In this document: positions 1-64,000 of the stretch, one piece after another
Numbering within the stretch: position 1 is the first letter of the stretch
Layout of the letters: every line of letters begins with the position of its first letter
Source of the DNA: a virus
Lineage: Duplodnaviria; Caudoviricetes
IMG/VR virus record: IMGVR_UViG_2524614847_000004
Coordinates: 32,001 to 96,000 of that record
Direction: 5' to 3' (one strand)
DNA: 64,000 bases
The notes under the pieces: model-generated
What the model was told of the DNA's origin: nothing
Databases searched by the model: none
Seen by the model: the letters and a program-made list of their open reading frames with translations, nothing else
Made by a program: the position numbers and the translations under genes

Positions 1-1
1 T

Positions 2-346
2 AATGAAGCAAAAAGAACACTTCTTCAAATACCACTAGTAGTACTAAGTACTCAAGTAAACTTAAAAAATGAAACCGAATGGGCTGTTAAAAATAGTGAC
101 TATTTTTCTGGAAACTGCCCAAATAATTCTTATCAGTCAATTTTCGCAAGTAAAGATTTTAATTTAGATACTATGGTGACTTTTTTAAAGGACATAATGT
201 CAGATGACCAAAAGTTAAATAGCGACTTTTAATTACGTAATCCTGAAGTAACTCTACGAGACGACGTAAAAACAATGGATGCTTCGTGCTTCAATAAATG
301 TGGTAAAATTTATGCTAGAATTATGGAAAAGGCATTCGAGCTGTAA
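2..346 (+). CDS. 3' end of a hypothetical protein (5' part outside window)
   Basis: Open frame from base 2 to TAA at 344-346, followed by a terminator. Confidence 0.6.
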
Positions 347-352
347 TATCCT

Positions 353-394
353 TATCGAACGGTGGCGATACTCTACTACTGTTCGATATTTTTT
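353..394 (+). terminator. Intrinsic terminator
   Basis: TATCGAAC...GTTCGATA stem followed by a T tract. Confidence 0.6.
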
Positions 395-473
395 ATTTAA
401 TATAAAATAATGATTTTGTTTTAATTCTTTACTCCTGTAATTTTTGAAATTAAATCCATTGACTAACTCTTTG

Positions 474-1247
474 TCATATTTGTTTTCTCTTTAATAGTAT
501 TTTTACATGTGTATTGTCTCTTAAATCGATATCAAAATCTTTCTTAATCCTATCCTTTGTAAATGGTAGAATATAATGATTAAAATAAATTATTTCATAA
601 GTATCAGGAATCATATTTAAAAAACATTCTACAGTGATAGGAAGATAATTCTCTCTAAGTTCTCTTTCCCAGTTTTCTACATAACTATATTTAAGCAAAT
701 AATGAACCAAATTTCTTCTAGTAGAAATATTTCCCCAAACGGATATGAAGTCACTTAGCTGTTTACTATTTGTTCTCTTTTGTAGCTTTAATATATCATT
801 AATTTCTGCCTCGGCATTAATCGCATAGCTACTCATTAAATCTCTAATAGAAATATATTTAAATCCACCGTTAAATACATTTGACCAAAATTCTTCAATA
901 GTATTACTTGACGAATAAGAATACACTTCATGGATCACGCTACTTAAATTTAATAGAGATGTATTATTATTTGCTATATCAGTTATTTTCTCAAAAAATT
1001 CAGCGGCCTTACAATTTCTTTTAGCAAGTTCTATCATCATATAATCATTGTCTATTCCCTTTAACTTCCACTCTGGAAAATCATTATGTACTTGCGCTAA
1101 AATTTGTCCATCAGCACAGCCAAAGTCAACAAATGTATCTATTGAATCATCGATTAGTCCCTCGAAAAACAATTTATCTTTAATAGACTTTTTCATTCCA
1201 GAATTATATATTTTATAATCTTTAATCGACGTGTTAATTTTTCTCAC
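474..1247 (-). CDS. Class I SAM-dependent methyltransferase
   Basis: VDFGCADG motif I, then GID; LSSVIHE motif. Confidence 0.75.
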   Translation of the reverse strand: MRKINTSIKDYKIYNSGMKKSIKDKLFFEGLIDDSIDTFVDFGCADGQILAQVHNDFPEWKLKGIDNDYMMIELAKRNCKAAEFFEKITDIANNNTSLLNLSSVIHEVYSYSSSNTIEEFWSNVFNGGFKYISIRDLMSSYAINAEAEINDILKLQKRTNSKQLSDFISVWGNISTRRNLVHYLLKYSYVENWERELRENYLPITVECFLNMIPDTYEIIYFNHYILPFTKDRIKKDFDIDLRDNTHVKILLKRKQI

Positions 1248-1282
1248 TCCTTTCTCATAAACAAAGATTTTATGTAAAAATA

Positions 1283-1597
1283 CTAATTTTCTTCTTCAAA
1301 CGGATCAGGACAAAACACCTTATCCCGCCATGTCAGTTTCTTATAGTTTGCCTCACAGGTTGGGCACTTGTGACCCACAATCACAGCGTCTGCCGCACCG
1401 GGATAATAACCACCCAGGCTATCTCCTACCTGCTCTCCGCACCTTGCACAATTAAAGTATCCAAAGCAGAACTTCTGGATTTTACTGTGACCAATAAGGC
1501 TACAAGTAATCTCCTTTTTCTGCTCATCATCAGTAACTCCTAACATATCTAATTTTTCATGAAGTTCCTTTTCATCTTGAATTTCTAATCTTGCCAT
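1283..1597 (-). CDS. Cys-rich hypothetical phage protein
   Basis: ORF with RBS; two CxxC pairs. Confidence 0.6.
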   Translation of the reverse strand: MARLEIQDEKELHEKLDMLGVTDDEQKKEITCSLIGHSKIQKFCFGYFNCARCGEQVGDSLGGYYPGAADAVIVGHKCPTCEANYKKLTWRDKVFCPDPFEEEN

Positions 1598-1646
1598 CTT
1601 TCTTCCTCCTATTTCTCCATTGAAAGGTTCATTTTATCAGCGGTTA

Positions 1647-2840
1647 CTAACCAGCTCTCCTTATCCTTCTTAATTCGTCTTCTAGCTTTGCTATTTGCCT
1701 ATTAAGATTTCTTTCTTCCAATCCATTTCGACATCTTCTTACATGGCTTCTCAAATCTACTATTTCACGCCTGATACGTTCCTCTGGTGTTACTTCTCTC
1801 ACTCGCTCCACACTTGTCGTAGTTAGATTTGAGCTAATAATACCAGCTTGAGTTGAAAGATTTCTCCATGCTTCCATAAAACTATCCGAAAAATCAGTTC
1901 CCAAAACTCTTGTGTTGCTACTAAATTCAACTCCCATTCCGTTAAAATTAGTTTCTAAAGACTGAAATTTCATTCGAAGAAGACGCTTAGATTCTTCATC
2001 TTTTTTCTTTATCTCTTCTCTTTCAAAAATGTATCCGTTCAACTCATTAGAAAATTGAGTTTTAATCTTATCCCATGTTACATACTGAATTTCATAAATG
2101 TCCGTTTCTTTTGCAATTTTTACCATTGCACAAACGAATTCCAACGTACTAATGTATGTATTGTAATTCAGAGTCCCCTTGAAAATTCGAATCTCTACGG
2201 TGTCTTTATGTTTTAAATTAATTGCACCATATTTATCTGATGCCTGGGACTTAGCGTATAAATCAATAGGAGTGTCATCTTCTTCAAGTAAAAATCTCCT
2301 GGCAAATCTGTTACTGGATCTTCTGGCGATTAACTCTACTTTATCCCAGTACTTTTCGAACAAATACAGTAATTTACTAATACACAGATCTCTCGTAAGC
2401 TTGTCTTCCCCAAAAAAGCTCCTGTTAATATGAACATGCAGCCCGCAAGTTGAAGTATCATGTGAACGATATTTATTTTTTACCAACCATTCAAACATTT
2501 CTTCATAATCTAACTGTTTGTGATAATCGAGCGTACATGGGTGGGTCACTATTTCAAATCCATCATTTAGACTGCCATCGTGTTTGCAATAAATATTCTC
2601 ACTTTCTCTATTCATGACATTGCAAATATGTCTCGCCTTATCCTCATCTTCTCCGCCACTATCAATTTCTAATTCAACGCCAAGATATAGTCTATCTTCA
2701 TCTGCAACTTCATGAAACATGTACTCTTTTGGTATATAATTCCATGATTTTATGTATTTTTTAATGCCAGCTAATTTTTGATCTTGATAAAAACATCTAT
2801 TATATAATCTGTTAAAATCCCATTCGCCCTCGATCGGCAT
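1647..2840 (-). CDS. Putative amidoligase (COOH-NH2 ligase type)
   Basis: GVELE, HDGSL, GFEIVTHP, CGLHVH and VEIRIF motifs. Confidence 0.8.
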   Translation of the reverse strand: MPIEGEWDFNRLYNRCFYQDQKLAGIKKYIKSWNYIPKEYMFHEVADEDRLYLGVELEIDSGGEDEDKARHICNVMNRESENIYCKHDGSLNDGFEIVTHPCTLDYHKQLDYEEMFEWLVKNKYRSHDTSTCGLHVHINRSFFGEDKLTRDLCISKLLYLFEKYWDKVELIARRSSNRFARRFLLEEDDTPIDLYAKSQASDKYGAINLKHKDTVEIRIFKGTLNYNTYISTLEFVCAMVKIAKETDIYEIQYVTWDKIKTQFSNELNGYIFEREEIKKKDEESKRLLRMKFQSLETNFNGMGVEFSSNTRVLGTDFSDSFMEAWRNLSTQAGIISSNLTTTSVERVREVTPEERIRREIVDLRSHVRRCRNGLEERNLNRQIAKLEDELRRIRRAG

Positions 2841-2885
2841 CTAATCACCTACTTTCTAAACAAAACACGAGTTTTCTCGTAACTA

Positions 2886-3242
2886 CTAACTCCGGTTCCC
2901 AACATGATTATACATTCCAAGTTCTTCAAGCGCATTTGCAATCTCATTTTTAAAGTCGCTTGGTTCTTGTTCATAATCATCTAACATCTCATCAATCTCG
3001 AATTTATTACGTAGACATATGTACAAATACTCAGCTAATCCGATGACTGAAAAACCATCTACCTCAATATCTGAAAATCTTTGCATATTACCATTTAAGT
3101 AATGGCAAAATCCGTCTGCTCCAACAAAAACTTTTGTGTCCTTTTTAATTATTTCCTTATAACCAAAACACTTTTTAACCTCATCATCTTCCTTATATTG
3201 AAGCATTTGTCCGATACCATAAACCACTTTCTTATCACTCAT
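2886..3242 (-). CDS. Hypothetical phage protein
   Basis: ORF with RBS in the minus-strand array. Confidence 0.6.
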   Translation of the reverse strand: MSDKKVVYGIGQMLQYKEDDEVKKCFGYKEIIKKDTKVFVGADGFCHYLNGNMQRFSDIEVDGFSVIGLAEYLYICLRNKFEIDEMLDDYEQEPSDFKNEIANALEELGMYNHVGNRS

Positions 3243-3262
3243 ATTTTTCTCCTCTCATTTTT

Positions 3263-3610
3263 CTAAGCAAATACGCACTTAATAAAATCATTAGCGGCTT
3301 CCGATATTGATTTGGTATTTCTAATCACATTTTTTATGTATAGTTGGTATGTATATTTATCATTGGAAAATTTAATATCAACTGCATCAAAGACTTTTGA
3401 TATGCTTAAATTCTTAATATTACTCATATCCAAGTATTCTAAAGGCTTCTTATCAATGCTATCTTCTAAAATAACTTGTCCATCAAAGAGTTCGGCCTTA
3501 TATCTGCCAAACTTATACATCTTTCGTGTTGCATCATTAGCTTTCGATAACAACATATCATTGCCCCCATTATCAATAACCAATTTTATAATTTTTGCTG
3601 CATTATTCAT
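3263..3610 (-). CDS. Hypothetical phage protein
   Basis: ORF in the minus-strand array. Confidence 0.55.
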   Translation of the reverse strand: MNNAAKIIKLVIDNGGNDMLLSKANDATRKMYKFGRYKAELFDGQVILEDSIDKKPLEYLDMSNIKNLSISKVFDAVDIKFSNDKYTYQLYIKNVIRNTKSISEAANDFIKCVFA

Positions 3611-3689
3611 TCTATATCTCCTTTAGGTTTGTATTTTCTCATTATTGTCTTATAATTTAAACGCCATCCACGGCGTCTAAATTATTACA

Positions 3690-4631
3690 CTATTTTAATG
3701 TTTTTAATAATGGAGCATAAACCTTATAATTAAATACAAAATTCTTTACAGGTGATTTTATGCCCCATTGCTTAAATAGACCAACAATTATATCTACATC
3801 ATATCTACTAGTTCTTCCTTCTGGATCATATTCCAAAATTTCAATTAAGCGCTCTTTGCCAATTTCGTTTATTAATCTATTTATAACTCCTGAATCGTTA
3901 ATGAAATTGTATTCAAGTTCTATTGAGATAATTTTATTTGATATCTGTTTAGATCGTTTTACAGCATCATCAGCTACAATATCACTGCCACGTTTTAAAA
4001 TATCTCTTATAAGAGAAGAATTTTCATCATAAAACTCTAAATTTCCATTCCTGCTAGAGTAAAATGAATCCATCGCATACATCCCTTTTATGGCATTTAT
4101 TAAATCATCTGAAATTGGCAGATATACGCCACCACTATACATTGTTTTACCCACAAAATCCACATCTTCATATTTTATAGATGCTAGGGTTTTTAAATCC
4201 TGTACTCCCTCGTATAAGGCTAAACATATAGAGAGATAGTATGGATAATTATAGCCAGCTTCTCTACAAGCACTGTCAATATACTCTTTAGTATACAGCT
4301 TTATATTGCCATGAGCTGCAATTTTATCAATCAAGTATTCCTGGGTAAACAGGATCGAGTTATAGAATGGACTATATTTAATGAGTCCCTTCTCGATACA
4401 ATAATTGTAAAATGATCCAAACTCACTTACTACCTTTGAAACGTGAAGTAATCTATAATATTGCTTTATAATAATAAAGTAGTCAAATAAGTTCTGATCA
4501 GTAAAGTGTATAAGATCAATACCACACTCTCCCTCATAATCTAATATACCTGTTCCGCAAATAAATTTCGCCACCTCACCTTGCCTTTTTGTTTCATTAG
4601 CAAACTGATCTAATATTTCTCTAGAATCCAT
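3690..4631 (-). CDS. Catalytically degenerate tyrosine-recombinase-fold protein (MrpR/YopR-like repressor candidate)
   Basis: SAM-like N-terminus (FYNYCIEKGLI...PF); box I-like LALYEGV...IKYEDVDF without the catalytic Arg; no HxxR, H or Y. Likely start MDSRE at 4631. Confidence 0.6.
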   Translation of the reverse strand: MDSREILDQFANETKRQGEVAKFICGTGILDYEGECGIDLIHFTDQNLFDYFIIIKQYYRLLHVSKVVSEFGSFYNYCIEKGLIKYSPFYNSILFTQEYLIDKIAAHGNIKLYTKEYIDSACREAGYNYPYYLSICLALYEGVQDLKTLASIKYEDVDFVGKTMYSGGVYLPISDDLINAIKGMYAMDSFYSSRNGNLEFYDENSSLIRDILKRGSDIVADDAVKRSKQISNKIISIELEYNFINDSGVINRLINEIGKERLIEILEYDPEGRTSRYDVDIIVGLFKQWGIKSPVKNFVFNYKVYAPLLKTLK

Positions 4632-5124
4632 TTGTGGCACCCACCCTTTCGTTCCGAAGTTTGGAAATCTTATCATAAATTCCCTTTTGGATATCCATAG
4701 TATAAGCTATTCTCTCCAGAACATCAAGGTCGTCAATATATCCAATTTTATCATATACGTAACATGATGGTATCTGAGTTTCACATTCTGCTAACAGAAT
4801 AGAATCATATGGCAGCCCAAACTGTCCAGACTGAAAATAGGTATGTGTAGGTAAGTACTTCTTTTCTTTTGATGTAAATGGAATAACGTGTACATTTCCA
4901 TTCACAGCTTTGTTGTTCATATTATTAGATACAATAAGCACTGGCCGCTTGCCCCTCTGCATATGACAATCAACTCCCACTTCAGGTAAGTATGCCCATC
5001 TAATTTCGCAACATTTGATTACATCTTTAATGTTTCTTGCCGCCGGTTTATTGTCATTTTTCCCATTGTAAACAAAAAATGTAGATGTATTAATCTTCTT
5101 GCAACATGTAGTTAAATCTTCCAT
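4621..5124 (-). CDS. MazF/PemK-family endoribonuclease-like protein
   Basis: QRGKRPVLIVSNN, VIPFTS, LPTH and DSILLAE motifs. Confidence 0.85.
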   Translation of the reverse strand: MEDLTTCCKKINTSTFFVYNGKNDNKPAARNIKDVIKCCEIRWAYLPEVGVDCHMQRGKRPVLIVSNNMNNKAVNGNVHVIPFTSKEKKYLPTHTYFQSGQFGLPYDSILLAECETQIPSCYVYDKIGYIDDLDVLERIAYTMDIQKGIYDKISKLRNERVGATNGF

Positions 5125-5180
5125 TCATATCAACCTCCCGTTATCTTTTACTTAGGTTTGTATTTTCTTTTCATGTTTAG

Positions 5181-5209
5181 ACTATAACACATCACACACT
5201 ACATGTCAA
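5181..5209 (-). promoter_or_regulatory. SigmaA-type promoter for the mazF-like/repressor operon
   Basis: TTGACA-17 bp-TATAGT with TG extension. Confidence 0.7.
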
Positions 5210-5235
5210 TAGGTTTATAAATTCTTTTTTAATAT

Positions 5236-6210
5236 TTACACAAAATTTTCTGATATCATGTCATTTAAACAATTGAGATTGTCCACATCGATCTCTCCAG
5301 CATTTCCAGCATCATTCTTCCCAGTAAAGTAAGCCATTCTGATAATTTCAAATAACTTCTCTTTACTTATAGATACAATATCTTTTCTTGATGCTTGATA
5401 GGTGTTGTCCATAATTTGCGTGTAAGTATCTCCCACAGTATCGACCATATCTTGACACTGTTCGTCATCGATTCCAATATACCGTTTGGTAATATCCTGT
5501 GAAGAATGACCAAGATAGTGCATTAGATCAACTAGAGCTGCACTCTGATTTTTTGCGTTTATATAATACCAATATCCAAATGTCTTTCGAAGTGTATGCG
5601 TTCCAATATTAATTTTGATTTCAGCCACCTTTGCTGCTTCTTTAATCATATAATAAGCATTTTTTTCGGGCATGAATTTCTCATCTGCCCTATTATCAGA
5701 TCTGCATGTTCTGAAGATAAAATTGCTTACATCGATAGTTTCGTTAGTAAGGTTCAAATATTTATCTATGGCGTGTTTTACATTATTATTAATTTTTGTA
5801 GTACGATACCTGCGAAACCTCTCAGTTTTCTTATCTAGCTTTCTTATACCGATTTCTTTATATCCACCAATCTCGTCAATCAGGTCTCCCCATGTAAGCC
5901 TCACTATATCAGAAATCCGGTATGCCGTATTTAAACCTATAATAATAAGAAGATAGTTCCTAGCTGCTGTCAATACCCGATATTCCGTATCAGCCTTTGA
6001 AATACATTGTTCAAAATATCTTATAAATCGAACTAAGTCATCAGGGTTTTTAATTGGATGCACCAATGTGGATTTCCCCCGATTTTTCCCTACTTTCTTT
6101 TCGCTCTTTTCAATTGCCTTACCTGTTTCGATACTATAAACTTGACAATTCTTTGCATCTTGATAATTATCTGGCTCATTAGCTAATATTCCCATAGTTG
6201 CTCCTTTCAT
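5236..6210 (-). CDS. Tyrosine recombinase/integrase
   Basis: TAYRISD, HTLRKTFG and LGHSS...RY: R-HxxR-H-Y intact. Confidence 0.9.
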   Translation of the reverse strand: MKGATMGILANEPDNYQDAKNCQVYSIETGKAIEKSEKKVGKNRGKSTLVHPIKNPDDLVRFIRYFEQCISKADTEYRVLTAARNYLLIIIGLNTAYRISDIVRLTWGDLIDEIGGYKEIGIRKLDKKTERFRRYRTTKINNNVKHAIDKYLNLTNETIDVSNFIFRTCRSDNRADEKFMPEKNAYYMIKEAAKVAEIKINIGTHTLRKTFGYWYYINAKNQSAALVDLMHYLGHSSQDITKRYIGIDDEQCQDMVDTVGDTYTQIMDNTYQASRKDIVSISKEKLFEIIRMAYFTGKNDAGNAGEIDVDNLNCLNDMISENFV

Positions 6211-6333
6211 GTTAGATCACATTTATAAGTACTATAAAAAGCACTGGAAATAATTCTCCAATGCCCTATTTACTACCTACAAGCTCAATTCATGCAACAA
6301 CCAAAATTAACATTCTCTAGTTGCTTTAATTTC

Positions 6334-6501
6334 CTAAATCTTATTTCCGTGTGATACAAGTTTGTAATTCCACATTTCAGCACCATTCCAACTTCTCAAC
6401 AAATTTCCACATTCACAATACTCACTATCTTTATCTCTGGTAATGAGTTTTATTCTTCGTACTTCGTATTCGGCCCCACATTTTCCACAAGTTTCTTTCA
6501 T
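6334..6501 (-). CDS. Small Zn-ribbon-like protein (not in ORF track)
   Basis: MKETCGKCG...CECG, 55 aa, GGAGG RBS. Confidence 0.5.
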   Translation of the reverse strand: MKETCGKCGAEYEVRRIKLITRDKDSEYCECGNLLRSWNGAEMWNYKLVSHGNKI

Positions 6502-6607
6502 AACTTTATCCTCCTACAAAGTTTGTTTACTTTATATCCCCTCTATCATTTTATACCCAAATCTTAATACTTCATAATGTCTAATCCTTCATCAATCTTA
6601 GATTTTA

Positions 6608-6988
6608 TCAACTATCTTCTTCAAAATACACAACTTCATTTTCTTTTAACGGACACCAATCTTTAATAGACTCATATACATATCTTACCATTCTGCCATC
6701 ATCGTCGAAATCATCATAATTTTCATTTTCTATCAGATTCTTTAACCAATCAACAATATCCAAAAGCACTTTTTCTGAAACTATATTATATTCTTCTCTT
6801 ATCCAATGAATATCATCTCTTTGCTGATAAAATCTGTCTAAAACAGGTTTGTAACTATTAACCTCATCTATTGTTGCCTTTTGGATGTCATCATATAATA
6901 AGTAGCCACCTATATGATGAATTTTGGTTTTATCAGCTTTAATTAAGTACATATCATATCCCACAAATTCACCCCCATTGAATCTCAA
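6608..6988 (-). CDS. Hypothetical phage protein
   Basis: ORF track. Confidence 0.55.
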   Translation of the reverse strand: MRFNGGEFVGYDMYLIKADKTKIHHIGGYLLYDDIQKATIDEVNSYKPVLDRFYQQRDDIHWIREEYNIVSEKVLLDIVDWLKNLIENENYDDFDDDGRMVRYVYESIKDWCPLKENEVVYFEEDS

Positions 6989-7392
6989 ATTTCATTAACT
7001 TTATCATTAATTATTTTTTCAACAAGGCTTTCTGCGTTACTAGATAAATACCTTAATCTTTGTCCCTTAGGCATACCTGTTTCTTGCCATTTTATTTTAT
7101 CTATAACTTTAACTTCTTTAAATTGACTATTATCATACGCTTTAATATATTCTTCTGATTTATGATTCCAATATTTATCATCAGGTGCTGTATTATTACG
7201 TGAAAAGCTACATAGCCCACCCGTCCTTAAAATATAAGCATTGTCTCCATATCTAATTACAAAACAGTCGCCTTTTGATAATTCACCAATATTTAACGTA
7301 GAAACAGATAAAAATATCTCTGCCTTGTCATTAACCGCATCTTCGAATTTATACACAGATTGTTTTAAAACTCTTGCTTCTATCATACTCAT
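6985..7392 (-). CDS. Hypothetical phage protein
   Basis: ORF with RBS. Confidence 0.6.
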   Translation of the reverse strand: MSMIEARVLKQSVYKFEDAVNDKAEIFLSVSTLNIGELSKGDCFVIRYGDNAYILRTGGLCSFSRNNTAPDDKYWNHKSEEYIKAYDNSQFKEVKVIDKIKWQETGMPKGQRLRYLSSNAESLVEKIINDKVNEI

Positions 7393-7413
7393 GTCTCCTT
7401 TTTTATAAAACTA

Positions 7414-7599
7414 TTATTTCATATCAATTATTTTATCACTTAATTCTTTTAAGCAATTTTCACACATTCCACATACATCAATTCCTTTAGTGCCACCTTG
7501 TACTTGTGTACATATTTCAATGTTATATAATTGTTCTGGCAAATGCTTCCCACAGGATAAACAATATGCCTTTTCTATACTTTTAACAATCTTAATCAT
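7414..7599 (-). CDS. Small Zn-binding hypothetical protein
   Basis: Two CxxC pairs; RBS. Confidence 0.55.
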   Translation of the reverse strand: MIKIVKSIEKAYCLSCGKHLPEQLYNIEICTQVQGGTKGIDVCGMCENCLKELSDKIIDMK

Positions 7600-7647
7600 A
7601 TTTTACTATTCCTTTCTAAGACTTTAAAATAATCATTTTAAGTTATT

Positions 7648-7941
7648 TTAATAACCACACTTTTTCATTTTTTCTATATTAAATTTGTATAAGGTAACTT
7701 CACCATGATATTTTTCAATCGAATACCTTTTTAAGTCTTCATCTGTATACAAGAATTTAAATTTTCTTAATTCGTTGTATAACTTCTTACTCATTTTTAA
7801 TGGATATGCATTCCACCCGTAACCCGTTTTCTTAGTTATTACTTGAATAATTGCTCCATTATCCATAACAATATCATTCTCATTTATATTAAAAGTATTT
7901 CTTCCTATCTTTAACTGTAAAGTATCAGATATTTCCATCAC
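7648..7941 (-). CDS. Hypothetical phage protein
   Basis: ORF track. Confidence 0.55.
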   Translation of the reverse strand: MMEISDTLQLKIGRNTFNINENDIVMDNGAIIQVITKKTGYGWNAYPLKMSKKLYNELRKFKFLYTDEDLKRYSIEKYHGEVTLYKFNIEKMKKCGY

Positions 7942-8092
7942 AACACCCCTTCTTTCTTCAATATCCGCTTCACTGTTTTATTATCTAGGCAGAACGCAGC
8001 TGCTACTCTCTTAATGTCATTGAATCGCTCGTATTCCTTTATAATATCTTCATCGGTAAATGCATAATTCGCCGGCTCATTCATGTACTTTT

Positions 8093-8644
8093 TCATGATT
8101 TCTCCAATAATATCAGTTTTTTTACTTTTTCAATTTCGTCGTTTGTATGAGGAGTACCACCTGCATTCATGTCAACATACCACTGAAGAACCTCTTTTTT
8201 GCTCTTCAAATCATTTATATTAACTTTCATAGTCTGATTCAATAATCTGATCCTATCTTCATATTCTTTAAAGTAAGATCCAAACACCTTTATTTCATTA
8301 TGAATGAATCGGGATGCTGCTGTTATCCTTTGTAATCCATCAACGCAAACATAGTCGCTATATTCTCCTGATTTTGTTCCAAATCTTCGTGACGGATTAT
8401 TTAAGTATATTACATTCCCAGACTTGCCTCCACGTAGATGATATTCTAACCACGCAATTTGCTGTTCCTCAGTCCATACATGACCTCTCTGGAAATCCGG
8501 ATTAAGTTGAAGACCCATCTCTTCTATTTCATCTTCTATATAATTAACCAAGCTTGCTAATGTATAATCCACTTGATAACTTCCATCAGAAGTAAATTGT
8601 GGAATATCTTTAAACCTCGTTATTTTCAAATCATTATCCTCCAA
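8093..8644 (-). CDS. Stand-alone DUF262 (ParB/Srx-like) domain protein
   Basis: PDFQRGHVW and VDGLQR motifs; MNAGG. Confidence 0.8.
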   Translation of the reverse strand: MEDNDLKITRFKDIPQFTSDGSYQVDYTLASLVNYIEDEIEEMGLQLNPDFQRGHVWTEEQQIAWLEYHLRGGKSGNVIYLNNPSRRFGTKSGEYSDYVCVDGLQRITAASRFIHNEIKVFGSYFKEYEDRIRLLNQTMKVNINDLKSKKEVLQWYVDMNAGGTPHTNDEIEKVKKLILLEKS

Positions 8645-8663
8645 TCACAATAAAACAATCCTT

Positions 8664-8924
8664 TTATCGTGTAAACTTACAATATATTTTATTAGACAGC
8701 TTAAGTCCTCCCGGAGCAAATTGTGGCACCTCATATAACTTGTATGAGTATCCACGTTTTTTAAACTCCATTATTGTTTCAACTGATCCGGTGCAGGTTG
8801 TATCAGTATACAGCACATTTAGCTTATGAGCATCGGCATATTCCAGACACTCATCATAAAAGGAATGATCTAATAATAAAGTGTTACTATCTCCTTCTTC
8901 AAATACTGGTATATATCCCATCAT
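8664..8924 (-). CDS. Hypothetical phage protein
   Basis: ORF with RBS. Confidence 0.55.
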   Translation of the reverse strand: MMGYIPVFEEGDSNTLLLDHSFYDECLEYADAHKLNVLYTDTTCTGSVETIMEFKKRGYSYKLYEVPQFAPGGLKLSNKIYCKFTR

Positions 8925-8963
8925 TATTCCTCGCCTCCTATCAACTTCTTAATTTATCAACCG

Positions 8964-9218
8964 CTAATCAATTCCTGGCCTACCATTTTCCTTTTCGTGC
9001 TTGTTATAAGCTGCCTTTTCTGATGAAGTCATCGGTAGATTCCCATATGAACTTGTCATATTCTTCTTTTCTAATGATTTCATATACTCCCCACCGCCTG
9101 GGTAATTCTTATACTTCCAATCAAGATATGCTTGAGTGCCGTATCTTGGTGGCTTATTCTTCCTTTTTATATAAACGACAACTCCAACAATAAATAATAA
9201 TCCCAATAATGACCCCAT
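8964..9218 (-). CDS. Small single-pass membrane protein
   Basis: N-terminal hydrophobic helix; RBS. Confidence 0.55.
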   Translation of the reverse strand: MGSLLGLLFIVGVVVYIKRKNKPPRYGTQAYLDWKYKNYPGGGEYMKSLEKKNMTSSYGNLPMTSSEKAAYNKHEKENGRPGID

Positions 9219-9391
9219 AATTAAGCTACCTCCTTAGTCAATGTATATCCTGCATTTTCAAGTGCTTCTTTCATATTATCATACCATACGTGCAGATCGT
9301 TTTCATTATAAATTATCTTATCTCCGGGATTTAATACCGGCTGTCTATCTTTACTCATATTATCTTTCTCCATTCTCATCAAACATGTCTT

Positions 9392-10474
9392 CTATCTCAG
9401 TTTAACAGCGTTCCTATTTTCTCTTTTTTTCTCGTCTTCTAGTGCCACATAGTGCCGTTTGGCAGTGTTCACATCTGCATGGCCCAATGTACCAGCAACT
9501 AGGTAAATGTCCCCTGTGGCTTTATATAAAGCCGTCCCATAGCTCCTTCTAAGTGTATGGGGAGTAACCTTCTTCTGGATCCCAGCCAGTCTTGCATACT
9601 TAGGAATTAAATCTTCTACACTTCTGGTTGATATTCGTTTGTTCTGTAGAGATAAAAATAGAGCATTCTCATGCCCTTTGATTGCTTCCACCTGTTTTCT
9701 TTCTTCTAAATAAAGTTCCAACGCCGATCTGGTATCATCACTAAAATATACAGTTTCTTCTTTTCCTCCTTTTCGGTATATTCTGATTCCACTGTTTTTG
9801 AAATCTACGTTGTTAATGTCCAATCCAATACATTCGGAAACACGGATTCCTGTGGTAAGTAGCAACATGATTATTGCCAAATCTCGCTTCCGTGTTATTT
9901 CAAAGAATGAACGTTCTCTTCCTTCTAAACCTCCACCAGTTTCTACCACCTGGATAAATGCTTTCATTTCGTCACTGTCAAGACGTACTATTTCTTTGTC
10001 ATGCAATTTGGGAAGCTGCACAAGCGACGCTACGTTATTCTTTATCCTCTCATTCTGATAAAGATATTTGTAGAATGCTCTTAATGCCGATATTTTGCTC
10101 TTTAGGCTATATTCCCCGTTTGTATTTTCATTCCCTGAATCATCACTCCAACATTTTAGCCATTCCATATATTTTTCAAAATCAATGACTTTCAGGTTTT
10201 CCAACACATCAAGAGTAATTGACTCCATATTTGTAGCTTTACTGCTTCTAATTAAATAATCAAAGAAGAGCCTTAAATAACCGGCATAAGCAATCCTTGT
10301 CTTGGAAGAAGTTCTCGGTTCAATCCCACGAAAAAAGTCTTCGCAATAGGATGGCATTGTGGATATAATGCTCCTAAGTTTCTTTATATTCTGGATATCA
10401 TTCTGTTCATGATATGTCATGATACTACCCCCGTTTTTATTCCGACTAATATCAGTTTGCGTGCTCTTTCTCAT
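9392..10474 (-). CDS. XerC/XerD-like tyrosine recombinase
   Basis: TGIRVSE, RKGGK, PHTLRRSYG and LGHAD...HY motifs; likely start MTYHEQ. Confidence 0.92.
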   Translation of the reverse strand: MRKSTQTDISRNKNGGSIMTYHEQNDIQNIKKLRSIISTMPSYCEDFFRGIEPRTSSKTRIAYAGYLRLFFDYLIRSSKATNMESITLDVLENLKVIDFEKYMEWLKCWSDDSGNENTNGEYSLKSKISALRAFYKYLYQNERIKNNVASLVQLPKLHDKEIVRLDSDEMKAFIQVVETGGGLEGRERSFFEITRKRDLAIIMLLLTTGIRVSECIGLDINNVDFKNSGIRIYRKGGKEETVYFSDDTRSALELYLEERKQVEAIKGHENALFLSLQNKRISTRSVEDLIPKYARLAGIQKKVTPHTLRRSYGTALYKATGDIYLVAGTLGHADVNTAKRHYVALEDEKKRENRNAVKLR

Positions 10475-10676
10475 AGATCAACTGGCATTCACTTTTCCCC
10501 CAGGGCTTGTAATGCAGATACTTACCTCTACCAACAGTAGGTATAAAAAAGTATCCTCGCCCATGTATCGGTTTTCCGCATACGCAACACATCCTTTTTT
10601 CTGGTTTTATATTTTTGATCTGGATTACTCCTGGATAATTCATATACCTACCTTCCTCCCGGTACTCCGGGAAATC

Positions 10677-10919
10677 CTAATTTAGCATCTTCATGGTGTT
10701 AGCAACTCTGTTCAAACGTTCCGAAAGTTCTCCAAATGAGACCACAATCAATAAGGTAAGTATAAATCCAGTTAAGATCCCTATATAGAAGAAATCTCTC
10801 CATTTTGTAAATATAGGCATTTTTTGGCAATCGCTTATAACTTTAAATATAAAAGCTGAAACTATGGCAGTCGCCATCCATGTAATTAAATATAGAATTA
10901 TATAGTCTTTATAATTCAT
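10677..10919 (-). CDS. Small two-TM membrane protein
   Basis: Two hydrophobic segments; RBS. Confidence 0.5.
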   Translation of the reverse strand: MNYKDYIILYLITWMATAIVSAFIFKVISDCQKMPIFTKWRDFFYIGILTGFILTLLIVVSFGELSERLNRVANTMKMLN

Positions 10920-11140
10920 AAAATTAGTTCCTCCAAATTTCAGTTTCCTTTCTTATCCTTGCATTCTGGACATCGTGCATACCCGTTATTTTTAACAACC
11001 CAGCCTTGATCTTTAGCTATCTTTTTTAGCCTTGTATTATGATTACCAGTGCCAGAAAAACCATCAAGAACGGTGCAATATTCGTCACAGACAATTTCAT
11101 GCCATAGCATATAATCACCTCACGAAAATTCTAAATTTAC

Positions 11141-11353
11141 TTAATCCTTATTACATTTGCTTTTAAATTCACACTTACATTTTCTCCCGCCTGGAAGAGT
11201 AAAATAATATTTATTGCGATCCAACTCAGTTTGTCTTTGTGGCATATTCCCACCTGATATAAGACATACATATTCCTTATCTTTAAATCTGTTTTTCTTT
11301 TCAGTGATTGCTAACCACAAGCAATTTTTACAACAAACGTCAGGTAAATCCAT
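11141..11353 (-). CDS. Cys-rich hypothetical protein
   Basis: ORF track. Confidence 0.5.
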   Translation of the reverse strand: MDLPDVCCKNCLWLAITEKKNRFKDKEYVCLISGGNMPQRQTELDRNKYYFTLPGGRKCKCEFKSKCNKD

Positions 11354-11367
11354 AGTAAGACCCCTTT

Positions 11368-11733
11368 CTATTCATAATCGTAAGCTTCATTTAACCAACA
11401 CTTTTCTCTTTTATGCTTGCCACCTACCAGAGAATCAAGCTTAAGCCATGCCATTTCTTCATTTTCGGCAGGAATCTTAATTTCTGTTAAATATGGCTCT
11501 TTTACCCATTTATAGGCATCAAAATTCAAGCCAAAACAATATAGTTTCATGTCATTTTCTTTGCCACTGTTCATTTTTAAATCTGATTCTTTAAACATCC
11601 CCTTGGTATTAGCCCCAAGAGGCATGTTGTATTCTACTGTATAAATCGGTTCAATATCTAAATCAGGATGAAGCTTCACAACCGTACCGGCCGTATGCTG
11701 AATAAATACTTTGTCAAATAATTTATATTTCAT
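11368..11733 (-). CDS. Hypothetical phage protein
   Basis: ORF with RBS. Confidence 0.55.
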   Translation of the reverse strand: MKYKLFDKVFIQHTAGTVVKLHPDLDIEPIYTVEYNMPLGANTKGMFKESDLKMNSGKENDMKLYCFGLNFDAYKWVKEPYLTEIKIPAENEEMAWLKLDSLVGGKHKREKCWLNEAYDYE

Positions 11734-11842
11734 TTATTTATCTCCTTTTCTATAAAATGGATTTTTCTTGTTATAAATTCTAATTTTCATAATTAAAAAA
11801 ACTACCAATACGATTATTGATAGTTTAAAATAATATAGGTTA

Positions 11843-12406
11843 TTATTGTTTTGAATACATTGTCATGGACACCCCTGTGTCCTGTGTCAGTGTATCGTCA
11901 GGCATCTTACTCATTAAATAAGTTACATATAAGTCACCGGCAGCACCCGCTATGTTCCCCATTTGTACAAAATATATTACCCAAAAATAACTCTGTGGTA
12001 CTATAGCATTAATTATAAATAGTACAATACCGAGAATTACAACAGGAGCAAGTGATATTATGATGTAATGCTTTTTATTGAAGTAAGCATCACTACCTGC
12101 ATATGCACAGAACCAAGCATGACCGTAATGTGCCTTTATCCCACTAAATTTTTTCATATAAAATCCGTGTATCGCTTCATGCATAATAATATAGATTATA
12201 TACAAGAATACAGCAAGAATTAATAGGTAGATAAATTTGGAATCAACTGTAAATGTTATAGGATTAATAATAGCACCTATAAATGCCATAACAATAAAAA
12301 ATATAAATGAAAAGATGTTTATAACAATAAATGTTTTTTTATCTTCTGTCAAATCTACCTTTCTTATTTCCTTATATCCTTCTGGTAATTGATTCATATT
12401 TGTCAC
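11843..12406 (-). CDS. DUF3267-like membrane zinc metalloprotease (moron)
   Basis: HEAIH (HExxH), multiple TM helices, LAP and GAAGDLY; own promoter (12443-12471) and terminator (11799-11826). Confidence 0.75.
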   Translation of the reverse strand: MTNMNQLPEGYKEIRKVDLTEDKKTFIVINIFSFIFFIVMAFIGAIINPITFTVDSKFIYLLILAVFLYIIYIIMHEAIHGFYMKKFSGIKAHYGHAWFCAYAGSDAYFNKKHYIIISLAPVVILGIVLFIINAIVPQSYFWVIYFVQMGNIAGAAGDLYVTYLMSKMPDDTLTQDTGVSMTMYSKQ

Positions 12407-12579
12407 TCCTTTTAGGCTTTAGATCTAATTGCGTATTGCTCTAGTATACAACACTTCCTACTGGCTATCAATATTTAAGTATTAAACACTTATTTTATTT
12501 ACTCGCTATTTAATTATTTGACGTTTCATTATTAACGATACGAACGTTCCTCCTATTTCTCCATACACCTAGCATACAA

Positions 12580-12606
12580 ATAAGCCGGTCTTTTGACCGG
12601 CTTATC
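12580..12606. terminator. Intrinsic terminator hairpin
   Basis: ATAAGCCGGTC-TTTT-GACCGGCTTAT perfect stem. Confidence 0.65.
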
Positions 12607-12645
12607 ACTACATAATAGTAATACTGTGAATCTCACAAATATACT

Positions 12646-12936
12646 TTAATCTATACCTTTAATCATTTGAGAGGCCGCATTATAGTCTTCCGTTTCTACA
12701 TAAATGCAATAGTGCATAACATGCTCTCCGTTCATACCATAGCTACCCGTTCCAATAAAAAAAAGTTGTAGAAGAAAACGAAACCAACTGTCATTTTTTT
12801 TTGTGGATTCTAAGTATTTTATTCCATTGGAGTCTAATTTATTTTTTATAAGCAAGAATGACTCTAAAGAAGTTCCCGTGTATAATATTTTCTTTTCTTT
12901 CATTTTCATAATAATCCTGCCATCTTTGATAACCAA
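12646..12936 (-). CDS. DUF2007-like small protein
   Basis: KNKLDSNGI...YCIYV...DY pattern. Confidence 0.5.
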   Translation of the reverse strand: MVIKDGRIIMKMKEKKILYTGTSLESFLLIKNKLDSNGIKYLESTKKNDSWFRFLLQLFFIGTGSYGMNGEHVMHYCIYVETEDYNAASQMIKGID

Positions 12937-13041
12937 AAATATACTTTTTATAATAGTTACAAGTTTTAGTATACAAGAGATCTACCCTAAATGTCAAACT
13001 TGTTCCACTAAATAGCGCAATTAGATATCAATGTATTTAGT

Positions 13042-13650
13042 TTAGTAATTTACATTGCACTCTATTGCTACTTGGTCAGAACCTATTTTTGCGTTTAGAG
13101 TTGCTCCTAAAAAGAAATCCAAGCCATATCCAATTTTTCCTGGCTTAAATCCAGTAGTTAGGTCAACAGCTTTCTCTAGTATCGTAGTATGGCCCTTTTT
13201 TGAATTAGTTCCTAAAACTTGTCCATAACTAAGATTCATATTAGAAATAGTACTATTCCCACTTTCTTTCTCCCAACGTGCAAAAACACGCTTCAAACAT
13301 GCATACTTTCCATCATCGGTATAAGTAATTTCTACAGTCCCCTTATAGCCGTTCAAAGTATCTTCATTTGTTTGACTGGCTCTAGTCATTATACGTTTAT
13401 CCTCTATGTTAAATGTACTAACAAAGACTCTTTCGCCATCTTTATCAATCACACTTTGAGTACTAGATTCATTAAGATTATATTGAGTTACTTTACCAGT
13501 CTCAGTATTTGTTATTGTTACACGCGTACTAGGTACTGGAGTAGTTCCATTGCTCGCATAGGTAGTTCCCGGTATAGATATAATGCCTAATACCAAACTA
13601 GAAAATAATACTCTTTTCAACACTTTACTTATAGCTTTTTTTGCACTCAT
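13042..13650 (-). CDS. Secreted protein (moron)
   Basis: Sec signal peptide ending TYA; beta-rich body. Confidence 0.65.
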   Translation of the reverse strand: MSAKKAISKVLKRVLFSSLVLGIISIPGTTYASNGTTPVPSTRVTITNTETGKVTQYNLNESSTQSVIDKDGERVFVSTFNIEDKRIMTRASQTNEDTLNGYKGTVEITYTDDGKYACLKRVFARWEKESGNSTISNMNLSYGQVLGTNSKKGHTTILEKAVDLTTGFKPGKIGYGLDFFLGATLNAKIGSDQVAIECNVNY

Positions 13651-14033
13651 AATAATATGACCTCCCTAGTTATTTTACAATTTTTTAAAGTATCCTTCCT
13701 ATTTATATCAAAAATTATCTTATCATTGGAATCATCTCCTAGTGCTTATTTATTATGGTTTCACATTCATTATATAACTTTACATAATAAATTCAAACAC
13801 CAACATGTCGCATTTTTCGACACTTTTGTTTATTCTTAAGTTTTTCTTGTGGTATAATTAACAGTTTCTTAGCAATTTTCGAATTTTATATTAATATATT
13901 TAAATTCCTGATTTTATGGCAATAAAAGACCAACTACCGAATATTGATAGTTGGCCGTATGTATAACTTTAATTACTATAATGTTTTATATACAATGCCA
14001 ACCATTTGGCATAAGCAAATTTGTCCAACGAAC

Positions 14034-14147
14034 TCAGTCGTCGTTGTCATTCTTGCAGGCCCCATTTAATGGGTATCCACAATGTATACAAGCATCGGCC
14101 TTATTACTTACTTCTTTTCCACATTCAGGACAATTAATTAATGCCAT
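14034..14147 (-). pseudogene. Zinc-ribbon domain fragment
   Basis: MALINCPECGKEVSNKADACIHCGYP, then TGA after 37 codons. Confidence 0.5.
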
Positions 14148-14171
14148 AACAATATCCACCCTTTCTTTTAG

Positions 14172-14837
14172 TTAAAGTCCAGAATTATTTACATCTTCCT
14201 TGTAGTTCACATCTGTATATCCTATGACAATTTGAACTTTGTAATTTTGTGCCTGCATGCCAATCATTATTTCTGTTCCATTATAATTATTCCAAGTAGC
14301 CCTATATACTACATATCCATATTCAAGAGCCTTTGCATCCCCAGCAAAATCAATTTGAGACTGATTGGCAAGCCGCAAAATTGTATCTTCATCTGGTTCT
14401 CCATATTTTTCTTTCAGTGAATCTCTTAATGACTGAAATAAAGGTATATACTGACCTGCATTCGTAAATTCTTCATTAATTCCATACATGCCTTGATATA
14501 ATTTTCCATCATTATCAAAGAAATACATGGCATTAGCACTGTAATTGCCTACTTTTGTGGAATATAATAAACCCTTTTCTGTTCCATTTCCCTCTAATTT
14601 TTCCTCTTCATACTTTTTAACAGTTTCAATATCATCTCCCCAATAAGCATTTCTAAAATTAGTATTTTCACGTTTTACATACTCTTCTGCTGTTGTAACC
14701 TCTGATGTTGTTTCTTCTACACTGGAGGACTGTTGTACAGTTTCTTTAGATGTTTCTGTCTCTGATGCCTTTTGAGAACCGCAACCAGTTACCCCCATTA
14801 TTAATACTGCACCCAAAACTAAAATTTGTTTTTTCAT
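14172..14837 (-). CDS. Lipoprotein (moron)
   Basis: Signal with lipobox VTGC; S/E/T-rich linker. Confidence 0.75.
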   Translation of the reverse strand: MKKQILVLGAVLIMGVTGCGSQKASETETSKETVQQSSSVEETTSEVTTAEEYVKRENTNFRNAYWGDDIETVKKYEEEKLEGNGTEKGLLYSTKVGNYSANAMYFFDNDGKLYQGMYGINEEFTNAGQYIPLFQSLRDSLKEKYGEPDEDTILRLANQSQIDFAGDAKALEYGYVVYRATWNNYNGTEIMIGMQAQNYKVQIVIGYTDVNYKEDVNNSGL

Positions 14838-15202
14838 ACTTTTACCTCACTTTATATTTTCTTACTTTTTACTACTTCTTGCCATTTTAGTATATCATCC
14901 TTCTTTATAATTACAATATCCTAAGTAGTAAGAAGGAGCTAAAAGTATGACAGAGAAACCTTATAAAGTAAAAGTAAACGTATCTTTAGATGAAAACGTG
15001 ATTGCAAATCTCTTTTCTTTTGATATCAAGTTCTATTCTTTTGTTGCTATTTCTAGTTTTAAGATACTAATCGTTTAAAACTTCTGTTCTTTCTTTTAAA
15101 ATATCTATAGTTTTATTAATTCCTTTAATCATCTCCTTATCAAATGAAAGCACACTTTGATTGCAACAAAAAAGGAACCTCTGTATTATTCGGTTCCTTT
15201 TA

Positions 15203-15682
15203 TTACACCTTATTCTTTTTATACCACACTAAAAATTCACCAAATGTTGCTTCCTCTGCTTCCTTTCTTGCTTTAATAGCGTCTTCAATTTCTTGATAAC
15301 TTCCCAAATGATACCGAATTCCCATAAAATAAATATATGCAATCCATCTATCACTTTTCCCTTTTTGCTTGTGAAGGCTTACTCCACGATGACCCGATGT
15401 ATTATTCCTCTGTATTTTATTAGAACTTATTTTAGATATATTTGTATTATTTATCTGCCCTAACTTTTCTTGTATGGTTTTGGTTCTAAGGTTTTTTATT
15501 TTCATGCACCCGCAACTTACACATGAACCATATGTTACGGTATTTACTCTCCTGATAACCTTTTTACCGCATAGAAGACACTCAAACTCCCATAAATAAG
15601 ATCCATTGGACTTCTGTCCGGTACACCTAAGTGCTTTTAAATTCCCAAATACTATGTCAGCTATGTCTTTTTTCTTAGCCAT
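15203..15682 (-). CDS. AP2-domain DNA-binding protein (HNH-AP2 relative without an obvious HNH)
   Basis: NTSGHRGV...WIAYI...YHLGSY...AIKARKEAE; N-terminal Cys cluster. Confidence 0.75.
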   Translation of the reverse strand: MAKKKDIADIVFGNLKALRCTGQKSNGSYLWEFECLLCGKKVIRRVNTVTYGSCVSCGCMKIKNLRTKTIQEKLGQINNTNISKISSNKIQRNNTSGHRGVSLHKQKGKSDRWIAYIYFMGIRYHLGSYQEIEDAIKARKEAEEATFGEFLVWYKKNKV

Positions 15683-15683
15683 A

Positions 15684-15887
15684 TTACATCACTGGATTCT
15701 TCTGAGCAGGTTGCCAGCTTTCTTCTCCATACAGTTTTGCATGTCTCTTCACATATTCATCAAAAAATTCCTGATCGGTACATGGGGCCAAGTCGAAATG
15801 AATTTTTTCTCTTATATCATCATCCATCATTGTCACTGCTACATCAAAATCAATTTCTACTCCGTACTGATTAATAACGTCCCTCAT
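15684..15887 (-). CDS. AcrIC5-like anti-CRISPR protein
   Basis: IDFDVAVTMMDDDIREKIH...DQEFFDEYVKRH...GEE matches my recollection of AcrIC5 (IDFDAAVNLMD..LRE.LH...DQEFLDAY...H...GEE). Confidence 0.7.
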   Translation of the reverse strand: MRDVINQYGVEIDFDVAVTMMDDDIREKIHFDLAPCTDQEFFDEYVKRHAKLYGEESWQPAQKNPVM

Positions 15888-15950
15888 AATTTACCTCCCA
15901 ATTTTTATCATTACTATTATTATACTGCCCATATGATATATTTTCAATTT

Positions 15951-16139
15951 CTATCTACACATTTCAAGAAAATCATTAGTACTCATGGCGCCCTCCCACC
16001 AACAAGCAACCGCTGGCCTATCTTCTGAACTATTTAAATAGTCCTCTAGCTGTTTTCTAAAGTAGTTAAGCATATCACCATCAAATGCAGCCTTCAGTTT
16101 ATCAAAGTCCTTGCACTGTTCTAATTCTCCATACCCCAT
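15951..16139 (-). CDS. Small acidic hypothetical protein
   Basis: Strong AAGGAGGTG RBS. Confidence 0.55.
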   Translation of the reverse strand: MGYGELEQCKDFDKLKAAFDGDMLNYFRKQLEDYLNSSEDRPAVACWWEGAMSTNDFLEMCR

Positions 16140-16434
16140 AGAAACACCTCCTTATTAAATCTACCGCTAACTATGTGCGGTTAGTGACCTAAGCCAGATC
16201 AACCACTAATTCTCCGTGATAAGCAGCAATCACTTTCAGACTGCCGGGAATGCCTTGTTTACCTTTGACAGTAACGGCCTATCCTTCCGGATCACCGACA
16301 AGGCTATGTATTAAGATATAATGCAATGCAAGGCGAAAATTTCCGTGAAATTATCAAATGTAGATATGTATACACCATTTGCATACATTTCAATTTTCCC
16401 TTCCCTGTTCTTCATGTAATGAAATTTTATATTG

Positions 16435-16680
16435 TCATTCATGTTTTAATCCTCCGGTCTGTGTAAATAAAGCTGCGCTTACAATTATCAATAAAGCTGT
16501 TAATGTCCAGTTTCCGTCCTGGTCTGGTAGCATAAAGAGTACAAAAAAAGAAAGCAATAATAAAATGCTTCCTACGATTCGGTTCCATATTATGAAATTT
16601 CGTCTTTGTTTTCGCCTTTCAATGCGTCGATAGCTATATGAGCAGCTATAATCTTTTGTTGTATCGCTTACCAAATTCAT
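16435..16680 (-). CDS. Small two-TM membrane protein
   Basis: Hydrophobic segments; RBS. Confidence 0.5.
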   Translation of the reverse strand: MNLVSDTTKDYSCSYSYRRIERRKQRRNFIIWNRIVGSILLLLSFFVLFMLPDQDGNWTLTALLIIVSAALFTQTGGLKHE

Positions 16681-16998
16681 TATAATTTCCTCCCCTTTTA
16701 TGTTCTCCTCTGCAAGTCAAACGAGAAATAACATACCCTATTAACGCTCCTATAGAAACACTTCCTATTAAAAAATAAAACGATTCCATACGTCCTCCTT
16801 AACTATAAAATGTGCTTTTCATTCTGGCATTGCATATAATATTTCATCTCTTACCATATAATAGCGGAAATTCGCCATCTCTTCTGTGAGTTCACCGTTT
16901 TCGACCATTTCATCACATTCTTTTTGTAATTCTTCACATGCCTTTTTATATCTTTCTCCAAAATCGCTCATATTTACACCTCCGTTGAAACCTGTCTT

Positions 16999-17199
16999 TT
17001 ATTTTACTTTTTCAACAATAGCTTTTTTCCCTTCAATTTTTACTACATATTCTCCATGTTCATAAAACGAAACAGTTAATGGAAATTGAAAATCATTATA
17101 TCCTCCGCTAAAAGAACAAGAAGCAAATCTAAAGTTTCCCTTTCCCCCTCCCATTACTATATCTTCAGTTACTACTCTTACTTTTTTTTCTTTAACCAC
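16999..17199 (-). CDS. Hypothetical phage protein
   Basis: ORF with RBS. Confidence 0.5.
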   Translation of the reverse strand: MVKEKKVRVVTEDIVMGGGKGNFRFASCSFSGGYNDFQFPLTVSFYEHGEYVVKIEGKKAIVEKVK

Positions 17200-17241
17200 A
17201 ATCGTTGCCTCCTTCTTATTTCAATTAATAAAATCTATTTT

Positions 17242-17562
17242 TTATTCTGATATTTCATACCATTGAATTTCTGATCTGTTGTTCATTTTGTCAAATATAT
17301 CAGTTACATTGTTTTTCAATAAATTATACTGGTGTTCCATCTCTACCAAATTTGCTTGATAATATGCTTCTAGTCTTGTCTGGAATATACCTTCATAGTT
17401 GTACGGCCTCAATTGCGAAATTGTTTCTTCCGCCGTATGGTTGTTCAACCAATAATCAGATATGACAGCTTTTGATAAAAAATATTTACCTCCAAATTTA
17501 TTAGTCATTGCTTCATCTAATTCATAAATTGCAAAATTAAACACCTCTTCAATTAATCTCAT
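17242..17562 (-). CDS. Hypothetical phage protein
   Basis: ORF with RBS. Confidence 0.55.
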   Translation of the reverse strand: MRLIEEVFNFAIYELDEAMTNKFGGKYFLSKAVISDYWLNNHTAEETISQLRPYNYEGIFQTRLEAYYQANLVEMEHQYNLLKNNVTDIFDKMNNRSEIQWYEISE

Positions 17563-17604
17563 ATTGTCTTTCTCCTTTTTATGTTTTCTGCATCAAATTA
17601 CAAT

Positions 17605-18624
17605 TCAATTATCTTTTATATCATACATTAATTCGCACCATTTTATGGCAGTAAATGTGATTTCTGGGTTATTTGAGAACCACTTATTATTTATCATATA
17701 TGGTAAGAATCTTTTTTTAATGCAATACAAATTATCTTTGCTTAAATCTGTAGTATTGCCGTTTAAAAAGGTTATTTGGCAATCATCTTGCACTTTCTTA
17801 TTATGATATTCTTGCCATTTTATTCTGGAAAGTGGTTCAAAAATTTCACTCGACTTTTGCTTATTTCCTAGTTTATAATTTGATTTATTTATTTTGACAT
17901 ATATTCTACCACTCATATTTATTTTATGCCCAATAGGTCTGCGTCTAGCATTAAATTTATGAGGATCGTCTTTTTTAAGTTTTAGCTTTCTAAAACAATA
18001 AGTTTCTATTGCCGCCACTGTACAGTCTTTTTTGAAAAGTTCATTGAATTTTTTCGTCATCTCATCATATGTATAATTATTAAAATTATCGCTGATCCAA
18101 TCAACCTCTATTTCCGAAAACGGAACATATCTTTTCAACTTTAATACATTTTGGCAATGCAAAGAAAAACTATGCAATGATCTTTTCCTATCAAATACAT
18201 TATTAAATTCGCTTAGAAGGCCTTCAAAAGTGTCAAACATATAGTAATTTGTTATTATCCATTCGTCTTCTTGCGGTAACCATAACTTCATATGAATTCC
18301 ATTTTTTGATAAAAACCCAAGAATGACAGACATATTTCGTTTAGAAAAAATTTTGTTGTGTTCCTCAACAAAGTCATTAATTTTATATTTTCTACAATTA
18401 TCAATTAGCCATTCAATTTCTTTTTCTGTAAATCGGTTTTGATTATCCATTTTTAATTTTAAATCTTTATTAATTTTCGTCATGATCGCAGCTTTGCTTC
18501 TTTGATTAGAAAAGCGTAAATTATAGTCAGATACCAATCCATCTAAACTATCGTACGTTTTGTCTATTACACTTTTCTTTATCCATTCGGTTTCTTCTTC
18601 TGTATACTTTGTTCCCTTTGGCAT
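17605..18624 (-). CDS. Protein with about four N-terminal helical repeats and a degenerate C-terminal HNH-like domain
   Basis: Repeats YTEEETEWI/FTEKEIEWL/WLPQEDEWI/FSEIEVDWI; C-terminal RIKWQEYH...ITFLNGNTTD...NL. Confidence 0.6.
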   Translation of the reverse strand: MPKGTKYTEEETEWIKKSVIDKTYDSLDGLVSDYNLRFSNQRSKAAIMTKINKDLKLKMDNQNRFTEKEIEWLIDNCRKYKINDFVEEHNKIFSKRNMSVILGFLSKNGIHMKLWLPQEDEWIITNYYMFDTFEGLLSEFNNVFDRKRSLHSFSLHCQNVLKLKRYVPFSEIEVDWISDNFNNYTYDEMTKKFNELFKKDCTVAAIETYCFRKLKLKKDDPHKFNARRRPIGHKINMSGRIYVKINKSNYKLGNKQKSSEIFEPLSRIKWQEYHNKKVQDDCQITFLNGNTTDLSKDNLYCIKKRFLPYMINNKWFSNNPEITFTAIKWCELMYDIKDN

Positions 18625-18848
18625 TATTTAATCAACCCCTTTATACTTGATGCTTTGTCTAATTTTCCTTCCGTAATTAGTTTTTCTGATCTCAAAACAA
18701 CATCGGCGTTGTTGATCATCTGTTTTGCAAGAGAAGCTATTGTTTGAGATGTTTCATTTTCAACCCTCTTGTCTTCCACGCTTAGTTCTTTACTGTTTGC
18801 AATTTCAATTCTCTCACCTAAAACTTTTTGTAATTCAACTAATGTCAT
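18624..18848 (-). CDS. Hypothetical protein coupled to the HNH-like gene
   Basis: 1-bp stop/start overlap. Confidence 0.6.
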   Translation of the reverse strand: MTLVELQKVLGERIEIANSKELSVEDKRVENETSQTIASLAKQMINNADVVLRSEKLITEGKLDKASSIKGLIK

Positions 18849-18881
18849 AATGCTACCTCCTTATTTTTTTATACATGAAAA

Positions 18882-20259
18882 TTACATTTGATTCATTCCA
18901 CAAACCTTTAAATTCAATACCTGTAAAGACTCCACATATTCATCAATACTATTCTGTGAAGCCGTGTCAGTTACAAGCTCCTTTGCCTTCGCAGCATTCA
19001 CGATAAGGCTTATTAAACCATTACTGATAATTTCCAGTTCTTTATTTGAAAACTTATCCATTACAATCTCCTTCCTGATTTTGAGCAAAATAAAAGCAAC
19101 CGGTTATATTCCGATAGCTCACATCAAACGTGCATTTTATTAGTTACTTATGTCACACCAATATCCATCAAATATAGCAGTTGCGGAATAAAATTTACCT
19201 TTTGTAAGTTGTATTTTTATACCTCTACTTTCCATAACTCTATATAATTTATCCAATGAAGACTTTTCTTTAACATTTACAAATATTCTGTCTTTCAAAA
19301 CGCCATTATGAATTAATGTGATACTTGGCGCTTCTTTTTCTAATTCTTCAATAACTTCAATCATATTAATATCCATAAATCATTCCTCCTTAATCTACAA
19401 TTGAAAGACATCATTCATCGTACACTTAACGGTATACAGAAGTGATCACAACGCATATTGCCTACTTTGTGTTGTTTATCTTCGTCATAATAAACCATAG
19501 CATATTCATCGCCATCGTAATCTATATATTTTGATGTTTCATCCAACCAATAATAACTTCCGACTTCAAGTTGTCCGGGCATTGCTTCTCTTTCTGAAAT
19601 ACATCTTACTGTTTTCATATTCTCTCCATTCCGTACCAAAGAAAGGTACATTTTATCTGTTATTAGTTAAATGTTGAAACCTCAAACTCTTCTTTAGCTA
19701 ATACAAAAGTGAACGTTACTTCTCCGTCGGAATTTTGAAGACTTACGGTTGAATCATTTTCTTCAATTATCAGACAAGTTTCACCGTCCATACACACAAG
19801 TTCGCCCGTGACCTTATCTCTCAAATCATAATAATGATTGCCGTTTTCTTCTTGATAAGTATGATCTATATAGTTGTGTGTTAAAACTTCTCCATACTTC
19901 TCAAATAATGATTTTATACTGATACATTTTTCTTTCAATTTGTTTTCCTCCATTTATACGTTAAAATTGCGTTTTCAACTGAAATTCGCCCTTTATTCAC
20001 ATGTTATATAATAGAAACCAGTACATTCATTGACTTCCCCGTTTCTTTCATCATCTACGGGGTCAAAGTAACCAGTTGTAGCAACGTCTGTCACTCCTAT
20101 ACTTTCTAAAAAATCTGCTATTACATTTGCAATGGTTTCTGTTTCGCACATGATATCATCTCCATTTGTCCATATCCCAGGATTATCATCACATGGTTTA
20201 GGCTCCTTGGGTAAGCTTTCTAATATCTGCTCATATGTGATCATTGTTTCTTCCTCCAT
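18882..20259 (-). other. Run of five small hypothetical ORFs (18882-19088, 19140-19376, 19415-19651, 19663-19953, 19993-20259)
   Basis: ORF track; separated by copies of the junction motif. Confidence 0.55.
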
Positions 20260-20292
20260 TCTTCTAATGAAACTTACTTTTCATCTGCCTAA

Positions 20293-20520
20293 TTACCATG
20301 TAACACGATCAGGAATGAATATCAATTCAGTGTCTTCATATTTTTTCATATACTTCATGTTTGTATCTGGTTCGCCATCAAATGAATTATTTACACTTGT
20401 ACACAAATCAGGCTCTCTATTCTTTCATGGGTCAACATCTTTCCATAATGTTCCATGTTCATCTTCATATACCGGTCTATCCCAACTATCCATGCCTCTA
20501 TAGATCAATTTAACTTTCAT
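20293..20520 (-). pseudogene. Small phage gene with an in-frame TGA
   Basis: MKVKLIYRGMDSWDRPVYED...DVDP*KNREPD...RVTW; TGA at 20425-20427. Confidence 0.55.
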
Positions 20521-20534
20521 AGTTTTACCTCCTG

Positions 20535-23015
20535 CTACGCTGTTTTTATATTTTCTTGTTCACTCTTTTCAATTACTATAATCTTACTTGCTACTCCTGT
20601 CATTTCAAACGTACCACTTTTTAAATCTTCTGTGAAATATGTTTCATTTTCTAACCATTGTCTAAACTCAATTGATTTTTTATCATTGGCAAAAGTCCAA
20701 TGTGGTGAAGAAATAGAAACAAGCGTACCACCATCTTTTAATAAATCATAAGCGTGTTTAATATGATTCTGTTCATCACTAAAAGGCGGGTTCATGATAA
20801 TGGCATCATAAATAGGTTCGCTCTGATACTGTAGAAAATCATCACCGACAAGATTATAGTCTTTAAGTAAAAGCAATTCTCGAAAAGTTGACATCTGCTC
20901 CACAACATCAATATCATTTGTAATTTTTCGCATTTCATCAGCGATGGCAGCAATTCCGGCAGAAGGCTCAAGCACTTTAGCCCCCTCTGTAATTCTTGCT
21001 AATTCAACAAGTCTTTGTGCAACCTCTGAAGGTGTGAAATTAATATCCCCTTTCTGCATCATCTTACATTCACGTTCAAGTCGTTTTATTTTCAGTGCTG
21101 TTTGATCTTGTGGTTTATTTACCATTTCAATAATTACTTTGTATTCCTCAATGGTTTTAACTAATTCTTGTGTATTTGAGATATTAGCCTTTTGAAGACG
21201 TTTCTGCGTTTTGGGTACTTCTTCATTCCACCACGAATTGGGATAATTCGGGTCTTTTTCTGGATATTCTACCGGTCTAGCAGAGGAAGGACGTTTTCCC
21301 TCTGGTAAATTCCACGTTTCAAACCGTTTATAGTAACTATGAATTGAATCACGGAATGATTCTGTTAATAGAGCAGCTTCAAGCGAAGTTAGTTCACGTT
21401 TCTGTGCTGTATCAAGAAGACAAGAAAGTATATTTAAGTCTAGCCTATAACCTTCTATTTTCGCCTCACGCCCCTCTTGTTCCCTCATACGCTTATAGGT
21501 ATTTGTTTTATAATCCCCCGACAATTTATCAATTTTGCTTTGTGTACTGCTAATTGCTTTGTTAATACGTTCTATAATTTTTGTTCTATCCTGCTGTTTT
21601 GGCCGTGCCGTTTGGTTATCCTGTGTGGATTCCTCTGTTGTTGTATCATTTCCTCTGTTTAACACTTCTGTAGGATCATATCTAAATATAAATCCATGCT
21701 TAAATTTAGAGTAGTAGGCATCGATTTTTTTCATTTCGACACGTAAAGCAGAAAAGTCTTCCACTTTTTCTCTAACTTTTACAACCCACATTTTAGAATC
21801 GTCTCTTGTGTCGGTGTCTTCTGCGATATCATAGGTATAGGCAGCTGAAACAGATACTTTCTGTTTATCTGCTTCTGAGGTAGTAGTTTCGGATTCTTTT
21901 CCCTTTGTCTCCGCTTTGCTATTTCCGATGGACTTTTTAACCACCTTTTCCACTTCATATGGTGTTTTTACTTCCTTAAGTTCACACCATGAAATAGCTC
22001 CCGTTTCAATCCACTTTAAGAACCTCTCTCCAAAGGTCCCCCATCTGTTGTTACTTGAGGCAATTCCGGTACACTCTTTTGTAAGTTTTCCATTGAGTTT
22101 ATAAGCATAAAAATAAGATCCGTTTTCCGTTTTGCTTTCATGAATGCGGTAAACAAGACCTTTATAACAATTGTGGTTATATCTAGTTTTAAGGATAAAA
22201 CACTGACCCTCTTTAATTTCTCCTGCCTCCACTTCTACGGCCTTTGTTTCGTTCTTATATTCTGTAACGATAACTTTCTCATAAATAGTACCGTCACCTT
22301 CTCCAAGAAGTCCACCGCAAGTGGTATCTATTTTATTGATAAACTTGTCAAAATCTGATTTTAATTTTAAAGTTTCTTCCTGTTCTTCCATCTGGTATTT
22401 GACTGATTTTTCTAATTCCACATCATTAAACCAACTACAACCGCTATTTGTTCTTCTTATCTGTTCTCTAATTTCATCCTCTGTTCTTTTCTTGTAGTTC
22501 TCCTTATAATAGATACCAGAATATTTTAAAATTCCGTTGCCTTTTGCAATGATGATTCCGTCTTTTTCTATGTGCCAGTTGCATTTATTGGGGTGGGCCT
22601 GATGCCCTGGGACCATTCCGACAACGACGTATTTCTCTTTGTTTTCTGTTGCTGCCTCTGCTTTCTTCTGCAATCGCTCAATCATCATTTTGGCGCTTTC
22701 CGCTTCTGATTCAGATGCTCCACGCTCTACGGTCATTGCTTCCAGCTTCTTAATTTTGTCTGTAATGCTTCTATCATAAGAAAAATCTGTATGATTATAT
22801 TTTCTAATTTCTTGCGGCTCCCTTGCTCCGCAAACGTCAACACAAAGAACATATCCGTTCTTTTCTGCAACACCGTCCCAAGTGGCAGGGCAATAATAAT
22901 CCGTCATGCTGTCGGACTCGTCTGGTGAATAGCCATATACTTTCCAACCATCAAGAGCCATTAACCTATGGGCTATCATCACTTTAACTTCCCTATAATC
23001 ATAATAATTTGACAT
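20535..23015 (-). CDS. Polyvalent protein with a C-terminal N6-adenine DNA methyltransferase domain
   Basis: FTP...VLEPSAG...IMNPPF motifs; long N-terminal multidomain region. Confidence 0.8.
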   Translation of the reverse strand: MSNYYDYREVKVMIAHRLMALDGWKVYGYSPDESDSMTDYYCPATWDGVAEKNGYVLCVDVCGAREPQEIRKYNHTDFSYDRSITDKIKKLEAMTVERGASESEAESAKMMIERLQKKAEAATENKEKYVVVGMVPGHQAHPNKCNWHIEKDGIIIAKGNGILKYSGIYYKENYKKRTEDEIREQIRRTNSGCSWFNDVELEKSVKYQMEEQEETLKLKSDFDKFINKIDTTCGGLLGEGDGTIYEKVIVTEYKNETKAVEVEAGEIKEGQCFILKTRYNHNCYKGLVYRIHESKTENGSYFYAYKLNGKLTKECTGIASSNNRWGTFGERFLKWIETGAISWCELKEVKTPYEVEKVVKKSIGNSKAETKGKESETTTSEADKQKVSVSAAYTYDIAEDTDTRDDSKMWVVKVREKVEDFSALRVEMKKIDAYYSKFKHGFIFRYDPTEVLNRGNDTTTEESTQDNQTARPKQQDRTKIIERINKAISSTQSKIDKLSGDYKTNTYKRMREQEGREAKIEGYRLDLNILSCLLDTAQKRELTSLEAALLTESFRDSIHSYYKRFETWNLPEGKRPSSARPVEYPEKDPNYPNSWWNEEVPKTQKRLQKANISNTQELVKTIEEYKVIIEMVNKPQDQTALKIKRLERECKMMQKGDINFTPSEVAQRLVELARITEGAKVLEPSAGIAAIADEMRKITNDIDVVEQMSTFRELLLLKDYNLVGDDFLQYQSEPIYDAIIMNPPFSDEQNHIKHAYDLLKDGGTLVSISSPHWTFANDKKSIEFRQWLENETYFTEDLKSGTFEMTGVASKIIVIEKSEQENIKTA

Positions 23016-23027
23016 TGTAATTACCTC

Positions 23028-26000
23028 CTAGTACCCATAATATAATTCAATTATTTTTTCCTTTTTTAGTTGTTCTATTTCTATATCATTTATATCTATA
23101 TTAGAGTATGACTGTTTTAAAGTTTCTTTGGCTTCAATTTCAACATCCGCAAATATAATGCCCACAACTATTTCTCCACAGTTTCTAAAGTAATATTTAT
23201 ACATACAATAACCTCCATTGTTTTTCATTTATTCCCACTATAAAAGCCACCGGAACATTGCCCAATGGCTTCAAACTGAAAATAAATATACTACATTGTT
23301 TCTCTTTGCTCTTCCGTATTAATTGCTAATGCTTCGTAATAATCTTCCTTGCAAATTTCATCACTTGTATTTGTTGGAGATATCCACTTGTCACAGCTTT
23401 TAAAATATTCGGAATATTGACAAAAATATTTTTCTGAGGTTTTAAAATACTCCCATCTTCTCCCGTTTTTCTTATCATATAAGAAAAAACTATTTTTATG
23501 TGTATGATAACCCATTTTATTACCCCCTTAAAAGTACTATTTATTTATCATAATTATTGATCCAGTCTTCCGCTGCTTCTACTGTATCAAATTCCATATC
23601 AGAGTCAGAAGGACTGCACATATAGGCATATTCCATATTATCAGGGTGTAAAACTGTTATGTTGAATCTATATTCTTCTAATTCCTTATTATTGTTCTGG
23701 TAAATTCCCCAACCTTTAAGCTTCTTAACTCTCTTCATTCTGTTTTACCTCTCAACCAAAGAATAGTTTTATTGTATTACGGTTCTTGAATCTCATTAGT
23801 AAAATTCTCTAACAGTATCTCCAATCGTAATATCTTAGCTTCTGTTTTTTTAAGTTTTTTTAAGGCAGTTTGAAAAGAAATGTCTGTTTGACATTCTGAT
23901 AAATCAATTATTATTTTTATCAAATCTTCTTTTCTGTCCTTTTCTGCTTCAATATCATCTGTTATTAGATTATAAATGTCTACATATAAATCCTTTGTCA
24001 TTTTGATTTACCCCCACTCATAAAATAAGAATTTCAAAGCAATCCCTTTTCAATCGCTTGTTCTGGCCTTCCTCCCTCAATATATGGAAGCAAGTGTCTT
24101 TTATCTTTACGATAGTTTCCTGCACCATCATATATAAGTGCGGATTGTTCGCTTGAAAGTTTCATAGCCTTGTTGTGGTATTTCGTACAATAAGGCTCTG
24201 TATTATTGCAAGCAGTAGTTAAACGCTGATATTTACGTATTTCAATTTCAAGTTCAATAATTCGTTTATCCTCTTCTGAAAGTTTCATGTATTTTCCCTC
24301 CATTTCTCAATGCTGCGGACTTGTGACCGCTTGACTTGTGTCAAGTGCATTAAAGCAGCCCTTATAGGCTGCTCCACTCTGCTTATACTACTTCAAGGTA
24401 TAAATCTTCAATATCGTAGTTTACTAACTCGTCTTTAAAATCTTTTCGCCAAGTGTTACAATTTTTCTCAAACCTTTTTTTATTGCAATCCCAAATTGAT
24501 GTAATAATGTCACCATTTTTATGCCTTATTTGTGCTTGATACTTATTATTTTTCACTGCCTTTCCCTCCATGAAATTCGGTTTTTATTTACCACACCTTT
24601 TCATATTTAACGGAACATACACGGTCAATTAAGTCATCAATTTTTATCTGTATTGGCTTTTCCAATTCTTTTAATTCTTCATAAGATATATCACAAATAT
24701 CATAAAGTGCATCTCGTTTATCCTGTAAAGCTCTTAATTCAGATTCTAGTTCTTGTAATATCTTTGAATTTTTATTGTTTAAAGTTCTTTCTCTGTAATG
24801 ATCTCTTCTTGTATAACCGATACTTCCATATAAGGACATCTTAATTTCTCCTATCAAATAATTGTTTCATTTAATAAATGTTTTAAAAATAAGAATTTCT
24901 ATCTTTTACTAATTCTTGTATTATTTCTTTCATTTCGCTGATATTATCAGCAACTCTTGACCTTGAAAATCCGTCTTTCCACTTCATTACAATACAAATA
25001 TGTTTATCTTCCCTATACAAATCACTAATAAGATGTTGATATTTTTTAGGAACATAATTGATTAAATTTTTCATTATATCACTCCCTTAATAAATTTGAA
25101 TATTCTATTTCACTTCTATAAAATGTTTAGTTATGCCTCTACCACTTCTAAAATATATTTTCCGTTATCGGCTTTATGCACATTAAATTTCTTAACACAC
25201 TGAAACTTTAATGGAATTTCTGAAACTGAAAAGGAATATAAGAACGACATATTATCATTGTAAAATTCCACTGTTTCAATTTCTTCTCCGTACATAAGCA
25301 TATCAATCAATTTTTCTAAGTTAATCTTATTTGTTTTCATCTTCAGTCCTCCCAATGAAATGGATATTCTATGCCACTTCTATATCATTGATGTACGTCA
25401 ACGTATTTGTTCTCCAGTGACCAGCTTCTATATACTCTGCCTGAATGTTTTCCGCGTAGCCGTACATATTCAAATTATGCACCGATATTCTTAAGCCTGA
25501 TAATTCCATAATGCAATACTTTGTTTTGCCTGTATCCTTGTTTAATACTTTGTAAGGGATAAAGTCCAGATAGACAAAGTACTTTTTCCCTTCCGTACTT
25601 GACATAGCATCACATACCGCAAAGCCGTCTATAATTCCGGTTTGTTTCATTGCCTGATCGTGAATTGATTCCACGATATCCGTCGGAATTTTGCTTTTAA
25701 GTAATGAAAAATCGTATAAATACTTTTTATTGTTGGTAAATTCCTTCTTGTTTTCCTTCAGATCTGGAAATGACTTTTTCATTTTCGCCATGCTCGGCAG
25801 ACAGTTCAATGTATTGTATTTGTTCATTTTAAAATCTCCCTTTCAAAAGTTTAAAATCGTACCGCCTAGATGAATTTTCTGTACTCCGGTATGTCCTGTT
25901 TCTACATTCTCAAAAACTAAAGTTTCCGATTCGATTTTAATATTTGGTGACATGATGTTTAATATCTCTCTGCACCTTTTTGCTGATAATGTAGGCATGT

Positions 26001-26091
26001 TTCTGAAATAGAAACCAGAATCATAAACGTTTTTTACATTGTAAGTTACGATTAACTTTTTCTTACCTATTGTGTATATGTTCACCATCAT
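23028..26091 (-). other. Run of 11 small hypothetical ORFs
   Basis: ORF track (23028, 23291, 23541, 23777, 24034, 24383, 24588, 24883, 25131, 25369, 25843); most with an RBS and flanked by the junction motif. Confidence 0.55.
24314..24382 (-). ncRNA. Twister ribozyme (circularly permuted, P5-type)
   Basis: Minus strand: GCAGAGUGG-AGCAGCC-loop-GGCUGCUU-UAAUGC-AC-UUGAC/GUCAA-GCGG-UCACAAGU-CCGC; conserved U^A site and P4 loop. Confidence 0.85.
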
Positions 26092-26168
26092 ATTACCGCC
26101 TACTTTCTGGACATTTATTTTCTTAACAAAAATGGACTCATAACATTTGACCGTTACAAGCCCTACTT

Positions 26169-27080
26169 TTAAACTTTTGCTTCTTCTTCAATTTTCAAAT
26201 CATGAAACATTTCGCTAGGTTCCAACTCGTAATACTCGCATAAGGCCGAAAATGCTTTAATAACGCATTGCCATTCTTTTTCATTTACGTGTTGTATCCA
26301 TGGTTGCTTTCCTCTGCTCTGTAAATCAATATGGAAACCATTCTTTAGCTGCTTGTACAACTCGCTCCATGCTTTACCTACTGTGATATGGGCATATGCT
26401 GCCATCTTACGGACTGCAAAGTTAATGCGTCCCCTATCGTCCCATTTAAGAATACCGTTTGCAAGTGCTTTCTTTGATTCTTCCAGTTTCGCTATGTGCC
26501 GATTTTTAAAGTCCATCATCTTAGTGGTTGCTATCATGATTGCCGTAGGGTCACCGCTTGCATAAGCCATACCAACAGATAAGGCAAGGGATTGTTCCTC
26601 TGTTATATCCATTGTTTTTACTTCGTTTGAAGTCTTTTCTTCTATATTGAGTAGTTGTGTGCGGATCTCCTTTGCTATCTCTGAATCTCTAAGTAGCATT
26701 CCGATTCTTAATATTGCCCGGCGAGATAAAAGCGTATTACCTCTATTGCTGAAACGCATACCATTTGCTTCGAAACCACCGCGAAAATTAGAAGGTTGCA
26801 AGTTGCAACTTTCTAAAAATCCCTTAGTTTCTTTACCTGTCATCGGTGATATTCCGTCTTCTTCTAGTTCGTCACGACTACGGTATAATATTGCTTTTAT
26901 GGCTTCTTCTCCTACCTCGTAAAAATCCGCTACTTGTTTAACTGTTGCTAATTCAGTGCCAGGAATAAGAAGTAACTTTTTGACCTTATCCAAAATTTCC
27001 ACTTTAGCAACTAATTTTTCCCGTAATTCCTTGCTTTCTAATAATTCATTTTCCTTCATATGTTTATTTCCTTTCTGCAA
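26169..27080 (-). CDS. Antirepressor-like DNA-binding protein
   Basis: ATVKQVADFYEV and RAILRIGMLLRDSEIAKEIR pattern typical of phage regulatory proteins. Confidence 0.55.
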   Translation of the reverse strand: MQKGNKHMKENELLESKELREKLVAKVEILDKVKKLLLIPGTELATVKQVADFYEVGEEAIKAILYRSRDELEEDGISPMTGKETKGFLESCNLQPSNFRGGFEANGMRFSNRGNTLLSRRAILRIGMLLRDSEIAKEIRTQLLNIEEKTSNEVKTMDITEEQSLALSVGMAYASGDPTAIMIATTKMMDFKNRHIAKLEESKKALANGILKWDDRGRINFAVRKMAAYAHITVGKAWSELYKQLKNGFHIDLQSRGKQPWIQHVNEKEWQCVIKAFSALCEYYELEPSEMFHDLKIEEEAKV

Positions 27081-27162
27081 TATTACTCACTTTAGTAAGT
27101 ACTTATACAGGCGATACAATGTAAGAATATACATATAATCATCTGCATAATAGATACTAAAT

Positions 27163-27405
27163 TTAATTTTCGTCAAACTCTTCGTAGTCGCTAAACACGT
27201 TTTGGAGTCTCTTTTTATGCAACTTTGTAATATCCTTTATAATCTTGTCCCTTTTATCGAAAAAAGTTGTTTCAAAAAGTTCATTAGTAATTGCTATGAT
27301 CTGTGCAGCCTTTAAGATTGTTAAAACATCTTTTTCAGCCTCTAGCCCTCTAAAATTCAAAAGTTCCTTTGCTTCTAATACCATATCATTAACTAATTCA
27401 TACAT
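27163..27405 (-). CDS. Hypothetical protein
   Basis: Strong RBS. Confidence 0.55.
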   Translation of the reverse strand: MYELVNDMVLEAKELLNFRGLEAEKDVLTILKAAQIIAITNELFETTFFDKRDKIIKDITKLHKKRLQNVFSDYEEFDEN

Positions 27406-28488
27406 TTCAGTTCCTCCTGTTTTTTATCAGATACTAACGCACACAAAAGCCAATGATTTCAAAATAAGAAAAGCCAATCAATGAAAGATTGTCTAGCAGA
27501 GCCTCCCGTGATGGGTAGTTGTCAAGAGCTTCCAATAATCAACTTGATTTCATACGTTCTGAATATATTTGACTACACGCAATCAGTAATAAGGATTGAG
27601 GAGTATACAATCCAAGAACCGATATATAGTGCCTAGTTTACGTGCGTGGTGTAACTGATAAAACCTATAACAAAATAGCCATATCAACGATATTTCAGGG
27701 CTTGTCATTGTGATGCCTGAATGATGTTTTAATGGCTACAAATAAATCTTAATTGCGTTATTCCGTACTAATTTGAATTACCTATAACAAATAGGATTTT
27801 GCTTTCCGTTCTCTTTGGTTGCCTACTGCTTCATAGGCTCGTTGTTCCGTCCTCTGCTTGTCCAGTCTCTTTATCTGGAAGTAATATAATTAAGTGGTGT
27901 ATGCTCCCTTATGATTCCTCTGTGGGGTTATTCGCTTTATTCGCTCCCGTCAATGACCACCTTCTCACAGGTCTGCTTGTTTCTCCCATGTGACATCATT
28001 CACTAGTTAGCTAGGGTAGAAACCGTATAGTTAGGGTACACCTATTGCGCAGTTTCATATTTTTCAGGAATTATTTATCTGTCCTCATATCCCTTTGCCC
28101 TCATGCAACTATTGTCAAGGTAACAATTTCGGATAAAAGTATTTTCTCCTTAATTGATTCACCTATAACATGGTTACACTACTCCAATTGCTCCAGATAA
28201 AACCGTTATTACATATGTGCGTTGTCAGGGTTCGCTATAGCCTTACGGCCTGTCCATCACATGCTCCGTGGACGTTTCAGTCTCTGTTGCGTGATCCGTT
28301 CATTTTGTGGCCAGTTCCACGACTGGAAAAGATATTACTTAAAGGAAATTTGTGTGCGATTGCACTTGAAAAGCGAATAAAAATGTATTAGAATGATTAT
28401 ACGCTTGTATATCAAGTTGTGTGAAAAGGTGGTCTGATACTTTGGTCGGTGTCTGTGACCGCCTTTTCTATTTCCTTTTGATAATACA

Positions 28489-28517
28489 AGTATATCATGA
28501 TTTTAAATCAATGTCAA
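28489..28517 (-). promoter_or_regulatory. Leftward sigmaA promoter
   Basis: TTGACA-17-TATACT with TG. Confidence 0.7.
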
Positions 28518-28524
28518 CTGTTTT

Positions 28525-28824
28525 CTAAAGATTTTCTCTATTTTTTAGTTGTTTTTCTTTTTGCAATATAGCATAATCATCATAGGTCATATCATTGTAC
28601 TGCAATATATCTCCTGGCTGACATTTCATTACTCTACAAATAGAATCGATAGTTTTTAGTGTTACCGACTCTTGCTTAGATATTTTTGTCATAGTCGCCG
28701 AAGATAAACCAGCGGCATTTTTAAGCTGTTCCCTTGTCATTCCTTGTCGGTTGAGCATATCAAGTAATTTATAGTATGTTATCATTTTAACACCTCCTGT
28801 CATTTCAGTAACATTGTACCACAT
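28525..28824 (-). CDS. Cro/CI-type HTH regulator
   Basis: LKNAAGLSSATMTKI...LKTIDSIC...CQPGDIL; likely start MITYY after GGAGG. Confidence 0.85.
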   Translation of the reverse strand: MWYNVTEMTGGVKMITYYKLLDMLNRQGMTREQLKNAAGLSSATMTKISKQESVTLKTIDSICRVMKCQPGDILQYNDMTYDDYAILQKEKQLKNRENL

Positions 28825-29174
28825 TCATGGTAAATCCAACAGAATATATTAAATGAAAATAATTGATCTAATACATTTCTATTCACTTTTCAAGGTACAG
28901 TTTGCACGTTTGGAATTAACACTTGAATAAATCATAGAAATGTGATATGATATGAAACTAGTAATGTGATCACATTTTCAAGTGTGTTCCCAAAAGGGTC
29001 TGACTATTGCGAGTAGTCAGGCTCTTTTTGGTTATTCCGTTCATTTTGGTACAAGTGATCCACTTGTTAAACCGTCTATTTGCTTTGATGCTACAGGCCC
29101 ACCCTGATAGACTAAAAAAGAGTGTAGGCCCTTAATAATTCAATAGGCTTTACACTCTTTCATGATATATAAAT

Positions 29175-29453
29175 TTATGCAATTACATTAATTTTTTCTT
29201 TTATACGTCTAATTTCGTTTTCTAATCGGTTAACCCTAATTAGTAACATTTCCTTTTCGTTTTCAACTTTTAGCGCATCATCTAATTTTCGTGATAAATC
29301 CAGATGACCTTCAGCAATTAACGCAATATTACGATTTGTTTCATTTTCAAGCGTTAACTGGATATCGGTTATACTCGCCATTGTATTCTTGGCATCGGCT
29401 TTTATAGGTTCTAACATTTCAGCCATAGCTTGTAATATTTCATTATCGGTCAT
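29175..29453 (-). CDS. Coiled-coil hypothetical protein (moron)
   Basis: Own promoter TAGACT-17-TATAAT (29482-29510) and terminator (29114-29159). Confidence 0.65.
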   Translation of the reverse strand: MTDNEILQAMAEMLEPIKADAKNTMASITDIQLTLENETNRNIALIAEGHLDLSRKLDDALKVENEKEMLLIRVNRLENEIRRIKEKINVIA

Positions 29454-29561
29454 GCATCCGTCCTCCTTTTTATATGTAAGGATTATATCATGTCCTAAGT
29501 GTAAAGTCTATTCAATTATCAAGGAACCGGGACAAGTGTCATCACTTGTATGGGATTAATT

Positions 29562-29617
29562 GTCCCGACTGGCTGCTATGCCAGTTTCGTCTTAATTCTC
29601 AAAGACTCATCAGGGGA
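29562..29617 (-). ncRNA. Hammerhead ribozyme (type I)
   Basis: UCCC-CUGAUGA-GUCUU/AAGAC-GAAA-CUGGC/GCCAG-UC^GGGA; all core nucleotides present. Confidence 0.9.
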
Positions 29618-29619
29618 TT

Positions 29620-29808
29620 TTATTTTACAATTTCTTTTCTTATGAATTCATCAAGTTCAAAAAAATCTTGATCGTTTAATTCCAATGTCCTGTTAATTTC
29701 TCTAGTTATATCTAAAACGTTGAACTTTTCGTTGTCCAAATAATAATTTTTATATTTATAGATTTTTATAAAACTTTTAGCAAAGCTCTTTATTTCTCTT
29801 GATATCAT
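29620..29808 (-). CDS. Hypothetical protein
   Basis: RBS GGAGG. Confidence 0.5.
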   Translation of the reverse strand: MISREIKSFAKSFIKIYKYKNYYLDNEKFNVLDITREINRTLELNDQDFFELDEFIRKEIVK

Positions 29809-29997
29809 AATGACTACCTCCTTATACCTCGTTGATGGTTAAGAGACACTTAATTGCTTTCTGTGCTTTGATAAACCGCTGTAGTGTTATAGTTGGGAAG
29901 TTATGACCGCAATTGGAATGCACTTTGCAACTATGGTAGCTATGAGTCGGTGATACTTGCAATTAATTTGTTGTTTCGTATCTCTTAACTTGATATA

Positions 29998-30085
29998 AGT
30001 ATAGCATAGGTTTAGCTATTATACAATAGGTTTAGCTATTCTTTTTACGAACTGTCATTATGCACAAATAATAGGTTTAGCTATT
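29998..30085 (-). promoter_or_regulatory. Leftward promoter overlapped by three 15-bp operator repeats ATAGGTTTAGCTATT
   Basis: Identical repeats at 30006, 30026 and 30071; TTGTAT-17-TATACT on the minus strand. Confidence 0.75.
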
Positions 30086-30172
30086 GTATATAATGTATAT
30101 TTTTCATAGCACCATTGACAAAAGTATGATATAATGATAATCTGAAATACTTTATTGATGGAGGTGTAAACC

Positions 30173-30397
30173 ATGGCATATAGCCCCAAAAGTCAAAAAG
30201 CATATAGAGAGAAAAGCATTCAATTCAGTTGTAATTATCGTCCTGGTACTGATATCATGGAAGGCCAGAGATTAAAGGCTTACCTGTCTGAGACAGGACA
30301 AAGTACCAATAGTTATCTTAAGTCATTGATTAAAGCAGACCTTGACAGCAAAGCCGTACCTTATCCTGACTGTGATACTGATATAGACAATGAGTGA
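30173..30397 (+). CDS. Small ribbon-helix-helix-like regulator
   Basis: Beta strand IQFSCNY, then two helices (GQSTNSYLKSLI); strong RBS. Confidence 0.55.
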   Translation: MAYSPKSQKAYREKSIQFSCNYRPGTDIMEGQRLKAYLSETGQSTNSYLKSLIKADLDSKAVPYPDCDTDIDNE

Positions 30398-30788
30398 TCT
30401 ATGTAAGGCTGAACTAGTACGTATGTTCTTTGTCCGTGAGTCTAATAATAGTATGTATGTTCGACTTTGTCAAGTGAGAAATATGGAATAAACTGTATAT
30501 TTTTTGGTTACTATTGGATATCGTGTCATTTATATTGATATGATATGATGGAACGTGTCGGAATATGATAGATTGATATGAATTAATTGTTGATGGGATA
30601 TGATGGTGGTTGTACTGATTGTACGTGATGTTATTTGGCTCATATACGGCTTGTAATGGTATGAATGATAAAGTGTAAGGGTAGAGGTTATAAGGCCCTA
30701 TATGAGTCTATAAATGCGTTGTATTAATAAAAGCTGAGTGATAAATGAATATCATGATATATCACAAGAAACCCTGATATAGCACAAT

Positions 30789-30974
30789 AGTATCTTTTCG
30801 ATACTAAGTATACTTTATATAGTTAATATCTTTTTTATACTTAAATCATTTATATGTCTAATTACTTTCATACGTAATATATCATAGGGCGAATTTGATA
30901 CTAAGTGTATTTCGGTATGTTAGTATATATTATATAGTCAGTATCTTTTTTATACTATTGGTCAAAAAGATACT
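30789..30974. repeat. Cluster of AGTATC-T-tract-ATACT quasi-palindromes
   Basis: Copies at 30789, 30825, 30940 and an inverted partial copy at 30964. Confidence 0.6.
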
Positions 30975-31933
30975 ATTGTAACGAACCTTGCCAAACTTAC
31001 AGACATATCATATCAGACTTGACGATACCTGACTATATTAAGGCATTGTAACCACTGCCCATTTGCTTGCTATAGTGATTCACTTACCCATCTTTTCACA
31101 ATTTTATTATCTGATAATATACACCATTAAAACTACAATTCACTACAATTCATTAATCATATCAGCCCATTATACAATATGTACAAATTCAACCATTACT
31201 AACTGTGCACTATTTTCACTATCATTGCACTAAACAAGAGTTTACCGCAGAGATATATAATAGCATACATTGAACATGTAATTATGCCCTATTAGATTAA
31301 GATACATATGCCTATTCGTTGTATACTATTTCATTACCCATGACCGGGGGTGTATTTACATTTTGAGACTGTTTTCACATGTCGGAATACCACATATCAG
31401 TTCCACTCACACATCAAGTTGAAATTTCAACCTCTTTTATTGTAAAACCATCCACCTATTGTGACTACAATTAACAAAATTATCAGACACGATAAAATCA
31501 TCATAATTTCATGTCTCAACTACATTTCTATCACAATCATTATCTAATTGTCTATACAATTCCAAAAATCACACAAAATGAGTTCGATAGTGAGTTCGAA
31601 GGAACACTTATAAAATATGGCCAAATTGAATTTACAGACAATTCAAAATCAGCACTTTTCACTCTCGGAAGTCGAACAAACCCTTGTAAAATAAGGCTTA
31701 TTACGAACTCACCCACATTTTCTTAAAAATCACATCTCTGATCTCTCTCCCACCATCACTCACACACCCAACAAACCAATACAGAATAAGCATTCGTTTC
31801 CTATATAATGTAAAAAATAATCTTTTCTACCGAACTCAACATTTTCACCATGTCCAAAATGATCGTTCTTATTGTGTATCCCATGGCAGAAATTTAAGGT
31901 CCTTAAAATTTTTAAAAAGAATTTAAAAACCTA

Positions 31934-31962
31934 TTGACAAGTTTAACCAAATGGTTTATGAT
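31934..31962 (+). promoter_or_regulatory. Rightward sigmaA promoter
   Basis: TTGACA-17-TATGAT. Confidence 0.7.
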
Positions 31963-32009
31963 TCAAGCAGTCTATTAAACGGAATTTACAAACCACAAGG
32001 AGGATCAAT

Positions 32010-32291
32010 ATGTTAAATGCATCAATATTAAAGCTAATCCCAGACAAACAGAATCAAAGTCAATCAAACTGCAATCAAGTAGCATTATCAAAGATCAAGA
32101 TACCACCGGAAATGATATCTCATTTACCAAAAACTAATAACCTCGCTGAGAAGTATACATATTTCAAATATAATAAGAAATTCAAATCTCCTATTGTCTT
32201 GGATAAGAATTACACCCTGGTAAATGGATACATTACATATTTGCTTGCTAAGATGATGGGATATGAAATCATTGAAGTAGAATTTAAATAG
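32010..32291 (+). CDS. Short ParB-N-like protein
   Basis: PIVLD...LVNGY..YL.AK.MG...I.V pattern. Confidence 0.55.
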   Translation: MLNASILKLIPDKQNQSQSNCNQVALSKIKIPPEMISHLPKTNNLAEKYTYFKYNKKFKSPIVLDKNYTLVNGYITYLLAKMMGYEIIEVEFK

Positions 32292-32446
32292 GGGGATATA
32301 TTTACATATGTAGAATTATTACGTTAGAGATGGTACTTAAGGAGAAGTACCTACCAGAGAAAAAGAGAATTCAGATTTGAGCGTTAGCGAAAATAGGGGT
32401 CTTATATGAATATATATTCTTATATGATAGGGGACTGCACTTTTTG

Positions 32447-32515
32447 CTACGCCAAACCGGGGTATACTTTCACATTTCTACCCAAAGTATCCTACGCGAA
32501 AACGGGGTATACTTT
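32447..32515 (+). repeat. 24-bp direct repeat, two copies (22/24 identical)
   Basis: CTACGC(C/G)AAA(C/A)CGGGGTATACTTT at 32447 and 32492. Confidence 0.75.
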
Positions 32516-32550
32516 TGAAATTGTAATTATGAAGGAGGTAATTAAGAGGT

Positions 32551-33420
32551 TTGAGGCTACAAAATCCCAAAAATATTAAATACAAGTCCCATGAGCAAAA
32601 AATCCAAGACAATATGGAATCATGGAATATTAAAAAGAGAAAATTTAAAGAAGATGAATTAGCAACATATGGTTTTACTGAGGAAGAAACCGCATTAATC
32701 CTTGAATATCAAGGGAAATTACCTATTTTGCAAGAAGATAACAACATGTGGATTGATGCAAGAATTTTATGGGAACAACTACAGGTTGGCAGAGATTATA
32801 CGACATGGATAAAACAGCAAATTTTAGATATGGATTTGCATGAAGGTAGTGAAATTAAGAAGACCCCTTCAAAGGGGAAAACCTCCAAAAAGGGAGGAAG
32901 ACCTTTAAATTATTATCAAATAACCGTAGAAACAGCAAAGCAAATAGCTATGGTTGCTGGTGTCAAAGGTGGTAATACATCTAAGGAATTAAAAGAGCTA
33001 TCTAAATTAACCCGTCAGTATTTTATCATAATTGAGAAGGCGTTCAAAAATAGAACAGATTGGAATTACGACAGATCAAACACTTTGGTAAGATTTAAAG
33101 ATTTACAGAGAGCTTTTATTGAGCATAGAGTGAAATTATTACCCTCTCTCCCACAGTGGGCGCATATGAAGCCACAGGTTACAGATTTCTGGGCGATTAA
33201 CGACGTAATTATCGGAATGACAGCCGCTAACTTTAGAAACGCAAACGGATTAGCGAAAAATGAATCAGTTAGAAATGTTTTTACAGAACAGCAATTAGAA
33301 TATGATACGGAGCTGGAGCACTTTGATGCTGATTTGATATTGGTACATAAAGTTTATGACTTCTGGGATCGGCATAAAAAACTACAAGAGAAGTTCATTG
33401 CAATGACCGGTGGTGATTAA
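32551..33420 (+). CDS. AntA/AntB-type antirepressor domain protein
   Basis: IDARILWEQL...DYTTWIK...GGRP...YQITVETAKQIAM. Confidence 0.7.
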   Translation: MRLQNPKNIKYKSHEQKIQDNMESWNIKKRKFKEDELATYGFTEEETALILEYQGKLPILQEDNNMWIDARILWEQLQVGRDYTTWIKQQILDMDLHEGSEIKKTPSKGKTSKKGGRPLNYYQITVETAKQIAMVAGVKGGNTSKELKELSKLTRQYFIIIEKAFKNRTDWNYDRSNTLVRFKDLQRAFIEHRVKLLPSLPQWAHMKPQVTDFWAINDVIIGMTAANFRNANGLAKNESVRNVFTEQQLEYDTELEHFDADLILVHKVYDFWDRHKKLQEKFIAMTGGD

Positions 33421-34257
33421 TTGAGCATTACACCACCGGAGACAACGTCTAATTACATAAGGGTTCCAAAAGAATTGATACTCGCTCCTGCTATTGGAGA
33501 TAAAAGAGTAATTTGCTATTCATATTTCTTCCAGAATATGACTAATGACAATACTGTTCTTTATACGTGTGATTATCTCATCCGATGGTGTGGGTTTACC
33601 CCTTCACGTAAAAAATCCAAAAAAGATAATTGCTCCATCAATGACAAGTTTTCGCAGGTCGTAGAATGGCTGCATCAAAATTATTACATATCAGATTTTG
33701 AGGCTGACGAATTTGGAGGACATAATTTTCAGTATTGTGCTGTAGATAAAGAGCGATTTTTTAGTAGTGGGAATTTTGCTATCATATACGACTTTGAATT
33801 TCAAATATTAAAGTCGTATGAATCTAAGTATAAACCACTTACTAACAGTGTGATTTTGCTGGTATTGACTTATATTCGCCTAAACATGTGGAGAAGAATA
33901 TATCAATATACCGGAGAGTCGGAAACGACAAAAAAAGAGAAACCGGAAATTTTCAATAAACAATATTCAGAGATCTCATCTGATTTAGGGGTATCGTCTC
34001 GCTTAATTTCTAGGAGTATTGATGCGTTGGAGAATTTCGGAATTATTGCAGTGAAACACATGCCTCGTTTCAAAGATGAGACAGGTCAATGGCACACTGA
34101 AGATACAATATTTGTAAACAGTTATAGATATCTTTATGATACAAAAACTCGGAAACATAAATTAGATTGTGACTACGACTACGAAAAGGAGATTCGATAT
34201 GGGATTAAATTTTTGCAAGAACGTAAATACAGCAGTAAAAAATTCTATCAAGACTAA
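33421..34257 (+). CDS. Winged-HTH DNA-binding protein (possible replication initiator)
   Basis: ISSDLGVSSRLISRSIDALENFGII HTH; N-terminal YIRVP. Confidence 0.5.
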   Translation: MSITPPETTSNYIRVPKELILAPAIGDKRVICYSYFFQNMTNDNTVLYTCDYLIRWCGFTPSRKKSKKDNCSINDKFSQVVEWLHQNYYISDFEADEFGGHNFQYCAVDKERFFSSGNFAIIYDFEFQILKSYESKYKPLTNSVILLVLTYIRLNMWRRIYQYTGESETTKKEKPEIFNKQYSEISSDLGVSSRLISRSIDALENFGIIAVKHMPRFKDETGQWHTEDTIFVNSYRYLYDTKTRKHKLDCDYDYEKEIRYGIKFLQERKYSSKKFYQD

Positions 34258-34272
34258 AAGGAGAACTAAATA

Positions 34273-34482
34273 TTGGATAAAGTTTACACCATGACGACTT
34301 GCGGCTACACTATGCCGTCAAGATCAGAACTACATAGAGAATTTGCAGGAGAGATTTCTGTAGCTGATTATTGTACATATAGTCCCAATGTAAATCGGAT
34401 AAATCAGTATACTTCAGTTGAACGTAAAAACAGAAACAAATACTATAAGATGATTGCAACAATGGGAGGGATTTGGTGCTAG
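34273..34482 (+). CDS. Hypothetical protein
   Basis: RBS; overlaps the RNAP start. Confidence 0.5.
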   Translation: MDKVYTMTTCGYTMPSRSELHREFAGEISVADYCTYSPNVNRINQYTSVERKNRNKYYKMIATMGGIWC

Positions 34483-37217
34483 ATAAGCAAATTCATATGT
34501 ATTCTATAGATACCGGACATTTTTTTGTGGGAAGAGAAAAGAAATTATATCGAAGAAATGTCTACTATAGAACATTGAAGAATAAAGAGTGTCAGAAAGT
34601 TAATCAGTTGGCTAATCAGCTTAGGAAGTTAGGGTATACACAGGAAGATGTAGAATTGTTAAATTCAGGAAAAATCGAGGGGATGAAGTATATTGCTAAT
34701 TCTTCTGAGCTAATGAGAAAGTACGTAATGGCAAAAGGTTATATTGAAAAATATAAACGTGAAGCTGAAATCTCTAAAAAATGCCTAATTAAATTACTAA
34801 ACAATAAGACAATTCACAATATTATTAGCAATGGTAGAGATCATAGTAGAGTTCTGAAGAAAGATGACTTATTTGAAAAGAATATTATTTCAGTTTTCGA
34901 ATCTTCACTGTCTAGAACCATTGGATTAGAAAAAGATTGTTTGACTAATGATTTGATGGTTGTACAGATATACTACTTCGATGTATTTAAAGACATATGC
35001 CACTTTGGTTATAATTATAACGGGGAAAAATACATTTATTTCACCTCATCCGCAGGACAGATACGTACAAAAAAGGCAGTATTTATCAAGGAATCCACAT
35101 ATAAGAAGCACGAGAAAACTATTATGTGCGGATTATCTATTGATAAAATCAACTTAAAAGGTGGAAATAACGTAAACAAACATCTGGCTTATACGGCACT
35201 CAGTAATTCTGCAACCGATCTATGGAGCGATTTTGACATCGACAAGGCAATTGTTATTGAGGATTTTGAAACGGATGTGTTTGGTACTTACGATTTGATA
35301 AATGATGAGGATTATACAATACAGAGAGTATCTGATTTTATTCCAATAACCCACACTGACGGAGCTGGTATGATTCTTTCTGGTAAAAATAAAATGTGTA
35401 GATTGCCATGGATAAAGGGGTTGCTTGGTGTGTTTGATTTTAGGTCTTTCATTTTAGAAAACAACTACTCTCCTATTGTGCCAGATATATATGGAAAGCT
35501 TCATGATATTATTGATGAAGATATTCAAACTATATTTACAAAGAGTCAATTTAAGATGTGGAAATATTATGATTCCTGGGAGCAATATAAGTACTATTTT
35601 AAAAAATACGGGTGTACAGCAGGAGTTTGTAATGTTGAAGAAGATAGAATTAAAAATGCAACAATAAACTACCAAATGCTTCAGACGCTTACTAACGTTA
35701 CAGACGGAAATTTGGAATATATATGCTCCAAATCACTTGACAAACTAAACAACATCTGTGCTTCAATAGATGGTATTTACAATGTATTTGGTGTCACTCC
35801 ATATAACAACAATATGACCTCTCTTCAAAAAGCGGTGAAGATGTATCCAAATTTGTTAAATGATGAGTATATGAAATCTGTTATTCGTGGGATCAAGGAC
35901 AGTCTAGTTAAGCAGTATAGAGCTGGTAGATTAGAGGTCGAAGGAAAATATACATTTATTTTGCCAGATTTTTACGCAGCCTGTGAATATTGGTTTGGTA
36001 ATGTCACAAATCCAAACGGACTACTGGGCGACGGGGAAGTATTTTCCAGGCTATTTAGAAATAATGAATATATTGATTGTCTAAGAAGTCCTCATCTCTT
36101 TAAAGAACATGCGGTACGAAAAAATGTTGCCTATGATGAGTGGATTACCAAAAAAGAAAGAGTACATAAGTGGTTTAACACAAATGCTGTATACACAAGT
36201 TGTAAAGATCTGATAAGCAAAATGCTACAATTCGATGTAGATGGTGATAAGGCTCTTGGTGTAGCTGATGAGAAGTTCATTGATATTGCAAGAGAAAATA
36301 TGAATGGTATCGTCCCCCTGTATTATAACATGAGAAAAGCTGCACCTCAGTTGTTATCATCAAAATCTATATATAATGGACTAATAGCCGCTTTTACTGG
36401 CGGAAACATTGGACTATACAGTAACAATATCTCTAAAATATGGAATAGCAATGCTTTTATCAATGGTTCCGTTGACGAGAAAAACGCTGCAATTGATATA
36501 GTTAAAATTCTGTGTATGGAAAATAACTTTTGTATAGATATGGCTAAGACCTTATATATGCCCACTCGCCCCCGAAAGATGAATAAAAAAATTCTTAGCT
36601 TTACTAGGAGTAAACTTCCGCTATTTTTCAAGTATGCAAAAGATAAAACAGATGATCAGGTTGAAGAATTTTTACCTACGACTGTTAATAGGATAGGGAA
36701 ATTAATTAAAAATCCAAGGTTGAATTTTAAACAGTTGAAAATAGAAAAGCCAGATTATAGATTACTAATGAATAACCCATATATCAACATTGATGAAAAG
36801 GTTATAGAAACTTACAATTCAAAAAATCAGACCTATCATTTCAAAATCAACATGAAGGATGACAGTGTGGATAATCTTGGTTATATATCACATGAAATTA
36901 AAACTGCTTTATCGGATACCGGATATTCCGATGTTGAGTTATGCGATATGTTGGTAAAATACTTATATGAAAAAGAGAGTAAAAACAAAGAGGCTTTGTG
37001 GTTTTGTTATGGTGATGTCATTGTTGATAATTTGGAATTTAACTTAAAGCCCAAAAAGACAAAATTTATTCAGTGTGTCGATTGCGGTGAATGGATAGAA
37101 GTGGATGCCCAAAATACAACTGCCTGTCGTTGTAATGAATGTCAAAAACTAAAAAACCGGACATATGAGAGAGAGAAAAAACGCAAACAACGGTTAAAAT
37201 CAAAATGTCCCTATTAG
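34473..37217 (+). CDS. yonO: YonO-like single-subunit DNA-dependent RNA polymerase
   Basis: Catalytic DxDGD (QFDVDGD), TDGAG, RLPWIKG and RSPH motifs; C-terminal Zn ribbon; upstream of the virion genes. Confidence 0.88.
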   Translation: MVLDKQIHMYSIDTGHFFVGREKKLYRRNVYYRTLKNKECQKVNQLANQLRKLGYTQEDVELLNSGKIEGMKYIANSSELMRKYVMAKGYIEKYKREAEISKKCLIKLLNNKTIHNIISNGRDHSRVLKKDDLFEKNIISVFESSLSRTIGLEKDCLTNDLMVVQIYYFDVFKDICHFGYNYNGEKYIYFTSSAGQIRTKKAVFIKESTYKKHEKTIMCGLSIDKINLKGGNNVNKHLAYTALSNSATDLWSDFDIDKAIVIEDFETDVFGTYDLINDEDYTIQRVSDFIPITHTDGAGMILSGKNKMCRLPWIKGLLGVFDFRSFILENNYSPIVPDIYGKLHDIIDEDIQTIFTKSQFKMWKYYDSWEQYKYYFKKYGCTAGVCNVEEDRIKNATINYQMLQTLTNVTDGNLEYICSKSLDKLNNICASIDGIYNVFGVTPYNNNMTSLQKAVKMYPNLLNDEYMKSVIRGIKDSLVKQYRAGRLEVEGKYTFILPDFYAACEYWFGNVTNPNGLLGDGEVFSRLFRNNEYIDCLRSPHLFKEHAVRKNVAYDEWITKKERVHKWFNTNAVYTSCKDLISKMLQFDVDGDKALGVADEKFIDIARENMNGIVPLYYNMRKAAPQLLSSKSIYNGLIAAFTGGNIGLYSNNISKIWNSNAFINGSVDEKNAAIDIVKILCMENNFCIDMAKTLYMPTRPRKMNKKILSFTRSKLPLFFKYAKDKTDDQVEEFLPTTVNRIGKLIKNPRLNFKQLKIEKPDYRLLMNNPYINIDEKVIETYNSKNQTYHFKINMKDDSVDNLGYISHEIKTALSDTGYSDVELCDMLVKYLYEKESKNKEALWFCYGDVIVDNLEFNLKPKKTKFIQCVDCGEWIEVDAQNTTACRCNECQKLKNRTYEREKKRKQRLKSKCPY

Positions 37218-37415
37218 CTTCCAAAATTAAAAAAGCCCGATACATTCGGACTAAAATCAACTTGATAAAAACTAAAAAGTCCGCATTTCTCGGACCAAAA
37301 AATATCCTCTACTATGGAAAGACAATTAACCAGCGACAGGAAAATAAAGGAGATTAAAAATTGAATTTATCATTTACAAACAACAGCTGCAACGTCTATC
37401 AAGCAACTAATATTA

Positions 37416-37745
37416 GTGCGACGGGTGGTGATTGATCACTTGGTAATCAATGAAGATCAGCTGATAAAAGATATTGCCTATAGCGAAGGCATAAATGTAG
37501 CAACAGTCCGCAAAGTGGTTAAAAGGATGGAATATACAATATTTGACTATTTGTCATTCGCTTCACCCGTAGAAAGTGTTACTGTTAAGATTATAGATGG
37601 TTTAAGTGTAGAAAGCAAGTATATTCCAGAAAAAATATGCAAGCACCCAGAAACTCAGGATGAAATAATTGCACCAAGCAGACTTAGATGCAAGCCAAAA
37701 ATCACTAGATATTTTAACAGGAAAATGAATTCAGATAATACATAA
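37416..37745 (+). CDS. HU/IHF-like DNA-binding protein
   Basis: LIKDIA...V...HPETQDEI...KPK arm pattern. Confidence 0.65.
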   Translation: MRRVVIDHLVINEDQLIKDIAYSEGINVATVRKVVKRMEYTIFDYLSFASPVESVTVKIIDGLSVESKYIPEKICKHPETQDEIIAPSRLRCKPKITRYFNRKMNSDNT

Positions 37746-37776
37746 AAGGTTTAATTTATAGATACATTCTCATAAA

Positions 37777-38289
37777 GTCGTTAGTTGACTTACATTCGGT
37801 AAGTAGATTAACGACACCTCTTCAATAACAATTGGTTTATGAACGGGAAACTGTATCAATAAAAATAAACTAACTCGTGAAGGATAAGGCTTGGTTCCTG
37901 AATGGGAGTAGGTAGCAATACCAAGAATTCCTTTGCCCTGGGGTTAGTTTGACAGTTTATAAAATACCCGTTTGCTTGGGTTATTGATACGATGATGTGG
38001 TTCAACATAACCCACTTTTCATATTTTAAAATAGCACTGAGTACGAAATTTAATATGAAGACTAAAAGTTGTAACGTGCCCGTAATAAGTGTCGTTAAAA
38101 ATTGCAGTTTTACGAGCTGTGGTCTACCGGAATAGAACGTTTTATGGGGACAGTGTTTTATACCGTTAAGGATAGAATTAGGCAGCTATCACGCCCTATG
38201 GGTCTTAAAGAGATGTCGGAGTGCCACCCGACTAACAGTATAGACATATTATTTCGTCAATAAGGTGTTGACAAAGGGGTGCATATGTC
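37777..38289 (+). ncRNA. Large structured non-coding RNA candidate (ROOL/GOLLD-like context)
   Basis: About 510 nt with no ORF in the track and nested helices; next to a tRNA. Confidence 0.55.
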
Positions 38290-38429
38290 ACACAAAAAAA
38301 TATTAATCAAAATAGACCTATTGGTATGCACAGCCAATAGTATTAGTAATTTTGATTATCTTCATAGTTTTTTGATTATTTGATACCATTCAAATAAGAG
38401 GACGTTTTTATATGAAGAATAAAAATTAA

Positions 38430-38517
38430 GCACCGATATGCAAATGGCTGAAGCAAGCAGTCTCCAAAACTGTGACCCATGAGGTAAACATTGTTTGTTC
38501 AAATCAAACTCGGTGTG
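38430..38517 (+). tRNA. tRNA-Trp(CCA) with an atypical long variable arm
   Basis: Acceptor GCACCGA/TCGGTGT; anticodon stem GCAGT/ACTGT with loop CT-CCA-AA; T arm GTTTG-TTCAAAT-CAAAC; 19-nt variable region. Confidence 0.8.
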
Positions 38518-38750
38518 CTACTCTCCTCTCCGGAGAAATTTTAAAATGAAAGTGAGTGAAATAAAATTTTACCAATAAGCAAGAAGGAAGCTAAGCTATT
38601 AGAATCTCAAGGTTACAAATATTCTGATCACAAAAATTTTTATGATGCAGATTTATGTCATTCTGCAAATAAGCGCCACAGAACGTATTATGCTGCTCCA
38701 AAGGTCGCTGTTATAAGAGCATTAAAAGCCATTCGTGGCGAGTAAATGGT

Positions 38751-39044
38751 ATGGGTGAAGAATACCGTGGTTTCATAATACAACGCACAGAAACGGGTTT
38801 TAGAGTGTGTAGAAGCGATGATAATAACATACATATCCATTTTAAAAATTATCATGCAGCCAAAAGGCTAATTGATAATGTGGTTGATGAAAAAATACCA
38901 CGCAGAGTAGGTAACTATTATTTATCATGTATTGCAAGACTAACCAAAAATGAGAAATATAAAGAAAAAGTAGAACAACTTCTTGAAGCCAGGAAAAGAA
39001 AATCTCGACAGAGATATTTTAATCCTCACAAGAAGTCTTTTTAA
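38751..39044 (+). CDS. Basic hypothetical phage protein
   Basis: ORF track. Confidence 0.6.
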   Translation: MGEEYRGFIIQRTETGFRVCRSDDNNIHIHFKNYHAAKRLIDNVVDEKIPRRVGNYYLSCIARLTKNEKYKEKVEQLLEARKRKSRQRYFNPHKKSF

Positions 39045-39059
39045 TTTGGAGGAATAATT

Positions 39060-39269
39060 ATGGCGTTAAGCGTAAAGGAAACTAGTAAGACAGACATTAA
39101 GATTAAAGGTTGTACTGTATCAGATGGTAAATTCTATGATGAAGGTACTGAAAAAAATCTAATAGATTTACTTGTTAAAACTTTTGGAGAAGATACTATT
39201 TTTGATTTAGCGGCCACTACTAAGATTGATGAAGAAATCGACATTAATGCAGTTAATGAAGACGAATAA
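39060..39269 (+). CDS. Small acidic protein (YonK-like by synteny)
   Basis: Position before the metallophosphoesterase; size. Confidence 0.5.
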   Translation: MALSVKETSKTDIKIKGCTVSDGKFYDEGTEKNLIDLLVKTFGEDTIFDLAATTKIDEEIDINAVNEDE

Positions 39270-39277
39270 GTTAGGCG

Positions 39278-40489
39278 GTGAATACAATAATTGACTTAAA
39301 ACGATTAGATAATGAAACCGACGAAGAATTGATTTATCGTATATGCTCCACGAAAGATGAGATTGGTTCTTGGCAGGATGTAGCTGATATACTAAATAAT
39401 CTGTTAAACACTGAATATACTGAATCAAAATTTAGAAAGCAGTTTCAATCATTTCAAAAGATGTTGGATGCTAATCAATCTCGCATATTAGAGGATGATA
39501 ACTATCTGAAAGAGCTTGAACTGAAGATGGAACAGATTAGGAAAGAGCGAATTAAATTACAGACCGCAAATATTGAGCGAAGTCGCGTAGACCGAAATGT
39601 TTCAAGACAGGAAATGTACTATGAGTTCGTCGGAAATCTATGTAATACTCTTCCACTTCCTGAATTTTATCCTGTGTCGATTCCACGTGATGAAGACAAA
39701 CGGTATTTAGTTACAATTGCAGATGTTCACTATGGTGCAAAATTCATAAGTGAGAATAACGAATATTCTCCAGAAATCGCAAGAGAAAGATTCGAAAGCC
39801 TTACCGGTGAATTAATTAATTTCGTAAGGCATAATGCTGTAAGTACTATTTATATTGCAAGTTTGGGCGATCTGATACAGGGATTATTGAGAGTTAGTGA
39901 TTTAAAACTAAACGATACGTCAGTCGTAAAGGCTACAGTTGAGATTAGCCGTATTATAGCTCTAATGTTGAATGAATTATCCGCATATGTAAATATTGAA
40001 TATTATCACGTTCCAAATGCAAACCATAGCCAAACTCGTCCGCTTGGCACTAAGGCGAGTGAAATTGCAGATGAAGACATGGAATATCTGATTGGTAATT
40101 ACATAAAGGACTTATGTTCTAGCAACGATAGAATCCATATAAATCTTGCTGAAGAGGGGAAACAATATATTCAGATACCAATATATTCCTATGAAATCAT
40201 AGCAATGCATGGGCATCAGCTGAAAAATATAGAATCGTCCATCAAAGATTTAAGTATGTTGAGACGTACTTTTCTTGATTACGTAATCCTCGGACATTAT
40301 CATGGAGGACGAGAAATACCAAGTTATGAAGGTTGCTGCAATGACACTGAAATTCTGGTGTCTCCATCATTTATTGGTTCCGATCCATATAGCGATTCTA
40401 TTATGAAAGGTAGTAAGGCCGCTGTAAAGATATATGGTTTTGATGATTTGTATGGACACACAGAAACATATAAGATTATTTTAAATTAA
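39278..40489 (+). CDS. Calcineurin-like metallophosphoesterase (YonJ-like)
   Basis: ADVHYG, LGDLI, NH, HGH and GHYH motifs. Confidence 0.85.
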   Translation: MNTIIDLKRLDNETDEELIYRICSTKDEIGSWQDVADILNNLLNTEYTESKFRKQFQSFQKMLDANQSRILEDDNYLKELELKMEQIRKERIKLQTANIERSRVDRNVSRQEMYYEFVGNLCNTLPLPEFYPVSIPRDEDKRYLVTIADVHYGAKFISENNEYSPEIARERFESLTGELINFVRHNAVSTIYIASLGDLIQGLLRVSDLKLNDTSVVKATVEISRIIALMLNELSAYVNIEYYHVPNANHSQTRPLGTKASEIADEDMEYLIGNYIKDLCSSNDRIHINLAEEGKQYIQIPIYSYEIIAMHGHQLKNIESSIKDLSMLRRTFLDYVILGHYHGGREIPSYEGCCNDTEILVSPSFIGSDPYSDSIMKGSKAAVKIYGFDDLYGHTETYKIILN

Positions 40490-40553
40490 ACATACATTTT
40501 ATGTTGAATCGCTATAGGCGGTTCTTTTTTAATTCCCAAAAAGAGGTGTATTT

Positions 40554-40748
40554 ATGAATGACTTTAAAACAATTGATACTTTAACAAAATTTCAAGAGAT
40601 AGCTAGCAAGAATAATGTTTCAGAAGATGATAGGGATTATGTTAGATATTTCCCATTAAAAATTGCAGAGTCTATTCTTTATGATTTAGGAGATGCCGAA
40701 GCGATTAGAATTGCAAATGCTATTATGGCAGTAGCAGAAAAGTCGTGA
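40554..40748 (+). CDS. Hypothetical protein
   Basis: RBS. Confidence 0.5.
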   Translation: MNDFKTIDTLTKFQEIASKNNVSEDDRDYVRYFPLKIAESILYDLGDAEAIRIANAIMAVAEKS

Positions 40749-40820
40749 CTGCTGTGCGGTCAAGTATGGGGTAGCTACTACCCTCTCTCATTATTTTAAA
40801 ATACAAGGAGATTTTTATAT

Positions 40821-41093
40821 ATGAACAAACCAGAATTAATTACCGCTATTGTAACTAAGACAAATTTACAGGTAAAAGATACAGAAACATTTTTAAAGGC
40901 ATTAACAGAAGTTGTAACCGAGGAATTGGTAAAGGGTGAAAAGGTTCAGTTGGTTGGATTTGGCACATTTGAAGTTGTCGAAAGAGCAGCTAGAGAAGGT
41001 CGGAATCCTAAGACTGGCGAAACACTTCACATCGAAGCGTCAAAAACGCCCAAATTTAAAGCCGGCAAAGCGTTAAAAGAAGCCGTAAAGTAA
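40821..41093 (+). CDS. hup: Histone-like DNA-binding protein HU
   Basis: VQLVGFGTFEV..RAAREGRNPKTGE...PKFKAGKALKEAVK. Confidence 0.95.
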   Translation: MNKPELITAIVTKTNLQVKDTETFLKALTEVVTEELVKGEKVQLVGFGTFEVVERAAREGRNPKTGETLHIEASKTPKFKAGKALKEAVK

Positions 41094-41303
41094 GGGGTGA
41101 TATGAATGTTTGACATTATAACGAAGACAATCGGCCTTACAGATGACGAAGTATCCATCTTGAAAGAAGTTCTTGAAACTCGCCAAGATACATGCGTGTC
41201 TATTGGAGAAACGGTGACTATCGAAGGACTTTTGGAGAAGTTAGATTAATTACGAAATACATGTTTTTATGTATAAATATAACACATAAAGGAGTGAATA
41301 CAC

Positions 41304-41519
41304 ATGATTTATGATTACGAAAAAGAAGTAATTACATTTGAAAGCCCGGCAGAGGAAGCCGATTATAAGGCACATATGGCTGAATATGGCCCGGAAGCTG
41401 GCCCGGCAGCTGGCAAGTCTCATCCCGATGATTGCCCGTATTGTGCAGCTCGTGGTTGGAATACCTTCCCTGGTACATCTTTCAAAGAAGAGTGTGCTAG
41501 GAGAAAAGCACAGCAGTAA
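41304..41519 (+). CDS. Hypothetical protein
   Basis: RBS; CPYC motif. Confidence 0.5.
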   Translation: MIYDYEKEVITFESPAEEADYKAHMAEYGPEAGPAAGKSHPDDCPYCAARGWNTFPGTSFKEECARRKAQQ

Positions 41520-41636
41520 TTTAGGAAGTGTAGATGTAACAATCTACTCTTCTATTTTTGTATTGAATAGCGATTTGCTTGAGAATTTGGAGCCATTGAA
41601 GGCTCTATTTATTTTGTTAAGAATGGAGGTGAGACT

Positions 41637-42713
41637 TTGGCTACGGTAGGAAAAACCAAAGAAGATATTGTACGTGAGTCAATGAACTCACCAAAAGAAA
41701 TTGATACAAGCGTTGAATTTAAGATACCAAGATCTCCACAACTGTACGATCCAGAGAAACATAAATATAAATGCTCTTGTTGTGGAAGAGGATATACAAC
41801 TCAAAATGGCAATTTTCAAAAAACTAATGACGTGTTGTTTCAAGCAAATGATGGATATTTACCTTGGTGCAAAGACTGTACTGACGCTTATGTGGTGCAA
41901 ACTACTGCCCTATTTTCAAATAATGAAGAATTAGCCATGAAAGATTTTTGCCAAAGAGCTGGATGGAACTACGATTTAACCGCATTGGTTGCATCTAGGG
42001 AAACATATAGTGGACATCGAAATCGTTCCAGAATCTCTCATTATGCGGCCAAGAAGAATTTGAATTGTGAAGGTAGAAAAACATATATAGATTCTCTGAA
42101 ATTTAATTATAACAATCGAAGTGTTGACACTATCAACTCTATCGAAGATGTTAAAGAGTCCAAAACCGTCAAGTTGAAAACCGTAAAATTTTTTGGGGCA
42201 GGTTTTCCAGATGATGATTATCCATATCTTCAAGAGCAATATGATGATTGGACAAGTAGGTGCGAGTGTAAAACAAAAGCTCAAGAAGAGGTTTTTAAAA
42301 GAATCTGTTTTAAGCAACTGGAGATTTTAAAGGCTAACAGGGCAGGAAAAGACACCAAGGACTTAGACAAAACATTTCAAGATTATTTGGATACTGCTAA
42401 TCTTAAACCAAAGCAGAATAATTTAGACGTACTTTCAGATGCTCAGACATTTGGTACGCTATTAGCAAAATGGGAAACTGAAAGACCTCTTCCAGATATA
42501 GATGAGGAATTACAAGATATTGATAAAATAGGCTTATATATTGATGTATTTTTTCGTGGGCATCTAGCTAAAATGATGGGACTCAAAAATGGACTGTCAA
42601 ATCTTTACTCTAAGTTTATTAAAGAATATACTGTTGAGCGCCCAGAATATCAAGGTGATGAAGATAATGAAGCGTTGTTTGATGCAATTTTCGGAAGCAA
42701 GAATGATGAGTAG
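41637..42713 (+). CDS. Zn-finger packaging protein (YonG-like; possible terminase small subunit)
   Basis: CxxCG...WCKDC; immediately upstream of the terminase. Confidence 0.6.
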   Translation: MATVGKTKEDIVRESMNSPKEIDTSVEFKIPRSPQLYDPEKHKYKCSCCGRGYTTQNGNFQKTNDVLFQANDGYLPWCKDCTDAYVVQTTALFSNNEELAMKDFCQRAGWNYDLTALVASRETYSGHRNRSRISHYAAKKNLNCEGRKTYIDSLKFNYNNRSVDTINSIEDVKESKTVKLKTVKFFGAGFPDDDYPYLQEQYDDWTSRCECKTKAQEEVFKRICFKQLEILKANRAGKDTKDLDKTFQDYLDTANLKPKQNNLDVLSDAQTFGTLLAKWETERPLPDIDEELQDIDKIGLYIDVFFRGHLAKMMGLKNGLSNLYSKFIKEYTVERPEYQGDEDNEALFDAIFGSKNDE

Positions 42714-42721
42714 GTGATACC

Positions 42722-44491
42722 ATGTCCGAAAATCGTAAAATGACAACAAAAGAAGTAGCTAACGAAAAAGCCGAGCGTATGATGAATGGTGTTGCTTATT
42801 GGGGCGCATTCTATCGAAAAAACCCTCAGCGATTTTGTAAAGATTATTTAAACATACATTTAAAGCTTTTTCAAAAAATATTGCTTTATGCAATGATGGT
42901 GAACAACTATTTTATGTTTTGTGCGAGTCGTGGTCTTGGTAAAACTTGGCTAACGGCTCTTTTTTGTATAGTAAGATGTATTTTATTCCCTGGTACAAAA
43001 ATATGTGTCGCCAGTTCTACTAGAGTACAGGCGAACGAGGTGCTTTTAAAAATAACAGATGATTTTTGTAAAAACTATGATTGGGGATCTGACTTATTAA
43101 ACAATGAAATATCAAATAAATCAGTCGGACAAAATAATGCAGTTATAGAGTTCAAAAATGGGTCATGGATTAGAGTTGTTACGGCTTCAGATAACGGACG
43201 TGGAGCAAGAGCCAACATCCTTATCGTCGATGAATTCCGTATGGTAGATTTAGATGTTATAAATACAGTTCTTCGTAAATTTCTTACCGCGCCTCGTAGC
43301 CCTGGGTATCTCAATAAGAAAGAATATGAATTACTAACAGAACGTAACAAAGAAATATATATGTCGAGTTGCTGGTATAAGAGTCACTGGTCTTTTGAAA
43401 AAGCCAAAGCATATGTTGTGAATTTTCTAGACGCATCTAAGAAGTATTTTATTTGTGGTCTTCCATATCAAATTGCGATTAAAGAAAATCTTCTATCGAG
43501 AGAACAGGTTGAAGATGAGATGTCTGAAACCGATTTTGATGAAACCAAGTTTAGTATGGAAATGGGATGCTTTTGGTATGGAGACACTGGAGACGCTTTT
43601 TTCTCTTTCGATGATGTTTCGAAACGAAGAAAAATTCAAAATGCAATGTATCCTCCATCTGATAAATACAAGGTTCCTGATTTGGCAATTAATGAAAGAA
43701 GAATATTATCGGTAGACGTTGCTTTAATGGCTTCAAAAAAGAACAAGAATAATGACGCTAGTTCTATTATCGTGAACAGTTGTTTACAAACCTCTAATAA
43801 TAATTATATTTCAAATATTGTATATTCCGAGAATCATGAGGGTTTGACAACAGACGAATTAGGAATTATTGTAATGAGGCTCTTCTATTCTATGAAATGT
43901 ACTGATTTAGTTCTAGACTCTGGTGGAAACGGACTTGGGGTATATGATTTCATTATAAAAAATCAGTTTGACCCAGATACAGGAGAGCCGTATCGGGCAA
44001 TGACATGTTGTAATAATAAAGATATGGAAGATCGATGTAAAATAAGAGACGCAAACAGGGTGGTGTGGTGTATTAAAGCAACTCAACAGTTCAACAACGA
44101 AATGTGTACAATGCTTAGAAGTGGATTTAAAAGTGGTAAAATAAATCTTCTCGTATCTGAATTTGAAGCCGAAGAAATTCTTCGAGATAAAATTAAAGGT
44201 TTTACAAAATTATCTCTGGCTGAACAAACAGACAAAAAAATGCCTTACATACAAACAACTTTATTAATTTATGAGTTGATCAAGCTAAACAGTAAAATAA
44301 AAGGGTCTGTAGTAAAAATTGAAGAACAATCAGGCGAAAGAAAAGATAGATATAGTAGCATCGGAATGAATTACTGGGTTACAAGACAAATTGAGATCAA
44401 CCAAAAACCAGAATTAGATGAGGTTAATACTAAGAGACTTACTTCTCTTGCTAGAAAACCTAAACTATACTCTTACTCAAAAGGAAGGTGA
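42722..44491 (+). CDS. Terminase large subunit
   Basis: Walker A ASRGLGKT, Walker B LIVDE, nuclease SVDVA...KDRYSS. Confidence 0.9.
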   Translation: MSENRKMTTKEVANEKAERMMNGVAYWGAFYRKNPQRFCKDYLNIHLKLFQKILLYAMMVNNYFMFCASRGLGKTWLTALFCIVRCILFPGTKICVASSTRVQANEVLLKITDDFCKNYDWGSDLLNNEISNKSVGQNNAVIEFKNGSWIRVVTASDNGRGARANILIVDEFRMVDLDVINTVLRKFLTAPRSPGYLNKKEYELLTERNKEIYMSSCWYKSHWSFEKAKAYVVNFLDASKKYFICGLPYQIAIKENLLSREQVEDEMSETDFDETKFSMEMGCFWYGDTGDAFFSFDDVSKRRKIQNAMYPPSDKYKVPDLAINERRILSVDVALMASKKNKNNDASSIIVNSCLQTSNNNYISNIVYSENHEGLTTDELGIIVMRLFYSMKCTDLVLDSGGNGLGVYDFIIKNQFDPDTGEPYRAMTCCNNKDMEDRCKIRDANRVVWCIKATQQFNNEMCTMLRSGFKSGKINLLVSEFEAEEILRDKIKGFTKLSLAEQTDKKMPYIQTTLLIYELIKLNSKIKGSVVKIEEQSGERKDRYSSIGMNYWVTRQIEINQKPELDEVNTKRLTSLARKPKLYSYSKGR

Positions 44492-46035
44492 TTATCATAG
44501 AAACAGACAAAAATAAAGTAACTTCAACTAGCATTCAAGATCAAAAATTAAAAGACGAAAAAAGTTTGAATGATTTCTATAATGGTAAATCATCTTCTTT
44601 TGATTATTCCTCTTTAAAACGACTTGTTCTAGCTGAGTTGAGTTACAATAACTCAATTAAATATAATCGTATTTGCGGTTTTACAAGGAAGCAAATTCTT
44701 AACATGATTCAATCTCCTGAAAGATATGGAGATTACATATTACGATTATCTCAATACATGATGTTGAAAAGCGGATACTATAAGAGATTAATTGACTACT
44801 TTGCAAATATGGGAATTGTAAATTGGACTGTTGACACTGAAGTAGTTGATGCCAAATTTTTCAATGTAAGCGAAAAGACTCTGCGAAATAATTATATAAA
44901 ATTTTGTAACCAGTGCAGTTTATTCAGATTAGAGACGAATATAACTTCAATCTTAAAAAAGATGTTCGTAGAAGACGTGTGTTATGGATTTTTAGAGGAA
45001 TCAGATTTTGACACCTCTATATTTTTTATTGATCCTAGATATTGTGAGATTACAAAAAATGTAAATGGCAATGTTTATCAGTTTGCAATAAATAGATCTT
45101 TGTTGACTGACAATTACATAAAATCTCTTCCTAAATCTCTTCAAGTTTTACTAGAAGAATCAACAATTAACCTCAATAATCTGGTACAGGTTCCATACGA
45201 AAACTCTATATGTTTGAAGTATAATAATGATGTTACATATCCTTATCCACCGTTCTTTAATCTGATTTCCGATATTTTATTAATAGATGATTATAAGGAT
45301 TTGGCAAAAGCTAAAACCGAGTCAGATGCTTATAAATTAGTTTATTTTAAAATACCAACTAATGATGATGGTAAAATTTCGATGGGTGATGAAATTGTAG
45401 TACCATTCGTTGAAATGACAAAAGATATTATTCCTGAAACTTGGGGCGTTGTACCATCTCCAATGGACTTGCAATTAGTTGAATCAAAGTCAACGGTGTC
45501 AGACGATACGAATAAAGTGCAAGAAGCTGTGGATTCGTATTATGGAGAAGCGGGGGTATCAAAATCGTTAATTTCATCTGCGTCTAGTGGGTCTGAACTA
45601 AAATTATCAATAAAAGTTGATTCATCTGATATGTATAGGATTTATCGTATGATCGAAAATTGGATGGACTTACAGTTAAAGTTAAGAGGATTTATTTTTG
45701 AGGCATATCGTTTCGTTTATGATATCTTAGATATTACCATATATGACTCTCAAGACGCTATAGACAAAGAATTGAAACTTGCTCAGGTATCTGTTCCAAA
45801 TAAAATGAGACTGCTTGCAACTATGGGGATTAATCCCTTAAAACTATTAGGAAATAGTGTGATTGAAAATACAATCTTTAAAGATGTATTTGAGGGTTGG
45901 AAGCCGTTACAGTCTTCGTTTACTCAAGGAGGAAGTGATAAACAAGGTAGGCCTCCCAAAGATGAAACTGAAATATCAGATGTAACGGATACTCAGCGTA
46001 ACAATGATTCAAATAATACGGACAATCGTATATAG
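44488..46035 (+). CDS. Portal protein
   Basis: Size, position after the terminase, C-terminal GRP tail. Confidence 0.75.
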   Translation: MIIIETDKNKVTSTSIQDQKLKDEKSLNDFYNGKSSSFDYSSLKRLVLAELSYNNSIKYNRICGFTRKQILNMIQSPERYGDYILRLSQYMMLKSGYYKRLIDYFANMGIVNWTVDTEVVDAKFFNVSEKTLRNNYIKFCNQCSLFRLETNITSILKKMFVEDVCYGFLEESDFDTSIFFIDPRYCEITKNVNGNVYQFAINRSLLTDNYIKSLPKSLQVLLEESTINLNNLVQVPYENSICLKYNNDVTYPYPPFFNLISDILLIDDYKDLAKAKTESDAYKLVYFKIPTNDDGKISMGDEIVVPFVEMTKDIIPETWGVVPSPMDLQLVESKSTVSDDTNKVQEAVDSYYGEAGVSKSLISSASSGSELKLSIKVDSSDMYRIYRMIENWMDLQLKLRGFIFEAYRFVYDILDITIYDSQDAIDKELKLAQVSVPNKMRLLATMGINPLKLLGNSVIENTIFKDVFEGWKPLQSSFTQGGSDKQGRPPKDETEISDVTDTQRNNDSNNTDNRI

Positions 46036-46259
46036 TGAAGGCTGGTGAAACATTGGGTGTTATTATTGTGGTTAATTATGACGTTGCAGAAGAACTAAGA
46101 TTGTTAGGGTACAATTATTCAAAAATACATACTAGTAATTGTATATTATATCAATTCATAGAGTCTGAGAGTTTGCGAAAGGAACTGTTATCAAAATATG
46201 ATAATGGTTCTTTTTTTGTGTCAAAAAATATTTGTTATTGAAAGGGGTGAAAGTTTTTC

Positions 46260-47660
46260 TTGGATAAAAAGATAGTCAGATATGAAACAGAAATTAAGAT
46301 CTTAGATTCGTCAATAAAAGTATTAAATCCACAGTTCAGCTTATGTGATGTTCTGGTCTGTTACCATGGAGATAATCGAAATTATACATCTTTACCAAAA
46401 AAGATTATTGAAGATAATCTATATTCAATATACGGAGTTCCCATCATTGGTGAGTGGATTTATAAACTTGATGGAACAGATGAAAAAACATGGGGTTCTC
46501 ATGGAGGAAGAATAATTCTTGATGATAATGGGATTCACTTTGAGCAGACCACAAGGCCCTTTGGATTTGTAACAAAAGAAGCCGCAGATAATGCAACTTG
46601 GGTCACTATTACCGAAAAAGATGGTCATACAAAACATGAGTATTTAAAACTATCTGGATGTATCTTATGGACAGATAGATATGAAGAGTCTAAAACAATT
46701 TTAGATGATAATTATGGTCAATCAATGGAAATTGAAATTCCAAAAGGTCATTATAGAAATGACAACTATTTTGAAGCAGAGAAAATCACATTCTCTGCTC
46801 TTTGTATTTTAGGAACTAATGTTGAGCCTTGTTTCGAATCTGCATGCATAGGTAGGCATTATAATTTGGATTCGTTCAAGATGGAGTACTCTCTTATGCT
46901 TGATGAATATAAAAAAATTAACGAAGAAAATAAAAATGAGGAGGTAAATTGTAAGATGAACTTTGACAAAATCAAAGATCTTATTTCAACTTACTCTTAT
47001 GGAGAGAATGAAAGTCCCAAATATTCATTAATTGGTAATACAACAGAACATGACTTTACCGTTATTGATATGGAGGACGGATTCAAAATCTATAAGATTG
47101 AGTATACAGTTGACAATGAAGAAATTGTTGTCGATTGGGAGTCAAAAGTTGAAATGAATTTTTCACTGATTGAAAAGGCTGGTGACATGTCTGATGTAAG
47201 CAAAGCTGTTGAGGTTATTGCAGATAAGATGTATGAGATGAGAGCAGAAAATTTGACTGCTGATTTAAACTCTAAAATTGACGAAATGGCACAGGAATAT
47301 TCAAATGTCACAAATGAATTGAACGCCGCTAATGAAAAGATTAGGTCATATGAAAGTAAAGAGGCAAAAGTTAAAATGGATAACCATAAAGCAGAAGTTG
47401 AGGAAATCATCAAAAATTATTCTGCTAAGTTGGGCAGATTTCCTAAGTTCTTAATATATAAAGCGAAACTGAATCCTGAAACTATTTCTGTTGACAAATT
47501 AACAGAAGATTTAACCTTAATGGCTGGTGAAGCAATGATGAATGGAAGAAAGGATTTTTCTTATACTCCAAATGAAGTTGATGCCCCCAAAAAGAAATCA
47601 TATTCAGACAATAGCGCAAATCGCTATGGCAATTTACTTGACAAGTACAGAAACATGTAA
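46260..47660 (+). CDS. Prohead protease/scaffold (YonD-like)
   Basis: HGDNRN, QSMEI and ALCILG..VEPCF motifs; C-terminal coiled coil. Confidence 0.7.
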   Translation: MDKKIVRYETEIKILDSSIKVLNPQFSLCDVLVCYHGDNRNYTSLPKKIIEDNLYSIYGVPIIGEWIYKLDGTDEKTWGSHGGRIILDDNGIHFEQTTRPFGFVTKEAADNATWVTITEKDGHTKHEYLKLSGCILWTDRYEESKTILDDNYGQSMEIEIPKGHYRNDNYFEAEKITFSALCILGTNVEPCFESACIGRHYNLDSFKMEYSLMLDEYKKINEENKNEEVNCKMNFDKIKDLISTYSYGENESPKYSLIGNTTEHDFTVIDMEDGFKIYKIEYTVDNEEIVVDWESKVEMNFSLIEKAGDMSDVSKAVEVIADKMYEMRAENLTADLNSKIDEMAQEYSNVTNELNAANEKIRSYESKEAKVKMDNHKAEVEEIIKNYSAKLGRFPKFLIYKAKLNPETISVDKLTEDLTLMAGEAMMNGRKDFSYTPNEVDAPKKKSYSDNSANRYGNLLDKYRNM

Positions 47661-47677
47661 AATAGGAGGATTTAAAA

Positions 47678-48244
47678 ATGGCATATAACGTAGTAGAGAC
47701 AACGAATTTATATGGGAGCAAGGCTCTCTCATTTCAGGCAACAACCAACATAGAAAATGGTTTTTTAATTGCCAAAGGCGATCTTGTTACGGGAGAAACA
47801 GAAGTTTACACAGCGAAAGTACCTACTGCAACAGATGAAGTGTATCTAGTTGCTAATCCCGCTTGGAGTTATAACGATGATAGAGCAACTGATCAGAATG
47901 AGGAGAATTTTATTAATAAGGCGGGAATTGCTTTTAGAGGTCGCCAGTTAAAGAAAGACAATAAGTTTAAAGTGTATAGCTATGGAATCACCCCTATCGC
48001 TGAAGGGACACCGGTTGCAGAGGGACAGTTTATTACGATTGACGGAACTACACATAAACCCAAAGCAGTTGCATCTGCTCCCGAAGGTGGCTTTTATGGA
48101 AAAGTAACTGCTGTTGATACAATTGGATTCCCTTATTGCGTTGGTTCTCTTGGAACTTCAACCACGCTTGGCGGAGAAAATATGGGATATACCGTAGACA
48201 CCACAGTAACAAAAGTAACCATTGAAGTCGTAAAAAATGTTTAA
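47678..48244 (+). CDS. Head decoration/structural protein
   Basis: Between scaffold and capsid genes. Confidence 0.55.
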   Translation: MAYNVVETTNLYGSKALSFQATTNIENGFLIAKGDLVTGETEVYTAKVPTATDEVYLVANPAWSYNDDRATDQNEENFINKAGIAFRGRQLKKDNKFKVYSYGITPIAEGTPVAEGQFITIDGTTHKPKAVASAPEGGFYGKVTAVDTIGFPYCVGSLGTSTTLGGENMGYTVDTTVTKVTIEVVKNV

Positions 48245-48260
48245 TTTGGAGGAAGCGTAA

Positions 48261-49277
48261 ATGAAGGGATACTTATTAGAATTAACAAACTTAATGAATG
48301 ATTCTCTGTCTAACAGAGTTGCACTTTTTGATGTAAACGCAAGCAAATATACCGATCAGGCAATTAGAGAGGCGTTTTTTGAAATTCTAGGTGACGAAAA
48401 GCTCACATGGCAGGGTTGGAGAAATCATAAGAACGAAATATTTACCGTAATGGAAACCGTTCTTACTACTAATCTCCCACTAGCTTGGGAAAATTCTACG
48501 TTTTACGATCAGTTTGTGGAAACAAAAAACGGCGCACTTGGAGATAAGAATGAATTCGTAGTAGAAGACAATTCTATTCTTGTTGCAAGTAGATTTGCCG
48601 GTAATTATTGGTCTACCGATCGCACGAAGTTACAGGGTAAAAAGTCTTTTGGACTTGCAACAGAGTGGATTTTCTTGCACATCTATGATGAGCTTGAAAG
48701 ATTCTTAAAGGGAACTACCACTCTTGCTGATATGATTGGCAAGTTACAGAAAGGGTTCCAGAACGAAATTGACACAAGAATTTTTACTGCATTTAACGGC
48801 GCAGGAACATACTTACCAGCTAAATTTCAGGAATCCGGTGCTTATGATAGATCTACTATGGCGGATCTGATTGAAAGAGTTCAGAAAGCCTCCCAGAAAA
48901 ATGTTGTATTAGCTGGTACTCGTACTGCGCTTGCACAGATTGTTGAAGGTATGGATTCTAAGTTAATCTCAGATTCTCAGAAAGAGGAATTTGCAACAAA
49001 GGGTTGCATTTTAAGTCTTACAGGTCTTGGCGTTAGTGCAATCATGATTCCACAGGCGTTAGTTCGTGGCACGTATGATTTTAAGGTCGACAACAATGTA
49101 ATTTACGTCCTTCCTGATTCTGAGAAACCTATCAAGTTATATTTTGAGGGAGACACCAGAGCAAGAGAAATTCAGCCGAATGAGTCTGAAGATATGACCA
49201 TGGATACTCAGGTTCAAACAAAGCTGGGTTGCGCTACTGTATTCAGTAATCTCATTGGTAGATATCAGTTGGCATAA
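48261..49277 (+). CDS. Major capsid protein
   Basis: 338 aa; synteny; followed by a terminator. Confidence 0.75.
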   Translation: MKGYLLELTNLMNDSLSNRVALFDVNASKYTDQAIREAFFEILGDEKLTWQGWRNHKNEIFTVMETVLTTNLPLAWENSTFYDQFVETKNGALGDKNEFVVEDNSILVASRFAGNYWSTDRTKLQGKKSFGLATEWIFLHIYDELERFLKGTTTLADMIGKLQKGFQNEIDTRIFTAFNGAGTYLPAKFQESGAYDRSTMADLIERVQKASQKNVVLAGTRTALAQIVEGMDSKLISDSQKEEFATKGCILSLTGLGVSAIMIPQALVRGTYDFKVDNNVIYVLPDSEKPIKLYFEGDTRAREIQPNESEDMTMDTQVQTKLGCATVFSNLIGRYQLA

Positions 49278-49332
49278 TTATAACACTTTTCGCAGCATCT
49301 TAATTGGTGCTGCTTTTTAACGAGGTAATAAT

Positions 49333-49536
49333 ATGGAAAAAGAAAAAACAAATCCATTTTTCCATTGTTACTCTTTTAAATTATGTTATTTCCTTAAATC
49401 ACAAGGATTCAGCTATGTTTCCAAAGATAAAAATAATAAGAATAATTTGACATTCTACAAATTTATTAAATCGAATGACTTAAACATAGCAATTGGTAAA
49501 TGGAATGATTTAAAAGACAAATCTAAGGAGGTATAA
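49333..49536 (+). CDS. DUF5659-like small protein
   Basis: FHCYS..L..FL...GF pattern. Confidence 0.5.
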   Translation: MEKEKTNPFFHCYSFKLCYFLKSQGFSYVSKDKNNKNNLTFYKFIKSNDLNIAIGKWNDLKDKSKEV

Positions 49537-49539
49537 AAT

Positions 49540-50259
49540 ATGGATTATAATTCAAAAGAATTAGATGAATTAAAAGAGATTGCTAAAACCAGAGGAATTA
49601 AGTGTGGAAATATTAGCAAAGATAAATTAATCGAAAAGCTAAAAGACAACGACGCAGCTAATTTCGCAAATACAACAGATGATGACTTGTCAGAAGAAAA
49701 AATAGAGCAGGTAAAAACAGAAAAGAAATCAAGCGGTTCTCTTCTATCAGCCATTTCAGAAACTATCGATGAATTAGACGAGTCAGTTGATGATGAAGAT
49801 GATTATGATGACACGCTTGCACTTGATACTTCCATTCCGGTTAAGTCCATAACATTTGGAGGATTGACATATAAATCACGTACAAGTGGAGCAGTTTACA
49901 GATGGAATCAAATCGGTGCGATTCAGTACATGACTGTTACTGAGTTAAATGAAATGAACAATTATAAACCATCGTTCCTCAACAAACCGTTTGTGATTCT
50001 TATGGATGAACGAGCTATTAAGAAATTTAGGCTTACACCTGTATATGAAAATGTCGCTAAAGTGAACAATCTTCGCGCAGTTTTTAATTCTGATATGCAG
50101 ACTATCGAAAAGGTGATTGATGATGCATTAAGAGTTAACATGCGAGACATTTTAATCAGCAAGGTTCGTCAGATGTATAAGACTAAAAAATTAGTAGATA
50201 TAAATATCATTCGCCTTCTTGAAAAAAAGATGCAGTTCGATTTATCTGATTCAGAATAA
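49540..50259 (+). CDS. Phage protein with a Rho-N-like helix pair
   Basis: ELKEIAKTRGI...KDKLIEKL. Confidence 0.55.
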   Translation: MDYNSKELDELKEIAKTRGIKCGNISKDKLIEKLKDNDAANFANTTDDDLSEEKIEQVKTEKKSSGSLLSAISETIDELDESVDDEDDYDDTLALDTSIPVKSITFGGLTYKSRTSGAVYRWNQIGAIQYMTVTELNEMNNYKPSFLNKPFVILMDERAIKKFRLTPVYENVAKVNNLRAVFNSDMQTIEKVIDDALRVNMRDILISKVRQMYKTKKLVDINIIRLLEKKMQFDLSDSE

Positions 50260-50273
50260 TTTGAGGTGGACGA

Positions 50274-50717
50274 ATGGGGACTGCATATAAAGAATTAGCT
50301 GATTCCGTCTTTGACAAAATTAAGGATCTTGATTTTATGGATATGGACGAAAATGTGGCTTATGATGTTGTAATAAGGTATATTCGTCCAGCGATAGTGA
50401 AATTTGAGAATTGTAAGCAAGACCTATCAGATAGAAATGATACACTAGAAGAATTTAATTTTTCACTAGACGACAATACTTTTGAACTTCTTGCTAATTA
50501 TATGACAATTGAGTGGCTGACTTCTAATTATATTCTTACATATCAGGCTTTAAAGGGAAGAATGAGTACATCGGATTTTCACAAAATAGATACAAAAGAT
50601 ATTCTTGGCAAAACCACTGAATTACGTAATTCTTTAAAAGCAGAAAACGATCAGTTGGCCATTAATAAATCATATCCAAATTCCAAACTATTTTCGATTG
50701 TAACGAAAAGAAAGTAG
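50274..50717 (+). CDS. Head-tail adaptor candidate
   Basis: Synteny. Confidence 0.5.
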   Translation: MGTAYKELADSVFDKIKDLDFMDMDENVAYDVVIRYIRPAIVKFENCKQDLSDRNDTLEEFNFSLDDNTFELLANYMTIEWLTSNYILTYQALKGRMSTSDFHKIDTKDILGKTTELRNSLKAENDQLAINKSYPNSKLFSIVTKRK

Positions 50718-50725
50718 GTGGAATT

Positions 50726-51817
50726 ATGGGATTGGAATTAATGAAGGAACGAATTAAAAAGAGTGGGTTATCTGTCAGAGAAGAATTGATAAAAGACGCA
50801 AGACAATTATTGGAGAGTGAGAATCAAAACGACTCATCTTATTGCCCCACTATGTATAAACTTGTGTTTGACAAAGACGCTACTATTGAAGAAAAAATTA
50901 ATCCAAGGCTATATTATAAGAAGTATAGCTCAAGTGCAGGAAAAACTCAAAAAATACAAACCGTATATTCAGAGAAATTTGAAGTAGGCGATTGTTTTTA
51001 CGATTCAAAGGATTCATCTTATTGGATATGCACTGAGGCGTTTGATAATGATGATATATCATGGAACGGTAAACTTGCTTATTGTAACTACAAGCTTCAT
51101 TGGCAAAATGAGTCTGGTGAAATAATATCTCGCTATGCTCGTATTCTTAATGCCTCAGCTTATAACAATGGAGAAAAGGAAAATAAAACTCTTACTCTTC
51201 AATCTAATCAGTTTATGGTTTATCTACCATATGACAATGAAACCATGTTATTGGACGATAATAAGAGAATACATATGTCAAAAAACATTCGGAAGTGTAA
51301 GCCATATGAGATTACGAGGATTGATGACATATCCTATGATTTTACAGATAAGGGGCTGATTAATCTAATTTTTACTCAAGTTCAAGCCAGCCCAACTACT
51401 GATAAACTCGTTGATGATGGTACTGGCAATAAAGTATGGATATGTGACTACAATACCCCATCCTCTCCCACTGATCCAGGTGATGAAAATGGCAATCAAA
51501 GTCCAATTTTATTGCAAGCAACATTCACTTGCAAGGGAGATAAGATAATAAAGGCTGGCGGTAGTGCTAAAACTTTTTCTGTTAGTTTTTCAGGTGAAAA
51601 CCAAGTGCCGGTTACTGATGTTGATTATATATGGTCAGTTTCTATCACCAAAGAGTTTAATAACCTATTGACCGTAGAAACACTGTCAAATGGGCAATGT
51701 AAGGTAAAACTTGGATATGATGACTTGGTTGTTGGCAATTATGTAAGATTATCCGTTGTAAACAGTGAAGGTACTGAGATTGGCTACGAATTAATTGAGA
51801 TTGGAGGGAATCTGTAA
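50726..51817 (+). CDS. Neck/head-closure protein with a C-terminal Ig-like domain
   Basis: Synteny; beta-rich C-terminus. Confidence 0.5.
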   Translation: MGLELMKERIKKSGLSVREELIKDARQLLESENQNDSSYCPTMYKLVFDKDATIEEKINPRLYYKKYSSSAGKTQKIQTVYSEKFEVGDCFYDSKDSSYWICTEAFDNDDISWNGKLAYCNYKLHWQNESGEIISRYARILNASAYNNGEKENKTLTLQSNQFMVYLPYDNETMLLDDNKRIHMSKNIRKCKPYEITRIDDISYDFTDKGLINLIFTQVQASPTTDKLVDDGTGNKVWICDYNTPSSPTDPGDENGNQSPILLQATFTCKGDKIIKAGGSAKTFSVSFSGENQVPVTDVDYIWSVSITKEFNNLLTVETLSNGQCKVKLGYDDLVVGNYVRLSVVNSEGTEIGYELIEIGGNL

Positions 51818-52353
51818 TGGCAAATAGTGACATTATCTCTCTAATCAAGAGAAAAGTAAAGAGTGAAATTATGAATGACCCGATAATTGTAAAAGCTTTT
51901 GGGAGTCCCGACTACGATTCTGCCGATGATGGTTGGTCTGGAGAAGACATTGGAGATAATTATTTATTTACTTGGAACCAGAACCCAGAGACTATTCAAA
52001 CGGAAATTACTTTTGTGACATTACAAGTACATACCGATGCTTATAGGGGAAAATGGATAAAACCGACATTGGAGATATGGATTTATAGCCACAATAGACA
52101 TATGAAGTTAAACCCAAAAGATTTCCCTGGAATTGACGAGAACAGGAATGATCATTTGTCAAAATTACTTGATCTAAAATTTAACGGAAGAACAAGCCTT
52201 GGAACAGACGATGATAAGACAAAACTCAATTTAATCGGAGAACTGAAACTTACATCTAATAGAGAAGGTGTGTTTAATGCTGATTTTGTATATAGAAGAA
52301 TGTTGTTTGAAACAAGAGATATAAACAATTCACTCTGTTATGATTCGAGGTGA
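51817..52353 (+). CDS. Tail terminator candidate
   Basis: Synteny. Confidence 0.45.
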   Translation: MANSDIISLIKRKVKSEIMNDPIIVKAFGSPDYDSADDGWSGEDIGDNYLFTWNQNPETIQTEITFVTLQVHTDAYRGKWIKPTLEIWIYSHNRHMKLNPKDFPGIDENRNDHLSKLLDLKFNGRTSLGTDDDKTKLNLIGELKLTSNREGVFNADFVYRRMLFETRDINNSLCYDSR

Positions 52354-53101
52354 CAAATTGGAGAATCAATTAATTGATGAATTGAAGATTTATCGTGGAA
52401 AAGATATTCTTATAACAGATAAAATATCAATAAGGCAGCCGACCCTAGGTGAAATCTGTGATTACGGAGAAAAAGAATATTGGTTTATGGTTCATACTCT
52501 GGCTTCCGTTGGTGCAGATATGAAATTTCAACTTTACGATCTCGGATTTGACTATACCAAGATTGATGACTACACTTTATTCTCAAATTTCTTATGTAAG
52601 GGGTTCTCTGTGGAAAGAACATCGATATTATTTGGTGACTTGGATTTTTCAAAATTCCAGTTATTTCAAAAGAGAGACAACGATGATATCGTAATGTACA
52701 ATTCAACTGATGATATTTTATTTGACGAATATACATATTTGGTATTTGTAGAAGCACTTAGAAAAATCCATATGATAAAACGTAATTCACAGTTGCCAGC
52801 AAACGAATCAACAAAACAGATCCTAATCGATGATGATCGTGAGGCATACGAAATGAGTAAAAATAAACAATATTCTTCTCAATTAAAAAATGTTATTTCA
52901 TCAATGATTAATCGAGAGGGTTTCAAATGTAATCACGACAATGTTTGGGATATGAAAATTAACGCATTTTTAGATTCTGTTAAAAGAATACAGAGAATTA
53001 AAGATGCAGATTTATTGCTTCAGAGTGGTTACTCTGGATATGGACTGGATCTTACAAAGATATCAAATAAGAAACTTGATTGGTTGGGAGAACTTGATTA
53101 G
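52340..53101 (+). CDS. Virion morphogenesis protein
   Basis: Synteny. Confidence 0.5.
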   Translation: MIRGDKLENQLIDELKIYRGKDILITDKISIRQPTLGEICDYGEKEYWFMVHTLASVGADMKFQLYDLGFDYTKIDDYTLFSNFLCKGFSVERTSILFGDLDFSKFQLFQKRDNDDIVMYNSTDDILFDEYTYLVFVEALRKIHMIKRNSQLPANESTKQILIDDDREAYEMSKNKQYSSQLKNVISSMINREGFKCNHDNVWDMKINAFLDSVKRIQRIKDADLLLQSGYSGYGLDLTKISNKKLDWLGELD

Positions 53102-53148
53102 TCAGGTTCTTTTTTTAATTAATATAAAAATATTGGAGGTAATAATAT

Positions 53149-53943
53149 ATGTTTAATCCTAATGAACTAGTTCTTGAAAAGATTAGGGCAGTTGAGGAAT
53201 ATGATCCAGCAACAAATGAGCTGACTGGACGTTATACCCAGATTGAGAGTCCGAGTTTGAAAACATCTGCTGATGGCACTCCGGTAACAGATGCTATGGG
53301 GTCAGAGATTACAACGTTTTATAATGCACAGACCGGCACATTTGATTTTACAAACAGTCTATTTTCTCTTGATTTGGCTGCTTCGCAGTTTGGAACCCAA
53401 AAAGAAGTTGCAAGTTCTACAAACAAAATTATAATGCCGGTGTCAGAAACTATTCCCATTGCATCTGACGGAACAGTTGTTTTAAAATATGCACCAATTG
53501 GAACTGCTGGAGCGGAAGTAAAATATGTAAAAGTAATTAACGAAAATAATACCTTTGGTAAGACATACGAAGTTTCTGCAACTGCTGGTGATGGAAAATT
53601 CACATTGGACGTAGCCACAAAAACAATCACTCTTCCATCTGGAGTCACAGGTAGAGCATTTGTTCGTTATGATAAAGAAACTGAAAATGCTGTAAAAGTG
53701 TCTAAGAATACGGATGGAGTACCTGCCGTTAAGTCTCTGCTTATTCATGGAATCTTCCATGATCCATGCAATACAAATCTTGTGTATGCTGGTGTTATTT
53801 CTGTTGCTAGAGCACAGATTGATCCCTCTTCTGTTGAAATCAATTTAACTGCTGATGGAAAACACGCTGCTAGTTATAAGCTTCAGAAGCCATACTGCGA
53901 TGAAAAAGCTAGACTATTTGACATCATCATTTCCGAAGATTAA
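53149..53943 (+). CDS. Major tail tube protein candidate
   Basis: Strong RBS; Thr/Ala/Gly-rich; followed by a terminator. Confidence 0.6.
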   Translation: MFNPNELVLEKIRAVEEYDPATNELTGRYTQIESPSLKTSADGTPVTDAMGSEITTFYNAQTGTFDFTNSLFSLDLAASQFGTQKEVASSTNKIIMPVSETIPIASDGTVVLKYAPIGTAGAEVKYVKVINENNTFGKTYEVSATAGDGKFTLDVATKTITLPSGVTGRAFVRYDKETENAVKVSKNTDGVPAVKSLLIHGIFHDPCNTNLVYAGVISVARAQIDPSSVEINLTADGKHAASYKLQKPYCDEKARLFDIIISED

Positions 53944-53985
53944 TTAACTGAGGCGGTGTTCCGCCTCTTTTATTGAGAGGTATTA

Positions 53986-54321
53986 ATGGGAGAACTTAAT
54001 GCAAAATGCAGTATATGTGGTAAAAAATATCATGTATGTCACACTTGCTCAAACACAATATCTTTCACTCCATGGAGAAAGATAACTGATACAACCAACT
54101 GTTATAAAATATTTCTAATACTTAGGGATTATACCAATGGGTATGTAGATAAAGAGTCTACTAGAGATTTATTAAATGGTTGCGATTTAAAAGAACTTGA
54201 TACTTATGAAGATAATATTAAAAAGACAATTAACGAAATTTTAAAATCAGAGACTGTTGCTAAAAGTAAGAGAAAAAGCAAACTTAAAGAAAGTGAAACC
54301 GTCAATGAAAATGATGAATAG
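53986..54321 (+). CDS. Cys-rich hypothetical protein
   Basis: CSICG...CHTC. Confidence 0.55.
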   Translation: MGELNAKCSICGKKYHVCHTCSNTISFTPWRKITDTTNCYKIFLILRDYTNGYVDKESTRDLLNGCDLKELDTYEDNIKKTINEILKSETVAKSKRKSKLKESETVNENDE

Positions 54322-54654
54322 TGATTATTAGATTTGGGGATAACCATTATTCATCAGAATTTTGATTATCCCTATTTTTTACGCCAATAAATATATGAAA
54401 GTGGTGAATACAATTAGAGAATACAGTGAACAGTTTAATCGCGAATACGAAATTGAAGATACCGTAAGAATTGTTAATACAAAACAGGCAGGACTTTATA
54501 TTAAAAATAATGTTCCGCTTATTGATATCTTCTGGTCTAAAGATAATTTGGTATTTGTATTTAATAAAAATGAAAGTAAAAGAGCCTATCAAAAATGGCT
54601 TAATCATGAATTACTATAAAATTCAACTTTGCTTCAAAAACGAAAGGAGAAACT

Positions 54655-54966
54655 ATGACGGAAATTATTAATCTCATGCCATTACTTGGCATTACAATGG
54701 CAATAAATATTTCTCTTGGAATGTATTACAACATCGGAGTTAAGTCATTTAATTTCGATTACAAGGTGTTTATCAATGGATTAGTTAAAGCCATTATCAT
54801 TGGCTCCGCATTTATTGGGCTTGCTTATTGCTTTGATAAGACAGACCTCTCTTCCATTGGAATTACGCCTACATTAATTATGTATTCAGCAATCGTGCTG
54901 TATGCAAGTAAAGATTTAAAAACTCTTGCAAAAATTATCGGAGTTGAAACAAAAACGGAGGAATAA
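54655..54966 (+). CDS. Holin candidate
   Basis: Three TM helices; directly upstream of the endolysin. Confidence 0.65.
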   Translation: MTEIINLMPLLGITMAINISLGMYYNIGVKSFNFDYKVFINGLVKAIIIGSAFIGLAYCFDKTDLSSIGITPTLIMYSAIVLYASKDLKTLAKIIGVETKTEE

Positions 54967-55913
54967 TGATGGGAAAAACCTTATCGGATTTAATTGTTCT
55001 CGCCAAAGCACAAGAAGGATATATTGAAAAGGCTTCTAATTTTAATCTCGATTCCAAAACGGCCAATAAAGGTAGCAATAACTATCAGAAGTTTTCCAGA
55101 GATATTAATAATGTTAGCTTGAATGGTTGTCAGGCACAGGCGTGGTGCTGCACGTTCCAATTCTGGCTTGATCTTCAGACCTTCGGGGTGGAAATTGCTC
55201 TTTATCTTTGGAATATGACCAGAGCAACATATGTTGGTTACAACTGTTTCGCCACATATAACGCCTTTGCTAATAAAGGTAAAGTTGGTAAAACTCCAAA
55301 ACTGGGGGCAATTGTTATATTTGATTTTTCACATGCTGGACGAGTTATTGATATTTATAAGAGAAATGGCCTGACATACATATCATGCATAGAAGGAAAT
55401 ACTTCTTCCAATCTAAATGATAGAAATGGTGGACAAGTAAAGACCAAAGAAAGACTTGCAAATGATTCCACAATCAAAGGATATTGCTATATCGACTATG
55501 ACCAGTTCGAGCAAAAGAAATCCGATTGGCAAGATGAGGACAATCATTGGAGATTTTATCTTGGTGACACTGGTAACTGTGTAAAGAATAATTGGTATAG
55601 ATGGACTTCTAAAACAGACAGAAATGATTATTGGAGTTTCTTCCTGGGCGACAACGGATTTGCCGTTCAAGGCAATTGGTATCAGCATAATTATAAATGG
55701 TATTACTTTGATAACAATTGCGCCATGCTTGCGAACCAGTGGTTGGAATACGAAGGTAAGTGGTATTACTTTTGTAATTCCGGAGAAATGGTAACTAATG
55801 CCTATGTGAAATCTAAGAGTAAGAAAGATGTATATTATTTTATAAATAAAGATGGAATTTGGGAAGGCAAGGAGGAAATCAATCCAGATACTAGCCATTT
55901 CAAAGTTTTCTAA
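54966..55913 (+). CDS. Endolysin: CHAP domain plus cell-wall-binding repeats
   Basis: AWCC, HAG and IEGN motifs; WYYF repeats. Confidence 0.85.
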   Translation: MMGKTLSDLIVLAKAQEGYIEKASNFNLDSKTANKGSNNYQKFSRDINNVSLNGCQAQAWCCTFQFWLDLQTFGVEIALYLWNMTRATYVGYNCFATYNAFANKGKVGKTPKLGAIVIFDFSHAGRVIDIYKRNGLTYISCIEGNTSSNLNDRNGGQVKTKERLANDSTIKGYCYIDYDQFEQKKSDWQDEDNHWRFYLGDTGNCVKNNWYRWTSKTDRNDYWSFFLGDNGFAVQGNWYQHNYKWYYFDNNCAMLANQWLEYEGKWYYFCNSGEMVTNAYVKSKSKKDVYYFINKDGIWEGKEEINPDTSHFKVF

Positions 55914-55928
55914 AGAAGGGGTTGGAGT

Positions 55929-56297
55929 ATGGATGAAAGATATCCCGAACTTGCCGTGAAGGTTGAAAATGCCAGTGTAAAAATCGGAGAACAAGATAGA
56001 CGCATAAAAACTTGTGAGGATGATATTAAAGACCTTAAAGAAGAACAAAAGGTAATTTATCGTTTGGTTAATTCTGTGGAAAATTTAGCAGGTTCTATGA
56101 CACAATTACGAGCAGATATAGGCGATGTTAAATCTGGGCAAGACGCATTGACTGTTAAGGTGGCAGAGATAGAAAATCGACCAGCTAAAGAAACCAAGAA
56201 ATTCACTGATAACATTAAGGAAAAATTATGGTATCTCGTTATCGGCGGAATAGCTGTAACAATATTGTATCAAATCTTACCAAATTTCAGATGGTAG
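55929..56297 (+). CDS. Coiled-coil protein with a C-terminal TM helix (XhlA-like lysis helper)
   Basis: Architecture and position. Confidence 0.5.
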   Translation: MDERYPELAVKVENASVKIGEQDRRIKTCEDDIKDLKEEQKVIYRLVNSVENLAGSMTQLRADIGDVKSGQDALTVKVAEIENRPAKETKKFTDNIKEKLWYLVIGGIAVTILYQILPNFRW

Positions 56298-56551
56298 CCT
56301 AATAAGGGACAGTTGAGTAATTACTACTCTTCTGTCCTATTTTGATAAATAAGAACGTCTATCTATACGCCAATAGGTTTAGATAGGCGCTTTTGTTGTG
56401 CCTAAATGCGGAGTTTATTGAACCGCATTGTTTGTTTTGAGTAGAAGAATATCATGAGGTCGCTCCCATGAAAAGTGGTCATCTCCTTCCACGATCTTCT
56501 ACTTTTTTGTTTTATTAAGGAGAAAATAAAAGTTTAAGGGAGAAATATTAT

Positions 56552-57331
56552 ATGAATGAAATAATGATTTTTGAAAATAAGGAATTTGGAAATGTTAGAG
56601 CTGTTGAAGTTGACGGAGAACCGTATTTTATAGGTAAAGATGTAGCAGAAATTCTCGGATACTCTAATCCACGCAAAGCTATTATTGATCACGTTGATGA
56701 AGAGGATAAAATGGATGGGGTAACAATTCGTGACTCCATCGGAAGAGAACAAAAACCAGTTTGTATTAACGAGTCCGGACTCTATGGACTTATACTTTCT
56801 AGTAAAATGCCAAATGCGAAAAGATTTAAGCGCTGGGCAACAAGTGAAGTATTGCCGTCGATTCGCAAACATGGAATGTATGCTACAGAAGAAACCATTG
56901 ATAAAATTTTAAGCGACCCAGACTTCGGAATTAAACTTTTAACACAACTTAAAGAGGAAAGAAATAAAAACACTTTATTGAATAAAGAAAACGATGCATT
57001 AGCAGAGAAGAATCTTAAATGGGCAGGTAGAAAATTTACTAACGCCTGTGTGCGACGATATGCGGGATTCGCTTGTGAAGGAAATTTTGGTAACGCTTGG
57101 ATTGAATTTAAGAAAGAAATTTTATATAAGCACAGCATCAATCTTAATTCAAGAATTACGCATTATCTGAATAGCACTGGAAAGAAAACAAAACCCAAAA
57201 CACTGGATATGTTAGATGATTTAGAAGTGCCAAAAGCAGTATCTACAATTGTTTCTATGTGTAGAGAAAAGGCAGTAGATATATCTGATTTATTGGAGAA
57301 TGTAGATGATAAGGAAATGTCCAATGAATAG
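56552..57331 (+). CDS. BRO-N domain antirepressor
   Basis: FENKEFGNVR...PYFIGKDVA...INESGLY...AKRFKRW..EVLPSIRKHG. Confidence 0.9.
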   Translation: MNEIMIFENKEFGNVRAVEVDGEPYFIGKDVAEILGYSNPRKAIIDHVDEEDKMDGVTIRDSIGREQKPVCINESGLYGLILSSKMPNAKRFKRWATSEVLPSIRKHGMYATEETIDKILSDPDFGIKLLTQLKEERNKNTLLNKENDALAEKNLKWAGRKFTNACVRRYAGFACEGNFGNAWIEFKKEILYKHSINLNSRITHYLNSTGKKTKPKTLDMLDDLEVPKAVSTIVSMCREKAVDISDLLENVDDKEMSNE

Positions 57332-57857
57332 CGGTAAGATCTTCGAGAATGCTTTTAAAAAGTCAATCCCAGAATATGTACTATATCATAGGCTAAACGA
57401 TTCCACGGGAACTTTTTCAGGCGGAAGTAATCTTAGATTTTCACCTAAACAGCCATGCGATGCATTCCTCTGGAATGGTCACACGAATACCTTTTATGCA
57501 TTGGAATTGAAAACAAGTAAATCAGGCTCATTCTCTTATGAAGACGTGAATTGTGATGAAAAGCAACCACCTAAAATGATACATAAACATCAGATATTAT
57601 CCCTTGATAAACTGTCAAATTATAACGGCGTTGTTGGTGGCTTCATTTTTAATTTTAGATGCGAATCAGAATCAATTGAACGCACTTATTTTCAAAAAAT
57701 ATGTGATTTTTTATTGATGACAAGTGAACTAAATAAGAAATCATTTAATGAAAAGGATTTACTAAAGTATAACCCTGTTGAAATTGCCGGACGTAAGAAA
57801 ATTAAGAATTGGACTTGGAACGTTGAAAAGTTCCTTAATGACACCAGATTGAACTAA
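57306..57857 (+). CDS. RecU-like Holliday junction resolvase
   Basis: GKIFE, PCD, ELK and HQI motifs. Confidence 0.75.
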   Translation: MIRKCPMNSGKIFENAFKKSIPEYVLYHRLNDSTGTFSGGSNLRFSPKQPCDAFLWNGHTNTFYALELKTSKSGSFSYEDVNCDEKQPPKMIHKHQILSLDKLSNYNGVVGGFIFNFRCESESIERTYFQKICDFLLMTSELNKKSFNEKDLLKYNPVEIAGRKKIKNWTWNVEKFLNDTRLN

Positions 57858-57886
57858 TTAAAATAAAAATATTGGAGGACTAATAT

Positions 57887-58204
57887 ATGAACATTTTTAA
57901 TAAAATCAAGAATTACTTTGAAAGTAGAAAACAGGAAAAGATTAAGGAAAACGATTTTAGAGAGACATTTATGGCAATCTCCCTGTATGTATTAAACCAG
58001 CATAGTGATTTACTGGAATTGCAAACTGAACTTGTAAAAAAACAGATGGAAGCAACTGAATCCATTAATAAATTAAACGAATCGGTCAGTGTAGATGATA
58101 TGAAAAATCTTATGCAGAATATTGATAAGATTTCAAAGAACCCTGATTTAACATCTACATACTACTCTCATATTGCCGATATTACTCAGGCCGAAAAAGG
58201 CTGA
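57887..58204 (+). CDS. Hypothetical protein (possible tail chaperone)
   Basis: Synteny. Confidence 0.45.
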   Translation: MNIFNKIKNYFESRKQEKIKENDFRETFMAISLYVLNQHSDLLELQTELVKKQMEATESINKLNESVSVDDMKNLMQNIDKISKNPDLTSTYYSHIADITQAEKG

Positions 58205-58212
58205 TAAATAAT

Positions 58213-58701
58213 ATGGCTACTATTAGACCGGAAGACTTAAACTCTTTTTTTCTAAAACAAATCATTAACAAATACAAGGAGTTGCAATTAAAACTACCGG
58301 AATATCTAAAGGGGTTTATTTATAGCGAGTTTTACAATAAGTATACCCCATCAGACTTATATGACCGTCAGTATCGTATTATTGATGCCATTATGACAAG
58401 TAGTATCAAAGTATCTGGCGATACCGTCTCTATGGAAATATATCTTGATCCAGATAAGGCATCATACGACCCTTCTATTTGGTATTATCCAAACGGCGCA
58501 TTTACATATATAAAAGGTGATGATTCGGCCACCGTATTTGAGAACATGAGAAATGGTATTCACGGATCTCCTGATTTTGGCGTAACAGATGGTGATTTCT
58601 GGCAAGCATTTGTCGATTCCGTAAGTCGTGGAGGAATATACGATTTGTTTCAGGATTTCAAAAAGTATCTAAGTGACACTGTTGAAATAAAGGTTATATA
58701 A
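58213..58701 (+). CDS. Hypothetical tail-associated protein
   Basis: YTP..YDR motif; synteny. Confidence 0.45.
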   Translation: MATIRPEDLNSFFLKQIINKYKELQLKLPEYLKGFIYSEFYNKYTPSDLYDRQYRIIDAIMTSSIKVSGDTVSMEIYLDPDKASYDPSIWYYPNGAFTYIKGDDSATVFENMRNGIHGSPDFGVTDGDFWQAFVDSVSRGGIYDLFQDFKKYLSDTVEIKVI

Positions 58702-58713
58702 GGAAGTGATAAA

Positions 58714-58890
58714 TTGGTAAGATATGAATCTGAATGCGTTGATTGCAGAAAGCCATGTTTATATAAAAACTGCCCATATTACAGGGTAGTACGACACTAT
58801 TGTAATGAGTGCGGAGAAGAAATTAGTCACAATGAAGATGAAGAGACAGGACTATGCGTGTATTGTTACAGCAAAAATAACTTGTGCTAA
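58714..58890 (+). CDS. Small Cys-rich protein (not in ORF track)
   Basis: TTG start with RBS; 58 aa with 9 Cys. Confidence 0.45.
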   Translation: MVRYESECVDCRKPCLYKNCPYYRVVRHYCNECGEEISHNEDEETGLCVYCYSKNNLC

Positions 58891-59034
58891 TATTTGAGTT
58901 TTATATATTAATTTTTGTAATTAATGGTTGCTTTCTAACAACCGACTTTTGGCAAATTATGTGATATTATGTCATTAATAAATTTATTGCTCATGCAAAT
59001 ACTAGATGTACGACTAAATTGTAGAGGTGTTTGC

Positions 59035-59253
59035 ATGTTTATAAAATTACGTGACGTAAGAATAGAAAAAGGTATATCAATAAGAGAACTAGAGCAGAAA
59101 TCGGGGGTTGATAGGTCGACAATCAGTAGGATTGAGAATGAACAAGCCATTCCTAGCGTATTAACGTTGTGTAAATTGGCATATGCTTTAAATGTGACAT
59201 TAGATGACTTAGTAGAATATACGGAATATTGTGAAAAAGAAAAGGGGGAGTAA
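59035..59253 (+). CDS. XRE-family HTH regulator
   Basis: LRDVR...SIRELEQKSGVDRSTISRIE; likely start MFIKL. Confidence 0.8.
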   Translation: MFIKLRDVRIEKGISIRELEQKSGVDRSTISRIENEQAIPSVLTLCKLAYALNVTLDDLVEYTEYCEKEKGE

Positions 59254-59527
59254 TATGTCTGAGAAGATGTATTATAATGTGATTTGTGAGGAGATTGGAG
59301 TTACTGGCGGTAAAATTATTCATGTTGATGAGAATAAAGGTACGATTCAAGAAGTTCATGATCTTGTAGATGAGAATATTGAAAAGTGGCCAAATGGGAA
59401 GTTTATCCAAGATTTTTTAAAGCTTTATTTTCTATTTAAATACCGATTTGTTTTAGATTTTAGGCGCTTATGCTGTAACAGGTATGGGCGCTTTTTGTAT
59501 GTAAAAATGAAAGGAAGTGATTTTCGT

Positions 59528-60547
59528 ATGAAGAAAATACCAGAAGTAACAAGCGAAGAATGGGGTAAAGTTAATGTATTTAACAGGTTTATTTATGACG
59601 ATTTCTTTGCCAACAACATTGAACTATCAGACAAATCTATTAAGGCATATCGTAGTTCATTAAAAATTTGGTTCAGATGGGTTATGGAGAATTTAAGCAA
59701 CAAACAACAGACAGAAATTAAGGGGTTGGACTTTAAGAGGTATCAGAACTGGCTAATAAGTCTTGGACACTCTTCTTCTGACATTTCAAATAAACGTGCT
59801 GCTGTTAGCAGTTTAAATAATTACATAATGGTATATTACGAAAGCGATTTTCCTACATTTCGCAACTTCATCAATTCCTCAATAAAGAAACCAGAAAAGT
59901 CTTTTGTTAGAGAAAAGATTCCTCCAACAAAAGCTGAAATGGAAAAACTTATTTCTACATTAAAAGAAGGTAAGGTTAAAGACAAATATCAGAAAATTGC
60001 TTATTTAAAGTTCACATGGGAAACTGGTTGTCGCAGAGCCGAAACAATGCAAATTATGAAAGACATTATTAACTCTGAACCGATTATAAAAAAGAAATTG
60101 GTTAAGTTGGAAGATGGGGCTGAAGAAGAAAAAGAAATCAAATACTATCTTACCCCGAAAATCAGATGTAAGGGGCGTGGGAAAACCGGAAAAATTCGAC
60201 GCTTGAAATTCTCTGATTATTCCTTGGAAGCATTTAAAAAATGGTTGGAAGAACGAGGAGATGATGATTGCCCATATATGTTTATCACAAAATATAACGG
60301 TGGAATTAATCAGGTAAGCGAAACCACATTTAATAATTGGTGTACTGATGTATTCTCTCCTATTATTGGTAGACGATTTCATCCGCATATTCTTAGGGAA
60401 GGACGAGCGACAAGTATAGTCGTTGAAGAAGGCAAGAATATCGAAGCAGCTCAAGCCTTGCTTGGACATGAATCGAGCCAAACCACACAGATCTACGTAA
60501 TTAGAGATGATGAAGATGAGGATTCCGATGAGCTATTTATGGATTAA
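59528..60547 (+). CDS. Tyrosine recombinase (YomM-like position before the tape measure)
   Basis: TGCRRAE, KGRG, HPHILR and LLGHESS.TT.IY motifs; RBS before the ATG at 59528. Confidence 0.88.
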   Translation: MKKIPEVTSEEWGKVNVFNRFIYDDFFANNIELSDKSIKAYRSSLKIWFRWVMENLSNKQQTEIKGLDFKRYQNWLISLGHSSSDISNKRAAVSSLNNYIMVYYESDFPTFRNFINSSIKKPEKSFVREKIPPTKAEMEKLISTLKEGKVKDKYQKIAYLKFTWETGCRRAETMQIMKDIINSEPIIKKKLVKLEDGAEEEKEIKYYLTPKIRCKGRGKTGKIRRLKFSDYSLEAFKKWLEERGDDDCPYMFITKYNGGINQVSETTFNNWCTDVFSPIIGRRFHPHILREGRATSIVVEEGKNIEAAQALLGHESSQTTQIYVIRDDEDEDSDELFMD

Positions 60548-60661
60548 TTCATTATAAAATCCCACTTTGCTTGTAAATCAAAAACAGAATAATTAAACCA
60601 TTACTGCCGCCCTCTCATATGGCGGTTATTTTTATGCCCAAAAATATGAAAGGAGTGTTAC

Positions 60662-62752
60662 ATGGATAATTTAATTCTCCAGCTTGTCACTAGGTTGGAT
60701 TCTAGCAAAACGGCTGATGATGTAAAGAAAATACAGGAACAGTTAAATGCTAAAGGTATAACCTTAAAACCCGTTCTTGACACTGCAACAAGTAAAAAGG
60801 AAATTCAGAACCTAGCCAAGCAATTACAATCGATAATGTCGTCAGTTGACCCGAAGTTTGGTGAGATAGGTGTTAAAGAATATACGTCTGCCATTAATGC
60901 TACTATTTCTGCCTCAAAGAAGGCTACTGCTGAACAGGACAGATTTGTCAATTCAATGGCACGAGGACGGGAACAATCAGAATTATTACGTTCTGCAGAA
61001 GAAAAACGTCAGCAACTGGCGCAAAGTAATGCGATAAACAAGAATCTTGAAGCCGAATACATTGAACGTCAGAAAATCTCACAGAAAATTGATGAGCAAG
61101 CTAATAAAATAAGAAATTTGCAATCAAGTGGGAACGTAGATTTAAATTTTGATAAAGTTAAAACATCAATAAATAATCTTGATAAGATTGGATTGGCAAC
61201 AGAATCATTAAAAAATGATTTTAAGCAGCTAAGTGTTCTATATAAAGGTATTGATAGTTCAACTCCGACAAAGCTTATAACCACATACTCTGCCTTTGAT
61301 TCTCAGTTAAAGAAGGTTAATAATTCAATTGCTACACAGAAATTAGGATTATCAGAAGTAAAACAGCAAGTTTCACAAGTAGATAAAATTACTTTTGCTA
61401 ATCAGATACAAGCGTGGCGTAGAGTTAACTCAGCAGCCGAGAAAGAATTTGGTGGTACGCTTGATGAATTACTCATCAAACTGAAAGAAATCGATAATAA
61501 ATCAGATTTCAGTAATCTACAAAAGAAATTTCGAGGTGTAAAGGCTGAAGCTGACGCTTTAGGGGTTACTGGTAAAAGTATAGGTGACACATTCGCATCA
61601 AGTGCACGTAAATTTTCAGAATGGATTGTTTCTGCTGGCGCTGTAATGACTGTGGTTCAGTCTGTGAAACAGATGGTTTCTAACGTTATAATATTAGACT
61701 CAGCAATGACCAATCTTTATAAGGTTACAGATGAGACAGATAGCAAGTACAATCAGTTTCTGATAAGCGCTAATAAAAACGCACAGGAGTTAGGCAGGTC
61801 TGTATCTAGTCTCGTTGAACAAACTGCAACATGGGCCAAGCTTGGATTTAATATTGACCAAGCAGAACAATTAGCAAAAATTTCTTCTATTTACGCTAAC
61901 GTGGGCGAAGTTGATGATAAGACTGCAATATCCGACCTTGTTACGGCAATGAAAAGTTTTAACATCGAAAGTTCAAAAAGTATCACAATTGTAGACTCGC
62001 TTAACAAACTTGGAAACGAGTTTGCGACAGATGCAGGTTCGCTCGGTGAAGGATTAAAAAATGCTGCCTCTGCACTCGCTCTTGGTGGAATGGATATTAA
62101 CAAATCACTAGCACTTTTAACTGGTGGATCTGAAATCACTCAAAATGCTGGAGAATTAGGCAACGCTTTAAAGGTCGGTCAAATGCGTGTAATGGGCATG
62201 AAAGGCGCTTTAGAAGAACTTGGCGAAGAAGCAGAAGGTCTTGAATCAGTTAGTAAAATACAAACTCATATTCTTAATCTGACAAAAGGCCAGGTTAATA
62301 TTATGAACGACGCAGATCCATCGAAATTCAAAGATTATTACGAAATTCTTGAAGGTGTTTCTAAGGTATTTGATTCATTAGATCAGACGAAACGTGCCGA
62401 TCTTTTAGAAACACTTTTCGGGAAACAGCGCGGCAATCAAGGTGCGGCTGTAATTCAGGCATTTCAGTCTGGACAAGTACAAAAAGCTCTCGATGCATCG
62501 ATCAATTCGGCAGGTAGCGCATATGCTGAACAGGAAAAATGGCTTGAATCAATAGAGGCGAAGACGCAGCAGTTTATTGCATCGTTTCAGTCTTTATCGA
62601 GTGCCATAGTGGATTCTGATGGGCTAAAACTGCTTGTAGATTCTGGAACATCTTTAAATAACATTTTAACTGAATTAATTCGAAACTTTGGCATTTTGCC
62701 AACGCTTGTATCTGGTGCAGGTATTGCATCATTCGTAAAAAACTTCGCTTAG
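60662..62752 (+). CDS. Tape-measure protein, 5' portion/exon
   Basis: TP901-like core (LDSAMT.L.KV, IVDSLNKLGNEFA, LFGKQ); ends abruptly at FVKNFA*. Confidence 0.85.
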   Translation: MDNLILQLVTRLDSSKTADDVKKIQEQLNAKGITLKPVLDTATSKKEIQNLAKQLQSIMSSVDPKFGEIGVKEYTSAINATISASKKATAEQDRFVNSMARGREQSELLRSAEEKRQQLAQSNAINKNLEAEYIERQKISQKIDEQANKIRNLQSSGNVDLNFDKVKTSINNLDKIGLATESLKNDFKQLSVLYKGIDSSTPTKLITTYSAFDSQLKKVNNSIATQKLGLSEVKQQVSQVDKITFANQIQAWRRVNSAAEKEFGGTLDELLIKLKEIDNKSDFSNLQKKFRGVKAEADALGVTGKSIGDTFASSARKFSEWIVSAGAVMTVVQSVKQMVSNVIILDSAMTNLYKVTDETDSKYNQFLISANKNAQELGRSVSSLVEQTATWAKLGFNIDQAEQLAKISSIYANVGEVDDKTAISDLVTAMKSFNIESSKSITIVDSLNKLGNEFATDAGSLGEGLKNAASALALGGMDINKSLALLTGGSEITQNAGELGNALKVGQMRVMGMKGALEELGEEAEGLESVSKIQTHILNLTKGQVNIMNDADPSKFKDYYEILEGVSKVFDSLDQTKRADLLETLFGKQRGNQGAAVIQAFQSGQVQKALDASINSAGSAYAEQEKWLESIEAKTQQFIASFQSLSSAIVDSDGLKLLVDSGTSLNNILTELIRNFGILPTLVSGAGIASFVKNFA

Positions 62753-63206
62753 CTCTGAAATAAGAGTTACACTTAAATCTTTCCGAGGGATTTAGTTGGG
62801 CTATCTAGGGGGAGGAAATACCATAATGGCGGTATATACAATTCCTAGAGACGAAAGTTTTAAAATAAAAAGAGGATTAATTGCTTGAAAGTGTAACGCT
62901 CACTACTCTTCTATTTTAGAAGAAGCCGAGAAATAAGGCAAATAAGTCAAACGGTTTATACACCGGAGTGAGATTTCTAGGGATAAAAAATAATTCCCGA
63001 CAGAAGTACAATCACCAACGAAGCAGCTAACCCTATCTACGCTAAGTCGTGGCATATAATCCGATGGTAGCAATTGCGAAAGCAGTGTCGGGATAAAGTC
63101 ATAAAAGATAGGGAATGTTCAACGAGCACCATTCCTCACAGTATGCAAAAGCCTGATTTTGTGTGCTGTTAATGCATGTTCTAAAGTATACGAAGTATCA
63201 AACTTC
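62750..63206 (+). ncRNA. Group I intron ribozyme core
   Basis: P3, P4, P6/P6a, P7 with G-binding site, P8 and P9 all pair; see findings. Confidence 0.8.
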
Positions 63207-63307
63207 AATGTTATTCAATGTAAGATATCAAAACATTTACACTTGTCTGGAAATTTCTTCCTCTCTATGATATAATAATTTTAAAAAGAGATACAGGAGG
63301 GAATTGT

Positions 63308-63937
63308 ATGAAAAGGTTATTAGTTTTATTAATGACAGCTACTATTGCTATTTGCAGCACATTTGTTTCTTTTGCAGGAGAATGGAAACAGAACGATAAA
63401 GGTTGGTGGTATCAGAACGACGACGGAAGTTATGTAACATCTTCATGGAAGGAAATTGATGGGAAACAATATTATTTTGGATGGCATGGTTATATGTTGC
63501 ATGATACGACTACACCAGATGGGTACTATGTTGGATCAGATGGGGCGTGGATCCCAGACGGAGAAATCTTGAATTCTGAGGCGGTGAATCCTTTGGGTGA
63601 TAAGGATTTAGCAATTCAGACATTAGCAAATTTAATGATTACATTAAAAGACCCCAATTCCCTAGAGGTAAACAAAATATATTGTCAAACAATCGTTGGT
63701 GGAGCGGGTGCGATATTGAGGCAGGTTGTTATTAGATACTCGGCTACAAATACTTATGGTGGAAGAGTTGCAGATTATTATTCTGCATGGGCAAGTCCAA
63801 AAGATGGAAGTTTGGTATTAGATAGTGGTTTTAGGAAGGTTACACAGGAAATCTTAAATTCTGCGTTTGATAAAACCGAGTTAAACATTGATGAAATCTT
63901 ACCTGCGGCACAACAGTTGGCTAACAGTTGGTATTAA
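63308..63937 (+). CDS. Secreted protein with cell-wall-binding repeats (moron or intron cargo)
   Basis: Signal peptide; WWYQNDDGSY/WKEIDGKQYYF repeats; C-terminal LKDP...ATNTYGG domain; own promoter 63243-63276. Confidence 0.8.
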   Translation: MKRLLVLLMTATIAICSTFVSFAGEWKQNDKGWWYQNDDGSYVTSSWKEIDGKQYYFGWHGYMLHDTTTPDGYYVGSDGAWIPDGEILNSEAVNPLGDKDLAIQTLANLMITLKDPNSLEVNKIYCQTIVGGAGAILRQVVIRYSATNTYGGRVADYYSAWASPKDGSLVLDSGFRKVTQEILNSAFDKTELNIDEILPAAQQLANSWY

Positions 63938-63952
63938 TATTAAGTGCAGTTT

Positions 63953-63982
63953 AAAGAGTCTGAACATATCAGACTCTTTTTA
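63953..63982 (+). terminator. Intrinsic terminator
   Basis: AAAGAGTCTGA-ACATA-TCAGACTCTTT followed by T residues. Confidence 0.8.
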
Positions 63983-64000
63983 TGTGTGATAATTTTTGTT

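Follow-up and report, generated by a model that had tools for sequence, protein, structure and literature searches.

Mosaicism at gene boundaries is an old question in phage biology, for which 'linker' sequences have been proposed for decades and concrete examples are few. The sites of tyrosine recombinases such as loxP of Cre (phage P1) and dif of XerCD (11-6-11) consist of inverted arms around a 6–8-bp spacer, and these enzymes require that the spacer, the overlap region, be identical in both partners. The arms of such classical sites are 11–13 bp long, and natural lox and dif systems have one or two sites per replicon; engineered cassette exchange employs lox or FRT sites with differing spacers. 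The attC sites of integrons are imperfect palindromes of 57–141 nt with paired R and L boxes, which recombine in folded single-stranded form at a single attI downstream of the promoter Pc, and the order of the cassettes changes. The stoperators of Cluster A mycobacteriophages (L5 gp71) are about 30 asymmetric repressor sites of 13–14 bp in one orientation, and to our knowledge they have never been reported as exchange joints.

Three further systems come from phages themselves. The promoter-early stem-loops (PeSLs) of T4-type phages are described as promoter–terminator cassettes whose recombination is driven by homology (Arbiol et al. 2010, PMC2839356; see also PMC4122927). SPBRE, the SPbeta repeated element, lies at about ten promoters and is bound by the recombinase-fold repressor MrpR/YopR, according to PMC10516654. 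Moreover, a recombinase named gp50 is encoded between the neck and tape-measure genes of Tyrovirus, a place which its authors call curious while giving its role as unknown; they propose an 11-6-11 inverted-repeat site adjoining the gene, and the passages of that paper on gp50 describe no dispersed palindromic sites (PMC9703825).

A palindrome with a six-base spacer at early gene junctions

The window analysed here is a stretch of 64,000 nt from a virus of the Caudoviricetes, a large SPbeta-like phage (IMG/VR record IMGVR_UViG_2524614847_000004, positions 32,001 to 96,000). Its early gene junctions carry a palindrome, TRAAA-N6-TTTYA, of 16 bp, or 18 bp when the flanking W positions are included, of which no printed description was found in the literature. 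The window contains 14 exact copies, 13 of them at or below 27337, while 100 dinucleotide shuffles gave a mean of 2.97 and a maximum of 8. When the spacer was varied from N0 to N13, every length other than N6 gave 0–9 exact copies in the window; in the whole genome (135.5 kb, 34% G+C) there are 25 exact copies at N6 and 3–13 in the N3–N9 controls. A half-site weight matrix found 74 sites at N6 (50 intergenic), against 18–33 (2–12 intergenic) at other spacings and about 17.5 (maximum 29) in local shuffles; since N6 sites served to train the matrix, its N6 count is partly circular, whereas the exact-pattern counts are free of this circularity. Among the early-arm minus-strand junctions of the window, 24 of 56 have an N6 site with at most one mismatch, and the same test at N4, N5, N7 and N8 gave 4, 9, 7 and 5 of 56. 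At late-arm junctions the figure is 6 of 57 (controls 2–5). A preliminary description, made from the letters of this DNA, had placed palindromes at the gene junctions and suggested a weight matrix with junction and spacer comparisons; the junction enrichment and the strict preference for N6 over shuffles and other spacings show that these palindromes are real.

Six-base centres are kept in order in related phages

Each site consists of a constant dyad, W-TRAAA...TTTYA-W, around a six-base centre of its own, which we call its address. These centres are kept in the same order in six relatives (L002, L006, L028, L061, L068 and L075). The sites discussed are the following, none being assigned to a strand.

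403–418: junction palindrome, one mismatch, between two convergent gene ends
1621–1636: junction palindrome, exact
6592–6607: junction palindrome found with the weight matrix; centre common to L006 and L028, in order
6979–6994: junction palindrome found with the weight matrix; centre common to L006 and L028
7406–7421: junction palindrome, exact; centre common to L006 and L028
7625–7640: junction palindrome, exact; centre common to L006 and L028
8651–8666: junction palindrome, exact; first triplet is the stop codon; centre common to L028
9379–9394: junction palindrome, two mismatches; first triplet is the stop codon
12482–12497: junction palindrome found with the weight matrix; centre common to L068 and to a further copy elsewhere in this genome (window coordinate 99336)
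13901–13916: palindrome in a long intergenic gap, one mismatch; centre also in L028, L068 and a same-genome copy (99835)
15145–15160: palindrome, one mismatch; centre common to L028 and L068, with one centre mismatch in L006
16806–16821: junction palindrome, exact; first triplet is the stop codon; blastn homology to L006 stops 4 nt past the site
16986–17001: junction palindrome, exact; first triplet is the stop codon; centre common to L006
17229–17244: junction palindrome, exact; first triplet is the stop codon; a 20-bp island identical in L006, flanks unrelated
17593–17608: degenerate copy, three mismatches; centre matches the orthologous L006 site 14795, in order
19124–19139: junction palindrome, one mismatch; 16-mer identical in L006, with blastn homology from its edge; centre also common to L028, L068 and L061
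19402–19417: junction palindrome, one mismatch; first triplet is the stop codon; centre common to L061
19640–19655: junction palindrome, one mismatch
19962–19977: junction palindrome, exact; centre common to L061; tandem partner of 19980
19980–19995: palindrome, one mismatch; first triplet is the stop codon; 2 bp from the 19962 copy
20268–20283: palindrome, exact; centre common to L006, L028 and L061
23528–23543: junction palindrome, two mismatches; first triplet is the stop codon
23756–23771: junction palindrome, two mismatches; centre common to L002 and L075
24021–24036: junction palindrome, exact; first triplet is the stop codon; centre common to L002, L006, L028 and L075
24571–24586: junction palindrome, exact; centre common to L002, L006, L068 and L075
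24854–24869: junction palindrome, one mismatch; partner in four relatives with one centre mismatch
25356–25371: junction palindrome, one mismatch; first triplet is the stop codon; centre in L002, L006, L028, L068 and L075
25830–25845: junction palindrome, exact; outside the range described earlier
27322–27337: palindrome, exact; outside the range described earlier

Thirty copies had been listed before, some as imperfect: 11 are exact, and 10, 6 and 3 have one, two and three mismatches, respectively (the last being 10670, 10933 and 17593). All ten overlaps with a stop codon reported then are true, the stop beginning at position 1 of the motif, and so is the tandem pair 19962/19980, which had been likened to an empty cassette; the centre of 19980 is absent from all relatives compared. 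The exact copies at 25830 and 27322 and the matrix-scan sites 6592, 6979 and 12482 are additions to that list.

In the relative L006, 13 of 29 sites have a centre identical to that of a site in the genome of the window, 12 of them collinear; for the control strand the figure is 1 of 27. Addresses shared in order number 14 in L028, 10 in L068 and 4 each in L075, L061 and L002. The genes between them have been replaced to a large extent: 33 of the 41 intervals between consecutive shared addresses have less than 10% tblastx cover, eight are partly similar and none is mostly similar. In 52 paired sites the centres differ at 9 of 312 positions, whereas arm position 2 differs in 31, position 15 in 28 and the flanking positions in 24–37 of the 52 pairs (centre against positions 2 and 15, Fisher p ~3e-33). 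Pairing sites by near-identical centres lowers the number of centre mismatches, so the ratio of collinear pairs with no and with one centre mismatch, 43:9, is the less biased measure (10 pairs have two). The conserved island between orthologous sites is AAA-N6-TTT only (12 bp). Arm positions 2 and 15 and all positions outside vary together with the flanking genes, which locates the crossovers inside the site.

A similar pattern exists within the genome itself. Two arrays about 97 kb apart, or about 38 kb across the record ends if the map is circular, share four consecutive addresses, and the genes that they enclose have no blastn or blastp similarity to each other. Repeated addresses in direct orientation form four pairs in this genome, and two further centres occur twice in the site list. 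Since related phages have the same addresses in order with unrelated genes between them, the sites are very probably the joints for an exchange of gene slots. The earlier proposal that they delimit exchangeable gene units agrees with this, the relatives sharing the ordered sites and not the intervening genes.

Homology breakpoints in SPbeta and phi3T and the distribution of the motif

The same motif is abundant in phages SPbeta, phi3T, Perkons, Tsamsa and PJN02. SPbeta has 35 copies at N6 and 0–8 at other spacings; its dyad is longer, with arms of about 11 bp, and some copies lie upstream of promoters. When SPbeta is compared with phi3T, homology begins exactly at the left edge of the motif five times and stops inside it twice. 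The motif junctions comprise 13 breakpoints and 9 continuous cases, against 13 and 50 for junctions without the motif (odds ratio 5.6, p=0.0013), so that breakpoints in relatives do concentrate at the motif, as had been suggested for gene gain and loss. The motif is nevertheless missing at 13 of the 26 breakpoint junctions, and crossover points are scattered: at the left edge, behind the left arm, within the right arm, and 8 nt and 52 nt beyond. At SPbeta 87603 the two phages have the same left arm and different centres, a hybrid that is not expected from centre-matched exchange alone.

The motif is clearly enriched in eight of the ten genomes that encode a homologue (identity 30% or more) of the tail-cluster recombinase described below, and weakly (2-fold) in the other two, while clear enrichment was seen in none of seven genomes without such a homologue (Fisher p=0.002, with kinship ignored); further genes of these phages could follow the same pattern. 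In nattely and 6ec, where the homologues are distant, enrichment is absent or weak. The motif is absent from the AT-rich control phages and from four phages of the Herelleviridae whose small early genes are similarly arrayed.

Tyrosine recombinases of the genome

Three genes for tyrosine recombinases are found in the window.

5236–6210, minus strand: tyrosine recombinase of 324 aa, catalytic motifs intact; no SPbeta counterpart
9392–10474, minus strand: XerS/XerD-like tyrosine recombinase of 360 aa; no SPbeta counterpart
59255–60547, plus strand: YomM-family tyrosine recombinase of 430 aa, directly upstream of the tape-measure gene; candidate enzyme

The product of the last gene has 33.5% identity over 337 aa to SPbeta YomM and 42–48% to its homologues in Tsamsa, 949 and MT835469, and its position beside the tape-measure gene is the same in Tsamsa and 949. 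It has the R, K, HxxR, H, Y catalytic set and, judged from its sequence, is a member of the YomM/Tyrovirus gp50 recombinase family. In an alignment of 14 members, the first Arg, the Lys, the third His and the Tyr are present in all 14 and the second Arg in 10, being Lys in the branch formed by SPbeta, BUCT082, Perkons and the Staphylococcus SPbeta-like members. Only 14 proteins are common to this phage and SPbeta at E <1e-3, and YomM is the sole recombinase among them. The preliminary description had assumed that one of the three recombinases serves the sites. This still fits the one noted there at 59528 (gene 59255–60547), which is conserved in SPbeta and co-occurs with the motif; those at 5236 and 9392, having no SPbeta counterpart, cannot serve a motif that SPbeta also has. 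No match to the 59255–60547 recombinase came from the complete relative behind L068, although three of its reading frames are PF00589. Regarding integron integrases, TIGR02249 (NCBIfam) scored 27.4 bits with the 430-aa and 72.2 bits with the 360-aa protein (cut-off 265), an NF011946 score was 43.4 bits (cut-off 435), and the 324-aa protein matched neither model.

Possible mechanism

We tentatively propose, as a serious possibility, that the palindromes are address-tagged crossover sites served probably by the YomM-family recombinase. That a dedicated protein binds them is likely; that this protein is the YomM-like recombinase acting catalytically is somewhat less likely than not. The sites would be core-type sites of a dimeric site-specific recombinase, with the enzyme of gene 59255–60547 beside the tape-measure gene as the best candidate. 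Considering its position among structural genes, it would be a late product, made once the cell contains numerous copies of the genome, co-infecting relatives or resident prophages. Two sites would pair only if their six-base centres match, and exchange between collinear genomes would then take place in register, reassorting early genes without deletion.

The dyad has the geometry of lox- or dif-type core sites, that is, inverted arms and a strict N6 spacer, and its centres are kept while positions 2 and 15 vary like flanks, as identical spacers demand, with SPbeta 87603 as the one counter-case. Against the proposal stand the duplicate addresses in direct orientation, since an efficient recombinase would split the genome there, and the conserved arms of only 5–6 bp in this genome, which are below the classical length. 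The Lys in place of the second catalytic Arg in the SPbeta branch, the breakpoint junctions free of the motif, the hybrid at SPbeta 87603, the L068 relative that gave no match to the recombinase, and the distant homologues of nattely and 6ec likewise count against it.

It is also conceivable, and somewhat speculative, that the large siphophages of Firmicutes carry a natural recombinase-mediated cassette exchange, in which a late or virion-borne recombinase of the tail cluster would act on about 50 dyads with orthogonal addresses, and relatives or prophages would swap early-gene slots (probably anti-defence) in register with no loss of essential DNA. The phages named for this reading are SPbeta, phi3T, Perkons, Tsamsa, PJN02, this Clostridia-type phage and others.

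A 16–18-bp site with a readable address marks exchange points, and because the motif exists in the tractable SPbeta and the candidate enzyme has a name (YomM, Tyrovirus gp50), the idea is directly testable. If the recombinase serves the sites, this would account for the tail-cluster tyrosine recombinase in virulent and temperate large siphophages, give a rule predicting swappable accessory genes (probably anti-defence), provide a natural set of orthogonal recombination sites, and represent a dedicated mosaicism engine distinct from integrons and from homology-driven shuffling.

Alternative explanations

The joints could also arise by homology, the palindromes being conserved as sites of a regulator or nucleoid protein, with their 12–20 bp of identity serving general or phage-encoded homologous recombination as micro-homology, so that a dedicated recombinase is superfluous. 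The scatter of crossover points over the site and its surroundings, the half of the SPbeta/phi3T breakpoint junctions that have no motif, the hybrid of one site's left arm with another's centre, and the tolerance of duplicate addresses within one genome all agree with this. However, 12 bp is very short for homologous exchange. The island AAA-N6-TTT also stops short of the ribosome-binding region, which is equally short and equally conserved, and the better keeping of site-varying centres than of positions 2 and 15 is left unexplained, unless exchange is very frequent, as is the co-occurrence with the recombinase. We consider this explanation unlikely, the precedent of the PeSLs as presented in PMC2839356 notwithstanding.

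Pure regulation, in line with the alternative already named in the preliminary description, is less probable still. Here a dimeric phage or host protein would use the sites as stoperator-like roadblocks or operators between early genes, for shut-off of the early arm or silencing in the lysogen, and breakpoints at them would be incidental. Half-sites 11 bp apart do suit a helix-turn-helix dimer, and the sites are confined to early arms. A recombinase-fold repressor on a repeated element is known from SPbeta MrpR, but its ten ChAP-seq peaks (PMC10516654) are all at SPBRE, which is a different sequence. Ordered site-specific centres amid replaced flanks are not explained by regulation; a separate promoter-linked repeat in this phage suits the operator role better, and the four Herelleviridae with like early-gene arrays do without the motif.

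The sites might act in the RNA, as intercistronic hairpins or as signals for processing or translation of a polycistronic early transcript. Their location, after a stop codon and before the ribosome-binding site that follows, would fit this, and of six sites folded as RNA one gives a good hairpin (z -3.67). The other five did not fold better than shuffles at the level of z below -2. Covariation between positions 2 and 15 is absent, and of the 13 exact copies up to 27337, 3 have an A-C clash when read on the coding strand; the symmetry is identical on both strands, and copies lie between convergent gene ends (403) and, in SPbeta, upstream of promoters. No Rfam family matched the sites, and there is no G+C-rich stem in this element of 16–18 bp. 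The palindrome is a DNA-level dyad rather than an RNA hairpin, and an RNA role is very improbable.

The preliminary description called the array integron-like, and inverted arms, stop-codon overlap, single-gene units and recombinases in the genome do recall a true integron or attC array with an IntI-type integrase. As a statement of membership this was rejected, and there is hardly any chance of it: the sites are double-strand dyads of 16–18 bp with an island of 12 bp, their order is fixed in six relatives, the integrase models score far below their cut-offs, and no attI or Pc came to light. The pattern could in principle be an artefact of base composition, AT-rich junctions being made up of a stop codon, stretches rich in A or in T and a ribosome-binding site; the 34% G+C and TRA being a stop codon might speak for this. 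It was rejected as next to impossible given the N6-only preference against shuffles and junction-matched controls, the negative AT-rich control phages and the centres conserved in order across relatives.

Comparison with known systems

With integron attC sites the palindromes have in common the single-gene units, the imperfect inverted repeats, the overlap with stop codons and a suspected tyrosine recombinase, and they differ in being short double-strand dyads in a fixed order with no IntI signature. The spacer-identity logic of lox and dif would explain the unique conserved centres and the in-register exchange; unlike those sites, the present ones number about 50 with different centres, only 5–6 bp of arm are conserved (about 11 bp in SPbeta), and their activity is putative. 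Like stoperators, they are short sites in tiny intergenic gaps, often over stop or start codons, but stoperators have no site-specific variable centre. SPBRE is likewise a repeated intergenic element, in the same phage family and with a tyrosine-recombinase-like binder. However, the 35 SPbeta copies of the junction palindrome have no MrpR peak in PMC10516654; the k-mer common to all seven MrpR peak regions examined is not a dyad and is distinct from the palindrome, and BLASTP found no protein in the window similar to YopR. Tyrovirus gp50 shares its protein family and genome position with gene 59255–60547. The hairpin directly downstream of the recombinase gene in Tsamsa and PJN02, which we take to be the site proposed by the gp50 authors, is unlike the junction palindrome in sequence.

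Like PeSLs, the palindromes are short repeated intergenic elements amid small non-essential genes, and gene gains, losses and replacements between relatives are bounded by them. Any PeSL copy can pair with any other, yielding mini-circles, whereas the centres here differ from copy to copy and the order is kept; the 16–18-bp dyad is also free of promoter and terminator, being too short for the two hexamers 17 bp apart of a sigma-70-type promoter. If only the function as joints is true, the palindromes would join the PeSLs of T4-type phages as a second example, one that differs in mechanism.

General features of the phage and its recombinase genes

The window covers bases 32001-96000 of a single phage genome. 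This genome (135,533 bp, 34% G+C) encodes a YonO-type single-subunit RNA polymerase of 914 amino acids (34473-37217, plus strand), which presents weak Pfam RdRP similarity and shares 43% identity with YonO of SPbeta and 47% with the homologue on a contig of Clostridium phage D-1873; terminase, portal and tape-measure proteins are also encoded in the window. It is a distant SPbeta-like phage, only 14 of whose proteins match SPbeta at E < 1e-3. A related prophage (L006) was found in a Lacrimispora chromosome, and no near-identical DNA was present in the phage collection searched. There are three genes of the tyrosine recombinase family in the window:

5236-6210, minus strand, tyrosine-recombinase-family gene, 324 aa
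9392-10474, minus strand, tyrosine-recombinase-family gene, 360 aa
59255-60547, plus strand, tyrosine-recombinase-family gene, 430 aa, YomM family

Three relatives of the phage have three PF00589 frames apiece, SPbeta likewise carries three such genes (yopP, yopR and yomM), and three per genome are also mentioned for Tyroviruses and Perkons in the Tyrovirus paper (PMC9703825). The set of three recombinases looks like a common hallmark of these large siphophages. In addition, the window encodes an amidoligase-family protein of 397 amino acids (1647-2840, minus strand) and an 826-amino-acid protein (20535-23015, minus strand), which over its C-terminal third matches phage families with a DNA methyltransferase annotation and whose gene is missing from the corresponding slot in another relative, L028.

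A palindrome with a six-base centre at the early gene junctions

The motif TRAAA-N6-TTTYA, to which one extra W on each side belongs, is set in the long minus-strand arm of small early genes. The window contains 14 exact copies, of which 13 lie no further along than 27337 (shuffles: mean 2.97, maximum 8), and when spacer lengths from 0 to 13 were scanned, every length other than six gave 0-9 copies. In the whole genome there are 25 exact copies at N6, versus 3-13 for the other spacers from N3 to N9. A half-site matrix, trained on the N6 sites themselves, returned 74 N6 sites, 50 of them intergenic, against 18-33 sites (2-12 intergenic) at other spacings and about 17.5 sites on local shuffles. 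With at most one mismatch allowed, 24 of the 56 early-arm junctions have an N6 site, while N4, N5, N7 and N8 give 4, 9, 7 and 5, respectively; the late arm, with 6 of 57 junctions, is at the control level. The preliminary description had placed the motif at gene junctions and proposed junction enrichment and spacer-length preference as checks; since the junction and N6 counts are above the controls, both checks were passed and the motif is real. All ten stop-codon overlaps claimed there are correct, and its 30 copies comprise 11 exact ones, 10 with one mismatch, six with two and three with three. Its tandem pair at 19962/19980 was read there as resembling an empty cassette; the centre of the second copy was not found in any relative examined.

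The same motif is abundant in SPbeta (bases 10001-134416), where there are 35 N6 copies, 29 of them in the early region, versus 0-8 at the other spacings from N2 to N11 and a shuffle mean of 3.8, and where the dyad reaches about 26 bp. The early region of phi3T contains 26 N6 copies versus 0-5 at other spacings.

The evidence points to DNA rather than RNA as the level of the motif. Arm positions 2 and 15 show no covariation, and an A-C clash is present on the coding strand in three of the 13 exact copies up to 27337; one of six sites folded as RNA better than shuffles at z < -2, and no Rfam family covers the sites. Moreover, the copy at 403 stands between two convergent gene ends, and some SPbeta copies follow a terminator and precede the next promoter. 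What fits best is a symmetric site on double-stranded DNA for binding by a dimeric protein.

Centres shared among relatives and replacement of the genes between them

Of the 29 sites of the Lacrimispora prophage L006, 13 share exactly their six-base centre (hereafter address) with a site in our phage genome, versus one of 27 on the control strand, and 12 of these 13 are collinear in the two genomes. In four of five inspected site pairs, an identity island of about 18-22 bp is surrounded by unrelated DNA on both sides. Viral contigs were scanned twice with the address patterns, returning 56 and 36 loci, mostly chance matches. At least four shared addresses were present only in L028, L068, L075 and L061, and these four were used, with 14, 10, 4 and 4 addresses shared in order, respectively; L087, with two shared addresses that are both expected neighbours, was not among the loci used, and the remaining 80-odd were dropped ahead of the interval and mismatch counts. 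By tblastx, 33 of the 41 intervals between consecutive shared addresses in six relatives have less than 10% cover, eight show partial similarity, and none is similar for the most part. The interval lengths vary widely, and in L006 one homologous gene occupies another slot than in our genome.

Furthermore, two arrays of the phage genome have four consecutive addresses in common, in the same order:

genome 27452-29128 (window -4548 to -2872), address-sharing array 1
genome 124509-125804 (window 92509 to 93804), address-sharing array 2

They are about 97 kb apart, or about 38 kb across the record ends if the map is circular, and the genes they enclose have no mutual similarity by blastn or blastp. 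The centres of sites 12482 and 13901 are also listed a second time, at 99336 and 99835.

An Rfam Twister-P5 ribozyme (24315-24383, minus strand; 52.9 bits, gathering score 37.6) is located in the space separating two small early genes, and the same stretch of about 70 nt is the sole conserved part of this slot in L006 and a further relative, L002 (88-90% identity).

Position of the crossovers

A mismatch profile of 52 collinear site pairs gave 9 mismatches in 312 over the six centre positions, a count that is pushed downward by the pairing of like centres, compared with 31 of 52 at arm position 2, 28 of 52 at arm position 15 and 24-37 of 52 at each flanking position. Mismatches at positions 2 and 15 are as frequent as unlinked draws would give. 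The 43:9:10 ratio of pairs with none, one and two centre mismatches also corresponds to a divergence of no more than a few percent, compared with 10-25% at the DNA level between homologous genes of these relatives. With the centres kept and positions 2 and 15 unlinked like the flanks, the profile indicates that the conserved unit is AAA-N6-TTT and that the outer positions of the arms go along with the genes on either side, which places the crossovers inside the site.

Between SPbeta and phi3T, homology starts precisely at the left boundary of the motif in five cases; its ends fall within the motif in two cases, 8 nt past it in one and past the next start codon in one. Motif junctions comprise 13 breakpoints and nine continuous ones, versus 13 and 50 for motif-free junctions (odds ratio 5.6, p = 0.0013). 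However, half of the breakpoint junctions are without a motif, and one junction combines the left arm of one site with the centre of another, both of which count against a purely site-specific picture. At the level of sequence comparison, we find an N6 dyad at early-gene junctions with unique centres conserved in order, replaced genes between them and breakpoints at the sites.

A candidate recombinase and its co-occurrence with the motif

We suppose that the sites are core-type crossover sites, between which exchange would need matching centres, and that the recombinase encoded next to the tape-measure gene would serve them. The 14 proteins matching SPbeta include a single recombinase, 59255-60547, which is the counterpart of yomM with 33.5% identity, and a single HU-like protein, that of yonN. 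The latter (40821-41093) was considered as the binder and set aside as not discriminating, for homologues are also found in motif-free phages. Here, as in Tsamsa and Lactococcus phage 949, the gene of the recombinase family immediately precedes the tape-measure gene; in the Tyrovirus paper (PMC9703825) this location is described as curious and the role of the protein as unknown. Of the catalytic residues, the first Arg, the Lys, the third His and the Tyr are each kept in 14 of 14 family members, and the second Arg in 10 of 14, with Lys instead in the SPbeta branch. The putative attP beside gp50, the Tyrovirus member of the family, was rejected as a copy of the motif, its hairpin sequence being different.

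Motif counts in phage genomes grouped by recombinase homologue (N6 unless stated; reversed-pattern control in brackets)

Homologue of at least 30% identity
SPbeta: 35 (3)
phi3T early region: 26 (2)
Phage of this study, whole genome: 25 (10)
Tsamsa: 29 (5)
PJN02: 34 (2)
MT835469: 50 (13)
Staphylococcus SPbeta-like: 20 (10)
Lactococcus 949: 12 (6)
Perkons: N3-9 tally 76 (38); N6 is 36 of 50 among the matches listed
BUCT082: N3-9 tally 62 (32)
Distant homologue, 21-26% identity
Lenus: 19 (0)
GR1: 13 (1)
6ec: 17 (10)
nattely: 11 (9)
No homologue
TR-TP1: N3-9 tally 33 (33)
PMBT24: N3-9 tally 50 (47)
Sundance: 7 (5)
SPO1: 1 (0)
phage K: 5 (5)
A511: 2 (3)
LP65: 5 (0)

The motif is clearly enriched in 8 of 10 genomes with a homologue of at least 30% identity versus 0 of 7 without one (Fisher p = 0.002, uncorrected for kinship, which confounds this co-occurrence). 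In a 15-kb stretch of Tsamsa, nine of 11 sites are at junctions of small early genes, four of which open with the stop codon triplet; this placement indicates that the motif system, as judged from these genomes, extends beyond the SPbeta-like phages. Three points count against the recombinase reading: one and the same genome carries repeated addresses in direct orientation, conservation covers only short arms, and Lys replaces the second Arg in the SPbeta branch.

A promoter-like repeat and alternative forms in the sequencing data

The ten peaks of MrpR, the recombinase-fold repressor of SPbeta, all lie at the repeated element SPBRE, according to the binding data in PMC10516654. The junction palindrome was rejected as SPBRE, as the k-mer common to all seven MrpR peak regions examined has another sequence. 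A better candidate for the analogue of this operator is a promoter-like repeat, composed of an A-rich stretch, a -35-like box AACCTATTGAC, a -10-like box 17 nt on and then ATACAAACC, with four full copies at 5205 (minus strand), 31928 (plus strand) and, outside the window, -24356 and -10044 (both minus strand). Among the operons headed by it is the following:

4621-5124, minus strand, MazF/PemK-like toxin gene (Pfam E = 2e-11), overlapping the next
3690-4676, minus strand, gene of a 328-aa protein

The 328-aa protein has no family match and no PDB sequence match; one stretch resembles a degenerate recombinase box I, and its single-sequence fold model has a pLDDT of 35.5. The PDB sequence search was likewise without a match for the 324-aa protein, and the recombinase-like proteins of the window have no BLASTP similarity to MrpR/YopR or YopP.

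The sequencing data comprised three runs, two from the probable source sample, all as contigs. In contigs of both source runs, 462 bp (12917-13380) are replaced by 19 other letters, at much the same depth as the main form; this form may represent either a variant or a paralogous region, and was rejected as a motif-linked event, being unrelated to the motif. Run X2 also contained many joints of about 7 kb, which were rejected as natural recombination: a loxP-type linker is present in them, and they resemble junctions from a mate-pair library.

Comparison with known systems

The integron-like array proposed in the preliminary description does not hold, as none of the three recombinases comes near the integron-integrase cut-offs, and the sites are too small by a wide margin and keep a fixed order. 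No description of the motif was found in the literature searched, whose coverage stopped short of the SPbeta genome paper of Lazarevic et al. 1999. The nearest mechanistic analogue of the supposed exchange is that between lox or FRT sites differing in their spacers. The nearest functional analogue in print is the PeSL (promoter-early stem-loop) cassette of T4-type phages (PMC2839356).

Follow-up and report, generated by a model that had tools for sequence, protein, structure and literature searches.

Phage group I introns are usually viewed as small selfish elements that carry a homing endonuclease at most. In the nrdD (sunY) intron of phage T4, a compact core is reportedly followed on its 3′ side by an open reading frame that is looped out near P9. 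The element described here, which very probably is a group I intron within the tape-measure gene (TMP) carried by an SPbeta-like prophage in a Lachnospiraceae host, and whose splicing we infer from sequence, shares with it a core that comes first and coding sequence looped out near P9. However, the nrdD reading frame is said to be a homing endonuclease gene on the sense strand, whereas the genes in our element are unrelated to homing, have their own signals and occur in both orientations. Morons, a concept of Hendrix and colleagues, lie between genes in phage late operons. Like them, the cargo gene of our element is accompanied by promoter-like and terminator-like signals inside the late structural region, but it is placed inside the intron of an essential gene.

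Prophages of the Bacillus cereus group have already been described as having group I introns in their tape-measure genes, namely TMP-IVS1/2/3 (Tourasse and Kolsto 2008; PMC2504315). The features common to those introns and ours are a self-splicing-type intron within a prophage TMP, several insertion sites per gene, different introns at one site (here, the same TMP codon is occupied by an unrelated core in the relative L004), some copies without a complete homing-endonuclease gene, and a guide sequence fitted to the site. In contrast, the B. cereus introns are assigned to IA1/IA2 and are of ordinary size (PMC2504315), whereas ours is missed by Rfam's model, has a large P5 extension, lacks P7.1/P7.2 between P7 and P3′, and carries 1.4–11 kb of unrelated genes 3′ of the core. 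In IStrons (CdISt1, CboIStron), the ribozyme likewise comes first and is followed by kb-long 3′ cargo, and these elements splice in vivo with restoration of the host frame (PMC10690162). With the IStrons, our element has in common the 5′ core, a kb-long gene-bearing 3′ tail and a distant 3′ splice site, but it differs in lacking tnpA/tnpB, omega-RNA and a TTGAT-type target motif, and in bearing varied accessory cargo with many genes antisense; furthermore, IStron cores reportedly match Rfam's model (PMC10690162) and ours does not. Our element also occupies a fixed site in one gene, unlike IStrons (PMC10690162), which points to homing or recombination and not to transposition. TMP introns and IStrons are therefore already known, and ours is a cargo-loaded variation on them.

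The window, that is, the whole stretch of 64,000 nucleotides that was analyzed, contains TMP exon 1 as 696 codons on the plus strand (60662..62749; ORF list; Pfam PhageMin_Tail, E 2.3e-21). The corresponding 696-aa ORF (60662-62752) is closed by a TAG seen at 62752 in the ORF list, in agreement with the initial annotation. Alignment to L005 and L007, two intron-less relatives with contiguous TMPs, served to place the exon 1 junction, so that GCT is the final codon of exon 1 and its U stands immediately 5′ of the splice site. Those uninterrupted proteins read ..FVKNFEQLKN.. and ..FIKNFDNLKN.., whereas the present one reads ..FVKNFA* and is resumed in frame, after 1873 nt, as QLKDLGN.. (tblastn and translation; nucleotide junctions). 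A further TMP exon downstream, outside the window, had been predicted, and exon 2 was indeed found on the same strand and in frame, 623 nt beyond the window end, opening with CAACTT at window-equivalent position 64623. It is free of stops for 1613–2076 aa in all five relatives searched. Based on the same alignment to contiguous TMPs, the group I-type intron covers 62750..64000 (plus strand) within the window and measures 1873 nt as a whole (genome 94750-96622, window-equivalent 62750-64622; U|…G|). All 10 aligned copies have a U just before the 5′ splice site, and a G lies directly 5′ of exon 2 in each of the nine 3′ ends read.

Comparative analysis confirmed that the ~440 nt following the TMP stop are predicted to fold as a group I-type core. 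This catalytic core (62872..63182, plus strand) was delimited by covariation in two alignments, and its helices follow the order P3-P4-P5-P6-P7-P3′-P8-P7′, with the P3/P7 pseudoknot present and compensatory changes in P6, P7 and P8. In particular, P3 (GAGGA 62872-62876 / TCCTC 63133-63137) and P4 (TGCTT 62882-62886 / AAGCA 63021-63025) are invariant; the P5 extension spans 62887-63020; P6 (63026-63027/63117-63118) co-varies; P6a (63031-63038/63106-63113) opens P6a-c, which covers 63031-63113 and has a GNRA loop; and both P7 (A63122, bulged C63123 and GAGCA 63124-63128 / TGTTCT 63177-63182) and P8 (63139-63147/63160-63168) co-vary, all on the plus strand. P1 to P8, together with P7′, lie within the first ~435 nt of the intron.

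The helices P3, P4, P6a, P7 and P8 had all been located correctly in the initial annotation, and they stood above chance by covariation when compared with slid controls, in which the partners were shifted by 1–3 columns. In the 10-sequence alignment, drawn from three diverged lineages, 96.6% of the pair cells were standard versus 36–43% after sliding, both-side changes were seen in 26 of 87 pairs versus 2–6, and the covariation score was 0.340 versus 0.05–0.08. Control (b) was a lenient one, the structure having come from these very sequences and alignment A5 having been fitted to the model. A wider alignment of 16 distinct sequences over the 3′ half of the core gave 95.6% paired and double changes in 21/43 pairs, and the fold energy z-score was −3.73. 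Since P3 and P4 never vary, they are uninformative on pairing, and the P3/P7 pseudoknot thus rests on complementarity and on one co-varying P7 pair. The G63124-C63181 pair of P7, which lies beside the bulged nucleotide and which we take to be the guanosine site, is constant in 16/16 sequences, in line with the earlier claim that this site is kept, while the bulge is C or A and the outer pair A-U or G-C. A candidate P9 hairpin (GAAGU-AUCAA-ACUUC; 63192..63206, plus strand) was read from the sequence of this copy; similarity to the nearest relatives ends at ~63190, the start of the variable cargo region, as judged from blastn end points.

Pairing between exon and intron was also examined across copies. 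In the P1 region (62747..62801, plus strand), exon GCU (62747-62749) pairs with guide GGC (62799-62801) through the wobble U62749.G62799, and two hairpins are found within it (62750-62756/62763-62769 and 62774-62779/62789-62794). The U.G pair is constant in 10/10 copies, and the middle pair takes the forms C-G, G-C and A-U, with both sides matching (exon/guide GCU/GGC, GGU/GCC and GAU/GUC). These compensatory changes support the 5′ splice site GCU^UAG that had been put forward as a candidate, even though P1 is short, types A and C having only three contiguous pairs and type B five. An alternative 5′ site after UAGCU, 5 nt downstream, was rejected because the stop codon would be retained and the UGACU of L010/L011 could not pair. 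Around P1 and P2 (62804-62811/62842-62849 and 62818-62822/62831-62835; both-side changes in 8/13 pairs), an extra exon–intron helix (helix 1; 62740..62860, plus strand) joins exon positions −10 to −6 (62740-62744) to 62856-62860; every cell of this helix pairs, and two of its five pairs show both-side changes. At the other end, guide AGUUG (62794-62798) is complementary to the opening bases of exon 2. This P10 has 5 bp here and 9 bp in type C, with a range of 5–9 bp across types A, C and the compact copy L127 (CAACU/AGUUG, CAACUUAAA/UUUAAGUUG and CAGUU/AGCUG), and its one compensatory change, A-U to G-C, occurs in L127; type B showed no P10. Covariation of P1 and P10 with the exon sequences supports the assignment of a group I-type core. 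Independent translation of exon 2 was considered and discarded as a general solution: in 7/9 copies the intron ends in ATG or TTG, but its final triplet is TCG here and in L012, so that a junction start codon is not common to the copies, and no Shine-Dalgarno sequence was seen by eye before exon 2 in the 3′ ends of nine copies.

With regard to the contents of the intron, a cell-surface cargo gene in place of a homing endonuclease had been proposed, and both parts of this claim agreed with the scans, although a conserved antisense zinc-ribbon ORF beyond the window had been missed. The cargo gene (63308..63937, plus strand; 209 aa; Pfam Choline_bind_2, E 4.6e-10; PHROG endolysin wall-binding part) encodes a protein with a signal peptide, choline-binding-type cell-wall-binding repeats and a C-terminal alpha/beta domain. 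In a fold search, the modelled repeats resembled pneumococcal choline-binding modules and the C-terminal domain gave no match; homologues of the gene are all without a name. Sequences resembling the promoter and terminator described around it were likewise present. The former is a promoter-like site ahead of the gene (TGGAAA-17-TATAAT plus TG extension; 63248..63276, plus strand), a consensus match only, such sites being no commoner in the region than in shuffles (9 versus 9.1). The latter is an intrinsic-terminator-like hairpin with an 11-bp stem and a T run (63953..63979, plus strand); it separates the cargo gene from the convergent antisense zinc-ribbon gene, which lies outside the window (window-equivalent 64109-64570, minus strand) and adjoins the 3′ splice site. 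The zinc-ribbon protein was recognized only as a generic zinc ribbon, both by Pfam, PHROG and PADLOC and in a search by fold. The ORFs of this intron yielded only choline-binding repeats and zinc ribbons with Pfam and PHROG, and none of the homing-endonuclease families LAGLIDADG, GIY-YIG, HNH, His-Cys or PD-(D/E)XK was found among them.

Homologous cores after the same TMP codon were found in IMG/VR, in genome and metagenome contigs, and three states occur at this one codon: absent, compact and cargo-loaded. The compact state is represented by L127, an ORF-less copy of 542 nt in frame. Cargo-bearing copies span 1.8–11.5 kb (the lengths of G004 and G005 being approximate), with 1.4–11 kb of cargo that differs among relatives and includes wall-binding proteins, MazF-like, NYN and PBECR nucleases, regulators, tail-fibre genes and an IS66. 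The antisense zinc-ribbon gene is found by the 3′ splice site in most of them. One relative's intron reaches 11.5 kb with an IS66 inside. The IS66 of G001 represents an insertion of its own, its family having been named by eye and not by a scan. When the ORFs of our intron and of L010, L012, L016, L125 and L126 were listed and scanned with Pfam/PHROG, neither tnpA/tnpB nor transposon ends came up. Among the relatives, L132 and L131 come from Lacrimispora and Hungatella strains. In L008, the core DNA is 95.4% identical to ours, whereas the flanking exon protein is only 60.5% identical; similarly, G003 has 99% identity in the core and 84% in exon 2. On these comparisons, a core more alike than its flanking exons is a mobile-element signature. 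Relatives have this core at an identical codon, with different genes over 1.8–11.5 kb behind it and none in the 542-nt copy, which supports the earlier proposal of the intron as a landing pad.

In the splicing pathway that we favor, the internal guide would pair with the end of exon 1, so that the U.G wobble marks the splice site, and exon 1, once freed, could be held by the second helix, which involves its positions −10 to −6. Guanosine attack at 62749|62750 would be followed by pairing of AGUUG with the start of exon 2 (P10) and by docking of the terminal G (window-equivalent 64622), and the exons would then be joined to give ..KNFA-QLKDL.., the spliced RNA joining ..AACTTCGCT to CAACTTAAAG... 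Late transcription would have to read through the internal terminator. The segment from P9 to the last ~55 nt of the intron would be dispensable for catalysis and, in this phage lineage, probably serves as an insertion site for accessory genes that have their own expression signals and lie in either direction, here the genes for the secreted wall-binding protein and the antisense zinc-ribbon protein.

A broader reading, which we advance tentatively and rate somewhat below an even chance, is that the 3′ tail of a functional intron acts as a general accessory-gene island, because inserts would be spliced out of the mRNA of the essential gene. Such an island would swap nuclease toxins, wall-binding/exclusion-type proteins, regulators and spare tail-fibre genes, up to 11.5 kb, and the conserved zinc-ribbon protein would represent a novel type of intron-associated factor that acts in mobility, maintenance or splicing control. 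If the loaded forms splice, the intron would be a safe harbour for gene gain within an essential gene, a route of moron and defence-gene turnover that we did not find described in the literature searched, and a natural test of the maximal distance of a 3′ splice site from a group I core. The suggestion that alternative tail lengths might result gained no support.

Alternatively, the intron could be group I by descent with its splicing abolished in this copy by the cargo insertions or the internal terminator, in which case TMP would be made as two polypeptides or be absent and the prophage would be defective. The sense-strand terminator-like hairpin inside the intron fits this explanation, as do the clearly decayed copy L133, which retains only the 3′ half of the core, and the 11.5-kb copy with its IS66. 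So do a CheckV completeness of 78% for the record and a frameshift at an A5 run, genome positions 100077-100081, in exon 2 of the present provirus, which divides it into 1204 + 550 aa where L005 has a single frame; this frameshift may reflect either a defective copy or an assembly error. However, the core is strongly conserved, remaining 95–99% identical between phages with diverged TMP exons, the guide follows changes in the exon sequence, exon 2 is open in all the relatives searched, and the present copy has no junction start codon. We consider loss of splicing unlikely.

Less probable still is trans-splicing, which had also been raised, whereby exon 1 with the ribozyme and the 3′ tail with exon 2 would be separate transcripts joined in trans; the internal terminator and the convergent genes could produce such separate transcripts. 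The terminator does separate the two halves, and all requirements of the 3′ half, namely the P10 partner and the terminal G, are located no more than a few bases from exon 2. Nevertheless, neither a sense-strand promoter for the 3′ half nor a conserved long-range pairing between the halves was found, and the compact L127 copy indicates an ordinary cis intron as the ancestral state. The 43 inverted repeats in the intron are at chance level for AT-rich DNA, and the pairing of 63218-63245 with 63941-63967, proposed to loop out the cargo and mask the terminator, was not among the 25 longest of them; moreover, a terminator-masking helix is unnecessary because the intron continues for 655 nt beyond the terminator. 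A perfect inverted repeat of 11 nt (L001 1723-1733/3310-3320) was set aside, being about as expected by chance and not kept in L010 and L011.

The initial annotation had looked to cmscan with group I models for confirmation, but Rfam 15 Intron_gpI gave no match at E ≤ 10, either in the window part or in the whole intron (L001), in a search that included no known-intron positive control. Similarly, no match at E ≤ 10 was obtained in types B and C, in L012/L016/L003/L008, in the intron region of L004 or in the 542-nt L127 copy. This absence is what could favor a conserved structured RNA of other function at the edge of an accessory island between two independent tape-measure genes, an explanation that we regard as highly improbable given that group I features are seen in the order of the helices, in the crossing of P3 with P7, in the bulge and G-C pair of P7, in the junction U.G, in the terminal G and in the guide–exon covariation, that contiguous alleles are one gene and not two, and that exon 2 has no conserved start codon. 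As this intron lineage is missed by Rfam's model, other phage genes split in this way may have been recorded as truncated. With blastn, the core had no match among 50,697 phage records, and the R1 model found nothing in TR-TP1 (L003), L002 or L004-L007; nhmmer returned a single weak match in TR-TP1 (E 1e-5).

The 696-aa ORF at 60662-62752, which contains a Pfam PhageMin_Tail domain (E 2.3e-21), was, among named phages, best matched by tape-measure proteins (TMPs) from large SPbeta-like siphophages infecting Bacillota (24-31% identity), and pattern matches in named genomes (Lacrimispora, Hungatella, Clostridium sp.) indicated Lachnospiraceae hosts. The provirus record comprises 135,533 bp, with the window as its bases 32001-96000, and from about 500 nt beyond the window end it continues on the same strand with two ORFs, the first of 1204 aa and the second of 550 aa. 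The junctions were compared with five IMG/VR relatives of the TMP N-terminal part. In two of these loci (L005 and L007), both TMP parts form a single continuous frame (..FVKNFEQLKN.. and ..FIKNFDNLKN..), and our TMP reads ..FVKNFA-stop, followed by 1873 nt and then QLKDLGN... The sole frame-keeping junction combines GCU^UAG at 62749^62750 with ..UAUCG^CAACUU at genome position 96622^96623 (64622^64623 if counted past the window end), so that a U precedes the 5′ site and a G the 3′ site. A G precedes exon 2 in all nine ends read (ours, L010, L016, L012, L119, L120, L121, L122 and L127), exon 2 is open over 1613-2076 aa in 5/5 relatives, and the junction has no start codon common to the copies. 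The downstream exon, which the initial annotation had placed beyond the window, was indeed found there, in frame and with a G before it. In our provirus, exon 2 is frameshifted, with the 1204-aa and 550-aa frames overlapping at an A5 run at genome 100077-100081 (L134 228-232; region 100017-100117, window-equivalent 68017-68117), where L005 has one frame; this split could reflect a genuine or programmed frameshift or an assembly error.

The first ~440 nt of the insert form a conserved, mobile-looking RNA. L008, whose insert lies at the same TMP codon, is 95.4% identical to ours over the first 438 nt, the flanking TMP exon being just 60.5% identical in protein, and the similarity ends about 10 nt past the P7′ strand. 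When 118 loci were scanned for exact words and with an nhmmer profile, full-length core relatives emerged at 11 further loci on 10 contigs, together with one weak match in Thomasclavelia phage TR-TP1. The cores form type A (ours, L010/L008, L011), type B (L009, L012, L013, L014; 3′ half ~72% identical to our copy) and type C (L031, L016/L018, L076; 86-90% identical). R1, a covariance model of the core's 3′ half, had 17 matches across 24 sources, including six contigs from named or MAG genomes, and also matched 4 of the 5 metagenome loci examined (from nine pattern matches, mostly on contigs already in IMG/VR); it found no match in L002-L007 and L129. In the copies whose upstream ORF was read (ours, L010, L012, L016, L076, L127, L128, L130, L131 and L132), the core lies directly 3′ of the same TMP codon, ..KN(F/Y)(A/G/D) or ..KSLG.

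Every group I helix named in the initial annotation was found in place. The structure was drawn on a 10-sequence alignment, from which L018 (core identical to L016) and L008 (same contig as L010) were omitted, and comprised P1, two P1-loop hairpins, P2, P3, P4, P6-P6c, P7 and P8, with P3 and P7 as a pseudoknot. Here, standard pairs occupied 96.6% of cells, compared with 36-43% in slid and 88.4% in shuffled controls; both sides had changed in 26 of 87 pairs (2-6 when slid), and the covariation score was 0.340 (0.05-0.08 when slid). None of 500 shuffles reached the observed values, with the exception of the pair-type count, which was reached by all 500. An alignment of 16 distinct sequences, model-fitted and thereby leaning towards the structure, had 95.6% of cells paired and 21 of 43 pairs doubly changed. 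P7 retains constant G-C, A-U, G.U, C-G and A-U pairs, its outer pair alternates between A-U and G-C, and its bulged base is C or A. P6a reads CCCUAUCU/AGAUAGGG in our copy, CCAUAUCU/AGAUAUGG in L010 and CCAUGUCC/GGACAUGG in L131; P8 differs in sequence, with the helix remade, in types B, C and L131; and P6c is capped by a GNRA loop (GAAA, GCAA or GUAA). P3 and P4 are invariant and therefore neither support nor contradict the model. The single-sequence fold was more stable than shuffles (z -3.73), and the alignment showed a core with a ~135-nt P5 extension and no additional helix between P7 and P3′. GUUCA-ACGAGCA-CCA and AAUUGCUUGAAAG show an apparent resemblance to the classical group I elements R and P. 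The check by group I models proposed at the outset came out negative: in a run without a known intron as positive control, Rfam 15 gave no Intron_gpI match at E <= 10 for the end of the window, the intron in full, types B and C, TR-TP1, L004 or the compact copy. Since IStron IA2 cores are reported to match Rfam's model (PMC10690162), our lineage lies beyond that model's reach.

With regard to the exon pairings, the U before the 5′ site is paired to G in 10/10 copies, and the next P1 pair varies by lineage: type A has C-G (exon versus guide GCU/GGC), types B and C have G-C (GGU/GCC) and L127 has A-U (GAU/GUC). The guide bases immediately 5′ of the P1 guide strand are complementary to the start of exon 2 (P10). 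The two strands are AGUUG/CAACU in ours, a 9-bp UUUAAGUUG/CAACUUAAA in type C and AGCUG/CAGUU in L127, the last with G-C in place of an A-U pair. P10 has one uncompensated mismatch in L076 and was not seen in type B. Exon-2 sequence recurs in type C as CUUAAA on the inner hairpin strand, as would be expected if the loop-proximal P1 segment gives way to P10. Exon bases -10 to -6 pair with 62856-62860, with all cells paired and two compensated pairs; this helix could, we infer, hold on to the released exon while the distant 3′ site is still being transcribed.

The same codon was observed in three states: intron-less (L005, L007), compact and loaded. The compact copy (L127, 6345-6886) is an ORF-free, in-frame intron of 542 nt, with ~76 nt from P7′ to the terminal G. 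Loaded introns measure 1796 nt (L010), 1873 nt (ours), 2247 nt (L012), ~3.1 kb (G004), ~3.3 kb (G005), ~3.5 kb (L016), ~3.85 kb (L132), 4238 nt (G003), 4416 nt (G002), >6 kb (L128) and 11,474 nt (G001), and the cargo comparison that had been suggested among relatives showed genes differing from copy to copy behind a core at one codon, over 1796-11,474 nt. Our cargo gene, which has promoter-like and terminator-like signals, encodes a secreted 209-aa protein with choline-binding-type wall-binding repeats followed by an alpha/beta C-terminal domain, for which no match was found. A second, convergent antisense gene, whose start and promoter-like site (TTGATA-17-TAATAT) take up the intron's final ~60 nt, encodes a 153-aa protein with two zinc ribbons. 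No known homing endonuclease family was found in our intron. Other cargo includes an antisense MazF/PemK-like protein (L010); a PBECR3 nuclease-like protein, an XRE regulator and a Bro-N/KilAC antirepressor (G003); NYN or YbjQ-type proteins (G002, L132), with a putative lipoprotein in G002, judged from its N-terminus and without a scan match; a putative membrane-spanning protein without a family match and a 363-aa secreted protein, wall-binding by eye and without a Pfam match (L016); and three genes of tail-collar fibre type (one Pfam-confirmed, two assigned by eye) with two wall-binding-type proteins, the N-terminus of one being near ours (G001). G001 also carries an antisense insertion sequence of three ORFs, IS66-type by eye, between the tail-collar fibre genes (L124 5891-8293). 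A cargo ORF of a type B intron (L012 9817-10329) matches tape-measure PHROG phrog_4211 (E 5.5e-11) and is a TMP fragment inside a TMP intron.

The zinc-ribbon gene adjoins the 3′ site in our provirus, L010, L012, L016, L132, G001 and G003, and also in L004, despite the unrelated ribozyme-like 5′ part of the latter; it is absent from this position in G002 and G004, and L014 has an antisense ORF homologous to it, judged by the C-terminus. The family has 517 members at E <= 0.001, with 'zinc-ribbon domain-containing protein' as the sole name and a strongly conserved C-terminal module, and the predicted structure of the protein (pLDDT 71) matches generic ribbons only.

The observation that a group I-type core interrupts the TMP gene, with cargo 3′ of the core, was confirmed. 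Its interpretation as an intron serving as a landing pad for morons was largely supported by the downstream exon, the covariation of the core and the differing cargo in relatives; splicing and mobility are predictions from sequence. The conserved core and guide, the open exon 2 in 5/5 relatives and the lack of a shared junction start codon provide indirect evidence that loaded introns may still be functional. Function in our provirus is argued against by the sense-strand terminator inside the intron and by the frameshift between the 1204-aa and 550-aa ORFs; late transcription may read through moron terminators. Similarly built IStrons, in which a 5′ group I core precedes a tail of kb length that bears genes, are able to splice in cells, and such introns have also been associated with 'uncharacterized accessory factors' (PMC10690162). 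Group I introns are known in prophage TMP genes of the Bacillus cereus group, at several sites per gene, with different introns at one site and some without a complete endonuclease gene (PMC2504315). The intron and its TMP location are ordinary; what is out of the ordinary is the cargo (up to 11.5 kb), which recurs, is exchangeable and is in part antisense, together with the conserved zinc-ribbon neighbour. Judged by listings and abstracts, no paper was found that describes a phage group I intron with accessory or moron cargo.

Several further arrangements were observed. L133 (500-4400) contains TMP fragments interleaved with six antisense zinc-ribbon paralogues, and its core copy is reduced to the 3′ half, a decayed or rearranged version. 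In L004 (7405-10067; TMP N-part 91% identical), the 5′ element at the same TMP codon is a different ribozyme-like sequence, with no match to R1 or Rfam; behind it come an ORF that looks Abi-like by eye and the antisense zinc-ribbon gene also present in ours. Other inserts with large sense-strand ORFs in the same TMP genes (L008 1868-3460; L012 6886-8188; TR-TP1, L003, 7081-8714 and 10896-12405), those of TR-TP1 being annotated as HNH endonucleases, are probably more introns at further TMP sites. Directly 5′ of our TMP gene, within the structural region, a 438-aa tyrosine recombinase (59231-60547, +; Phage_integrase E 3.6e-17) lies beside a small ORF, HTH by eye (58969-59253), and L004 is arranged likewise. 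Elsewhere in the window, Rfam gathering-level matches were obtained for a type-P5 twister ribozyme (24315-24383, -; 52.9 bits) and a skipping-rope RNA (38161-38240, +; 60.3 bits).
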